From NCBI GenBank assembly GCA_905178155.1, contig CAJINV010000003.1, forward strand, positions 4,956,830 to 5,020,829: a DNA stretch of 64,000 nt, written 5' to 3'. Position 1 is the stretch's first letter; each line of letters begins with the position of its first letter. The position numbers were made by a program, and so were the translations under genes. The notes beneath the pieces are model-generated. The model had not been told where the DNA came from, did not search any database, and saw only the letters and a program-made list of their open reading frames with translations. Source of the DNA: Amoebophrya sp. A120. Its lineage: Eukaryota; Protista; Dinoflagellata. Of this stretch, positions 1-64,000 are shown piece after piece.

Positions 1-417
1 CTGGCCCCAGAGCATGGAGATCTCCTCTGGATGGAAAGAGTGGCTTGTGGCAAATTGTACCGGTCTGCAGTGGGAGAGCACCGGCGTTTCGACCCACAGC
101 AGCTCTCCCTTCTGCACCGCCTCCAAGGCAATAACGCCCTTCCCGCGTCCATCTACTTCCATCACGCGGAAGGCATTTGCGCGCTCACTTGTAACACGAG
201 TGGTTTGCAGCTCCCCGTCCGCGGTGTCTTCGAACTGCAGGTTCGTCGCCTTCACGCTTAAACAGGCCTCGTCGCTCGCGAGGCGGATTTGGAAACGATT
301 TTTGTCGGGAAGGTACTTCAAAACTTTGGCTCGTGCCCCATTCAACTCTGGTCGGCTCTGAAGTCCCGCGATTTTGGCCTGGAGACCGGCCTGCGACGCC
401 GCGCACAGTTGTGTCAT
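1..417 (-). CDS. SET-domain (SMYD-like) protein, 5' part; runs off left edge of window
   Basis: Manual translation from ATG at 417 (not in the ORF track because no stop lies within the window): MTQLCAASQAGLQAKIAGLQSRPELNGARAKVLKYLPDKNRFQIRL...VKATNL, a protist GL-x3-PELNG-type motif, then VDGRGKGVIALEAVQKGELLWVETPV, which resembles the SET N-terminal GRGxxAxxxIxxGExI motif. Confidence 0.6.
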   Translation of the reverse strand, partial: MTQLCAASQAGLQAKIAGLQSRPELNGARAKVLKYLPDKNRFQIRLASDEACLSVKATNLQFEDTADGELQTTRVTSERANAFRVMEVDGRGKGVIALEAVQKGELLWVETPVLSHCRPVQFATSHSFHPEEISMLWGQ

Positions 418-659
418 GCTCAAAGGTCGTGGGATTGTCTAGATCGATGACATAGAGTTCCGATTCAAGGCTGCTCGAGGAGCAGTCTACAATGAAATTA
501 TTTGGATTTGCGTTCTTCAAAATAAAGCACATAAGCCCAGACCGGCAGTTGGTGGAGATATTACCGCTAAAACCTCAGATGCCCCTGTGTCACTGAAAAA
601 AAAAAACCCAAATCGTGGGAGAATGTCTTAGATTCACTCTGGGCGCTCATTGCGTGACC

Positions 660-706
660 CGAAGGAACACGGACCCGAGCTCGAAGGAACACGGTCCCGA
701 ACTCGA
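660..706. repeat. 22-bp tandem duplication (cgaaggaacacggWcccgaRct x2)
   Basis: Two adjacent near-identical units at 660-681 and 682-703, intergenic. Confidence 0.8.
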
Positions 707-913
707 TTTTTTTTGTAAACATATTGCGTTTGGCGCTTCGTGATTTTTTCTGCGCGCCCAGAAGTGGGTCGGGGATCTGCATGTGCCTCGGCGTAAATTG
801 TTATTTTTCGTAGTTCTTGTAATTTTTGCAGTGGATTGAGTTGCGTCAACATGATTTCTCACCGTTTTTCTCTGTGCCAGTTCTTGCACACAGGATCCAC
901 GAGCACGATACTG

Positions 914-1972
914 CTACGTCGACATTCTGATCTGCTGCGGCGCAACCTCCGCTGGCACATCCCTTGACCGGAAGAGGCGCCGTCTCGCTAGAAGCAGGGA
1001 AGCGGTGCTGCCTACAAGGCAACAGCAAATTTCGTTGGCGCTACGTTGTAGGAAAAACTGCTCCAAAGGCGTGGGTGCGGGTAATAGGAGCGCGCCCCTT
1101 CCAAAAGCCTCGGAACCGCACGCACATCGCAGCACTCGCAGACCTGCGTCAGCCGCCATCTGTATTGCCTCAGGCCCTGCGGAGGCCAACGCTTGTGCAA
1201 CATACTGCGCCCCGTCGGTCGTGACAAATACGAACAGGTCGCGCACAGCGGCGGTACCCTGCGCAAGGGCGTTGAAACCGTCGGCGATGAGGCGCGAAGA
1301 CCCGTCCACTAGCAGGTACTTTGCGAACGCTTTTCCGTAGGAACAGCTCCAGCAGACCCAGTATGCCGCCTCCACGGAAAGGCCTTCGCGCTGCAAGAAT
1401 TCGTGCCAGCGTGTGCGGTGTCTTTGGACCACGGGGTTCGAAAAAAAATTCTCGGTCGTTACGTCGAGCCGGCCGCACAGCCCGATGCCCTGGCGCAAGG
1501 CACACCTCGCGGCTTCGTCTGTAATGGCACAGCAGGTTCCCGCGGGGAGGTGACAACGACTCGGCAGGACGCCACAGCAGCTGTCCGCCAGTCCGCAGCA
1601 GGGGCAGCAACAAGCACAAGTGACTGCGCTGGGTGTGGTCAGGACGGGACAACAACTATGCACGCAGCCGGGACAGCCCACGTGCTGTGCGAAGCAACAA
1701 CAGACATGAGCAGCGGCGAGCCATGCACACACGGACGCAGCCTCACAGACCGGTAAACTGGATGAGTCTCCTTCTTCTGCCACCGTGCCGTAAGTACAAG
1801 GGCACGTCTCCTCTTGGTCTTGCAACATCCTGCTTCGGCTTAGAAGCGTCGCTGGCGCACTGCTACTGGCCGCCCTGGCTGTTTCACACAATGCTGCAGC
1901 AAGGAAAACACCTACTTGCAATCGCCAGCGCCACATTTTAGCCGGGCACAGATTCGCTCTAGTACTACTCAT
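914..1972 (-). CDS. Cys-rich putative secreted/membrane protein (paralog 1)
   Basis: 352-aa ORF with signal-peptide-like N-terminus, many CC/CxC clusters and a hydrophobic C-terminus. Shares AAAHVxCxxAQ, PxAVT and ExAYW with the gene at 2860-4308. Confidence 0.65.
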   Translation of the reverse strand: MSSTRANLCPAKMWRWRLQVGVFLAAALCETARAASSSAPATLLSRSRMLQDQEETCPCTYGTVAEEGDSSSLPVCEAASVCAWLAAAHVCCCFAQHVGCPGCVHSCCPVLTTPSAVTCACCCPCCGLADSCCGVLPSRCHLPAGTCCAITDEAARCALRQGIGLCGRLDVTTENFFSNPVVQRHRTRWHEFLQREGLSVEAAYWVCWSCSYGKAFAKYLLVDGSSRLIADGFNALAQGTAAVRDLFVFVTTDGAQYVAQALASAGPEAIQMAADAGLRVLRCACGSEAFGRGALLLPAPTPLEQFFLQRSANEICCCLVGSTASLLLARRRLFRSRDVPAEVAPQQIRMST

Positions 1973-2859
1973 AGTTCCTTTCAGGACGGTTCGAAGTTAG
2001 TAGCCGCCTCGGGCAATAGCGGTAGGAAAATAAAGTGAGTTGTAGGACACCTAGTTATTCTTTTACTGTGCCGGTGCACATCTACGAAAAACAGAAGTCG
2101 TAGAAGCGACAGATTGTGATCGTGCAGAGTGCTCGTGTAGTCAGCGTGCGTACACAAAAACGCGTATGGGACCATCAAAAAAACACACACGTATAATGGC
2201 CATCTACAGTGACAGTTCATCAGCACTATGGGATCACGATTTCTCAGGATCGCGTGCTTCGCAAGGAAGTCGGATCTTGTGTGTCGGTACTGTGTTTGTT
2301 TCGCCGGACCTGCGCCCCGCTCCTTCGCGTAAGTACTCACAAGTTGAACCAGGGATCTCGGCTGCAAAAATCATCGTCGCTCGCTTGATACCTGAACCCG
2401 GAAAAGTGAGATGCAGATCGCTACGGTTGAAACCTGAACCCAGCAAAGGTGCAGATCGACTTCATCCAACGCCTCCAGCATGATGTTCCACCGATCTTCT
2501 ACACACAGACAGCAGCTAAAGTGATCGCCAAACTGATCCGTTGCAGTCTTCATCCAAATCAAGGCTAGAACTCGCTTTGCAGCTCGTGCTGGTATCGTTC
2601 TGTGTCTGCGTGTAGAGGTTATCATTATTTAAGGTGAGTTTACACGGAGACATACCGTTTAAAGTCGACGCGGCTATTTTTACAAGTGCTGAACTGAATA
2701 TTCTAAATTCTGTATTCTCGGTTCTGTTTACTGCTGTGAGGATTGCGCACTAGGTATATTACGAAAGATTTTCCTTTTTTCAATTCTCCGCTAGGCAAGG
2801 AAAGCGGCTGCGGAAAAAACGCGCCAGACCCCTGCATCGATGCCGTGCCGGTGGAAGCG

Positions 2860-4308
2860 TCATGTTTCTGTGGCACCGTGGAGGAATGACACAGTTCGCC
2901 GTGGAGACGTGGCGCGAGCCCTTGGGTTTTCTCTGACTCCCGCGGATCTGATGGATTCGTCCGCTACTCGCGGAAAAACTACGTGAGCATCAGGGGGTCG
3001 CAGACTACTCCGTTGATCAGCGCTGAACGGCGCTCGGTGCTGCGCTGCCGAGACGGACGGAAAAAAATGCGAGATGACGGAGAACAACTGCGAACCTTGC
3101 TCGCGATCCGAGTTTGACGTTGGACGCGATTCCGCTGCCGTGGCTCCGCGTCCTCCATTTCGTCCGCGGTGGTGTTCTTGTCTGCGGGATGCAAACGCGG
3201 GCGCAGCGAGGATTTCTCGCACTTGCTGGTCGTTCCACCGCAGGTATTCCTCCTCCGACACTGGATTATATCCATCGGCCTCCGGTCGTCCCTCTTCCAA
3301 ACCGCGCCGCCGCTCGTGTTCAGCGACGCAGGCCACGGACCATGCCGTGGCGCACAGCAACGTACCCACTCCCATACTCATCTGCGCAGGGGGCGGAAGA
3401 GCATTCACAATTTGTATTGATTTCTGTACGCCTGGAATCACCACTCGTCCCGCCCAATACGCGCACTCGATCGCGGGCAACGAATTTAGCATGCCCTCGG
3501 TCAGCTGTAGTGGAGCGTAAAATGATGGATCTCATCCGTGGACCTAAACCACTCCAGACCAACACGTCGAGCAAAGCATTTTTTAGATAAAATGAGAATG
3601 ACAGGTCACGCCTACAAATGTCAACAAACCGAAGTAGCACACGACGCCAGCACTGAGGGGCTGCAGGTGTAGATATTCGATAGTTATGAAGATCGATGTG
3701 CAAAAAACAACAGAAGTGTCTGTGCTTCTACTTACGGCCAGATTTACTTCGTCGGCGATGATGGAATCCTGGGTTTCTGTCACGCGAAAGTTGGCGACTC
3801 GCATGCACGACGAAGCGACGAGAAAGCAACGCAGGCAACCGCGGCATGTCTCGTCAACCAGGCAGCAATAACCCGGCCACTGGGGAGCAGCGACGGAACA
3901 CACATCTTCCACACACTGCGGAGTGCAGCAGCCGTTGTCGGTGGGGCAACAGATCTCCGCCCCAGACGTACCACAGCTCTTCGCGACCTCCACCGCGACG
4001 TCAACTGCACTCCCATAGCACAGATCGCAACACGCCCAGCACTGGGGGTCCAAAGTTACCGCCGTCGGTTGAAAACAGCAGTATGTAGCGGCGTGCACAG
4101 GACAAACGACCTGCGCCACAGCACAGGGCACGTGCGCCGCAGCCGCGTAGCTGCAACAAATCGCCCAGTTTGAAGGTCTCTCGAGCGCCTGTTTCACGGC
4201 GGACAAGTGCGGAGCGCGGAAAGACGCTGCTCTGACCTGCGCGATGTTGGAGTAGAGACCGCAATACGCAACGGCTTGAAGCGCAAAAAGGAGCTTTTGC
4301 AGCTGCAT
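2860..4308 (-). CDS. Cys-rich putative secreted/membrane protein (paralog 2), probably 2 exons
   Basis: ORF 3583-4308 (signal peptide, Cys-rich) has a GCC|GTAAGT donor near 3736. ORF 2860-3492 is preceded by a CTACAG acceptor and contains IECAYW, matching VEAAYW of paralog 1, plus a TM-like segment. Confidence 0.55.
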
Positions 4309-5077
4309 TTGAAGCGCGACGCGAGGTTACTAGAGCGCTGTTGACGTTCTGTCGCTTCAAGTTGCGAAACCCCGGCCTTCGTAAATTCGTGGGTTCCATT
4401 CCTTGATCCAGTTCTTGGAAGCCAGCCTGCTGCCGACTCAATTCTCGCAAACCATGAACCGTCGTCGAAGAAAGAACCTACGCAAAGAACGTCGCGATGT
4501 CAGTGGGACGACAAGCTGAGAGGTCACACCTGAACAGCAATGGAACACTGACAGCAAAAGAGGCACTATCTTCTGCCGCATTCGATCGATACCCCAACCC
4601 GCGGCGGCGATGCTGCGTGACTCCTTTGAACGTTATTGCGTCTGTTTCGTTTCAGCCGAGTATTCTCTTGGTCTGGCCTTCGGATTTCATTACACGATGA
4701 CGAAACGTCGAAGCAGGACCATTGATAGTGCGCGTGCCACGCGCACCGAGCAAAAATGAGAGACTCTTACGCGCAAGGACGCTGTGGTGCAATCATTCGT
4801 TGACGTAAGCGGAGAATGTAAAAGAAGGCGCACATAAGGACGGCGATGCCCATGCGTCATCTAGATTGATACTTAGTGGCAGGACATCACTGGCCGCAAA
4901 GAACTTCGATGCTCGCAGCTGCTTGGCTGCACAACGAACGTCGATCAGCGTTCACTAGTCACGCCTCCGCTTGTAGTTTAACTGGATTGATTCAGTGGAA
5001 TGACGATCGATCGGACCTCGCGACCCACATCGATGGAAGAAGTGGCCGCCTCGACGGAAGTCCTGTGTGTGAAATCT

Positions 5078-8000
5078 TCACGCACCGGCGCGGGACGATG
5101 ATGTTCTTAAACTTTCGCTCGAGCACGACCTTTTCTTCTTGCCGCTCTTCTTCTCTTGTCGTCTTCCCGCAGCGCTTTCGACATTGCCACTTTTGTTCTC
5201 TGGCGCGCTGGTTCTTCTTTCCTTTTTTGACTTTTTGTCCTTCTTCCCATCGGCGTGCCGCGTCTCCGCGGTCGTGTCACGATTGTCCTGACTATCGTCT
5301 TCTTTCTTGCTTTTCGCCTTCTTCTCTTTCGGCCGAAGTTCCACGCGCGGCGGTTCATCGGAAGTTGCATCTGCGTCGTTTGGCAGAAGCGTCTCCTTCT
5401 TACCGCAATTATCTGTCGTGGCGGCACTCTGAAACGGAACGTGTCCTCCACCAGCTTCCGACCCCGCCACATTCCCGCCGGCGCTTTCGTCCCGCTGCTT
5501 TTCAGCTAGCATAAACTCGATAGCTGCGGCGTCCGCTTCTTCCTCGGAGTCTACGTCCGTCATCTTGTCGGATTCCGGGACGTACTTCTTCCATTCGTCC
5601 GCCTTTCTGCCAAAAGCGATCTCCTTGTAAATGTTGTACATGACGGCCAGGTCGACTTCCGTGTATTCGAATTGCTGGAGTTGTACCTCTTCCCGGGTGT
5701 ATGTGCCGGCCTCGATGTACTGTTTCAGCCTCTCCCACCCATGCATCAGGGCCATGCGTACAGCAAATTGCTCCTCTGGCCAGAGAGTACAGTAGACGGA
5801 AAACAGCCCCCTTTTCCTTTGCTCCGCAATTTTGTCGGTGCTCCATCCAGGCTGCCAGTACTTCGGGCTGTACTTCCGGATGATTTCCCAGCGCCGCTGC
5901 CGCACCTCCTCCCGGTGTGCCCTGTAGTTGTCGAGCAGCTGTCTGTGGTTCTTGGGTCCGTCGCATGTGTGGTTCACCCCTTCGCTGACGGCGTCCCGCG
6001 GGGTCATGTTGCACAGGAGGCAGTGAAGCGTCAGTCCGTCCTCACATTTTTTGCTATCTTTCGAGGGTTTCAAGATTACCCACTCGTAGGGAAGCTGACG
6101 CCCCGGAATGCCGGCAGAGTAGCACCAGAATGCGTACTTGGGGTGGCTATACGTCCTCGGCTGCCGCTCGGCAAGGTGCGCGATCGCCTGGTGGTCCTGC
6201 CACGTCTTGCTGACGTTCCCTGCTTTATTCAGGATGCTGTTATTGCTCGTGGATACTCTGGAGTAGATGGACATCCGATCCTCCAGCACCTGCTTCTCCC
6301 ACGGCCCGGCATGATTGCCCTGGCTGCTGCGACTGGCGGCCACCTGCGACTCCCGCGCGGCCCCGAGGCGTGACAGGTTCGAGGGCGTGATCCGGTACGT
6401 TTTGGCAGACGCGTAGCTGCTTGCTCCGGAAGAATGCCGCCCGCGTGCGGTCATCGGGAGACCTGCGAAACACAAAATTTGCGGTGCATGCCTGCCCAAT
6501 CGATCCAGTTGGCACTCCTCGTCCTTCAATTGGTACTCCTCCTCGTCGAGGTCGCCTGGGTAGTTGCAGTCGATTTTATCTTCGCCTCTTTCAGCACATT
6601 TTTAGTGGGGCCTCTTCTAATTCGTGACCTAGCTTCTCAATGGTGAAACGAGTATGAGTTCTGCAAAGCCGAGAACTACGCCAGGCAGTGCGGGGCCGCT
6701 GGTTCCTATTAATGTATCGAGGTCGCAAAGGCAAATAAAAATGTCAAAAAGTATAAACTTACGTCCCAAAACGGCGGAGGCTTTCAGGTTGTAGGTGCGT
6801 TTTCGGAAGTTGTACGGCGAAAACATATTAAGCTTGTCCAGCTCTGTCTTTGCGCGTGAGTACTCATCTAAACCCTTGGGTACCGGGTCCATGGTTGCGA
6901 AGTCTGGGTCCCATTCGAGTTGCTCCGTGCGGCTCTGTTGCGTTGCCCTCCCGCCTGACGACGCAGACTCAGTGGCCTGGTGCTCGCGCGCAGTAGTGCC
7001 GTCGACGCTGCCGGCACTTTCCAGCGCAGTGGCTTCCTCGGAACGGAGTCTTCGTCTCAAGGCGGAACGCTGCTCGGCGGTTAGGTTGGAAGCTACAGTG
7101 TCCGGCACTTCGTCAAACGGTGGCGGTGGAGCTGGCTTGCATATAAGGGAGGTCCCTTGCCGGGCTATCTGCGAGTTTGGAAAGAAGAACCAGACGTGGG
7201 CTTGCACGTGTAAAAACGACCACACACACACGCTAACTTTGAAGACACGGAGGTTAGAAATTGCGAAGCAAGAAACTGTGGCAGCAATAGATACGTCGAT
7301 GTTCCGCAGCGGTCTATCCTGTGCCTCCTTTCGAAAACTCCAGTGTGCGTATCGCTTGCGGTGGATGGCGGATGACAAATGCTCTTCATCCGGCCAGCAG
7401 TTTTTATTGTGGCACAAATGGCATTTGACTTCGAAGTACTTTGCACCGTGGTTGTCCACAAACAGAACCTTGAAGACGTCGGGCTCCTTGAAAAATTTTC
7501 CCGGTACCTTGTCCGGAATGTCCAAGGAGTGGCCCTCGATGATGTTGTCCATATGCTGCGAACTTGTTACGTCGATCGTCTTTTTCATTCCTGGCTTGTC
7601 GCTTTGAGACACTGTTGGTGCTGCCGCCCTCGCGTTTATTCCCGCCCCGCTAGCGGATGCGACGTCGTCAAGGTGGCTGATCGATGAAAGTTCGGCGTAC
7701 GACTGGAGCATAGAAGTACTCTGCGCCGGTCTGCCAGATGAAGAAAGATCTAGCGACGCACCAACCGTTGCGGCGGTGGGGAAGTCAAAGCTGACACTTG
7801 GCTCCTGTAAGTCGCCATCTTCTGGCACCGGTGCGAGTCGCGCGGGCGTGAGGGCATCAAGCGGGTAGAGCACCATCTGGCTGGCGCCGAAAGTCTTGTA
7901 CTGATCCCATTTTTTCAGGTGCTTCTCAGACTCGCGGTGCTCCTCACCTGGGTGCGCTTGTTTGTTGCACATCTTGCAGTGCACATACAAGTAGCTGTAC

Positions 8001-8692
8001 TTGCCCGAGCCGCGAACTGCGTAGTCGTAAATATCCGGGTCGTCCGTCATCCAGGCATGCGTCTTCTCATTCTCCAGCCCGTGGCTTTTCAGGAGCTTTC
8101 GCAACTTCGCCTTGGCAGCGCGCGCCTTCTCCGCTTTCCGCGTCGCCTGAAAGTTAGCATCGAGCTGGCAGTGGTATTCTAAGCCTCCACGCAGGAAAGT
8201 TTCAGATTTCACCTGGCTAGACCTGCTGGACGTAGAGGAGAAGTGCCGCTCGCCGTCCGTGGCAAAGAACGACTGCTGCTCTTCTTGCACGTGCTGGATC
8301 GAGGAAGCTACGCTGGCGTCAAGTAGTGCCGTGTGCGTCGCACGCGCAGAGAAACTGGCATTTTCAACACCTGATCCTCCAGCCCCATCGCCGTTTGGGC
8401 TTGCGTCGGATTCTGGACTCCCCTCCCCTCTTCTGCGCGCTTTATCTTCCTCGTCAGGTTCTTCGTCCGGCGACGGGTCGTGCTGGTTGCACTTCTTACT
8501 AGATTTATTCTTTTTCTCCTTCTTATTTTTTTTCTTTTTTACGATCTCTCCGCGGTCGTCGTCGGAAAGGTCCAGGTTCGTGTCTCCAAACAAAGCAGCG
8601 CCCGCGGCTGGGGTTCGGCTTCGCTTCTTTTCTACTTTCCCGGTCTTTTTCTTACGGCTTTGCCTTTCGGGCGAAGTAGAACACGAGGACAT
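5078..8692 (-). CDS. Multi-exon protein with three U1/matrin-like C2H2 zinc fingers and Lys/Glu-rich low-complexity termini
   Basis: ORFs 6629-8854 and 5078-6529. Motifs HCKMCNK...EHRESEKH, KCHLCHNK...EHLSSAIH and HCLLCNM...HTCDGPKNH. Confidence 0.6.
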
Positions 8693-9610
8693 CTTGGCCA
8701 GCAACAACAAGTTAACGAGTATGCAATGCAAAAGCAAAAAAGCAGAACGTACACTGAAGAATTCTGCCTTGTTTCGCTTCAGTAGCTCACGCCCTGAGAC
8801 ATTCTTGTACACGTATACAAAAAAAACGCAGCAAGCACAGGCGACAAAGTACAAATGAAGATCCCTTTTCTTTTTGGTGGATCTTACCGCAACCTAGACG
8901 ACAACTGGCAGGATGACAAAGAGTACGACGTAGGATCCAGGCTGATGAACAGCACAGCATTATCCATCTGTACTTGCAGGATATCCACAATCCGTTGGGT
9001 CACGAAGAAAAAAAATCGAACAGCCTGGCGCCGGCTCCGTGACGCATACGATACCACCCTAGATAGGTAATAGGCTAGCCTACGCGTCAATCGCAAGTGA
9101 ACCGCCTGAAAGTTCCACAAACCCGCTTCCCGCACTCTTGTTCACGTCCAAAGATTTGGATTTCATTTCCACTGATTTTCGGGACACACTATATCGGAGG
9201 AGCAGCAGCTCTGATGTGATATGAAGTTGAGTTTACGTCGAGCTGAACTTCAGTGTTGTTCGATTTTGATTCCCGCATATTTGAAAGTACGGTGTACTAT
9301 GTCGCCACATATTGTAGTTTACGTCTCCTCGCTGCATATATTCGGAGGAAAATTCAATCACCGTGACGAGCACCGCTGACTGACAGGTCGCTGCAAAAAA
9401 CGCAAAAAAGGTCTTGTAGACGAGAACACGGCTCGGGTTTATTCTCTTCTACGATTTTAAAGTGCTCTTTGTATTTGTGCTAGTCTATCTTGTAGTTGTT
9501 TGAAGTGCTCTTTGTATTTGCTTTTGTTGCAAAAAGCTGCTAAATGGATAACGACTCCCCCTCGTCCAGGCCCTGTCTTTACTAGCCCACACCTTCCCTG
9601 CTCCGACATT

Positions 9611-11122
9611 CTACGGACGGTAAAAGCTCCTCCGGCTCCGCGATGACGACGTTTGATCTGCCTTGACCTCCGCAGACCCTGATCCCGTGGAACCCGAACT
9701 TGACGCCGAGGACGCGGACCGGCTCTTCGAGGCCCGATTTTTAGAATAAGTACGCCTACTTCGCGAGGAGTTCCTACCTCTCGAACTTGTCCTTCGTCTT
9801 TTCGTTGTCCGCTCTGGTGATTTAGATTTAGTCGTGTTGCCTTTCGAGTAAACGCCCTGGTCGTTCGTGTATAGTAGATCTTCCTTCGCTACTGCCAGTG
9901 AAAATTTCGGAATTGGATATTGCCGGAGCAACGTGGAAAATCCTTCCGCGGTCCTGCGTGGCTTGTACATTTGCGGACGACCCGGAAGTACTGTCTCGGA
10001 AGCTCCTGCAACCGATGAGGTTTGTTCCTTTCCCGGTTCTGGCGACGATTGTGTTTTTGAGACAGTTGTTTTTTCATCGCCGCGATAATCACCGTTTTCA
10101 TCGGAAGCACCTGCTGATGCGCTGCGGTTGGCGACATCCTCGGCGGATGAAGAACTGTCCCGTCCTTGCTGCTTTCCCCCTTCTACTTCCGGCTGGTCCT
10201 GACCTTTCTGCTCGCATTGGTTCGTGACCTGAGTCGTGATGCTTTCTCCGAAAAAGTCGAAATCTCGACCGAGACGCGGCCGGGTTCCTCCGTCCGAGGA
10301 AGAGCAGGTGGAGGTCTCGTCACTATCCGAATCATAACCAAGCGGGTCGTCCCCACCAAACTCCTCATCCGCGTCTTCCGGTAGTTCCTCTGCGCGACTC
10401 ATCTCCTTCCCGTCTGCACCTGCCGACCTCGCGGTTACGTGATTTTCCGGCTTGTCCAGGTCTTGATAACAGGCCCACATGAACCACTCCTCCTCCTCCG
10501 CGAGCGTCATTGGTCTATCCGCGTCCGCCCCCTCTTCCGATTCATCGTCTGGTGCTGGTGCATGACCCTCCTGCATGTGGATATTTTCCTCGTTCTTCAT
10601 CTCGTCGGCAAGAATGTCGTCCTGCTCGTCTAGTACTTCCGCGTGGTCCACGGTCTCCTCCTCGTGTCCCCGACCTTCTTCGGCCTCCATGATTTTTTCT
10701 GGCTTCAATTTTTCCGCCAAAACCTCGTCGTCACTGGAAGCTGCATCCGTGACCACCTCTTCTTCGTCTTCGCTGGTCACGTAATCAGAGCTCCCGGAAC
10801 TCGCTTCCCAAGCCGCGTCCCACAACGACCGCGCGCCCGGTCGCTGCGAACTTTTTGCACCAGCAAGAGCGGGGTCGTGTTTCTTTGCGCCATCCGAGTG
10901 GTCGGTAGGAGAGTCGTGAGAGGGACAAGGGGAAGATCCAGAGGTGGGTGAGGGAGTTCCTGTCGTCGCCGACGACAGCGGGCTCAAACGCGCGCCGTGG
11001 TCCGCTCCTTGTGGCTGCTCAAGAACATCCATCTGTGGAGGCTGTGGAAAAGAAGTAGAAGGGCAACCGGTGATGGTGGTACTGCCTCCCGTGAAAGAGG
11101 AGGAAGAGGAGGAGGAGGCCAT
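9611..11122 (-). CDS. Hypothetical low-complexity acidic protein with Ser/Arg-rich C-terminus
   Basis: 503-aa uninterrupted ORF; no recognisable domain. Confidence 0.6.
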   Translation of the reverse strand: MASSSSSSSFTGGSTTITGCPSTSFPQPPQMDVLEQPQGADHGARLSPLSSATTGTPSPTSGSSPCPSHDSPTDHSDGAKKHDPALAGAKSSQRPGARSLWDAAWEASSGSSDYVTSEDEEEVVTDAASSDDEVLAEKLKPEKIMEAEEGRGHEEETVDHAEVLDEQDDILADEMKNEENIHMQEGHAPAPDDESEEGADADRPMTLAEEEEWFMWACYQDLDKPENHVTARSAGADGKEMSRAEELPEDADEEFGGDDPLGYDSDSDETSTCSSSDGGTRPRLGRDFDFFGESITTQVTNQCEQKGQDQPEVEGGKQQGRDSSSSAEDVANRSASAGASDENGDYRGDEKTTVSKTQSSPEPGKEQTSSVAGASETVLPGRPQMYKPRRTAEGFSTLLRQYPIPKFSLAVAKEDLLYTNDQGVYSKGNTTKSKSPERTTKRRRTSSRGRNSSRSRRTYSKNRASKSRSASSASSSGSTGSGSAEVKADQTSSSRSRRSFYRP

Positions 11123-11929
11123 GTAATCAGGACAGAAAGACGCTTGTTTAGAGGCTCGATGCTCACACAGTCATAGATTAAAAAGATGAAGATGTTCGTC
11201 TTTGGCAGGAAAGACAAGTAGCGAGTCCACAATTCAAATAATGTAAATGTAGGTGTACCGATGGATAATAAAACGCGAACGCACAGTAAGAACAAGTGCC
11301 ATGATGATAAAAATAGAACGTACTTCCACGCATTTTCTCCGTTAAAATGTTTGAGTGTCGCGTTCGAAAACGCAGTTTCCGACGCGCAACCTTCTGCCCT
11401 AAACAACCTATTGCTACATATCGACCACCTTCGTCCGAAAAATCATCTTCATGCCTGCGATTAGACTTAATTCGGCAACTTTCGAATTCCGAAGCGGCAT
11501 AAACAAACTTCATCATGTTGTGCTCCGTGAATAAAACGAAAAAAATGTGTGATCAAGCGACACTCGAAGAATAAGATGCAACTTATCCGCGTCGTGCAGA
11601 TAATGATGATCATCACCAAGTCAGCGGCACGTGCGGGTTTTCAAAGAGCCGCAACCCGTAGCCGCCGTCTTCTGCATACAAGATATCAGATCTTTCTGAA
11701 GAAAGCAGTTGAAAAGTAAGAGTGTCACGGTGCCCTACCATCAAAGGGCGAGCCTCGCGCCGTTACATCTTTGACTTTTTCTGCCTGTATATGAGCACGG
11801 TCTTCCGAAAGCTGCTGCAAGATCACCGGCTTACTTGATGAGCGCTATCGACGCCTTTGCTTCTGCACTAGAGGCTGTTGCGTCACACTCAAGTTTCAAA
11901 ATTCCAAAACTAACACAGACTCTTGCGAG

Positions 11930-13426
11930 TTAAGCGAGACCAGTTTCCGGACCCTTTGCTTGTGACGTGAAGACATTGTAGGGCTTCGCGGCGTTCCACA
12001 CCGCTCCCGTGGGGTCTAGAGCCATACAAAATTGCATGTCCCGTTGAAACTTCGCCCCAAGCCGCTGCCTCCACTCCTCTGAGAAACCGTTGGAGCTCTG
12101 TCGAGACTCCAGATCCGCGAGTGCCCGTAGCCACTTTTCGCATTTCTCTGGGTGCTCTTTCGCCGCGACTCTTATCGCCGCCACTTGCACGTCCTGAAGC
12201 TCCATCAGTTTGCAATTCTCGTAATCGACCGAACCTATTGCAGACAATAAATTTTTGCCATGTATTTGTGGTCGAAGCTTGCATCATCAAAAAGTAAAGC
12301 TAAAAAGTCATATGTTGTCTGAGGTAGCAGTATCCCTGCTGGTACCGTCTTCGTTGTAGGCTATATCCCAGGTTGGGTAGGTGCGGAAGTTGTCAGTTCT
12401 CCTGGACCTGTGCCACAGAACCTGCGCCGGATGCAAGAAGGGCGCGTCTGTTGGGGCATCGTCGACATTGTGCATGAGCTGGTACTTTCCGGTCGGAGAG
12501 TGCATCAGTTGCTCCACTGTGATTTGCCCACCCTGACCCACCTCCGCCGGATATTTCGCCAACCGTTCCTCGTAGAATTTTCGCGGGTTCAGTGCGTACC
12601 GAGTGCAAGACCGGCGCGTTCCGCATACATCCTCGGGGTCAATGTACTCGCGGACAATCTTCAACTGTGGATCCGTTCCCATTTCCTCCAAAATCTGCAG
12701 TTCCTCCACCATATTCGGTGCAATTTGCAGTGATTGGCTCGGGCAACCAATCCGTTCCGCCTCGTAGCCGCGCCAGGAAGCTTCGTGGTCCGCGGCGGTC
12801 GAGTCTAAAGCAAAGACTTTCACGCCCTCGCCCATCGGATTCTGCTGCGGTGGGTTCGCTGGTCCTGGTGGGATAGGGATTGGCGTCGCGGAACCCGAAG
12901 ATAGCACCTAAAAAGACATGAATCAATTTGGAGGAGGTCAACTCGTCGTGGGCGCGGATGCGGCAATCATGGTAAGTAAAACGCCTCATTGTGAACATCC
13001 TCTGACTGTTAATTATGAATTATGTGCTGGAGCACTGCGTCCATGTTTGTAAAAAAGAGCGATCGTTTGTACTTACTGAGCTACTTCTTGCAAAATATTT
13101 TTCATGGGCAGTACGTAAAAATAGACCTGCTGATTTGGGCCAAAGCTTCCGTAGTTGGGTTGCTGTCCATAATTCGGGGCCCCCATGGGAGGGGGTTGCT
13201 GTCCATAATTGGGGTACTGTGGCGAGCCTCCGTGGCCATAGCCTGTAGGGAAACCGCCCGGTGCTCCGTAATTCACGCCTCCGCCGTACGCCTGATGATC
13301 CACGTACGCATTTTCCCTCTCCCGCTTCTTCTGCGCTAGACACCGCACGAGGGAGATGATGCCCAGGACGATCAGAATTATGGCATAAACCGCCAACTGA
13401 ACCAGTTGCGGAGTGATGTTAACCAT
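11930..13426 (-). CDS. Hypothetical single-pass membrane protein with G/Y/P/Q-rich segment, about 3 exons
   Basis: MVNITPQLVQLAVYAIILIVLGIISLV TM segment. A GT-AG intron at 12908-13126 joins PNQQ to VLSSGSATP in frame. The link to the 11930-12247 ORF is inferred. Confidence 0.55.
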
Positions 13427-14227
13427 CTTTCGAGCGGTGGTATTGTCGAGGTCGAGGTCGCGTGGAACAAATACAAAATAAACTTTCAGGGTACAAGAAA
13501 GTAAAGAACGCTTTTCGATTGCGAGTTCAAAACCGGACCAACGAAAACTCAGCTGTACATTATTGCGTACATGTCGAACTGAAATGCAACTTTTTGGCTT
13601 TGCTCGCACCCAGGCCTGTTGCGCGACTAAATGCGAATGGAATCATGATCGCATGGCTCACTGTTTTGATCAAGATCCACCTGCTTTTCAGTCACAAGGC
13701 AATCAGGATCAGAACGAGAGGGAGGATCGTCTCCAACACAGGATGTTGACCTTTGCTACAGACTAAATTTCTCGCCGCCGCAGCAGAATCCATCATTACG
13801 CTGTTTCATTCCGCCTCGCAGGAACAAAAAGCCACAAAGAAAACGAAAGCTAGCAAAAGAGCATCATCAAATCACTAGCAAAGTACGGAGGAAAAAGAGC
13901 CATAGCTTTGCTCGGTAAGTAACGATCTCCGAAAAGAACACTGACATGGACATACACAGCGACAGCATAACTTTGCTCGGACTAAATGCCGACGAAAATC
14001 AGGATCGGGAAGTCTTGCTCATTCGTTAGATGTAAAAACGGCATGTGGGTCAAACAAAAGGAAAAGGGAGATCAGAAGGTTGTCGCGGGGATACGCCTGG
14101 CGGTTCGCCAGGAACGAGGGGGAGGATTGTACAAGCACAAAAAAATGGCTGCAGGACCGCCACTCATGTAAACAAAGGTGCTTATCACTACGCGGGTGCA
14201 ACAAGAACCACAAAAAAGCACAGACGC

Positions 14228-17200
14228 CTACGCCGCGTCGCTGTTTAAGCGGTCGATGGTGTCACCGAGGAGCAGGCTGTAAGTCCGCGTCCGCTGCGGG
14301 TCCGTGAGGTCTTCCCAGGAGGTCGTGAGAAACTCCTCGTCCAAGCCGTCCAGGGCCTGGAGTTGGAGAATCAAGCCCCGGCGCACGCTAACGTCCAAAC
14401 ACCCGTCCTTTTCGATGATGCCGTCCGCCCAGGTGCCGAGCACCTGCCGTGTGCGCGGGCGGACCTTGGTCCGACTGTCCTGGAGCCGCTGCAGCACGGA
14501 CTTGTGCTCGAGCAAGACGTGTGCCGCACTCTGGATGTCGTTCTCCAGGATGCGCACGACCAAGGCCGCGATCAGAATGTCCACGTTCAGCGAGGATGCG
14601 AGGGGTCGTGCGCGGGAAAGCAGACCTTGGTTGTCCTCTAAGGTGTGAACCGCCTCCTGCACCTCCTGCGCCTCGATGTACGCAAGACAGTCTGTCGTCT
14701 TCCCCTGGTCCGTGTACGCGGGTCGCCGGCACATCGGGCAGAGACAACTACTCCCCTGCGAACGTGCCCATCGCTCTAGGCACCTGTTGTATAATCGAGA
14801 CATTATGTCGAGTAGTTCCGATTCTACATCTAGTTGTACTTTTAGCTGTAGTTTCAAACGGAAAATGCTATCCTGAGCTCTCACAAAAGCATCGGTCTCA
14901 GCCTCATCCTCTTGATGAGTAGTCCAGAGTAATCATCTTTCTACGACCAGTTTCAATTTCTACTTGACTCAATAAACTCACAACTACATTCCCAAAAAAA
15001 CAATGCGCAAATTATCAATACGCAGCGTGGTAGATGTGGTCGCACTCCGGCATAGTCCGCACCAGCTCCCCTTCCTCGAACTCCGTGAGACAGATCGTAC
15101 AGCTAGGGGCACTGTCGCTGCCGCTGAGACTGGTGGCACTACTTTGCCTTTCCGCGCTCCTGGTTCCCAAGAGCGGCTCCTTCCTCGGATCTGTTGCTTT
15201 ATTGCTGGGCGACGGCGAAGCAGAAACTACTCGTGCGGCTCCACCTGCGTTGGGCCGCGCACTGGCTTGTTCCTCGCCTTCTCCAACCTCGACGCCGAGG
15301 AGCAAGCGCTGCCGCCTCGCGTTGGGCGACACGTTCGACTCTGCTTGCTCTCCCTCAGCACGACCCCGTCTTCGTCCGCGATTCCGCCGTGTTGACGCGG
15401 TTGCTGCTTCCGCCTCGTCCTGGTGGGAGAACTGAAACGTGCGCTCGAACGTACTGGTGAGATAATCCATGATCGACCCCGGCGGTGCAGCGCCGGCCGC
15501 TCCCGTCTCGCCCTCCTCCGTCTGCGGTCGATCGGACACGCCGGTCTCTGCTGGTCTCGCCCCCCGGGCAGACGACGGGGACCGCCGCGCCGTTGACGAG
15601 GAACTGCTGGAGGTGCCTGTCAGAGGTCGTTGTACGTGGACCGGTTGAGAAGAAGATTGATCCATGTTTACTGTTACCACGAGATCGCTTGGCGCTCGTG
15701 TACTCACCGTAGAGGTAGTTGCCTCGGAGAGTATAGACGCGTTGTCATCTTCCATACAACCGCCCACAGGATCATCTAGCTCGCGAGCCTCGTCCCCGCC
15801 ACTGCGACCACCGGAGCGGGGTGGTCCTACGACGTCGGTGGCGCCGTCGTCGTCCTCCGATGAAGCCGCGGGAGCCGCGACATCGAGTGCAACATCATCG
15901 GCGTCCTCTTCAGGATGGACCTCTGCTGGTTTTTTCCTGTTGGCCGCGCCACCAAGCTTCTTTTGCTCCTCTTTCTTCTTCCGCCGCGCGTCCAAGTTGT
16001 GCAACTCGCGCGAGAACGGTTCCGGCGTCAACAAAAACTGGGTATTCGGGTCCGGCCGCTCTTCCGGTCCATCCATCCCCGGGTTCCAGCCGCGCCCGCG
16101 TCCGCGCATGCCAATCAGGGCGGCCAAAAATTGCGGAAATTTCCGCCCCGTGGCCGTGGTCGACAAAAGCAGAAGGTCGCACCCTGTGGTCGAATCATGT
16201 ATGACAAAATTGTGGACAGTAATCAGTATCAGTTTCAGTAGTTGGTCATTACGATCTTCTAAAAAATGAAACGCAAGATATGCTCGACATTCAGCCGAAC
16301 ATCAAAACATGTTTGTAATGGAGTCTCATGCTTGTTCTACTTACATTGTCGAAGCACATAGGCTAGAACTATATCTACACTAAAACTTACTTACCCATGA
16401 GGAAGCTGAGAATCACGAGCGTTATCCTGCGGACGTCGTATGTGCCCGGATCGACGTTGTTGTGGTCGTGGTCGTCCTCCTCCTTCTTGATTAGGACGGT
16501 GAGGCACACCCAGTCTGCCGAGAGGAGGATGACGAAGAACGCAATGCGACCGGCCCGGAACACGGAGCAGGGCTGCTCGATGCCGTGGCCCATGGCAAAC
16601 ACCATGGCCACGAACTTGGTGAGGATCAGCGAGGAGAGAAACAGTCCGAGCCCGTTCATCTTCTGCAGGACGAACCACTCCTTCGGCGCATCGGCCGCGG
16701 CACCGTAGAGTGCGATCTGGATATTCAGGATGACCAGCGGCACGACAAAGAACACGATCCGCGTCAGCACGCAGAGTCCCACCTGGTTGGGGTTGTTCAC
16801 CCCCCGTGCCTGCAACCGGTATCGTCGTGTGCAGTCGAAAAGCTTGCGGCTAGAGCACGCGATAATCAGCAGCACCAGGAACGGCACGCAACACATCTCC
16901 TTCAGAAACTGGTGGCCGGTTACCGCGCCGACGCCCAGAATCGCCACTGGGTTCGCGAGCCACACCATCGGAACTAGCAGCCCCATTTTGCGTCGAAAGC
17001 AGGCCGGCCCAGACTCCATCTAAAAATTTGAATAAGTCTTCCTCTTCGATTGCCAAACAAACAACCAGGAAAGGGTATATTCAGGGTTTAAAAGTAAAAC
17101 CAAAGAACCCACTTGTGCAGAACTCGGGAAGCATTTTTCACCTAACTAATATCTCATCTTGGTGAACACCTACTTACTACTGCAAACTGAGATGCCTGTC

Positions 17201-17491
17201 TCAACATTTTCATCTTGTTTTGAGAGCAGCAGCGGTGGCACATCAAAACAATGGGCTGTAGTGCAATACCAGTCGTCTGAGCACGAGCATGCTGAAGGTG
17301 CCAATCGCGAGAACGCCGATGGCGTAGGCACAAACGGTGCAGATGTACCAGCTCGCGGCGTCCAGCTCGCCCTTGCTTTGCGACCAGTGCGTCCAGAGGA
17401 GCGCGCCGGGAAACAGCCAAAATAAACCCACGCCGCAAAACCGCATCACGCCAGCCTCCAGGTCTTCGATCGACAGGCGGGGCCACGGCAT
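14228..17491 (-). CDS. Multi-pass membrane RING-H2 E3 ubiquitin ligase, 4 exons
   Basis: In-frame canonical GT-AG joins link ORFs 17243-17491, 16387-17019, 15015-16166 and 14228-14884. The spliced RING-H2 reads CTICLTEFEEGELVRTMPECDHIYHAACLERW...CPMCR. Several N-terminal TM helices. Confidence 0.85.
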
Positions 17492-18288
17492 AGTGCCCGT
17501 TGCTGCTGCCCTCCTTCTTGCGCCGCGACGTAGCTTCTTCTATCCGAATTCTTGTCGGTATGGATCAATATTTTGTTCTCACGCACAAGGCCGTAGGTAC
17601 TATGCGTGCCATTTTTCTTTTCGGCGAGCGGCGAGGAGCCGAATGCTGCCTAAAAGTTCCGCGTCGCTTCTGCCACGTCTTGCGATTCTTACATCTTCGA
17701 TCTGGGCGGAGATAGAATGGAAGCACGAGTAAGTCTCGAAAACGCGACGATGCGAAGTATGGGGGCGAGAACGAAAAAGGGGATGCCTTTCACTTTTACA
17801 ATACTTTGTTCGACGACACATTTCTGTTCGCTTTCGAGAGACCTGTTTCCACGTTTTTGTCCGCGAGGCCGTCGGGTCACTTTGCTAAAAGATTGTGATT
17901 CTCTCAGTCCAAATAGAAAAGAGAAAAAATGAAACCGACCGCCATCGACAAGTTCAAACCACGTACAACTGAACACCCTCGTCTCTGTTTTTCCACGGAA
18001 GGTTCTCCCGTGTCAGCTATTGTTCTTGGTCGTGCAAACAAAAACCTAAACTTCGCATAGACAACTTTTAGTTTTGACTGGTTCGTTCTCAAAGACGTGT
18101 TTTTTCGAACTTTGACGGACACAGTACAACGAAGTGTGAAAATTGTAGCCGTCACAGACATTTATGCGAATTGACCAGGTGAGAAGTGGCAAAAACATCA
18201 CAATCCGAATCCTTGCTAAAGCTGCATGAGCATGATTGCTTTTGCACGCTCGGTGCCTATTGTACACATAATATTCGTAAGTACATCG

Positions 18289-19968
18289 TCAGCCAGCTTG
18301 ATTATAATTCTGAGGTTCCTTCCTGTCCGCTTTCGCCGCCTGATCTTTCTGCGTTTTCTGGAAGGGCAAATCCCAAAACCCAGCTGGTGTGTAGCTCACC
18401 GGCCAGTTCTCCCATTGGGTGCGGATCTTCTTCCGCAGCGGTTCCCGCTCATATGGGTTCTGTCGCTCGTAAGAAATTTTTTCCCAGACGTTCAATTTCT
18501 TCTCGGCGTCCCCTTCTCCCGCGTTAGAAGACCCACTCTCTGCCGCCTTTCTCGGACGCTTTTGCTGGAGGTACTGCTGCATTTTGGCATTGCGAGTATT
18601 GCCGCGCGTCGTACTCGAGGACGCAGCGCCGACGTGGTGCGGAATCGGAGCTCCTACTTCTACATTTGGCTGTATTTTCGTAGATGAAACAGCACTTGCT
18701 GGTGCTCCACCACTGCCAAGAAGTATGTCGCTTCGTGTGATGTGTCCCTTCTTGTTCGAAGAGCTAGCGTTATTGGTCCAGAATTCGCTATCTAGCGGGG
18801 GCACTCGAGAAATCGCAGAAGGAACACCCACCGCAGCTGGATCCTGTTGCACGTTCGCATTCGATGAAGCGCTTGAACTTGTAACTGCAGCTACAGATGC
18901 ACCTTCATCTGGACCTGTCTTCATCGTTGGCCGAGAATTCTTGTGGCGGCCTTTTTTGTTTTTCTCGCCCGTGACTAGCAGAGAGAAGTCCGACGGATTG
19001 TCTGCGAAGGCGTTCCGGTTGGCGCGAGTCTCATTTTTGCCACGAGGACCCGTAGTATCATTTCCTGCCTCTGCGACAATCTCGTCTGGAGGTCTCGAGC
19101 AATTTCCTGCAGCCTTTGTCCCGGCAAACGCCAAATTCGAGGATGAACTGCTGTCGCAAAACTCTTTATTCGGTTCCACGATTACATCAGTGCGCGGTCT
19201 CTTGTCTGGCCTTTCAGAGGACCCACAAACCGTGCTGCCGGCTTGTCCACGCAAAACTCTCTGCTTCTTGAAGCCTTTCCGTCCCGACGCAGGACCATCG
19301 CCGTAAAAGACAACCTAGAAGCAATAAAGCAAGCACTATGACAACCTCGCGTAGACAAGAATGGTAAGAGCACTATGACGTGACGACCTCGCGCAGACAA
19401 GCAAAGGGCACACACAGGTCCACCTCCCCTACATACTTATATGGAAGCAGCGAAAACCAAAACATCACCAATAGTAAGTCCATACCTTCTCCTGCTCGTC
19501 GTCACGTGTGCTTTCCTGCAGTTCAGGTTCAGGTAGGGCAGCATTGCCACCAGTGCGAGCGGTAGTTCGTTCTGGTTTTCTCATTGCGTCTGCGCTGCCG
19601 AGCTCGCCCTCCCCATTTTCACGCAATTTGACTGCCTCGCGCCCCTCCGGGGTCCTCTCGGCTGCATGCCCTACCTGCCGGTCGCGTTCCTTATCAGCAG
19701 GCTGGATAATTGCTTTCGTCTCTATTGCGTGATTCGGTTCACGTCCGGTAGCAGGAGCGGTAGCCGCCGCAGAAGTACTAGATGAACTAGCTGCTGCCTT
19801 TCCCTTCGCAACCGCAACCGAAACGGCCAGCTGCCCCTCCAAGAACGTGATCCGCTTTTGGAACTGCAAGATCTCTTGTGCATGGGCTTTTTTCATCCGC
19901 GTGACTTTGCTCGTCAAATCCTCCACCTTGCGCCGTAGCTGCTGTATCTTCTCCGCGTCTGTCGCCAT
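18289..19968 (-). CDS. Coiled-coil protein with C-terminal TPxGFW motif, possible divergent CtIP/Sae2/Com1-like
   Basis: N-terminal coiled coil (MATDAEKIQQLRRKVEDL), GT donor near 19482, disordered middle, C-terminal SYTPAGFWDLPFQKTQ. Confidence 0.45.
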
Positions 19969-20553
19969 CCTTTCTTGATTCTTTCGGTGCGGCAGGCTCA
20001 AACGAACAAAAACAACACTAGACCAAAAGTCACATTTGGAATTCAAAACGAAAACCGTGCGAACGAGGACTTGAAGAGTGGTATTCAGCCGACGCTCTTC
20101 GAGCAAACACGGTGATAGAGTACAGATCAATCAGAATCCAGAACGGCACGACGCAAAAGTCTCACCAAGCAATGGCTCTCCCTCTTTCAAACACGACAAA
20201 ACTCACAGGCAGACAACGCGATCTCCTGAAGACAAAGCATCACACACGAGCACGATGATGAACACGAGTATTCCTCTTCCTCACCTACAGCGTTAGAATA
20301 CGTATGCCGTGCCCCTCTTTGCCTTTATTCACTTGCTTCAGAGGACACAGGTACATTCGGACACATACGGAATTCATTGCGATGTTGTAGATGAGCGAGG
20401 ATCGCCCAAGTAAGAGGCACTTGACAAAATAAATCAGTGCTATTTTTCAAATGGAATGAGAATTGCTCTACCGCGATGACGATGAGAATGTGCATGCGCT
20501 TACTCTTTCACGCACTTTCATCTTACGGCGTCTTTTTGTACCAGGCGGAATCG

Positions 20554-23500
20554 TCAGCCAATCCTTCTCGTATTTTCGAACTGGATCAGAGGACACTCTG
20601 CAATCGCGCCACATACTTCGACTCTGCCCGACTCTGACACATTATCCTTGAAGAGAACGCGGTCTCCTTTTTCGAACACCGTCCCTGCCAGGCCGTACTC
20701 GCAACCGCGAAAGTAGGAATTGAGACACCTGATATCCAGTCGGTGAGGAGCAGCCGCGCTGGTCAAAAATCCCCCTTTACGGCTCCCTTGTAAAATGTGG
20801 ACGGCACGCCTGACATTCTCGAACGCCGTGCAGTTCGCCTCGTCCACGACTGCGCCGGATTGATAAGTCTCTGAGTCGATGTGTATCCAGCTACCGCTTA
20901 GAATTTGGTCGACTTCAATCGCCGCAGATAAGTTGTGAAAATTGCAACCCAAAACGCACACGGAGCCACTGACTGACTGAATTCCAATGGTACTGCCAGT
21001 ACTCGGAGGCACGAGGCCGCGATCGCTATAAAATTTGCAGCGAAGAAAGACCGCTGGCGCTATCGAGGGCCCACAGGCAACGCCTGCGACCGAGGGGCGA
21101 CAAAGGTTGAAGCGGCAGTCTGTGAAATAAGGCCCCGGCTGTTCGAAACCCACCTCCGTGCAGCATGCTTTGGCTCTTGGTGCAAATAGCGCGTGAGTCG
21201 TGTTTTTGCTCCCAAGATTGTCGCTCAGTAAAGCCTTGAGGCCAGCCTGCGCCGCTTCAATAGTTGTGATTGCGTTCTCGCCGTTCTCCGCGCCCCACGA
21301 TGTACCAGCTGGCGCAATCGCTACGGCCTTGACTTTTCGCGCATCGTGTGCGTCCCGGCGGGACATAGGAGGTAGCCATCGCTTCTCTACAATCCTGCTC
21401 CCACAAACAATGCCCGCACGTTCAGCCCAAAGCGGATTCGCCTCGTCGCTAGGTAATTTACGGACGCACAGGGACGCATTCGGGACCAGCTTCAGGGCGA
21501 GAAGCTCTTCCGCTGTGGGGGCGATAGCATCAGCAGCACCTGTCTTGGGCCCACCGGCTTTGTACAATACGCCTACCCGTCCAGATCGTGCCTGCACACC
21601 CTCAACAACCATCATTGCGGTTGCAGTCTGGCCTGCCATCGTGCTGCCGCTCCATTTTGTTACTGCTTCGCTAGGCGGTCGGAACAGGATTCTGCGGAAT
21701 TGGCATTGCCGATTGTAGACGCGGAGTGGCTATCCACGGAAAACAAGTTTGTGTCTAAGTGGTTGCAAAGCTTGCACCTGTATCTGCATACCGCTCGGGT
21801 GGCGTCAACAGGCCTCATGTCTTCAAGATCCGCATGCAGAAAGGCGCAACGCGTTGGCTATGCGACGAAGCCACTTCTAGCGCGCGCTAATTATGAAACA
21901 CATTCAAACTTATGACTCATTGACCTATTGGAAGCCCTTACGTGCAAAGCAACCCTCCAGACCCAGACCTTGTTGCAAGGCATAGACAGCCAGGGCCTAC
22001 CTCCAAAACCGCCGCGCCGTGCAGTTGGTCCTCACGCTGGAAGCACTGCTTCGGATTGCGCGCCTGCATTCGCCTACGATAGCGCCGCGCCTCTTTTCCC
22101 AAGGGCCGGCCTTCGATCAGCAGGGAGCCCCGGATCTCCAGCGGCTTCAAAATTGCTTTCCCCGTCTTGACAGTTTGGTCTTCAAGCAGCACGATTCGGA
22201 AGTACCGGTCGTCCGCCGGCGCCTGTGCAATCGCCTCTGCAAGCGTTTCGCAGTGATCGGGCACCAGAATGCAGTACGGATCGTTGAAGGGACTTCGCAT
22301 AGCATCCAGGGAAAACATGTCTGGGTCTGGGACATTACAACTTGCGGCCCTGGCGCTGCCTTTGGATTCTACAGAGCTATGCATTGCGTGGGCAGGCACG
22401 GGAGTCCAGTTTTTGCCACGACGAGAGGCCATTTCTCATGCGGCATATATAAGGAGCCATCAGGAAGCCCTCACGAAGTCTGTAAAAATTTTGCGGCACC
22501 CATTAAGAACATCTTCATGGGTCATGCAAAATTGGGATGACTATGCGCGAAATCTGCCTGACGCAAACATATTTTCAGTCAGTACATCGCGACCGGATGC
22601 GACAACGCCCACGACGGCAGGGCGTCAGAATCCTGCGCCGAGAGGCTGCTTCCGCGGTGTGTTTCGTGGTACAGCTCGAGCGCCTCGCGACTCAGCCGGC
22701 TCGAGATTGGGTCGAGAAAGAGACGGAAAATGCAAAACGCGATCCGCTGGTATGCCCCGGCCACCCCCAGCTCCAGGATTCCCGTTTTTGTGTCCAGCTC
22801 CAGGCGCACGGTGGTCGCCTTGCCGCGTAGGCGGGACACCTGGCGGCGGCTGCGTGCCTGCTCGGACATCGCTTCACATGCCTCCCCGTCTGCGGGCCTT
22901 CCCGTTGGCGGCCGCGTGAGTTTCTCCAAGTGCAGAACGTACTCGCAGCGGTAATGTCGGTCGCCGATAGGTCTCCATCTCGGAGGCTGCAAAAGGTCTG
23001 CAAGACATTCACACTCATCGTCACGCGCGAGCATCAAGGCCACGAGCGGGCGTCCGGGCGGTTGAAAGCGAGCCGCGTCCGTGTCGGTCGACCCCGCTCC
23101 GTTCAAAAAAAGATCGATAAAACCCCGCCGCATTTCCTTGCCCATGCCGGGCGGGCGGAACTTCCCGCGCAGTCGGTGCTTTTCCGGAAGGTCTCGCAAG
23201 AGCCTCTGTGCTATGCTGGCAGAGAGCTCGCTCGTCAGAAACTCCGCGCTGCTGCAGTGGATGACGCGAAACCGCGGATGAGCCTTGAGTGTCCTGTGTG
23301 GCAAGCGGTCGGCATAGGTTCCAGCCGCGTCGAAACAGGGGCGGCCCGCTTGCTGCTTGTATCGTGTTGGTAGCTGGAAAAGGCTCGAAGTTTCTTGCGC
23401 TTCTGTGTACCAGCAGCGCCCGCTTTCTGCCCATCGATTCAAGTCGCGATACATGTCGAACGCTTCGCCCTCCTGCTTCAACAACTCGGGCAGAAAAACG

Positions 23501-26295
23501 CCTCGAACGAATTCCCCTGGAGGTGTTGGCTTTGCGGCGACCCCTGATCGCTTACTGCGCAGAGCCTGTTCCTCCTTCTTTAGCAGCTCCTGCAATAGGG
23601 CCTCTTCGGTTGAGATCAGACGCGAAACGAGAGCAGCTCCGGAATCTACTTGCGAAAATCCGTCCACTTCTTCTCCCTCTTCCTCTGTGGCAGGAGCGGC
23701 TACTGCTTTCCTAGCCTTCCCCTTCTGGTACGCCGACAGCTTGGGCTTGACGCTCTCCAGAACGCGCAGAGGGGTCATGCCGCGAACCCACTCCAGCTTC
23801 GGCCAGTTGCGCCGGTCGTAAAAATCATCGCTATTCACGTTCACATCCCTTGTTCGATCGAACTCTACGTCCACAACCGCGAAAGGCGTCACCGGGCGGC
23901 CTTCGTGCTCGACCTCGATCATGTTTCTGTGCCGCGGCTGCATTTTATCCTTGTCGAGCTTTCGCCTGTCCCTCTCTTCCTTTTGCTTGTCGTTGTCGTG
24001 CTTCTGTGCCTGGTTTTTCGAGAAGAGGGAATACGTGGCCGGGTCGCGGCGGTGCCGATCGCGATACTCCTCGAGCGAGACCGTCTGCCCTTGGTTTGGT
24101 TCGTGGGGGTCGGAAAACTCCGGGCACCACATCCGCTCCCGCTTGTCGTTGAAGCAGGCGCGCAGCGATGGCGATGGCTTCGTAAGCAGGTCGTCGAACA
24201 CATCCTCCCAGAACTCCGCCTCGAATTCGACGACGCAGCGCGGTGCAGGTGCTTGCTTGGAGCTGCTGCTACTTAACGAACGAAGAACCTGGACCAGCTG
24301 CTGTCTGTCAACGCCCGAGTCTGTGCTCCGGTACAACCATCGCGCGTCCTTGTTTGCCAATCGCACCAACCGGAGCCGCCACCCCTTTTCGACCCTGCAG
24401 CCTGCTTCATGCTCATGCTTCGCCGGCTTCTTCGCTCCAGCGCTGCGCGTCCACGGGTCGACCTCAAGTGCGCCGGATCCGGCGACCTGTCCTGTCTCGG
24501 TGCGGTTGTCCACTGTTTCTCTGACGTGCCCCGTCTCCAGCTCGATGTAGTTCTGCAGAAGTGTCAGCGTTTCGAGGTGAGACAGCTCGAAAGCCCGCCG
24601 CTGAGAGTTCACCTTGTCGGAGCAGTAGAAGTCTTTCATCCTTGGCAGGTTTGCCTTAAAAGCGGTCAGAGTCTCCTTGCGAATGACGCGGACAGAGTCT
24701 TGATCTACAAGCAGGGGGCGCTCGACCATCTCCGCGCTAGAGGGTTTTTCCGAATCACCTAGCGCCGTGCCTTTCTCTTGTCGCGCCTGTTCTTCGCCGC
24801 TGGCGTCGGAAGTCGCGGCGGCTACATCGGCGGAAGTTTCTTTGCCTGGCGGAGCTCCTAATGCCTTCCAGTCTAGGTGAAGAGAGATTTTTACTTTCTC
24901 CTTGTTTCTGGACCATCCGGTTGACGAGAAAATGTAGCAGCGGAGCCCTTATCAAATGCAAACATGTCTGGGTCAGGGTAAGAGCTGCACGCGACTTCGC
25001 TTGTCGTAATAAATGAGTATCTATTGCGTAACTACACCGCGCCGCTTTGCACGGCGTAAACGCATCACAAATTTTTCGGGTGGGGTGGCATTGCGAGGTT
25101 TGTTTCTGCAGTATTTTCTTTGCATGCACACAGGCTTCCACCACAACCCAAAATAAAGTGGCAACAGCCACACGCATTCATGCGTCTTTCAAATTTCGCA
25201 TCACAAATCAAGACCCAGACATGTTTGCAATGCATAACCCCAAGACCTTCGGGAAGAACTTCCGCATGACCATCGCGCGAAGCTCCAAAAACCCGGGAAA
25301 GAGCACAGAACTTGGACTGAGCTGCTCTAACGTCTGTGCCGCAGTTGCGCCGAGCTCCCCACCTGCCCCAGCAGCTGCGTCCTTGCCTCGGACCGGGGCT
25401 GTGACGTGAGTGCAGTTTTTTTCTTCTCATGCCGACTATTATCTCTTCTGCACGCGCCATGGATGCCTGATAAACTGCGCTCCATCTTATACGAATAAAA
25501 CTTGAGAGGCTCTGCGCCTAAGTGCGTGCATTCGAAAGACTAAGCACATTAAGAAAATCTACATAGTTACGATGTACCATTCAGCTCTGGAATGTACGCC
25601 CATCCGCAGCGATCCTTCCGGGGAATTCGTGGATCTGCGTGCCTGATGTCGCGGATTCGTGCTTTCTTGTCGACCTCGATGCCGAACTCCGCGAACCATG
25701 TCTCTGCGTCTTCCAATTTCAGAGAGTCATAGGCCAGGTCAATGTCTTCCATGAAGCAAAATACCGGAGTGAGGAACGGCGTGAGCGGCAACGAAATTCC
25801 CCGTGCCCAGAGCCACACGCTGATGAGCCGAAACGTTTCCCGGTCAACATCCGAACGGAAGACCTGCTTGCCTGTGCGGGTAAAGGGGCACCCCTGGGGC
25901 CCACAGAAGTACGACACTCCTCCCTTGGTCTTGTCGCGCTTGAAGTCTTGCTCCCTCTCCACGTCTTTGGTTCTCAACCAGACAAAGAGCTCGTAGAAAA
26001 TCCATTTCTCCAGATCACTGAGGCCGTCGCGCTTGCCGTACCGCCACAGGGTGTCACCCTTCCAGTCCTTGACACGGTTACCCTTCTCGTCCTCCCCGTC
26101 GAAGTTTGCCAGAGCGGCATCGATGCGGCGATTTTGCTCGTGGTTATATAGCGACTTTGCGAGCGCCAGCGCAGCGGGTTCAGATGGCGTTCGTAATTCG
26201 TCGGGCTGCTTCGCCTTTTCCGAAGTCTGCACCAGAGCAAACCCATGGCTATCACGCATGGCACTGGGCGTGGTAGTGCCTTCTGCGCTCGTCAT
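20554..26295 (-). CDS. Large multi-exon gene: AEP/PrimPol-like N-terminal domain plus C-terminal right-handed beta-helix-like region
   Basis: Removing three introner-type introns joins the exon above 25237 to ORFs 22579-24729, 21938-22432 and 20554-21639 in frame. Motifs FMEDIDL (DxD), KISLHL (SxH), VFDD...SLRACFNDK, and VPDHCETLAEAIAQA (typical beta-helix protein cap). The first intron (~25420-25575) is uncertain. Confidence 0.55.
21731..21984. mobile_element. Decayed family-A introner
   Basis: Right end ccctccagacccagaccttgttgcaaggcata and degenerate left end tatccacggaaaac. TSD is no longer recognisable, but removing 254+5 nt restores the frame. Confidence 0.55.
22303..22584. mobile_element. 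Decayed family-A introner
   Basis: Left end catccagggaaaacatgtctgggtctggga, degenerate right TIR, flanks catag/catcg. Removing 287 nt gives HPVAM-RSPFND in frame. Confidence 0.7.
24950..25236. mobile_element. Family-A introner
   Basis: TIRs tatcaaatgcaaacatgtctgggtc / gacccagacatgtttgcaatgcata; flanks gccct/acccc (3/5). Removal gives PKVLG-LRCYIF, open through to MVERP at 24729. Confidence 0.8.
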
Positions 26296-26992
26296 TCTTT
26301 CATTTGCGCGGTACGTAAAAGAGCCGGTGTGCGGTCACACCTGAATAAAGACAACCACAACACAGTCACAGCAAGACAATCTTCATATAAATTACAGGAG
26401 ATACAGCATAACCATAAGCTTAAGCATAAAGCACTAAAAAAATAAATGGTGCAAACAAGACGATACCAACAGCAGGTAGCGGATAGAAGTAAGTTTATTT
26501 CTCCAGACTGGCCAAAACATCTAAAGCAAAATCCACAATCACAAAAAAGACTCCGTACGAAATCCACAAACAGCAGCGAAGAACTTTTCGGATCGCTAAG
26601 ATCGAACCAACAGCATCGTCAAAATGCCTCGAATTGAGCAGGATCTTCCCAGTACTCCGAAAGATCAGAGACTGATCGTATGTGAAGAACCCTGATCGAC
26701 AACGATAAGAACCTGTCTTGAGGCACAACTGCACCAGGCTCGCTTTATTTTCTTGGCACAACTACAGGAGACTCACATCGAACACATAAGGCAATCACGC
26801 AGATCGCGCGTAATATTCAGTCATGATATTAGCAACTGCCTGTAATCCGGCCGCTTGCGAGGTAAAAGCTCGCCATGATCAGAAAAATACTCGTTGTCGC
26901 TATGGTGTCAGAACAAGAACATGTGACTAGGATGTCTGTGCCTACTCTCGTTTCGTTGAAGAAAATCCAGGTGTAACCAACTTTACACGTTG

Positions 26993-29020
26993 TCATCCCA
27001 TGAGGGCTAGATTCCATGCCTCTGGCTTTACGTTTGCGCGCGGCTGCGCGATTTTGAAAGTGCACATAATGCCTTTCTTTTCCAGATACACACCAGCCAA
27101 CTGATTCCAGTGATCACGAATGCTGCTCTTGGAGAGCAGCATTTTTGCTTCGGCCAACTCTTCAGCTTGTTTCGCCTCGGGAACATGCGGCATACGGTTG
27201 AAAGCCACTACCCGCGACAAGTGTGCGAGCAACGCCGGGCCAATGGTGGCAAATTTGCAGTAAACGTCGCAGCCGAGCTTTTGGTAGAGATCCTCGCAAC
27301 GCAGGTACCCGAAGCCGCCGGTGTCGCGCGAGGGGTGCCACGTCACGACGTGTCCGCAATACGTGTGCTCAGGATCGATTACCTTGTCGGGCATCGCCAA
27401 CGCATTGGCCGGAAGATGATTCCCCTGCTCTTTCCACCCCTGGGCAGTCGAGGACGAGCCCGCCTCGGCCTCGCCGCCACCCTGCCCGGGCGCGGGACAA
27501 CCGTACTCGTCCTTCCAAAAGAACTCGAGCCCGACCGCCATCTCCTTCTTCTGGACGCCGTCGCGCTTCGACTGCTCCAGCGTGAACAGCACGCACAACT
27601 CGTCCTGGTTCTTCGCTAGAAATTCCGTCACCTGCTTGCTGTCAATGGTGTTTATGTCCAAGTAGCGACGGTCGCTGCGACTGATGAAGTCCTGGTCGCA
27701 TTCCTTCTTGAAGGCCGGGAACTTCCGCAGCGCCCGCGTCACCTCGGTGAGCAGCACAAAAATGTCCTTGCTACTTTGCAGCGGATACTTCCCCGTGTGC
27801 AGACCGTGGAAGTGCGAGTGAGGCCGGATGAAACCGAAGTTCGCGCGAAAGTCCACCAACCGGCCTAGCGCTCTTCCCGCCGGCAAATCGTAGTGCCCGT
27901 CCGGCACCAGCCACTTCTTAAGGCCCTTGGGTGCGTCCTTCGACCTGCCGAGATCAGAAAAGTAGCGCGCGGCTTCGGCCGGGTCGAGGTCCCTTTTTCC
28001 GCCACCTTGCACGTTCATCGTGGCGTTTGGTCTAGGAAGCGGAGCACTTGTCGTGGCCGCTGCGCTCGGAACTTTGTTGATATTTTGTGCCCCCGTGTTT
28101 AACATCATTCCAGTTGCAGCACCTCCAGTTGCTGTTGTACTAGTGCTTGACGACGCTGGGAGCTTGTTCATCCCGACTTTCTTCTGCATGAGGGCAATTT
28201 GGGTTGACATTTGGTCGATAGATTTCTGGAACATCGACAGCACGCCTTGAGGCGCCACAGGCTGTTTAGCCGTAGCACTACTAGTACCAGAGGAAGCTGC
28301 ACTAGCCCCCGTGCGAAAGTCACGGTCCGCGGACGAGGCCACGCCCTGTTGCGTCAGGTAGTTCCACCAGGAAGCGTCGTTCGTCGCCCCTCCCGCAAAG
28401 GGGTTTGAGGTCGAGGAGGAGGCGCCCCCTGTTCCGGCGGCCGCCCCGGTGGACGAGGCTGTGGCGCTCCACCAGTCGTTGGCTGTAGCGCTCGGATTTA
28501 TTCCCCATGAGGCAGTATTGTTCCAGTCGTCAGCGGCACCAGTGCCCCAATTATTCCAGGACTGGTCGTCCGTGCGGGCCATCTTCGGTGCGCTCCCCGC
28601 GGCTGCCCTGGTGGCTGCGGCGGCCGGGCGCTTGAAGGAAGCTGCCCCGCCCGATGCGGGTTGATTTGGAAAGTAGCCCTCCAGATCTGCCCACATCTGG
28701 TTCCACTGTTGGTCGTCACCCGCTCCGTAGCCCTGCATGATGTTGTTCTGTCCGTACATTTGCGCATTGCCATTGTTCCCGTAGTTGTTTTGAGCGAACG
28801 CATTTGGGAAAGCTGTTCCCTGCGGCTGTAACTGCGCCCCGTTCCCACCGAGCGTCTGAGTCTTCTGCGGGGCATTTGTCGCGGTGGCCTTGGTGAAGGG
28901 GAGAGAATCGAAATCGGGCACCCACGCCTCGCAATTGTCACACAACTTCTGATCTGACGTCTCCACCTGCGCCTGACAGGCGACACACACAGGAAAGTCC
29001 ACCGGTGCAAGAAACATCAT
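26993..29020 (-). CDS. Cold-shock-domain (OB-fold) nucleic-acid-binding protein with N-terminal CxxC...CxxC
   Basis: 675-aa ORF with two CSD-like units (GRLVDFRANFGFI...DIFV; GHVVTW...GFGYL...DVY) and an N/Q/G/W-rich low-complexity region. Confidence 0.65.
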   Translation of the reverse strand: MMFLAPVDFPVCVACQAQVETSDQKLCDNCEAWVPDFDSLPFTKATATNAPQKTQTLGGNGAQLQPQGTAFPNAFAQNNYGNNGNAQMYGQNNIMQGYGAGDDQQWNQMWADLEGYFPNQPASGGAASFKRPAAAATRAAAGSAPKMARTDDQSWNNWGTGAADDWNNTASWGINPSATANDWWSATASSTGAAAGTGGASSSTSNPFAGGATNDASWWNYLTQQGVASSADRDFRTGASAASSGTSSATAKQPVAPQGVLSMFQKSIDQMSTQIALMQKKVGMNKLPASSSTSTTATGGAATGMMLNTGAQNINKVPSAAATTSAPLPRPNATMNVQGGGKRDLDPAEAARYFSDLGRSKDAPKGLKKWLVPDGHYDLPAGRALGRLVDFRANFGFIRPHSHFHGLHTGKYPLQSSKDIFVLLTEVTRALRKFPAFKKECDQDFISRSDRRYLDINTIDSKQVTEFLAKNQDELCVLFTLEQSKRDGVQKKEMAVGLEFFWKDEYGCPAPGQGGGEAEAGSSSTAQGWKEQGNHLPANALAMPDKVIDPEHTYCGHVVTWHPSRDTGGFGYLRCEDLYQKLGCDVYCKFATIGPALLAHLSRVVAFNRMPHVPEAKQAEELAEAKMLLSKSSIRDHWNQLAGVYLEKKGIMCTFKIAQPRANVKPEAWNLALMG

Positions 29021-29889
29021 CGGCCGTCCATTCGCGTAGTAGGGTCTGCGTCTTCTCTTCCTACTTTACTTATGTCAGTCAATAGGAAAGAACGATGTTC
29101 GGACAAATGATTGTCGCCCCTAGAAGTGGTATTGCGCGACAGACTTTCTGGTTGCCATAAAGTCGCATCAGTTCGGAAAAATGAAGCGTAAAATGAGGAA
29201 ATCGCTGAGGGTAAGTACCGCTGTGAACTGGAGTTCTAGCTAATTGATTCCGAGGCATTACCGCTAATTTCTTTGTATCGATAATCAGAACAAAGAAAAA
29301 ATTTGATCCCAGTCCGGCGCAGCGCTTGGATCGCTTTTGTGTGCACCACTCGAACAAGAACTCAATCTGATGAGACTGGTCAATTTTGGTGCGCTATGCC
29401 ACGCGCAACGGTATGAAGTTCATTGATTGCGATGATTCGCTTGAAAGCTAGATTCTACAGTGTAGGTAGGTCGAGCGCTTGAAGCTCTGTCAGAGTCAGT
29501 GGCTCTTGAACAAGCGCAAACTACATCAGCGTGTTACTACTGTGCAACTAGTATTTCTGGCAAGCGTCCTGGCATGGCATGACCACGGACTGCAATGCTG
29601 CTCTAAGCTCTGAAATTCGAAATCAGTGAGAAACTTCTTGTAAGTTTGTGTGTGAGAAGATAGAATGAAACGTGAGACTGAGGATAAAAAGACGAAGACG
29701 AAACTTGACTACAAGTAATTTTACGTGTAACAGCGCGAGCCCGGACTACTATACAAGCGACTGTTTGGAGAAGAAGAAGACCACGCGGGAAGCTACAAAA
29801 ACAGCCCTGATCTCATCAGATATAATTGGAACGACAAAGTACAACCCGTTTTCGTTTTCTGTCGCTGTTCGCCTTCGAGTATTACTACC

Positions 29890-32800
29890 TCAGGCATTGA
29901 GCAGCCCCCACTTGCGTCGGTAGCTGTGAAACGCAGCCAGCACATCCCGCAGGTGCGGGACAACATCCTGCCCGCGTCGGTCCTCCCCGGTTAACAGTGG
30001 TGCGCGCTGCTTTGTGCCGCCGGGCGCGTGCTGCATGGTGACCGCCTGTATCAACTGTAAAAGTGTCTGGGTCTGGAAGAATTCATGTTTGTCATGCTTG
30101 TCTGGCATGACTCTGAAATCTGTCATGCACGTTACCCAAGAGCTCCGTTTTTCTATGATGCAGAAGCGCAGTTTGTCATGCAGAATAGGCAACACCTAGG
30201 AGCTCAGAAACTTGTCATGCTGAGCCAGCATCTGTAGCCTCATCATGAGACGCCACCCAGCATCACAAGTTTCCAGACCCAGACATTTTTACTTTTGATA
30301 GCCTGCAGGACCTGCATGGCATTCTGTGCCTTTTCCATCAACAGCCGGCGGTTGCGATCGATGACCAGCAGACTGACGGTATGCAAGAAAAAAACTGTGT
30401 GAGTGTAACTCTGTGATGCAGAAAGTGGAAAACTATTACACTTGTCATGCTGGATCTGCGTCATAGGCTACTTTCATACGTGTTTTCACGTACTAGCTGC
30501 GCATGACAGGTTTTGCCTGTAATGCAAAACGGATTTGTGATTCTGTTTTTCCTACAAAGTTACACTTACACAGTTTTTTTCCTGGATAGACGGTTTCGTG
30601 CACCAAATCGAGCTGCAGGAACAGCACCCCGGTGTTCTGGAACAAATCATAGGTCACCTTGCGCGCCTTGCAGAAGCTGAAGATCTGCGAGTGCGTGCAG
30701 CGATCCAAGCCCGGCACCTCGCACGTGAGCACGACCAGCGCCACTCGCTCATTCGCGGCGTGGTCGGTTTTGTGGTAGCCTGGGGCGTGCGGCGCCAGGT
30801 ACAGGCGTCCGTCGTCGCCCAGCTGACACTGCCCAATGAACTGCAGCGCGGCAAAAGCGGAAGCAGCGTCCGTGATCCTGACGTCCACATCCACAACCCA
30901 GAACCGGTACGGAAAACACACGTTGCGCATCCTGTTGGTTGACCAACGATATTTCTAGTAAAGCTACAGCTCGTTTAGGTGGAGATGAGCACTTGAAAAC
31001 GAAAGACAACAAAACAAGACGGACATCACGACCAAAGGATCAAGTCCAAGCCAGGCTGTTATTTCTGTATATTACCCTGCAACGGTGCACGGAAGCACGA
31101 CATTCTCCCGAAACTCATCTTCGGTTTTTTCTTGCAACAGCTTGCGCGCCTGCACGGCGGCCTCTGGATCGAAGGGGGTTCCCGGGGGTTCCGGCGATTT
31201 GAATGGCGCCAGAAACTCCCCCGTTTGACCGGGGTCAAGTGGCCTTCGCTCTTCGGGCTCGAAGTCCTTGTTCTCGAAGCATACCAGATCCACCGAGGCG
31301 TGACCAAGCATGTCCTTCGCGGCTAAAACACGACCTGGTGACAACGACCATGTTAATGTTGTGAACAGCTTCCGTTTATCACCGGCGAAATCAAAGTAGC
31401 TCGCGCATCAAAGGGTCACGCGATTGAAAGATGAAAAACAAGAGGTTTCTTGGAGTCTGTCGCTTAGCAAGTAGGTACCTGTGCTCTGTGCGAAGGCCTC
31501 ACAGACGGGGAGCGGCACCTGATCGGGACTTTGCAGTGGCAGGAGGCACGCGACTGGCTCGAAGTTCGAGCTGAAAATGTATTCCGAGGTCGCGAGCAGC
31601 TGGGTGCGCTTTTCCGGTAACACCTGAAAATGCACGGTGGGAAAGCTGAGCACCTCGCCGGGAACTGCCTGTATTATGCCGCCCCGCTTGCAGAATTCTG
31701 GGATGAAATCAGCCAGCTCGCTGGGGTACATGCGACCACCGCCGCAAAGCAGAGCTTTCTTGGGAAACGCACGCGCAACCACGTCGCGGGCCATTCGGAT
31801 TAGAAGATCCCGTAACTCGGTACTAACTGGCCCGGCGCTGCTCACACGATACAAGCCCGCCACACGGTCAACGGTCACGTCACTCGTTCTTTTACCTGGT
31901 GAGATAGATCGATAGTACAAATGATATCGATTCCGACTGACAGAAAAATCAATGTTCCGCGAAATAAAACTTCGTCCAATCAACACCTTCTGCGGTTGCC
32001 GAGTGCAGGAAGCTTTCCATGGCCCGATGTTGCAGTTCGGCAATGCTCTTGCGCACGTTTGTGTCCACATGGAAGATGGCGGATCCCTTGCCGCGGAACT
32101 CGTCGTCAATCTTAAAAATCCATTTTGGCACGGTCGGGTGCTCGTAAAGCTGGACGCCAAACTGATGGTACAGCTCTTCCTCGTCGTAGAGGTCTACGCT
32201 GGTTGGCGGGTGCGGTACCTGCGCCAGAGTCACCAGGCGCTGCATGGCGCTCTTTGTTCCGAGATAGTCCACGTTTTTCGGGTTTGCACCATACAGGGGA
32301 ACGTTGAGCTGTGCGGACAACTGCAACTCGGCGAACGTGACGCCGTGTCCCGGGATGAGAACGCTGCGCTCCTCCCGTCCGCGGATGAGAACTTTTTTTT
32401 TTTGTTCGTCGGAATCCTCTTTTTCTCATGATCATATAGATACTCACAAATTGCAAGAAATAATAATTCTTCTACGTAAAACTAGAGCCAAATCGATGAT
32501 CAGCGACATTTTTAACAGGCCAACAGTTGAGTCGTTACCGCGCAATCGGTTCATCGCTCTGCGGGAGAGCAGCAAGCAGTGCGCGAGCGTCATGTGGGCG
32601 GGGATCGCGGGGCTGTCGAGCTTTTCCGGCACCAAAATTTGCAGACGGCCTTGCGGATTCTGGATGCCGCGGTACTCCATGACCTTCGCCATGTACTCCA
32701 ACAGGTCCTCGTGCAGCGGCTTGGAGCACACCAACACCACGTCCGGTGGCGGCTCGTCATTTTTTGGGCCGCAGTACCCCAACCGAAACAGCCGCGAGAT

Positions 32801-35800
32801 TTGTGCGTTCTGCACGCTGGGAAACGAGTGAATACACGCGCGCCGAAACTCCGGCACCGAGAGGGACAACAGGTGGATCTCGAGCCGTCGGACCGTGCGG
32901 GCGGCCTGCGCAGAACTGCTGAACTTCGACCGCAGCCGCGTGAACCGCTTTACCTCCTCCTCGCGCACCAAATTAATCGCCTTCTTGGTTTCCACGAGGT
33001 TCTGGCAGCTCACCCAGGCAACCTGGATCGTTTTCGCGGCCCGGTGGAACTTCAGAAGCAGCGCCATTTTCAGTTTGCACTGAAACATCTGCCACCCGCC
33101 CCAGATGCACTCCGCCGCGAGCTCGCGTCGCAGAGGCCCCCGAAACCGCAAACCCGGTATTTCGTGCTCGAGGAACGGCAGCTCCTCCAGGTTCTTCACG
33201 CACGTGCCCACAATTTGCGCCTCCGAGAAGTTGCGGCGGTCGCGGTTCCCGAGGGCGAAAATCACGTCGATCATCTTACTAACGTCGATGATCGCCAGGG
33301 GCGCTTTCTTCAACTTTCGGCACAGCAGCGTAAACACGTCCAGCAGCTGCGGCCAGTTGTTGCGCTGATTCTCCTTCAGGTCGGCGAGGTTCTGGAAAAT
33401 GTTGCCGTATCGGATGCACACGTATCCCTCGATCTCCTCCCGGGAGGGCACGTGGTGCAGTCCGTAGCGCGCCAGAATTTCGCGGCGCGCGAGGTCTTCC
33501 GCCTCGTGCTGCAAAGGATCGTCCTGTTCCTGCCGCAGCAGGTCTCGCCTACTACTACTGGAGGACGTGCCGTGCTTGCGGTGTCGGCCTTTCCTCGCCT
33601 CCCCGGCCACTCCAAACGACGTGTTGGGTCTTGGCGCGTCGGCGTCCAGCGGAACCAGTGCCGTCGAAGATGAACTGGGCGCGTTCTGTCCTTCGGGCGG
33701 TCGCCCATGCGGGATGCCGTGGGGGTCGGCAGCGAGATCGGCGCCTCCTTGACCACTGCGTGAGGCATGCACCGAAAGATAGGATTGCAGAACCGACGGA
33801 GCGGACGCTCCATCTGAACCGGCTGTTGGTCCTGCGTGGGACGTGCTGGTCCTTTCTCCAGGATGATCTGCGGCCGCACTTCCGAGGACGCCCCCGCCCT
33901 GTTCGTTCTCGTAATACAAGATCCTTTGCTTGGGTTGCTCACCGGTGGGTTTCGGACTCTTGTTGTCGAGCGTCTGGTCTTCGGGGATGTTCTCGAGCGC
34001 TCGCGGCAGCTGCGCCGCACTGGTCGACGCGTGTATCTGTAGGCGGGAAAACGCGGCGGGGTGCTCCACGGGATTGAAGTTGCCGAGCACCTGGGTGCGG
34101 AAGTAGCTCACCGAGTATTCGGCCGACGGCGCGTCGTCGTCCTCAGCGAAGGAGTGGCTCTTCTCGTCCTCCACGTTCTTCTTGGAGGACCACAAGACCC
34201 GCCTTACCCAGGGGTCGACGGCTAACGTCTCGCGCGCGATGATGGTGTTCGAGGACCGTTCGATTGTGTACGCCTCCTTCAACACCAGCAAGTTGTTGCT
34301 CACCAGCGGAAACACCAGCGGCGGCGGCTGCGGCTGGTGGATCTCGTCCATCTCCAGGCTGCGCTCCTCCTCCTTGGCGGACGATGCCGTCAGTCGCTGG
34401 AGCAGGTCCGCACTCAGCAGCTCCTCCCACACCGCCACGTCGGCCGGGTCCGTGGTCGTGCCGCCGCTGGTCTCTACGTAGTAGTAGATTTCCTTGGCAA
34501 TCCGGTTGGCCTGCTTGTCGATGCTGAAGATCTCGCGCTGGAGCAGGCGGTCCTTCCTCTTGTCCACGGTGAAAAGCTCCTTCGACAACAGGTCCTGCGA
34601 GTTGCGATCGATGTGGAACACCTCCTTCACCAGACGGTCCTCGTATCAAATGCAAATATGTCTGGGTCTGGGAGAATGCTAAATTTCTCATGCATATTTT
34701 CCATGCCCCATGAGGTCTGGAATGCAGGACCTAGCATGACAGGTTTTGCGAAGTCTCTGCCATGCCTATCCTGCATGACAAACTGCCTCTAAACTTGTTC
34801 AAAAGTGGACAGCTTTTGGTAATCACGCAACACAAGTTTTTGTACGATCCAGACTTAGCATGACAAGTTCGCGTCCTTCCAGACCCAGACATATTTGCAA
34901 TGCATACCTCGGTCTCCGACGCAATCACCTCCTTCTTCACTGCGTCGTGGCTCATGTGACTGCTGCTCGACGTACTTGCGGCAGGAGCTGCCCGCTGTTG
35001 TCCCGTGGACGACGAGCCGGAAAACATGCCCTCCTCCCCGGTTATGAAGGTGAAGTCTCCCGGGTCGTGGTCCATCCCACCAGACGAGGCTGCACCAGCT
35101 CCGGGGCCACCTGATGTGTGTACAGTTTCATGTATCCATCTGCAAAAGGCCGTCCGAACAACATTCTCGTGATCTACTTATCGCGCAGTTTTTAGCATGA
35201 ACGAAAGACCGACAGCACGTATGCAAAAGAACAAAGCATGTGTAGCTCCTCGCAAAGAATTCTTAAAACCTCCTTTCCCTTGCAACCGCGCCATTGCCTC
35301 TATACTTTCGTCTCTGAAAAGCCGCGTCTCATCGGGGCTGGGGCTCCGCAAGACAATAGCGTGGTTGAGGCTCGCCTTTTCCTCCTCGGACATAATCGGT
35401 GGCGCAGGACTTGGGGCACTACGAGGTATTCTGGGCAACAAGTCCGTGAGCGGCACAAGCACATCACACTCGCCTGATTGATTTTTCACTCGCTTTTGTC
35501 GACGCGATACCTAACAGGCGGCAGCGAAGTGCGTGACTTTTATTCCCGGGCGAAAAAGATGCAGATAATTATAAATGTCTCTAGCGAGCTACAAGTACTT
35601 TTTACCATGACTGTTGATGTAGCTGCGCTGTCCTGCGATTGCACTCCTGCTATTCCCCCGCGATGGCGGCTTGACGGGGCAGGGTACCACTGGCGTGTGG
35701 TCCAGTTTGACCATGGCCGTGGGTAGGTTCACCGCAGTTGCTCCTTTCTGCGCCAGCCGGTCGTGCGGAGCGTACATGCGCGATCGCTTTTGCTTCACCA

Positions 35801-36883
35801 CTTCCTGCAAACCGGGCGTGAGATCCACCGACGCGGGCAAGAATCCGCGATTTCGCAACGAATAAAGCCCGCATTCTAAATCTCGCTCCGTGAGTTCTGG
35901 GGGCTCTGCGCCGGGGTCCTTTCGATTGATTCGCGGAAGGATCCTGATGAATCAGAATGTGACACGCCTAGCTATCCAAAATAACGTATAATTTTTGGTC
36001 GAACAAGATGCACACAGAATTTGCTCCACATCTTCGCCCCAATCCACTGTAGAAGGAGAAGAAACCCGAAGCCGCACACTACTAAAAGTATGGGAATGGG
36101 CTGCATCTATTACAGATGAGAGCATGATGAAAATCAAAATGAAGGACTGAATAAATTAATATCTCCAAAATCTTGGATCTTCAAAGAAACACCTCTTGGA
36201 CGCGGCAGTCTTCCCGCGGTGAACGGATGACCGCGACCGGGGTCGGGCGGTGGAGGACGAGGATCCGCCGGCCACCTCTTGTGGCGTACTGAGCAGCGGA
36301 GGCACGACGCCTGTCCTTGTCGTTCGCGATGGTCGCCGGCCAAAGGTCGAGGACTTTCGCTTCGCCTCCTCCTGCTGCTCCAGTTGAGCTTGATAGGCCA
36401 GGATCTGTTGTGGTACAGCACATGATCTCCTCGAATCATAAACTCAGATTGAAACGACGGATTGGATATAGTTGTTGCAAGTTCGTTTCAAGTGAGAGCG
36501 CAGCAGCTTGGGTTCTTGCTCCTTTTCCTACGTTTATGTACTTCGTGAAAAATTCTATCAGAGGGTTGCGAGCCATGCGCTTTGATTTGAAAGCAATTGC
36601 ATCGAACCTGCATGATGTATATACTTTTTCCCACGCGGCGCACGCCGCGTGGATTGGTTCTTATGTACTTCGTGAAAGCGAGCGGACAAATCTATAATTG
36701 CTTTTCAAGTAGCGTAAGTCGTACCTCGGCTGCTTTGCTGCGCAAGTTCTTTTCTGCGGACTCGAGCCGCTCCCGTAGAACCCCCGTCTGGCTTCCATCT
36801 CCGGCCGAGTTCTCAAGTTCGGCTTTCAGACCACGGAGATCCGCATGGAGGTCGTACAATATGCGACCGACCGACACCACCAT
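29890..36883 (-). CDS. IQCH: IQ motif-containing protein H (IQCH)-like, many exons
   Basis: N-terminus VGRILYDLHADLRGLK, IQ-like AAKTIQVAW, VQNAQISRLF, LGTKS, WIFKIDDEFRGKGSA and RGGIIQA resemble IQCH. Contains three introners. Exact 3' end uncertain. Confidence 0.75.
30049..30300. mobile_element. Family-A introner (252 bp), TSD GCCTG, GC-AG register available
   Basis: TIRs tatcaactgtaaaagtgtctgggtctggaa / ttccagacccagacatttttacttttgata; exact TSD at 30044-48 and 30301-05; joins MQVLQ-AVTMQH. Confidence 0.93.
30380..30588. mobile_element. Family-B introner (209 bp), TSD GACGG
   Basis: TIRs tatgcaagaaaaaaactgtgtgagtgtaact / agttacacttacacagtttttttcctggata; exact TSD; joins VHETV-SLLVID. Confidence 0.92.
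34644..34906. mobile_element. Family-A introner (263 bp), TSD CCTCG, GT-AG register available
   Basis: TIRs and exact TSD at 34639-43 and 34907-11; joins ASETE-DRLVKE. Confidence 0.93.
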
Positions 36884-37432
36884 TGGGAGGAGATCGCCAC
36901 TCCCACGAGGTGGCTACTCTGCTACATGGTCCTACCCCCAGGAGCCGCCCCCTTCAGCGGTTCATTCCCCATCTACCCTTACGCTCTCACAGGTTGCGCT
37001 CCGAAAACGACGTAAAGACGAGGTCACGAAAAAATTATCGTACCGAAAAATGATACGACGCCACAAAAAAAGTGGTATAGAAAGAACTGCATGTTTGATA
37101 AAGCAGACGAAGAGACTCTCAGCAACCAAGCCCAAAAATAAAAAAGGAAACCCTGCAGCCTTTGAAAAGTTGCTCTCGTGTCCGCGCTCAGGGTCTCTCG
37201 CAACCCAAGGTCAAGACAGCACACAGGTCTAACATACGAGTCGGTCGTGTAGAAAAGCCCTTGCAATCCGGTTCTGTCGCCGTCAATCCAAAGAGAGACT
37301 ACGACTTTCGGTATGTCGCGCTCGCGTCTCAATTGAAACTGAAAATAGGAATACATCTTTGCACATACTAAGCGATGGAGATTTGTACATATGAACATGT
37401 TGCAAAAAGGAAACAGCATGGCGCTGTTTTTC

Positions 37433-39583
37433 TCATGATGTCTGTGCCAGAAAATCTACAAGGGCGGCTTCAATGGCATCATCCACATTGTAATTCTTGT
37501 CTTTGAAAATGCGCCACAGCTCTGCTTCATTCGCAAGCGTTACCACTTTCTGAGGGTTTTCCGGAAGGCAGTCCTGCAGCTGCGTATGGAAGTCCTGGAA
37601 AGCCCCAAGATGCGGATTCTCTGCTTCAACATTCTGCTGCTGCGCTACGCCTCCTCCAGTTGCGCCGTTTGAAAGCGAAATACCGCCTCCGGCACTCAGT
37701 AGCTTGCGGACCTGGCTGAGGTTCAGCTGAGCCCCGCTGCCGGATTGTCCTCCGCCTGGTCCTGGTGCGGGCACGACTAAATTGTAGTGCTCCCCCCCTA
37801 TGTAGGCCAGAAGTACGCAGGTCCCCGCAGATTTTTTTCTTGAACTCGCCAACGACTGCTCCCGCTTCGTTCTCAGCTCGGCGGCCCTACTAGCTGCGGC
37901 GGCACGCTTTTTTGCTGCTTGATGCAGCGTTTCCTTCTTCTCAGTTGCGAGAGGTCGCGCATCGCCAACTTTTACCGCTTCTTTGGTTTGTCCTTCTTCA
38001 GTTGTAACCCCCCGTATTTGTGATGTGGCATCTTCTTCGCCACTTGCTGCGGACTCCACGTTGCCCCCGAGCTCTTCGAAAGAAACGATGTGCAAATCGG
38101 AATCTTCTTGTTCGGAACGAACAGCAGCTTCGTCGTTTTCAACAAAAACCTCCTTTGGCGTACTGCCACCTGGCGTCTGCCCTTCGTGTGGCGTCTCGAC
38201 GTGGTGAGTTGGGCACTCGATCTCGTAGAACGTGAACGAATATTCATCAGAGATGCTGCCCGCGGTGCTGCCTCCAGGAGCATTTTTCCGCGGGGTTGCG
38301 GCCGTCTCCCCCGCCGTACTGCGCTGAAAAATGAGTACGTCGACCGCAAAGTACCGACACAGAGCCAGAATCTCGAGCTGTCCGGCCCAAACGCCCTCCT
38401 CGCGCATGTTCGCCACGTAGTGCGCGTAGCTGCCGTCCGTCTATCGAAAGGAAAAATCCCCCCTCCCCATATCGAAAACGAAATTTGTGATGCTGTATTT
38501 GAGGTCACAAAACGACTTGTCATGCTAGAAGGCCAAGAGCCGCAGTCGTGGCCTCGTTTGCAGGCAATTTGTCATGCTGTTTCCCGCTCTCAGCTGCCTC
38601 CTATCATGCTGAAGATGCAAGGCTTGACCACGGCACCCAGCACTACAGTCCGTATCTTTTCCCGTGTAGCATGACAGAGCTGATTTGTGACAACAAATCT
38701 GCATCACAGATTTCCGTTTTGATATGGGGAGGGGGAATTTTCCTTTTGATACCGTCTCTTCGTCGAGGAACCACCGATACTCTTCCTCATGGGCGAGGAG
38801 CGTGTCGCAGCAGAAATTCCTGCAATCGCCGTGGAACACTGCGGCATTTCTGAAAACGTGCTGCGCGAAGGAGCGGAACAGGCAGTTGCCGTCTTATCAA
38901 ATGTAAAAATGTCTCGGTCTGGAAGAATGCGCGATTTGTCATGCAGCTTTTCCATGACCCATGAGGTCTGGAATGCAGGACCTAGCATGACAGATTCTCT
39001 GAGGTCTCTATCATGCCTTTCCTGCATGAAAAACTCCATCTCAACTTGGTCAAAAGTGGACACCTTTTGGTACTCACGCAACACAGATTTTTGCATCATT
39101 CAGATTTAGCATGACAAGTTGGATTCTTCCAGAAGCAGACATTTTTACACTTGATACGTCTTCCGCCTGTCCGATCATCTGCAGGCCGCGGTCGCCCAGG
39201 TAGGCTGTATCAAATGTAAAAATGTCTGGGTCTGGAAGATTCTGACACTTGTGATGCACGTTTTGCATGAGCCATGATGTCTGTGATGCATACCCTAGGA
39301 ATACAGATTTCTTGAGGGCTTCTTGATGCCTATTCCGCATGACAAATGCCTTCTCAGCGTAGCAAAAATTGCATTCCCGTTGGTAATCATGCAATACAGA
39401 TTTTTTTGGAATCCAAATGCAGCATCACAAGTTGCATTCTTCCAGACCCAGACATTTTTACATTTGATAGGCTGACAAAGCGCGCAACTCCGCCTCAGAC
39501 GCGGTCTCGCCGCGCTTCCGGCGCTGTCGATTTTCCTTGCGTTGTTTACGTGATCGCCCATTCTGCTGCCTGCCTCCACCCAT
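37433..39583 (-). CDS. OTU-family deubiquitinase (OTUD3-like) with C-terminal CUE/UBA-like helices, 4 exons
   Basis: After removing three introners: AEDGNCLFRS (catalytic Cys motif), WAGQLEILAL and GEHYNLV (catalytic His). Confidence 0.9.
38442..38751. mobile_element. Family-C introner (310 bp), TSD CCGTC
   Basis: Long (~50 bp) TIR tatcgaaaggaaaaatccccctccccatatc... / ...gatatggggagggggaattttccttttgata; exact TSD; joins LDEET-DGSYAH. Confidence 0.93.
38895..39156. mobile_element. Family-A introner (262 bp), TSD CGTCT
   Basis: TIRs and exact TSD; interrupts the OTU motif AED-GNCLFRS. Confidence 0.95.
39208..39469. mobile_element. Family-A introner (262 bp), TSD GGCTG
   Basis: Perfect ~32-bp TIR and exact TSD; joins RALSA-YLGDRG. 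Confidence 0.95.
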
Positions 39584-40210
39584 ACTGTGCGGGTTTATGA
39601 ATGTTGTATCCCTTGTTCTATTGGTACTTCCTTCATGGGAGCAGGGGGACACAGTAGCGAAACAGACGGAACGATGTGTACACTGTGTGGAAAATGACTT
39701 GCTACTTCCTGGACGTTCTTCTACAACGTAGATCTAGAGTCAATCGCAGCTCTCCAAGCTGTTCGGGAGTTGATCTTCATCGAGCATCGCTGCTGCATTT
39801 TGTGCGAGTCAGACCTTTGAACTCGTCACTATCAGTGGTGATAGGGATCATGATGGATCATTGCACCGAATGAACTGCGACAAAATTTCTACTGAACTAG
39901 TGACTCGGCTTTTCGCGATAGACCAGCCGGCGACATCCCCTTTCTGAAAAACCCACTTGTTTTTTATTTCTTGTTCGTCCCGTCATTTGATGACAAATCG
40001 CGTATATGACAAAGTGCGTACGATTTCAGTATCTTCGATAATCTAGAAAACATATGGCTTATTTCCTTGGTAATTATTGACCAAACCTGCACGCGAGCGA
40101 TCACGTGTGCGTGTGCTATTGATAGTTGCGAAATGAGATGACCAAGAGATGAGTGAGCAGTGTGCTATACTTACCACTTTAACGTTCCGACCTCAGGAGC
40201 GCCCGGCCGA

Positions 40211-43200
40211 CTAAAGGAGCGTTCGAGCTGACCGAAGCTTTCCGCGGATGAGCGACAGCTCTTTCTCGACGTCAAGGAGCCTGGCTTCCGCTTGCTGCTT
40301 GTTTTTGCGGTCGGTCAGCGTCCGCCCCGCTGAATTCGTGGGATACTTCATCAACGTGGCTTCCAGTGCTGTTCGCTCCTGGTTCAGCTCCATCATTTTT
40401 CCCTCGAGCTGCGCCGTCTGATGTTGATTTCATTGACAAACAATGCGGTGCCCCAGCAGACCAGGCATGTGTATCAGGAGGAACAGAGAGCTTCATACCT
40501 AACTCTGAACGACTCTACCATTGAGCAATAGCAAAGGAAAAATGGACCGGAACCGGTGTGTAAAGCAATAGGATGGCTCTTCTATCGTCTTCGTTAGTAA
40601 CCTAGCAATGAAGTGATCATTACGTCGATAACGGGAGCTGCCTTGAAGTTACTTCTCGAAACTTGGGTGTTGTCGTGGATGTCTTGCATCTCGAACACCC
40701 GCCCATAAGGTCCCAAGTGCTCTTCCTTTCCCGCTTGCGTGGCACCCGGACTCGAGGAGCGCGCGCGACTGATAAACGGTGAGCTTCCCCCAGCCGGCTT
40801 TTCAGGCCTACCGCGACCCGTCCCAGGAACTGGATCAGCTGTTTGTAGTAAGGTGACAATTGTATCCATGTCCACGCAGCGAAAGTGACACGTACAACAT
40901 GAATCATAACTGCAGGTGCAATAAATTCATCCGATGGGAAGATACAGCTCACGAGCAGCACTAGTACCGTAGTCGCTGCCGTAAAGTGTGTTCCAGTCTC
41001 CCGAGAGCTTTTCAGGCTGCGATTCGCCTGAAAGAGCCTTTGGGCGTGCGTCTCCGAACCGCGTTTCGGGCGGATACCTACTGGATACAGGAATGGAGCG
41101 CGGCGTTGGCCCGGTTGAAAAACCAGGGTGACCTGTACAAAGGGAGACGAGATCGATGTCGCATCACCGGGAACGAAAGACAAGGAAGGCAAATGAACAA
41201 AACAAAAGACTATTGATCAATACTTCTCGCGATTCGGATTTAAAAATGCATAAGCATAAATGCAATGAGGACTACTAAGATAAAATACGCATGGTCGAAG
41301 GCTCCAGCATTTCTGCTGCTGCAAACTTGTTGTAGCGTTCTTTTCTTTCGTCTATGAGGAGAGCATTCAGCCTGTCGATGTCCTTCTCGTAAGTATTTGA
41401 AACCTGCATTTTTTTTGTCACACAGCAAAAATCAAAATTCACATTTGTCATGGCTGTGGTGTCGAATCTTCAACAGGGTACTTAGTTGTAAAAAATGAAT
41501 GCTGTACTCCAAACAAACACAGAAATAAGGTCACAGCTCTTTTTCCGCCCATTGATTCTTGAAGCCTACCGATCAGTAGAAGATCGCATATAATTTGTAC
41601 CGCTTTGAGTTGCACGTTTTCTTCTCTGAGGGAGGAGACCGCATCTTCCTGGGTCATCAACTCCTTTCGCCACTGCTCTGCCTGGCGCTGCGCCTTCGCA
41701 AACTCCGCGTTCAGCCGATTACATTCTTCCTTGTATTGATTCAGCGAATTCGTTTGCAGGTTAATCTGCCGGTTGGCTTCCAAAGCTTCCTCCCTGATTT
41801 TCAGAAGCTCCTGCTCCATCTGGTTCTTGGACACGGCGACCTTCCAGAACGTCAAAAAGACAATTACCCAGTCTTTGCAGCCATAAGAAATATGAAATTT
41901 CAATTTAGAGAAATCAAAATGCGAAAGGATGCGGATGCCCCGAGTTGACAACTACAGATGCAATCATAATTTGCTTTAGGCCTTGGCGCTCGACCCACGA
42001 GTGCTGTACTTCTATACTTTTATGCTTTCCTCTCTTTCCGCGTTTGCAAGCCGAATGTCGCGGTGTAGATTCTCGATTTCCGCTTGTTGCACTCTTGTCG
42101 TGCCCGAGACAGAGAGTATTCGCAGGCCGAGATCCTGATTTTCGCCCGTCAGCTTCTGCACCTGTCGGTCGAGCTCGGTTTTTTCCTTTGACTCCTGTTC
42201 CATCTTCGCCTCGCCGGTTTTTAGCTTCCACTGCGTGTTCTGCAACTCCGTCTCCAGGCTGTGGTTATCCTGCTCGTACCGGAAAACCCGCTGCTCCAGC
42301 TGCCGTTTGGTCTCCTCCAAGCCGAGAATATTCTGCTCCTTGCCACTAACCAGCCGCTGCAAGTCGCGGTTTTCGCTCTCCAGTTTGTTCTTCGTATTCT
42401 CCAGAATCGCATTCTTTGTCTGTCGTGGTTGGGATGATGAAAAATTGGATTCATTTTCTCAATCCTTTCTTTGGTTCTTCCAGAACAGCTGCGAGCTCGC
42501 CATTTCTGGTTTTGTCGGCTTTATTTTCCGAAATGGACTCAACGCCAGCAACAATTTGCGACGACGCAAAAACTAAACAGCAACCACCTAGTACCAGCAA
42601 CTCTTCGCATCGCGACTCGATTTCGCTGATGTGATCCCTGTCGTTTCGTTTCGTGTCCTCCAGCGTTTGTATCTTGTTGGACATTTCTTCCTCCTTCATC
42701 CGAAACGTACCCAGGTCGTTGCGGTGGGCTGTCGTCAGCGCGTCTAGTTGATTCTGAAGGGACATGATGTTCCGCTTCAACTCATTTACGTCCTCCAGGT
42801 TGTTCAGATTGCTGTTGAACGTCACCTTGCTGAACTGCGATCCCGTATCCAGGGCGGGGTTTTTCAGGAGGTCGGGAATCAGACTGTCCTCGCCTTGGGC
42901 CGGAGCGGCGGCTGTGTAGGTGTTTTTGCTTTAATATTTTCATTTGTCGAAGGCTTGATCTAAAACTTCAGCGGCACGACCAGCGAACGCTCGCCATTAC
43001 GACGAGATGAACGGCGATGATGAACGACCGCAAAAAACTATGAATGCATAAGCAGAAATAACCTGCACTCGTCGCAGTTGCCGGCTCTGCAGCAGGCGCG
43101 GCTGGCGTGGAATCTTTCAGGGAAACTAGTTCCGCCTCAAGCGCTCGTATTTTACTTTCCATTTCATGCTCTTCGGCTTCATCGACCTCCTCCTCTGTTT

Positions 43201-43246
43201 CCTCCTCGTATTCCTCCTCCTCATATTCCTCCCCACTGGTCGCCAT
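40211..43246 (-). CDS. Multi-exon coiled-coil protein with MPHOSPH9/enkurin-like C-terminal motif
   Basis: Series of coiled-coil exon ORFs. The last exon ELNQERTALEATLMKYPTNSAGRTLTDRKNKQQAEARLLDVEKELSLIRGKLR resembles the MPHOSPH9/enkurin C-terminus. Confidence 0.55.
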
Positions 43247-44663
43247 TGTGGCGGCTTGGGGGCTGCTTCCAGCTGGTCCCGCAGGTGGATGTTACGGCCT
43301 CGATAAGCGCGGCTAAGCACTCCGTGTCACCGCATTTTCAATCAGTTGAAAAGTGCGGCGGTGCCGCGCTAAGTGGTCCTGTTGCCTATGATCTTCGAGC
43401 GCACAGGTTTATTCAAGATGCTCTCGTGTTTTAAAAAAAGCGAGCACTGTCCAAAAAAGTAAAGGGCCACCACCAGCTGAAACACTTTGTCATCTCTTTT
43501 TTTCCCGCATCGTTTGCCGTCTCTTTCCCTCATCGCATCGTTGCAGTCGCGCTCACTGAACCACATAGATGCACGAAAATGAAACGGACAAGAAAAATAA
43601 AAACACGGCCCAGAGGGTTCCTTGTGCGACCAAGCGCAACAACAAGGGAGCATCACAAAGAGCTAAGAGATTTTTACGGCTTTCGGTGATCGATAGCAAC
43701 CAAGCGTTGGTACAGTGTTTAGAAGCCTGAAAATTTGTCTCCTATCGCTGGTGAAAGCGGAGCGCTGCACTTCTTGCTTCCTCGCTTTATCTCCCTTTCG
43801 TTTTCCGAAATGGAGTTCGCTCGCAATATCTCCGTGCTCCGGCTTGCGCAAATTAACAATTTTTTCCATCCAGTGTTGAAAACCCTTCCAAAGTAGATGC
43901 AAATGGTAGAAGTACAGTCGGATTGTTTCGAAAGTGCCCCCCGAGCATTAAGGAAAGAGAAAGACAAGCTAGAAAAAATTATTACAGGAGGGCGACAAAG
44001 ACAATTGAACGGCTGAAGATACAAGACCACAGTTAGGTATTCCTCTTCTCGGAAATAACGTGTCACACAGCGGATTACCAAACGAAAGTGATGCTACGAA
44101 TGCGTCGGATTTTTAAAGATATGGATCCCTCCGTAGACATTTGGTGCTCTTGCGCGCACGAAATGTAAAAGACAGCTAGATGAAAATCAAAGTCAAAGTG
44201 AAGAAGTGTGAAATTGGAAATAAGCGTAAAGACAAAAATACGTGAATTCGGTAAAAAATAGGTACAGTAAGGGTGAAAGTTGTTCAGTCTAAAAAATCAT
44301 TGTACAGTTTTTCTAAATTGCAATGGGCAACGACGGTCTCCATAAAGCGGTACTATTGAAGTGGAATTGCTACAACAAAAACAGAAACACAAGTGGAAAC
44401 TTTTTGTCATTTTTTTGAAACGAAGATTGAAAAAATTCCATTGAACAAGCAACGCGGTGCTTGTTGGAAAATGCTATTGCACAATCGATGACATGCAAAC
44501 CTAAACTGCCCTCCTAGCATTTAACAATCGACATTCAACATTCATGGGGATAATTCAAGTGACATTTTCTACAATATCCATTTATTTTGACAGCACGATA
44601 CACGACCCTACAATTTTCATAGATGCCATAGATACAACAACAAGATACAGACCCGGGGGATCC

Positions 44664-47288
44664 TTACGATCGGTACAGCACCCCCGTGGATTCCAGTCGC
44701 TGGGAGTAGTCCCGCTCCTTCCTGCGTTCCTTCTCATCGGCTTCGAACCGCTTTGCCGCGGCGGTCGGGGTGAGCTGCTGCGACGCCTTGCCCGGGGAAT
44801 CTCCGGCTTGCTTGGCGTACTGGAACTTGGACGGCACGGTGATCCAGTCGAACAGACGGTCGTAGCTGAAGTTTTCCCGGTAGAACACGTCCTTCATCAG
44901 CCTTCGCAGGTAGCTGTAGTCCGGGGTATCGGTGAACCGCAAATTTCGGCAGTACTGCAGGTAGTATTTGAATTCCTGCGGAAGCGGACGGGAAAACTTC
45001 ATGCCCGTTGCGAGCCAGTAGTTTTCCGCATCGGACGTGTTGGTCGAACAGGTGGAGTTGAAATCTGCCGTGAAAATTCGTTAAAAATCTTCGGGTTTTT
45101 TCAGCTACAAAGAACGAGAAGGTCGTGAGCAACGTAAACGTTACCTTCGACATACTACTATAGTTGCTACCGTCGATAAGTATCCTAGAAAAGCCTTTCT
45201 CCTATAGCATTCGTAAAACACATCAAGTACCGCGCTTCTCCCCTGCTTGATTGGCCGCACCAGTCCCGATGAGGTCGTCGATGCTGATGTCCTGCTTCAG
45301 TGCCATAATTTTCTGGTACTTCTCCTTCTTCGCGCCCTTCTGGCCCTGCCACGGAAGAGACCCGCGCAGGAAATACATCCAGACGTTATTACATTGAAAA
45401 GTGCCCCCCCCCTGAAATTGCAAAAATTTGTGATGCGAAGTTTCCAAATGAAAACTTTTTCTCATGCATGAAAGGAGTATGAATCTTTCTGATGCAGAGT
45501 CTAGGCCTGTAGCGTATCGTTTGCATGACAAGCGCCGATCTTGCTGGGGTCTTTTGCAGTACAAATTTTTGCTATTCACGATTGGAACCCTGTGATGCTG
45601 ATAGATGCAAGAGGGCGAATGTTTCATTTGGAAAGGTTTGCAATACAAATGCCCCCAAGTTCGGGGGTGGGGGCATTTTTCATTGTAATAGACGTAGCAC
45701 AAACTCTCCAGGTCGTCGCGACGGCTCGGCTCCACACCCAAGTGGGTGTTCACACTCACGTATCGTGCCGTCCCGGTCAAATTTTTACCTGCGCGTGTCA
45801 TAATTCCAACTAACATCGATAATGTCCCGCACAAAAATATAAAGAGAGCCGTGCAATCCAACATGAAAAATCTTGTGGTGTTTATGCTGTGAACCAACAT
45901 CAAGTAGTACAACTTACTACTAGTTTAGTACTATGCAGTTGCAAATCCGACGTGGAAAAAATAAAATTTACCCGTCTTCATCGGGATATGCTCGTGCGTT
46001 TTTGGGCAGCGGTACTTTTTCGCCAACCCGAAGTCGATCAGGTAAATGAGGTCGTTGTGGTACACGAAATTGTCGGGTTTGATGTCGTATCAAATGTAAA
46101 AATGTCTAGGTCTGGAAGATTCTGAGACTTGTCATGCAGGTTTTCCATGACCCATGATGTCGGTGATGCATGCCCTAGCATCACAGATTCTTTGAGGGCA
46201 TCTTAATGCCTAGTCCGCATGACAAATGTCCTCTCTGCGTAGCAAAAATTGCATTCTCTTTGCTGCTCATGCAATACAAGTTTTTTTGGAATCCAAATGC
46301 AGCATCACAAGTTGCAACCTTCCAGACCCAGACATTTTTGCATTTGATACGTCGCGGTGGATGTAGTTTTTCTTGTGCATGTACTCCATGCGGTCAATCA
46401 TTTGCTCGGCCAACAACAGCACGGTCTTCAGCGACAACCGCCTTCGATAGTGGATGTCCTGTGTAAAAACGTCCCCGCACCAAATGTGTCAGGTCCAAGA
46501 ACAAAATGAAGCACACTTTGTAGTCTTTGCCTTTGCAATGGCGGCAGATGGCTTGGCGCGCCTATGCAACATGACCCCAAATTTGTCATGCAAGTGTCCC
46601 TGTTCCGGATGTCTCTCATGCGCGATTCCATGACAACGCCACTTTGAATTTGTCGTGACCCGGCTTTTGATGTAACCCAGCACGATTAGAGTTGTCACGG
46701 AGCTCAAAAACCTTCTGAATTTGCTTACCGCAGATTTATTCCCTTCTTGACTACGGGGACGTTTTTACTCCGGATAGTATGTGAAAACCTCTTCCAGCGA
46801 CGGCCCGAGAAGATCCAACACCAAGACGTTCCACTGCCCCTCGATCCCGTGCCAGTGAAGTGTCGGAATACCTGAGCATTGATTTAAAATCTTGTTCACA
46901 GTAACTACCTACTAATTCCGCATTAGTTTAAGTTTTAGTTTTTACTTTCGATATCGATATTTAGAAGGCCAAGGCTTATGTATTTCATGCGAAGAAGACG
47001 ATTCGTATTTTACTATACATCCAAACACAACGCAAAAGCTCGGCAAAGGCCCCTCCAACAAACGAAACCTCTTCCGCCCGCAAGCAGCTTGTAAATCTTC
47101 GCTTCATAGTGGATTTGTGGATGCTTTGATGCCCGAGGTTCGGTCTTTACTGCAACGTGCTGGTGTCGATTCAAGTCATACGCCACATAAATCTCGCCAA
47201 AACTACCCGCGCCAATCTTCTTTTCGATCCGAAACCGCTGGCTGACAACAGTTCCCAGCTCTATGCTTGGCGTGGTAGTGCTACTCAT
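44664..47288 (-). CDS. CK1: Casein kinase 1
   Basis: [80 protein letters not shown] and FDW. Contains three introners. Confidence 0.96.
45387..45690. mobile_element. Family-D introner (304 bp), TSD GACGT
   Basis: TIRs tattacattgaaaagtgcccc / ggggcatttttcattgtaata; exact TSD; joins [12 protein letters not shown]. Confidence 0.93.
46088..46349. mobile_element. Family-A introner (262 bp) in the CK1 catalytic loop
   Basis: TIRs; flanks tgtcg/cgtcg (4/5); joins HRD-IKPDNF. Internally close to the copy at 39208. Confidence 0.93.
46455..46776. mobile_element. Family-E introner (322 bp), TSD degraded
   Basis: TIR core gtaaaaacgtccccg / cggggacgtttttac; removing 327 nt restores VFTYY...RLSLKT. Confidence 0.8.
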
Positions 47289-48353
47289 CCTTCGTAATTA
47301 TCGTGACCCGCTACGGCGTGCAAAAGTGTGTATCCCTGCCTCCGAAACCCAAGTGGAACGTTATCGTGGGACAGGTGGGGATCGTTATTGTGTCTCACGG
47401 CTGCAGACTTAGTCCGACTCCGAGCGTGTCCAGTAGATGATTGGCAAGTGTTGTCGGTTTTGCTCGTACTGGAAAAAGTGATAAAGCAACCTCCCCCAAA
47501 GTTACGCTATCTCCTCTTGATGTGCGCCAAAACCTTGCGTTCTCGACCACCCGCAGCCATTATGCTTCTGATTTTGTCGCTGATTGTGCTTCGGAAATTC
47601 GAAGTAAAAAAAAAGCGAATGAATGTTGACATTCACTCAACGAACTGTGACAGTGTGCGAGAAGTTGTCAATGTTTGAAATTTTTCCTTCAACCATCGTA
47701 CTTAAGCAAATCCATGTCCTCTTCGAGGTCGATTTTCGTTAATTTGCGACGAACTTACCGTCCACGAATAATACGTACGAGCAGATTTGTTACGAACAGC
47801 TCACCAATGACGACCCCCATGCTTCAGGAACCGAATGATTCTGTCCCGTGAAGAAGACCGGCATATGTACAACGATGCGCGAAGAGTCTTTCTACTGTCT
47901 CATGTTCTGTCGGAGGAGCGCCTTCGCATGCTTTGACCACCGTGACGAACTTACTTTTAGTCTGTACGTTGTGTTGCGCGCCAAACCATGAACATGGGCT
48001 AGGCAATTGAAGCTCGATCACCAAAGGTGGGAGCTACGGCTTGTATGTTCGACGAGGATGCGTGTCTCTATGACTTTTGTAAGTTGTGAATGTGGCTGTA
48101 GGGGCCTGGGCCTTCACTAGCGAAAAAGCTAATCTTCGCAAGCATGATATTCACCAGCAATAACAGCTTGAAACCACACATCGTATTCTCGGTGGCAGTT
48201 GATAGATTTACCACAACCTTGATGACGAATCCATCAAACCCCCACTAGGATAATTTTTTGTCTTTTCTTGCTCATGCTCAATTATACAATTTATGAAAAT
48301 GAAGTAGAAACTACTGTTGTAACGGCGAGGAGCATGTAATGCTGTTTGATGTG

Positions 48354-48887
48354 TCACTGAATACTCAGCAAAAGGTGCCTGAAGTAGCCCTGGCCGTTCC
48401 CGGCGTTATTCACGCCATTACCTCCACAACTGGCCTCCCGTGATCTTAGCTGAAACCTGACGCCGCTCGGGAAGATGGTGCCTTTCGCAAGGTCTGAAAA
48501 CGACGGGCGATACTTCAGTTCAGCCAGCGGCGCCGTGGTTGAAAAAGCGGAAAAATCGTGGTACTTCTGGTGAAGTTCCGCCTTGACATACTCGATTAGG
48601 CCGTCTTCCAGCAAAGGTTCTACTTCGGATGCCCAGAATTTTTTATCGGAGCTGCATTGATTCGGACCTGCTGTCAACTCGAACAGATACGTCAGCGTGA
48701 ATCTCGTTGCTAGGGCGTCGTAGCTCGAGTAGAGGGGCGCATGCTTCCACCAGGGCTGCATTCCCGCGGCCGTGGCGGCTACACCTACTCCGTGCCGGTC
48801 CAGCTCGATGAAAAGGGCTACGAGTCGGGTTGCTCGCGCCGCGGTAGCAAGTAGACTACACCTTGTACGGATAGTAGTCATTGCCAA
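48354..48887 (-). CDS. Hypothetical protein exon (possible signal peptide)
   Basis: 177-aa ORF co-oriented with its neighbours; no domain recognised; probably continues by splicing. Confidence 0.35.
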   Translation of the reverse strand: MAMTTIRTRCSLLATAARATRLVALFIELDRHGVGVAATAAGMQPWWKHAPLYSSYDALATRFTLTYLFELTAGPNQCSSDKKFWASEVEPLLEDGLIEYVKAELHQKYHDFSAFSTTAPLAELKYRPSFSDLAKGTIFPSGVRFQLRSREASCGGNGVNNAGNGQGYFRHLLLSIQ

Positions 48888-49944
48888 GGAGGAAATTGGT
48901 TATCGAAAGAATAAAAAGCAAACCAAAATCAGGAAGTGATCGTAAAGAAAACCACCTAGCGGGGGTGCTAGGGCAGCTGGGGACTACATAAGGGGAATTT
49001 ATTGTTGAAAAAGCAATACGACTTCTTTCTCTTGTAACTTGTCAGTTTAGCGAAGCGGGTTCCGAGAGCTGTCGTCTCTTTGTCCAAAGATTTTTTTAAT
49101 ATTCATTGGCCCAAAAACATCGCGGGAAATGTAGGAGTGGTGGCTGCAGACATCATGATCATACGACAAACACCTCGTCGCGCTTTTCCATTTTAGTGGA
49201 CGAACCGAAAATCAAAATTGACGCAGAAAGCAACACCGAACAAACATGAGGAATACGGCCCTCTTCTAGTGCATCCGAATATTCTTCAAGCCCACAAGCA
49301 CAAGTTCGACTTGCGTCTTATACAAATCACTTCGACCGACGTCCGTGGCGGCATACCGCCATTATTTCGTCGTGTGAACGAAGCTACCTGATTCAGAGAT
49401 GACCGACCACACCTTTAGCGATACTGGTTGATTCCGAGACCGACGAAGCTACCTGACTACGAGACTTCGAAACCTTCGCACCGATGTTGCGATACATACC
49501 GCAGATTGGACTAAGATCCAACAGGCAGAACGCAGTTTACCATGATAAAAACTCGCATCGCAATCGAAGGTCCGCACTCATTAGATGCGCGTCCTGTTGT
49601 ATGTGAAACAAATGTGATTTTGCAGAAAAGTCGGGTTTCAGAGAGATGTGACACGAAGATGTCGAGCGAACTTCTCGCCGGCTCAGGGGATGAGCCCTCG
49701 TTCGGATTCCAAAGAGGATGGTGAAAAGTCGCACAAACCTTGTTGCACGTCGTGTCCTATTAGAAAAAAGAAATGCACTCTTGAAGATGGCAAACTTGGT
49801 GGAGTACAAACAGAAGCGCAACGCCGACATCGTAATGGTGCATTAATTTCGGTGACGCCGCAAGCATTCTCAAAAACAAAAAGGCATTGGTAGAACTTGT
49901 TCTTTGTTGTCAAGCCACATGAAGATAGATACAGAGAGACTATC

Positions 49945-52348
49945 TTAGCTTTGATCGCAGATTTGGTCGATGAGCGCAAGAACGGCCTTTCCCAGGGCTT
50001 ATGGAGGGGAAATGGATGATATCGGAGCCCGACAACCACCCAACTATTCGCAGGCGCTGCTTTTTGTTTTTGTTTTTTCTTTTCTAGACCGGAAAATAAT
50101 GCAAATGCCAGCGTCGTGCCCCTAACAGCGAGACCACGCGTTCCCTCATGCTGCATTCTCGCGAGACACGACAACCATTAGTATCCGACGGCGACACTTT
50201 CAGTGTTGCTTGTACCATGACAAAAAATATGCCGAAACTAGAAGTCTAATTGGGCCGCCGCCGCCAGAGCTCGGAAGGATCAACCGTGTGTCCCCATCCA
50301 TAACCCTTCGTCGGTTCCCTGGCAGGTCAGCGGGTAGCAGGGCATCGGATCGTCGATGGCTGTGAGATTCGACATTTGGATCACGCAGCCGCTAACCCGA
50401 TGCAGTTTGGCCAGGTCGAGCAGCTGTAATCGCGATTGGGGCACTAGAAAATCCAGATTCGCCGTTGTTAAGTTGCGCAGTTCCCGGATAGCTGACACGA
50501 TGCCCTCTGGTCTACCCCAAAACTCCATCAAGAAAGGCAGTACTCCCAGTGTGCCATCCGAGTTGTACCTGCAAATACACGCCCAGTGTCGTATATTGGC
50601 ACGCAGTGTAGCACAGACCCAGAGGAACTGAATGCTCTCGAGGACCAAACACGCAAAACATGCGCACCGCACCGCAGCGCGATTCGGCTTCAAGATCAAA
50701 AGTACACTCATCATCCATCATGAATGATAGATTCCTTATCCGCGCTAGTTGTATTTGAAATGACGTTAAAAATACACTTACCACTCGAAAGCCCGTACGC
50801 TGACATTGTGGCGGTCTTCGCATTATCAAATGCAAAAGTGTCTGGGTCTGGGAGATTGCAACTTGTCATGGTAAATCTGAAGCATGCAAAAAACTGTGTT
50901 GCATGAGTGCCAAAAGCTGTCCACTTTTGACCAAGTTGGAACGGAGTTTCTCATGCAGAACAGGCATACCAGAGACCTCGCAGAGTCTGTCATGCTAAGT
51001 CCCGCATTTCAGACCTCATGGGTTATGGAAAAGCTGCATGACAAGTCTACACTCTTCCAGACCCAGACATTTTTACATTTGATACGTATTCTGGTACTTT
51101 CGCTCCGTCTTCCGAAAAAATTCGTTTACCCTCTGCGATTGGGAGCAGGAGCCGCACCACCTGGCGTTGTTGATTTTGCATGATATTATATCCCTGAACC
51201 ACACATCAGGCCATCGAGGGAAAAGCACAAGACCAAGAAAAACAAAGTCCGCTACGAGAATTCAACCAAAACAGAATCATTTTTTTTTTTTAACAATGAA
51301 TTACCTGCCTCGCTACGACGTTTGAAGCGCCGAGTCCCTGGGAATCCTGATACAGAAAGAATTCGCAGATAACTCCAACCCGCAAGCTTTTCCTCTGCGC
51401 CCCAACGATGTCATCAGCATGGCAGAAAACTCGTCCTGGTGGCAGAAGAATTGGTAACATTTCTTATGTTATTGATTCGCTGCTGCGAATGCGAATCTCA
51501 ACATCTACACAAGGATCGCAGAAAACAACCAGCCGCTTTCAACTGACGCACTTTCCTTTTTCTCATCATTGCAGGTCTCAGGCATAAAAACTGCAATTCT
51601 TGCCGTTTCTCTTATCATCATTACATCAGAAGTAGAACCACGTGCAGAAATCGATAGCACCTTACCCTGATGTCGGTCGAGCTCCGGATGGTCGATGGGC
51701 TCCAGTGACTCAATTATCGCCAAGAAAAACCCATCCCTCACTTACAGCATCAACAGTTCCCCTTTAGTTGAAACGAGGTTTTGCAACGCAAGTCCAACGC
51801 TTTGTTTTAATGAAGCATGTGCACCGAAGGGCACAATGATCCGGAACACGGGCATGATCGCTAGATGAGCTACTGCTGATCCGTTACAACTATAGAACGT
51901 GAAACATACAAATTTCTAGAGCTGGAAACAACATAAGAGATCCAACTCTGCGACATGACAAAAGAAAACTAAAAAACGTTTTTGCGTCTATAAATTTCTG
52001 CCGAACCAGTAAGTACTTGGGTCTTGGTAAGGGACTGCTTTTTTCCCGCGATATCAATCCAGCCGTAGTTATTCTTCCATGCGTTTTATCAAGTGCAAAC
52101 GTGCCCTGTTCGACGTGCACACATGTCAGTATCTCCCCACGTGGCTGTCGTTGTCTTTTTGAATCATGCCTATTTTCTCTGAATGAGAAACAACATTCAG
52201 ATTCATCTTTGGTCCTCGCGAAACTGCATGCAATAGTTGCGCCGGTGTGTCCTCGTACTTCCGACACATTTGCAGTTGATAAGACGACTCGTCCCGCGAA
52301 AGGCACGTCGCTCAGTTGATATCGCGGCTCTGCGTAGGTGTAGGTCAT
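49945..52348 (-). CDS. Dinoflagellate-type cold-shock domain plus KH-like protein, multi-exon
   Basis: Manual exon joining: PRYQLSDVPFAGRV...IESLEPIDHPELDRHQGRVFCHADDIVG...VICEFFLYQDSQGLGASNV (CSD-like), then VVRLLLP...MEFWGRPEGIVSAIREL...CQGTDEALGKAVLALID (KH-like). Confidence 0.6.
50000..50302. mobile_element. Decayed introner (short TIR tatggagggga / tccccatccata)
   Basis: Removing 303+5 nt (GG...AG register) gives GTDE-ALGKAV in frame; TSD only partly conserved. Confidence 0.5.
50824..51084. mobile_element. Family-A introner (261 bp), opposite internal orientation
   Basis: TIRs; flanks cgcat/cgtat. Internal sequence is reverse-complement-similar to the copies at 34644 and 38895. Joins VPEY-EDRHNV. 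Confidence 0.9.
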
Positions 52349-53496
52349 CTTATTCAATTTTTCTGAACGCGATCGAGGTCCTTGTATCAAGCTCGAGGAG
52401 CCTTCAAAAATGTGCGTCAAACGTCAGAGACAAAAACCAGCGCGAGATCTTCTGAACAGACATACAGATGAGGCCGCTTTGAACGAAAGGAAGATCTTCG
52501 CTTTCAAGCATTTGAGGAAGAAATAGACCCGCTTTGCTTCGATTTTCAGCTCTTCAGCAGTACGACGAACAATAGAAAAAATTCGGCAGGGAAAAATGAC
52601 CGCCTAGTCGAATCCTCGTGGCACTTGCGTCCAAAGGACGTTGCGACAGTTTGATTTTCACTTAACATCGCCATGTAATATACTACATCCAACGTTGGCA
52701 AAGTCCAGGAGCCTGAAACTAACTGCAAATTGTGCAGTCCGACTCAAAGTTGAGATGAAAATGAGGCCAAAATCATACAAATTGAAGGCTTTCCACGTCT
52801 TAAAAAATTGCTTTTTCAGGTGATGAATCTTCGTGGTATAAAATCTTTTTACTCATATGGTCGCGCATTACCTTCCGGCCAGACTCGCAGTTTCTGTATT
52901 TCCTTTTCCAGGAGGATAATAAGTACAATCCGAGCCTTGACATCGGCGGAGCGACAGGAAGAGTTCGATTGTGTGCAACTTTGCTGAAGACGACGATTTT
53001 CTATCGCTCAAGACTATTACTTCTCCGGATCCGCCTCTCGCCGGGCATTTTGGACGTGCTGCTCTCCAGAAAGAACCTTGTAAGGAATACAACTGGGACT
53101 ACAATACTTCTGTCGTGTCACTTCACAGTTCAAAGATTCGCGGTCCAGCTACGAGCGCACGAAAAGAAATCTATACTAATACAAATGCATGATTCGTTTT
53201 TGCATCAAATACTGCAAAGAATGACGTCGACATTACTTAAAACCCTTGTTCGCGGACATTAAATATTTCTATTTTTTGCGAGTATCACAAACTGTTTCTA
53301 CACAAACGCATCTATCAGATAAGAGACAGTAGTAGTACAGGGACGACGAGGACATAGTTGCACGTTACAGAATTTGGTGCTCGCATCTTCTCGCGTGCGA
53401 GTTACTGTTTCTGAGACATTACAGAAACATCGGTTGAGAGATGCTGCAGTTGACAGACCTACGGAACAAGACCACAGGCTGACGCAGGTTTTTGGC

Positions 53497-56400
53497 TCAG
53501 GTGAGACCGGAGAGTACGAGCCAGGAGAGGTCCGGCGGTGGGTCGGAGCGGGTGAGTAGCTCGTGTATGGCGTGGATTTCGCTGTCTGCCTCGGACGTCG
53601 TGAGCTCTACGTCCACGCCGTTCTCGGAGGTGACCAGGGCCTGCGACCAGAGCCGCAGCAGGGTCAATTCGGCCAGCAATTCCTCGATCGTCGGCTCCGG
53701 TAGCAACTTGACCGTTTTGCAGCGCACCCGCAAAAAATGCCCACTATGCGCGTTGATGCCCTCGTACCGGCCGGACTGCATCCAAATCTTCAGAGGCGAG
53801 TTGGCGTTGCCGGCAGCCACGCGCGCGGCAGCTTCCTGGTTCAAGTGGGCCGTGTTACCTAAGTCAACCGCGGCGGTGGGGGAATGACCGCCGCTTTCTG
53901 GTAAAAGTTCCTCCTGCGTGGTCAAACTGGAGGCTGTTCTTGCTGCGCCTTGCGAATGATCAACAACGAGACCACTTCCCTCCTGCTCCCGACCATCCTG
54001 TTTCATCCCGGCCGCCCCACCAACGAGCCCTTGCTTCTCCTCCGAGCTCGCGGTGTTGAGTAGGGAACTGTTATTCATGTCTATCTTAGAGTTATTGTTG
54101 TCCGCAGACGAAGAGGTGGGGGAAGATGTTGACAGCAGGTTCGGTAGACTACACGACGAATCTGGGACGACACCAGCAGCTCCGGTCGCTGTGCCTGAAG
54201 TTGTGCTGCCAGAAGGGCAAGCGGCGAAATTGTTTCCATCAACTTGCTCCACGGAGCTGGCCACATCTGACACGGAAGAGGTAATCGTCGCGGTCAGGGG
54301 GACGACGCCGGCGGTCGAGCTGCTATTCGTATCGCGGAGAAAAAAAGCCAGCGTCATGCCAGAGATATTGGTGCTGCAAAACGAGATGAAAGAACACGCA
54401 TGAAATTATCTCTGCCTGCTCTCCTAGCTTAAAACCCTGGCTGCGGGCCTGGCCCGATCGCGGATGCCTTTGCTCAGATCTGCTTTTGCACTTCGCAACT
54501 GAGTATGATTATGCACTGTAGCTTTTTTCCGTTTCCTATTTCACATACCGCTCGTAGTAGTCATTGATCGCGGTTTGCGTGCCGATCCGCTCGAAGTCTG
54601 AATCGCCGATGGAAATCACGTTTTTCCAGGTCTGCCCAGGGTACTGCAGGTACAGCTGTCCCACGCCGTCCGCGATTGCCAGGGCCTTCATGCACACGTA
54701 CCGCTCCTCGGGCGAGGAGTTGTTTTCCACCGGCACCATTTTCCCGTACTCCGAGGCGTACAGCATCGGGATTTGCAGTTCCTCAAACACGCACTTGTGC
54801 AGGCGCGGGGTCAGATGCTTCGAGCTCATCTCCACCCAGGGCGCCTTGGCCAGCGTGACCAGCAGCACGCGGCCCTGGACCACGAGGTTGCGGAGGAGTA
54901 AAATGGCCTCCTGCTCCAGGTGCCGCAACTTCGCCTTCAACTGCTCGCACCGCGGGCCCTCCTCCACCTGCCACTCGAGCGGGTACTTGTAGCTCAGACC
55001 CACGTCGCCGCGCACCCAGGTGGTCGGGTACAGCGTATCGTCCCAGTCCAAAACGATCACGGTTTGCTCCCGGCTCGCGAACTCCAGGTAGCTCTCCCGC
55101 CGCTTCTGCCGGGACGAGGGGCTCAGCTGCTGCATCTTCGCGAGCAGCATCTCGACCGACATGCGCCGGTGCGCCAACGGATCCACCGACCGCCCCATCG
55201 TCTTGCGCCGCCCGCCGTCGGCGCGGGAAAAGAACTGGTCCTCCTCGGAAAACGAAGAGCTGGAGGACGAACACGAGCTGCTGCTGGAACTACTGGAACA
55301 GCTGCCGCTTTTCTTCGCAGCTCCGGGTGCTCCACCAGCTTTGACGTCGAGCAACTGTGTCGTGTCGGAAGATTTTTGCATTTCCCGTGATCCATCTGCG
55401 GTGAAAGTACTACTCGTGCCGTTGTCAACATGGAGGATCCCCCCCGCGCTGTTGTTATTAACGGGTCCTACTAAAGAACCGCTGCTCGGAAACGCACTGG
55501 AGGACTGCGAGGACCGTGCCTGGTCCCCGTCGGAAGTGAAGGCGTCGTCCGGGGTTTCGGCCGGGTGAATCACGCTCAACCGGGTCCGCTGGTTCGGGTT
55601 CGGCAGCTGCGGCTTGTGGTCGGACAAATCCTCTTCGACCGCGAATTTGCGCAACTTCTTCATCCAGGCGCGCCGCAGGATGGCGGACTCTGCGGCAAAC
55701 AAGAAGCTCCCGGCCAATGGGTGCACCAGGCAGAAAGCGGCGCGCTCGTCGAGGAGCCCCGCGGCGGCGACCACGTGCTTCTCGGGGATTTCAATTTTGT
55801 ACTGACTCACGTCAATCGCAACATCCGCCGGGATGCCGCTGCTCCGGGGGCTGCACCCGTCGAGCAGGCTGAGCTCCAGATACAAATGCAGGGCCCCACT
55901 CGGATCCAGCACCCCGCGATACTCTTTCGGGGCGCCGTGCGCGCTACTGGTGGTGGCAGCTTGGTCGTTACTGGAGGAACTCGCGGCGCCGGAGGGCGGG
56001 GCACTACTGCCGTCGGCGGCGGGGGGTGCCACCATCGTCAGTAGACCGACATAATTCCCGTCCCGCTGCTTCGAGGCCATCTTGAGCAGTTTCGAGCTCT
56101 TACGCTCCGGGGTCGCCTCGGCGACCACCCGCGCGGGAAGGTCGCGCGCGTCGAAAGACCGGAGCCACTCCTCCGCTGGAGAAGGGACGCGGCAATCGAA
56201 AAGGTGCAGGTACCCGTCCTCCGGGTGATAGCACAAAGACTCCCGGACGAGCTCCAACCGCAACTGCGTCGCACTCAGCTCTCGGTCGTCGAACCCGAAG
56301 TCCGCGGCCGGGAGATAAAAAGACTCTTCATCGCCGCTTCCCTTGCGCAGCGGCACGGCGGTATCGCTCGCTTCGGGGGGATCTGCAGTGTAGTATTCGG

Positions 56401-59161
56401 AGCTGCACAGCTTCAACTTTTTACCCCTTTGTTTAAAAATGTTTTGTTCCGTATGTACTGGTGACCGGTGCTCAAGCACGACATTTAGTACAACCTTTTT
56501 ACACTGTGATACTCTTCCTTCTCTCCTCTTCTTGATCATCAGTAAACAGCACAGTGGACGAACAATGTTTACAAATGTGTACCAACGCCGGGCTTCTGCG
56601 AATGCGAATGCGGATCCAGCAACCGTAAATTGCCATCTCGGTAAACGAGGCGCGCGGAGGAGGCGGCCGCGGGGTCGTGGTTCGGTTCGTCTTCTTCGCA
56701 GTGTAGGTCGTGTATGGTGAGCAAAAGCGTCCCCATCCCGGAGTCAAGATGGCGAATGTGCTACACAAATCAACCAGCTTTGCCCGTTGCGCATGACAAA
56801 TTTGGACTCGCAATGTAGTGGTGTTTAGCTAGTGAAGCAGCATCACAGATCTAGCATAGCATGCGGATGCGCGCATCACAAATCGCAAAACACCAGTAGA
56901 AACTGCTTTTCATGGGTCTCCGCATGAGAAACATTTTCAGCATGCAGATTTGCATTACAACTCTGGGGTGGGGACGTTTTTACAAATGATATCGTGAAAC
57001 AGGAGTTCATGCAGCCCGCCCGCGGCAGTCAGACGATCCTCCGGCTCCCATCGCAGCAGCCTTATGGACGCGTCAGGATCGAAATCAACAAAATCGAAAT
57101 AATTTGTGACGCATAACATCGATACCAGTTGGGGCCTCAGTTTCCAATGACAAATTTCGGGAGCACCAAAATCCAGCCTGTCATACTGTTTGGGCAAATA
57201 AGACTGCACCTCTGGCAGCGCATCGACTTCCCCTATATAGGCTTACAATCGGTCTCATTTGCCTGCTCCCCAACACGGGCGATGCGTGCCCTATATTTTA
57301 TGCATTGCAAATTTTTCGACTTTGTCGATTTCGATTCTGACACTCCCATAAGCCTGTTCAGCAGAGTAACTGCATCACGCGCCATCTCGTCGCTTTCCTT
57401 GTGAACGTACTCCCATTCAAAGACAGATTCTGGCTTCTGCGGTCCCACTTTCAACTCTCGACTGCAACGAGCTAGAAACTCGCAACACTTTTCGCTCGGG
57501 ATGTCAGCCGTCCAATTCTGCGGAGGCGCGCCCAAAAGTTTCACGATACTGCGAAGCACATCCTGTTTTAGTTTTATCATATGCAAAATTTTTTGTACTG
57601 AGTTGTTGCATTTTCGCAATCCCATGCTCGGTGACTGAAATCGATCTTTTTTGGCGGTTTCGTCTCGAACGCGGAAACAAACTGCTTTCTTTTTTTCCTC
57701 TCCAGCGAAAAGATGAAAGCGCAAAAAATATACTTTTCCTATTCACAATACCGTGGTGCTATTTCCGAAGAAGCACACGGTGCCATCTGCGATGAGCTCC
57801 GCCCAGATGCAGCCTAAGCTCCACATGTCCAACGAGGGCGAACAGCGGGCCTTTCCGCACAAAGCTTCCGGCGGTCGGTAGTACCGAGAACACACGTACT
57901 GAGTCATATTCGGCTGCTTCGCAGTAGATGTTGCAACAACGTCGGCCTGCGTAGTTCTGCTCGTTCCCAGAGAGGACGCAGCTTTCGACCCCGGCGGGCA
58001 AACGATCCTCGCCAACCCGAAATCACAGATCTGCAGATCCCACCCCGTGCTGACCAGCAGGTTTTTCGGTTTTAGGTCGCGATGCACCACCCCGGCCGAG
58101 TGGATCCACTTCAGCCCGCGGAGGCACTGGTACATCAGGAAGAGGTGGTGGTTCTGGTCCATTTGCAAGTCCCGGCGGCGGAGCAGGTTGCCCAGGTCCG
58201 TGTCCACCCGGTCCGTGACTAAATACACGTGCGCAAAGTCGGCGCCGGACCGCGCGAAGTAGACCGCGTCCGGGTGCAGCACGTTCTCGTGCCCGCGGAG
58301 GTACCGGAGCAGGCGCAGCTCGCGCAGCGTCCGCCGCGCTGTCTGCAGGTGCTCGAACACGTTCTCGATCTTCTTCACAGCCTTGCGGTGGTGCTTGCCC
58401 TTGGAATCCGTCCACGAGGTGGCGTACACCACGCCGTAGGCGCCCGCGCCGAGGATGGGCACGTCGTTGGCGAGGACGTGCGCGGCCGGCAGCTCCACGT
58501 CGGTACTCCCCGGGACGCTGCGGGCGGTGACGGCCGCGTTGCGGAGGGAAAACTCCGCCAGCCAGGCCTCCTCCGGATTCACCGGGGCGGCTTCCGGCTG
58601 CTCGCTGTTCCTGCTGCTGGCGGCGTACCCGCGCGCTGCCGCGGAGAAGCCGGCCAGCGACTGCGAGGAGTTGGCGCTGCCGCCCGTCGCCGCAACCGAT
58701 TCGGGACTCGTTCGCTCCGTCACCTGCGACGACGAGTCCACATCCAGCAGGTTGTTCTGCCGCAATTGCTGGCTGTTGCTCGCAAAGCTCCCGCGCTTGT
58801 TGCGGCTCACGCGCTTGGGGGGCGGCAGTTCCCCATTGGTGTCCGGAAAGTTCTCCTGAATTGCTGTTTTGTGTTTTACGAATTAGACCACCACTTTGTG
58901 GCTGCTACCTGTAGATTGAATTTTGGACACCTTCAGTGAAAGCAGCTCTTTTCTTGTTTTCCAGTTAAGAAGTGTATCACTTCTACACGGCAAAATCAAA
59001 TTAATGTCTACCTGCGATTGGTGGCTGCAGTTGCTTTTCGAGGAGCGACCGGAAAGCTCTGGATCCCAGTTGCTCGTGCACCCCCTGTGCGTACCGCGTC
59101 CATTCAGGTAGTGTGAACGAAGCGGCTTCTCCGTACGCATTGCGACGGAGCTGCAGGCCAT
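53497..59161 (-). CDS. MAP kinase (TQY loop) apparently continuous with a PH domain and a HAD-like (DWDDT) domain
   Basis: GAGAYGVV, AVKKI, RTLRELRLLR, HRDLKPKN, ICDFGLAR, MTQYVCSRYYRPPE and LHCEEDEP. The MAPK tail DFGFDDRELSATQLRLELVRESLCYHPE begins the 54536-56539 ORF, which then carries a PH-like FAAESAILRRAWMKKL and HAD motifs LDWDDTL and SIGDSDFE. Confidence 0.75.
56713..56991. mobile_element. Family-E-like introner (279 bp), TSD TCGTG
   Basis: TIR aaaagcgtccccatcccggagt / actctggggtggggacgttttt; exact TSD; joins LLFH-DLHCEEDEP. Confidence 0.9.
57063..57350. mobile_element. Family-F introner (288 bp), TSD AGCCT, GC-AG register available
   Basis: Imperfect ~55-bp TIR containing gtcagRatcgaaatcRacaaa; exact TSD; joins TLLNR-LLRWEPEDR. 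Confidence 0.92.
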
Positions 59162-61120
59162 TCCCGTCCGCCACCACAGCGAGAAGTCGAAAAACTTCCG
59201 CCGCCAGTGCCTGGCTCTCTGCGTCGTCTTCCCAGCGCACCATCGCCACGGAGAATTCCTTGTGGAAGTGAAAAGCAGACGAGAGCAGCTAGTACCAAAT
59301 ATAGCCGCCGGGGCGGGGGTAGTGAGGTCGTGGGCGTTTTTTTGCCGACCGCAGCTTTGGCCGCGGCTTTGCTTTTTATGGGCTCGCCATACCAGCGCGA
59401 GTAACGTTATGCCGCACGGTATGGCGGCCACTTGGGAAACGGTGCAAATTTTGGCAAATTCCCGAAATTCCTTTCCGAAAGCCAGCCCCCATGCTACGGG
59501 GCCGATCCGGGTGCCACGGGGGGCGCCCAAAAACCGAAGAAAAATCGAGCCCCTAGCATGCGGATTGGCTTTGCGCGTGCGGGCCGCTTTTTCTTTTTCG
59601 CGTTTTTATTTTTCACGCCGGAGCTTTTTGCAAAGCTTCCCAGGCTCTGAAACCGGCGAAAAGGCGGCCGCTTTCGCGGCCGCCCAAAATGCTCCGAAAT
59701 CGCGGCCGTGCCATGCTGTTTCGCTGTTCTGATTTTGGGCGCGTTTTTTGGGCGCCCCTTTTTGGGCGCCCCAAATCGCCAGAAACCAAGGGGGTGGGCG
59801 CCTCAGAAGGGCGCCCCTTTTGCCGGCTCCCCTGCGTCGTTTTATCAAGTGCGAATCGATAGTTTTCGACCGGGCTTGTTTGACGGCAAAGCCCCGGCCG
59901 CTTGATAATTGAAAATTTTTTCTGTCAAAAAACACTTCCACCCGCTTCAAAACTGCCGGCCGTTTTTCACGATAGGTGGCAAAAAAACTCCCCGGTTAGA
60001 ACCGTTCGGTGACCTCACTACATACTACATCGTCGAGCAGCACGCCTGCAACTACAGACACGAGCCCAACACCAACAAAACGAGAAGACAGCGAACGCTC
60101 TATTACACCAACACAAACACTAGCTCCCACAAAAGGTAGTAATTAATTTCGACGCTCGGTGTCGATCGTTGCAGTGCTGTTGTGTTTTGTCAAAAAGAAG
60201 AATGAAAATTAGACGCCACTCAACGCGATAGGAGATCCCCAGGCCAGACGTGAAAATCTCTCGACAACGCCCACTCGTGGGATTGAAAGGAATTGCTCAT
60301 TCTTGCTCCGCATCAGGCTCAAAAGAACGCAGAGTAGACAAACACAAGAAAATCCAGAAGGGCAACTGAAACTGATCTGACGAATAAATTTCAATCTGGT
60401 TGTGGTTTTATTAATTCGACCTATCGATAGAAGTCGTCGAGGTCCGACGTTACTCACAACGTACAGTCTTTATTGAGGTTCGAGTCACCTTTTTTTATCG
60501 CCGCGGTGCACCACAACCACTCGTGCTTTCGGTGGTCTTTTAGAGTAAACGAAGTTCAGCAAAAATAGCTTTTATTGGATGTGGCAGTATTTTACCAACA
60601 GCTTTGGAATTATAGCAAAGAGGCCGAGACAAGTCTCGCGTTTGACTCTCTGCTTAATCACAGAAAGCACGATGGAAAACCACCGCAGAAATCAGAAAAT
60701 AAATGGTGACGATCGACAGCAAAATATCGCGTCTATACAAGGGCATTCGCATAAGGAGTGGGGTTCCCCTCACAAAACCTTTTAGAGAAGATTCATAAGT
60801 AGAACAGCGGCGATACATAGAAATATGCCATTCTCTTAGTGTAAAGTGTAAAGATGAGTTCGAAGCTACCTTTCGCCAGTGGCGCTTGGCTTTTGTTGGT
60901 ACAACGATGCAGAAAATTATTCCAAAGAGTTTTGAAATACTAGCAATTATCGCAGAACCTTCCGCGAACTTCTTTTATTTTCTTTTATTCTTTTATTCTT
61001 AGTTTATCGGAAAAACTGCTCTTTCTTCAAGGCGTATACATTGACTTTAGATATCTTTCCTATCCCAAAATATTGCTTCGACTGCAAAACACCTGCAGAC
61101 ACTTCCAGCAAAAAACTTCT

Positions 61121-63733
61121 TTACTTTCGACGAGTCAGGCCACAAAAGATGATTCGCGTCCTCTCCTCCGCGGCGTCAATGGCTTTTTGAATGAAGGTCT
61201 CCAGCCGGTCCGGAAGCCCCGGCACTCGAGCCGCCGCAGCCTGGAGGCCATCGAATACCACGCTGCCTGTTTGATATTGGCGATTAGCTTGTTGCTATAA
61301 ATAGGACTCGCTCTACTTTTTGTTGAGCATTTTGCTTTTCTCTGAAAGCATTGGCGTTGCATGAAGAGTAATTATGCAGACAACCACGATCGAGCTAAAA
61401 ATCTCATACCTGCACTGATCGCGACGGCGAGCCGTTGTTCCTCCAGGTCTACGCAGTTGTTCGCGAAGTCGAGAAGGACGCTGTAGATCCAGGCCTGCAA
61501 CTGCGAATCTTGCATGGCCGCGCCAAATTGCAGCAGGAGCAGTTTGTTCATTTTCTTGATGCACTTGATCGCGAGGTGGTCCCCAATGTCCTGCTCTTTG
61601 ATCGTGAAGGACAGCAGCATCTGGTAGGCCAGGACCGGCGAGAAGTGAAAGACCGTCTGCAACAACTGCACGGTGCACAGGTTCACCTGCTCTAGCAACT
61701 GCGTCTCACGCTTCCATGCGGTCGACTTCGTCAGGGTCACCAACAAACAGTGCAGCAGCGACCGCAGCACCTCTTGAGGAGCCCGGATCTGGCCCGCAGC
61801 GGAGCTTGCACCTCCAACCGGCAGGGTCAGCTGTTCCACGAACCCCTTGGTGAGGGCGATCAAGTGTCCCGCGCACGGGGACGGAGGTTGGGGCGACGGA
61901 AAGTTCTTCTGCAGCAGCGCGACGAGCCGTCTCGCGAGGACGGCCTGATCCGTGCTGCCGACACTCGACGCGCCTCGTTTCTGCAGGGGGGCGCTCGTCG
62001 CGGAACTCGAGGGCACCAAAAGCTCGCTCCTTGTTGCTGTACCCTGCTTCGTCGTTGCACCCAGCTCCAGCAATTGCTCGTGCAGGCGCTGGGAACACTT
62101 GAAAAACTGCTCCACGTCCCGGTTCTGGGAATGGATATCGAGCTCTTCCAGCTCCCGCTCCAAAACGGATGACTCACACGCGCCACGCTTCTTCTCGCCC
62201 ACGCGCTCGTGCAGTTTTATCGCGACCTGCATCAAAATCAATTTACAATTTTCTCGTCGTAGAACAAAGGTCATAACATACATTGGCACGGCTGTTGCAA
62301 GAACATTTTGCTGCTTACATCTTCATTTTAGAACTGAAAAACTTTTTATCGACCTTCATCACCATCTACAATTCTTATTCTACCTGTGGCGCAATCGGCA
62401 TTAGAAATTCCAGTATTTGTGTGGTCAGTATCTGAACCTCCTCGGTAAAATCAAAGCTGCTGAGCAAGTGCTCGGCGACCCCCTGGAGCAGCCCGGGGCT
62501 GACCGTGCACGGCTTGCGGTCCAAATAACTCCGCATCAGCGCACGGACGATCGTGAACGACTGACACGACAATACCGCTTTGAGCTGTTAAGATTTTTGT
62601 TTTCCAAAGTGCTGATGCGCCAAGACCATGACAGGAGTCAGTGAGCATACATACGCATTCCTTTTCTTCGAGCATTTCAGTAAAAGTGATTTTTCGATAT
62701 CGATTGAACAAAAACCTTTTACCATGCCTGTGACGTCTTCACGACTAGCCTCCTGCATCTTGATTCCGTTATTCTGAATCGCGTCCAAGCAAGAAGTATC
62801 TTGCTGCGAAATCATTTCCGCAATCGTCGAATAGATTTTGCTTGGTCTCTCGTATTGGGGCGGGTAGGTCGTCTTCAGCCCCCGCAGCGACGGGCTCCCG
62901 AGAGAGGGTCCTCGCACCTTCTGAATGAAGCTAGGCCGTCCGCCGCTCGACGCCGGACTATGTCGAGCCTTCGGCGAGGCCAGCTGTGCCGGCCGCGGCG
63001 GTCGTTCCGGAACGCCCACCGGGTGTTGGTTGTAGTGTCTTCGTTGGTCCGCACGCTCCGAAAGGCGTGATGCGTTGTTGTTGGCGTTGTTTTCAGACAG
63101 CATGCTGCTGTTGTGTCGCTCGCGCGCTCCGACATTCTCTTTGTTTGCTTGATCCATTAATCCAGGGGCGGCAGCTTGCTCGACGCTCGTGTTCACCGAC
63201 GCCGATGCGTGCTGGGCCACGGGCCCCCGCGGGGGCGGGCCGTAGGTGGAGTGATTGCGGGCTAAATCGTGCCGGGCAATCCATTGGTCCACCTGCTGCA
63301 ACGCAAGACTGCCCGGCTTCACGTTCTTGCGAATGCAGTGGTAAAAGGTTTCGTAATCGAGACCGAGCATGAGCGTATGCAGGATGCCGAGGCCGAGCTT
63401 CTTCACCTCGGCGTTGCCCGAATTCTCCACCACCAGATTGGTCAAAATCACCACGTCCCGCTGGCTCTTCGCGAGAAGGAAGCAGAGGCGCGAGTCAACT
63501 TTCGTGCTGCTCGATGGTGGAACAAACGCAGTGGACCGGCTGGCTGCGGCTTCCTGCATCGGCGCCGGAGAAATCACCAGCAGGCTCTCCAGCTGCTCCA
63601 ACAGATCACAAACCGACTTCTTGTTTTTACTCGCGCACCCCCGCACCAGAGTCAACAAGACACTCTTCGGCAACTCGCTCCGCGGGTACAGTTGCACAAA
63701 GCCACGCAACACGGTGCACAGAGCGTCTCGCAC
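61121..63733 (-). CDS. CKAP5: XMAP215/ch-TOG/MOR1-family microtubule polymerase, C-terminal exons (5' end probably beyond the window)
   Basis: GCASKNKKSV (cf. GLxSKN), QLLEQVNLCTVQLL and LAIKCIKKMNK resemble the conserved CKAP5/MOR1 C-terminal region. Confidence 0.6.
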
Positions 63734-63944
63734 CTAATGCATCAGTGGTGAGAGAAGTGAAGTCATTTTGTTCATTTTGCAGCCACAACTACTACGCAAG
63801 CGTGCACGAAGAAAACAAGCTGCAAAACTCGTCTATACCACGTGCACAGGGTGATTAGACTTGGTGGAAGCGTCAACTGCGTTAATATTCAAAAAATCTA
63901 TATCAATAGCTAGTGCGAAGACATATAAAAGACAAGTATCCGCT

Positions 63945-64000
63945 ATTACAATGACTAATTACAATGACTAATTACAATGACTAATTACAATGACTAATTA
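63945..64000. repeat. 13-bp tandem repeat (ATTACAATGACTA)n, at least 4.3 copies, runs off the right edge
   Basis: Exact repeats visible to the end of the window. Confidence 0.95.

Follow-up and report, generated by a model that had tools for sequence, protein, structure and literature searches.

The introners of Amoebophrya sp. A120 appear to leave the RNA in one fixed register. We consider it likely, at a probability of roughly 0.6, that both cuts are placed by distance from the predicted stem of the terminal inverted repeats (TIRs), and not by a G at the donor or by geometry at the 3' site only. The first cut would fall one base before TAT and the last cut four bases after ATA, that is N|TAT…ATA-NNNN| (+1/-4). 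More than 60% of Amoebophrya introns lack GT-AG, and such a register would bear on how they are removed, a question standing since 2021. These elements had been described before; the informative junctions among them likely point to a single register.

Introners of the window and the wider test set

The small transposons with predicted hairpin ends in the window (the whole analysed stretch of 64,000 nucleotides) are the published introners of Amoebophrya sp. A120 (Farhat 2021), MITE-type transposon introns lying inside genes (Table 1). Proteins encoded in the window match proteins labelled A120 at 100% identity. The introner hallmarks, inverted repeats TAT…ATA and a target-site duplication (TSD) of 5 nt, are found here, and the likeness to the A120 introners as described in PMC7789003 extends to a TIR of TAT, seven looser bases and a run of A (at least three in the published definition), to short direct repeats (3-5 nt at the exon/intron border), to a length of about 240-260 nt and to the proposed hairpin. 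As in that description, the elements are repeated in the genome, with families in the window and in further loci, and are removed from transcripts, the RNA status of which is a guess. Five elements within the range of the original prediction (46455, 50000, 51715, 52087 and 54330) were absent from its list.

Table 1. Introners of the window, with window coordinates, target-site duplications (5'/3' copy where the two differ) and evidence for removal.
TIR to TIR	Span	Strand	TSD	Host gene and evidence
24950-25236	24945..25241	-	GGGGT/AGGGC	outside the range of the original prediction; annotated LGL (P0006), hence at most 4 bases of 5' TSD exonic
30049-30300	30044..30305	-	CAGGC x2	IQCH-like gene, Pfam ATP-grasp_IQCH in exon; RNA-like joint 30043>30301 = element+5
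30380-30588	30375..30593	-	CCGTC x2	joint 30374>30589
34644-34906	34639..34911	-	CGAGG x2	joint 34638>34907; inferred register reads GT-AG by chance
38442-38751	38437..38756	-	GACGG x2	OTU-like gene; RNA-like contig piece stops at 38436; removal restores frame
38895-39156	38890..39161	-	AGACG x2	OTU-like frame restored on removal
39208-39469	39203..39474	-	CAGCC x2	perfect 20-nt TIR; frame analysis
45387-45690	45382..45695	-	ACGTC x2	casein kinase 1 gene; joint 45380>45690 in X1, X2, X3, absent in X5
46088-46349	46083..46354	-	CGACG/CGACA (mismatched)	annotated HRDIK (P0001), hence at most 4 bases of 5' TSD exonic; transcript length bookkeeping 791=197+267+327
46455-46776	46450..46781	-	CATAC/TCCAC	3' end ACA, not ATA; annotated FTYY (homologues FTHY, FSHF), hence at least 3 bases of 5' TSD exonic (bases 1-3)
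50000-50302	49995..50307	-	AGGGT/AGCCC	joint 49995>50304 in X1, X2, X3
50824-51084	50819..51089	-	ATACG/ATGCG	joint 50818>51085; 3, 4 or 5 bases of 5' TSD exonic
51715-52053	51710..52058	-	ATTGA x2	joint 51709>52054
52087-52281	52082..52286	-	CGTCT/AAACG	joint 52082>52283; only CT..AA or TT..AC fit
~54330-54538	54325..54543	-		degenerate, with TAG at the 5' end; limits known to within 1 nt; the cut lies 1-4 nt past ATA; contig pieces 54325/54540 contiguous in X1 and X3
56713-56991	56708..56996	-	CACGA x2	protein kinase gene, presumably MAPK-like (name from motifs); removal restores frame; Pkinase upstream
57063-57350	57058..57355	-	AGGCT x2	same kinase gene as 56713; frame analysis

A scan of a metagenome collection gave a wider test set of 141 loci with 443 elements, 389 of them unique. 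Strand was assigned by a self-trained coding model (neighbour concordance 218/224 at the threshold; confident window calls right in 11/11), and after weak strand calls were dropped, 276 strand-confident elements from outside the window remained, 222 of which have a perfect TSD. In the TIR profile of the 276 elements, TAT is present at both ends in at least 98%, a value partly set by the detection filter, and A occupies positions 11-15 in 73-95%. The TSD is strictly 5 nt, at 256 of 364 candidates against one of 4 nt and none of 6 nt, in a candidate set that includes nested false pairs. Both orientations were found for all 11 families tested, and the introner at 50824 is inverted relative to the copies at 34644 and 38895. 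Removed length has no bias to multiples of 3 (99/72/105).

Removal from RNA-like contigs

The elements are removed in RNA-like contigs and kept in DNA contigs, and depth over them is very high in the DNA run X5, where one contig (46327-50848) is continuous through the element at 50000. X1-X3 are assembled contigs of one sample, and their RNA origin is a guess. Among the joint rows listed, which concern elements other than those at 38442, 38895, 39208, 46088, 46455, 56713 and 57063, the element plus 5 nt is skipped at 9/9 element joints. Another 16 joints of the same RNA-like contigs are ordinary GT-AG introns. In the raw RNA runs X8-X10, matches fell on element fragments only, and no joints were found.

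A probable single register

We define the register k as the number of bases of the 5' TSD retained in the exon. RNA joints allow a k of 4 at 50000, 3 or 4 at 52087, 3-5 at 50824 and 1-4 at 54330. Annotated A120 proteins, whose gene models were built on transcript alignments, allow 0-4 at 46088, 3-5 at 46455, 0-4 at 24950, 4 or 5 at L021:3778 (TGKG) and 1-5 at L021:5305; L021 belongs to a close relative (99% identical protein) that is not necessarily the same strain. According to our analysis, k=4 alone fits all nine constraints, for which independent uniform registers give P=0.0018, or 0.011 allowing for six registers, with one constraint fixing k by itself. The four RNA joints with mismatched TSDs, taken by themselves, give P=0.11 after correction. 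The sole junction with a single possible register is that of the element at 50000, where the intron runs from 50303 to 49996 and reads TT..CC, as T|TAT…ATA-AGCC.

At L045:5668, k=0 would meet a stop. Neither codon usage nor AT asymmetry across 54 mismatched TSDs showed a clear preference, and codon usage leans slightly against k=4 at position 5 (7 vs 4). A search for a protein spanning the fully informative junction L032:1804 returned no sequence across it, and our literature search found no paper stating a +1/-4 register. The original prediction had proposed to read the register from copies with mismatched TSDs; the outcome speaks for hairpin geometry, likely at both ends and not at the 3' end only, and against a G at the donor.

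Published NT-type donors were considered as support for k=4 and set aside: simulated sliding to the best partial GT/AG match, under a score rule that we take to be as in BLAT, reproduces the tallies and the top pairs. The donors in question are listed in Table S4 of Farhat 2021 (PMC7789003), and the tallies given for six large families are GT 26.5%, AT 18%, GC 5% and GA 5% (Gozashti 2025, PMC12130899).

Placement of the cuts

The bases at the cuts show little constraint. The 222 perfect TSDs have no positional base bias (chi2 p 0.18-0.69), and at k=4 the pair formed by the first and last intron base is unbiased (p=0.34). No pyrimidine tract was found (0.535 vs 0.536), a branch-point-like CTRAY occurs in 26 sense versus 30 antisense of 276 elements, and complementarity of the TSD ends is not enriched (47/222). 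We posit that the cutting activity is likely indifferent to the sequence at the cut. In the proposed register, donors would read NT, their T being the first base of the TIR, and acceptors would be free. Given the freedom of the first and last intron bases and the predicted location of the 5' end within a stem, we would favour a structure-reading route of the endonuclease/ligase type, as is suspected for the nonconventional introns of euglenids, over normal U1/U2AF recognition; this is the least certain step of the scheme. The TIR ends are predicted to be paired in most of the 17 window elements. In five of the 17 folds (30380, 34644, 46455, 54330 and 56713), however, the terminal TAT/ATA pairing is weak or missing, and two removed elements have a changed terminal triplet, so that exact measurement from the first pair is tentative.

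A spliceosome ordinarily requires splice-site, branch-point and pyrimidine signals. The free first and last intron bases and the absence of branch-point and pyrimidine signals in the tests above therefore tell against a modified spliceosome that does the chemistry while the hairpin dictates both sites in this one fixed register, an explanation that we regard as possible and second to the one preferred here. It draws support from the ordinary GT-AG introns, which are interspersed with introners within single transcripts, from the presence of most spliceosomal proteins and of U2, U4, U5 and U6 in A120, where U1 snRNA is reported as not detected (Farhat 2021, PMC7789003), and from the noncanonical introns of Fritillaria, said in a review to be spliceosomal.

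We think it rather unlikely that the hairpin unites the two TSD copies while the register wobbles between introns, for example over 3 or 4 bases, with the removed length alone being fixed. Most constraints do allow two to five registers, and the Fig. S23 legend of Farhat 2021 (PMC7789003) places the inverted repeats 1-5 nt from the splice sites. However, k must be at least 4 in two cases (50000 and L021:3778) and at most 4 in five, and the published spread is reproduced by an aligner sliding inside perfect TSDs.

No rule for a G at the donor

The original prediction held that the target site supplies a G-starting, spliceosome-type 5' donor while the acceptor dinucleotide is free. The donor rule is not real. 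Its 11 TSDs and donor/acceptor pairs are all present on the minus (gene) strand, with AG acceptors in three of the 11 as it had counted, and the free acceptor is supported, as is a 3' site that fits geometry relative to the TIR hairpin; nearby canonical GT-AG pairs are not used as the real junctions. That nearly every TSD offers a G donor is true of the 11 listed, but the list was incomplete, and the TSD at 46455 (CATAC) has no G. A G is present in 86% of 5-mers in the window exons, so that P(11/11)=0.19, and for the G found in the 5' TSD of 15/16 window elements P(>=15/16)=0.32. The statistical test that the prediction had asked for gives chance: a G occurs in 192/222 sense TSDs (86.5%) versus 85.4% of phase-matched flanking 5-mers (p=0.78), without enrichment over background, which is the outcome that the prediction had named as refuting it, and 30/222 sense TSDs have none. 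The excess of sense over antisense (192 against 174 of 222, p=0.047) is the one expected from background composition, since G exceeds C on the coding strand (85.4% against 79.4%).

It is thus highly improbable that a G-starting donor is picked from the TSD with only the 3' site being geometric, even though a G donor is also allowed by six of the nine register constraints and core dinoflagellates do recruit GA/GC donors from TSDs (Roy et al., bioRxiv 10.1101/2020.10.14.339549). The joint 49995>50304 reads TT..CC despite a GT one base upstream and an existing GG..AG register, and at 52082>52283 a GT within the TSD is unused. Unless editing or assembly errors are involved, these two junctions and the one at 46455 contradict the rule. 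Template switching by reverse transcriptase classically occurs where a hairpin is combined with a short direct repeat, and our evidence consists of contigs, not raw reads of the strain; that the joints are such switches and not splicing is nevertheless very unlikely, as joint 49995>50304 has zero shared bases, removal restores an open frame of 1569 codons on joining the RNA joints (locus of introner 34644) as well as conserved CK1, OTU-like and kinase sequence, and stops in all three frames in 14/16 elements mean that the host genes need element removal.

Comparison with known systems

A hairpin that joins the exon ends has already been proposed for A120 (Farhat 2021, PMC7789003). The Fig. 3 legend of that paper calls the A120 border variable or unknown, with many motifs listed, and the strict 5-nt TSD and the likely single register +1/-4 described here differ from it. 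In Gozashti 2025 (PMC12130899) several A120 families are classed as TIR DNA elements, 'co-opt both' or similar.

As described, the spliceosomal introners of Polarella, Symbiodinium and Aureococcus (bioRxiv 10.1101/2020.10.14.339549; PMC12130899) are likewise DNA transposons with TIRs and TSDs; they form introns and draw their splice sites in part from the TSD. Their splicing depends on G[TCA] donors and AG acceptors, and their TSDs are biased accordingly (GHNN, AGGH), whereas the TSDs of A120 match background. GT, GC or GA is not found at the 5' cut of the A120 junctions TT..CC and TT..AC or CT..AA, nor is there a G at 46455; AG at k=4 occurs in 19/222 TSDs, and any G[TCA]-AG register is possible in only 28/222.

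The nonconventional introns of Euglena (PMC12501133; review PMC11282704) resemble those of A120 in lacking GT-AG, in direct repeats that blur the border and in coexisting with ordinary introns. Their paired inverted repeats keep a constant spacing to each cut; here nine constraints share k=4, which one of them fixes by itself. The signature given for Euglena, 5'-N3CDG…CH'GN5-6|R-3', is not found here, where the motif is TAT/ATA and the likely spacing 1 and 4 versus 3 and 5-6. Euglena has R after the 3' cut, whereas A120 TSDs show no purine preference there (132/222, p=0.50).

A fixed +1/-4 register would fix gene models, would explain transposon insertion anywhere in coding sequence and in either orientation, and would place A120 alongside Euglena as the second example of a splicing code measured from structure. 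More tentatively, A120 may possess a second splicing code, N1-TAT[stem]ATA-N4, that is blind to sequence, in which a non-spliceosomal nuclease/ligase would measure from the transposon hairpin and whose origin would be separate from that of the code in Euglena. If this is true, any insertion, in either orientation, would vanish from mRNA without trace, and the 'unprecedented diversity' reported for splice motifs would largely be an alignment artefact of one fixed geometry.

Elements of the window

The range 30044-57355 holds 16 or more elements, 195-339 nt long and each named here by its first terminal inverted repeat (TIR) base; all of them are inside minus-strand genes. Their TIRs begin with TAT and finish with ATA, and 5-nt target-site direct repeats (TSDs) stand on either side. 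This repeat end agrees with the motif of A120 introners, which the passages covered of Farhat et al. (2021; PMC7789003) give as TAT, seven less-conserved nucleotides and at least three As. P0001 (casein kinase 1, CK1) and P0006, both window proteins, show 100% identity across the query to proteins carrying the label Amoebophrya sp. A120. All these elements belong to the A120 introner class and are already known. The main family also has two heavily degraded copies, at 21780-21990 and 22300-22580, in a long minus-strand gene (20.5-26.3 kb); their ends and TSDs cannot be fixed, and RNA cover is low. The GC-rich intergenic tract at 59290-59910 contains short GGGCGCCCC-type palindromes as well as inverted repeats. 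It probably represents a further repeat family, since 282 nt of its sequence match the related metagenome locus L047 at 82%. A 13-nt tandem repeat (ATTACAATGACTA) runs from 63945 to the window end at 64000.

Removal from transcripts

Among the joints listed in contigs X1-X3 (one sample, presumed RNA), at least 25 in number, 16 are ordinary GT-AG introns and nine are element joints, every one of the latter excising the element plus exactly 5 nt. None of these joints was present in run X5, whose contigs are continuous and unaltered over 46327-50848 and 51059-56813. Joining the RNA joints yielded a frame of 1569 codons. Outside the listed joints, the middle part of the CK1 transcript corresponds, exact to the base, to removal of elements 46088 and 46455 and one ordinary intron (791 = 197 + 267 + 327), and element removal restores the OTU-like and kinase frames. 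The opposite-orientation elements 34644 and 50824 are both removed. CK1 (45064-45380) also carries a C-lobe insertion of ~36 residues that is common to three related sequences and missing in the Galdieria homologue. In the 2026 RNA runs X8 and X10 (same species label), reads on 39069-39156 and 30479-30528 only resemble elements and no window exon was covered, so that related elements are transcribed in another strain or locus.

Test of the G-donor rule

According to the original prediction, the TSD supplies a G-starting donor, while a free acceptor is placed by hairpin geometry. Its 11 TSDs and dinucleotide pairs agree with the sequence, but five in-range elements (46455, 50000, 51715, 52087 and 54330) were missing, one of which (46455) has a 5' TSD that lacks G. 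As 86% of exon 5-mers contain G, P is 0.19 for 11/11 and 0.32 for 15/16. Searching the metagenome collection for this repeat end returned 141 loci (550 kb) belonging to a close relative (protein identity 99%); L001, L045 and L053 are very densely invaded, with 12, 11 and 8 elements per 6-10 kb and some exons below 60 nt. The TSD measured 5 nt in 256 of 364 candidates, 4 nt in one and 6 nt in none. Once strands were assigned and duplicates, copies from the window and weakly supported calls had been discarded, 276 elements were left, 222 with a perfect TSD. Sense-strand G occurred in 192 of these 222, with no enrichment over phase-matched flanking 5-mers (85.4%, p = 0.78), and antisense-strand G in 174, mirroring the 79.4% background; no base bias against background was found at any TSD position (p 0.18-0.69). 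Because the TSDs equal background, 30 contain no G and only 28 allow any G[TCA]-AG register, the apparent donor bias is chance and the donor rule is refuted.

Position of the cut

A perfect TSD makes k, the number of 5' TSD bases staying in the exon, unreadable, and mismatched copies are needed, which occur at four RNA joints. Five further constraints come from annotated A120 proteins, whose models derive from transcript alignments.

Constraints on the register k
Joint or element	Evidence	k	Dinucleotides or remark
49995>50304	RNA joint	only 4	TT..CC
52082>52283	RNA joint	3 or 4	CT..AA, TT..AC
50818>51085	RNA joint	3-5	
54325>54540	RNA joint	1-4	5' TIR end uncertain
46088	annotated protein HRDIK	<=4	
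46455	annotated FTYY; homologues FTHY or FSHF	>=3	no G available
24950	annotated protein LGL	<=4	
L021:3778 (metagenome locus)	annotated protein TGKG	>=4	
L021:5305 (metagenome locus)	annotated protein EAGVAV	>=1	

At the first two joints a GT is present in the TSD yet unused, which contradicts a G donor picked from the TSD; the first joint also passes over an available AG register. Since k=4 is the sole register that fits all nine constraints, the intron would plausibly be N-TAT…ATA-NNNN, with a single fixed-geometry register (P = 0.0018 for a shared k=4 under independent uniform registers, 0.011 for any common register, 0.11 for the four RNA joints on their own). Codon usage across 54 mismatched TSDs singled out no register. 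In 5 of 17 predicted folds the terminal pairing is weak or missing, and the terminal triplet is altered in two of the removed elements. TSD start phase is uneven among the 215 confident-frame elements of the 276 (105 phase 2, 56 phase 1, 54 phase 0); with k=4, roughly half the introns would lie between codons.

Mechanism and related systems

Both orientations occur in 11/11 families tested. Strand-assigned elements showed no branch-point motif bias and no pyrimidine tract; their first and last intron bases, taken as a pair, were unbiased, and purines were not preferred after the cut. We posit that the signal would be a symmetric stem from which each cut is measured; joining of exon ends by a hairpin was already proposed by Farhat et al. 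(2021; PMC7789003), whose Fig. 3 legend terms the border variable and unknown. The enzyme is the least certain part: a nuclease/ligase-type route is a marginally stronger candidate than a modified spliceosome. According to the passages covered of the same paper, most spliceosomal parts were detected in A120, but U1 snRNA was not. Judged by the published passages covered, the window elements fail the tests of the spliceosomal introners with TSD-derived G donors (Polarella, Symbiodinium). They would work much like the nonconventional introns of Euglena, whose N3CDG…CH'GN5-6|R signature was established by genetic means (PMC12501133), but are not placed among them because motif and spacing differ.

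In a simulation, an aligner moved each junction to the best partial GT/AG match, a BLAT-style scoring rule. Sliding within perfect 5-nt TSDs yields the top pairs in the covered passages of Farhat et al. (CT-AG, GT-AC, AT-AG, GT-CG and TT-AG) and likewise reproduces the Gozashti tallies, as far as these were covered, so that much of the published A120 motif diversity may be a sliding or alignment artefact. Published NT-type donors were dropped as support for k=4, as simulated sliding gives the same motifs. The openly available article texts, part of the supplements and the review passages covered state no fixed register for Amoebophrya. For these known elements, the refuted donor rule plausibly gives way to a sharply testable rule of fixed geometry.
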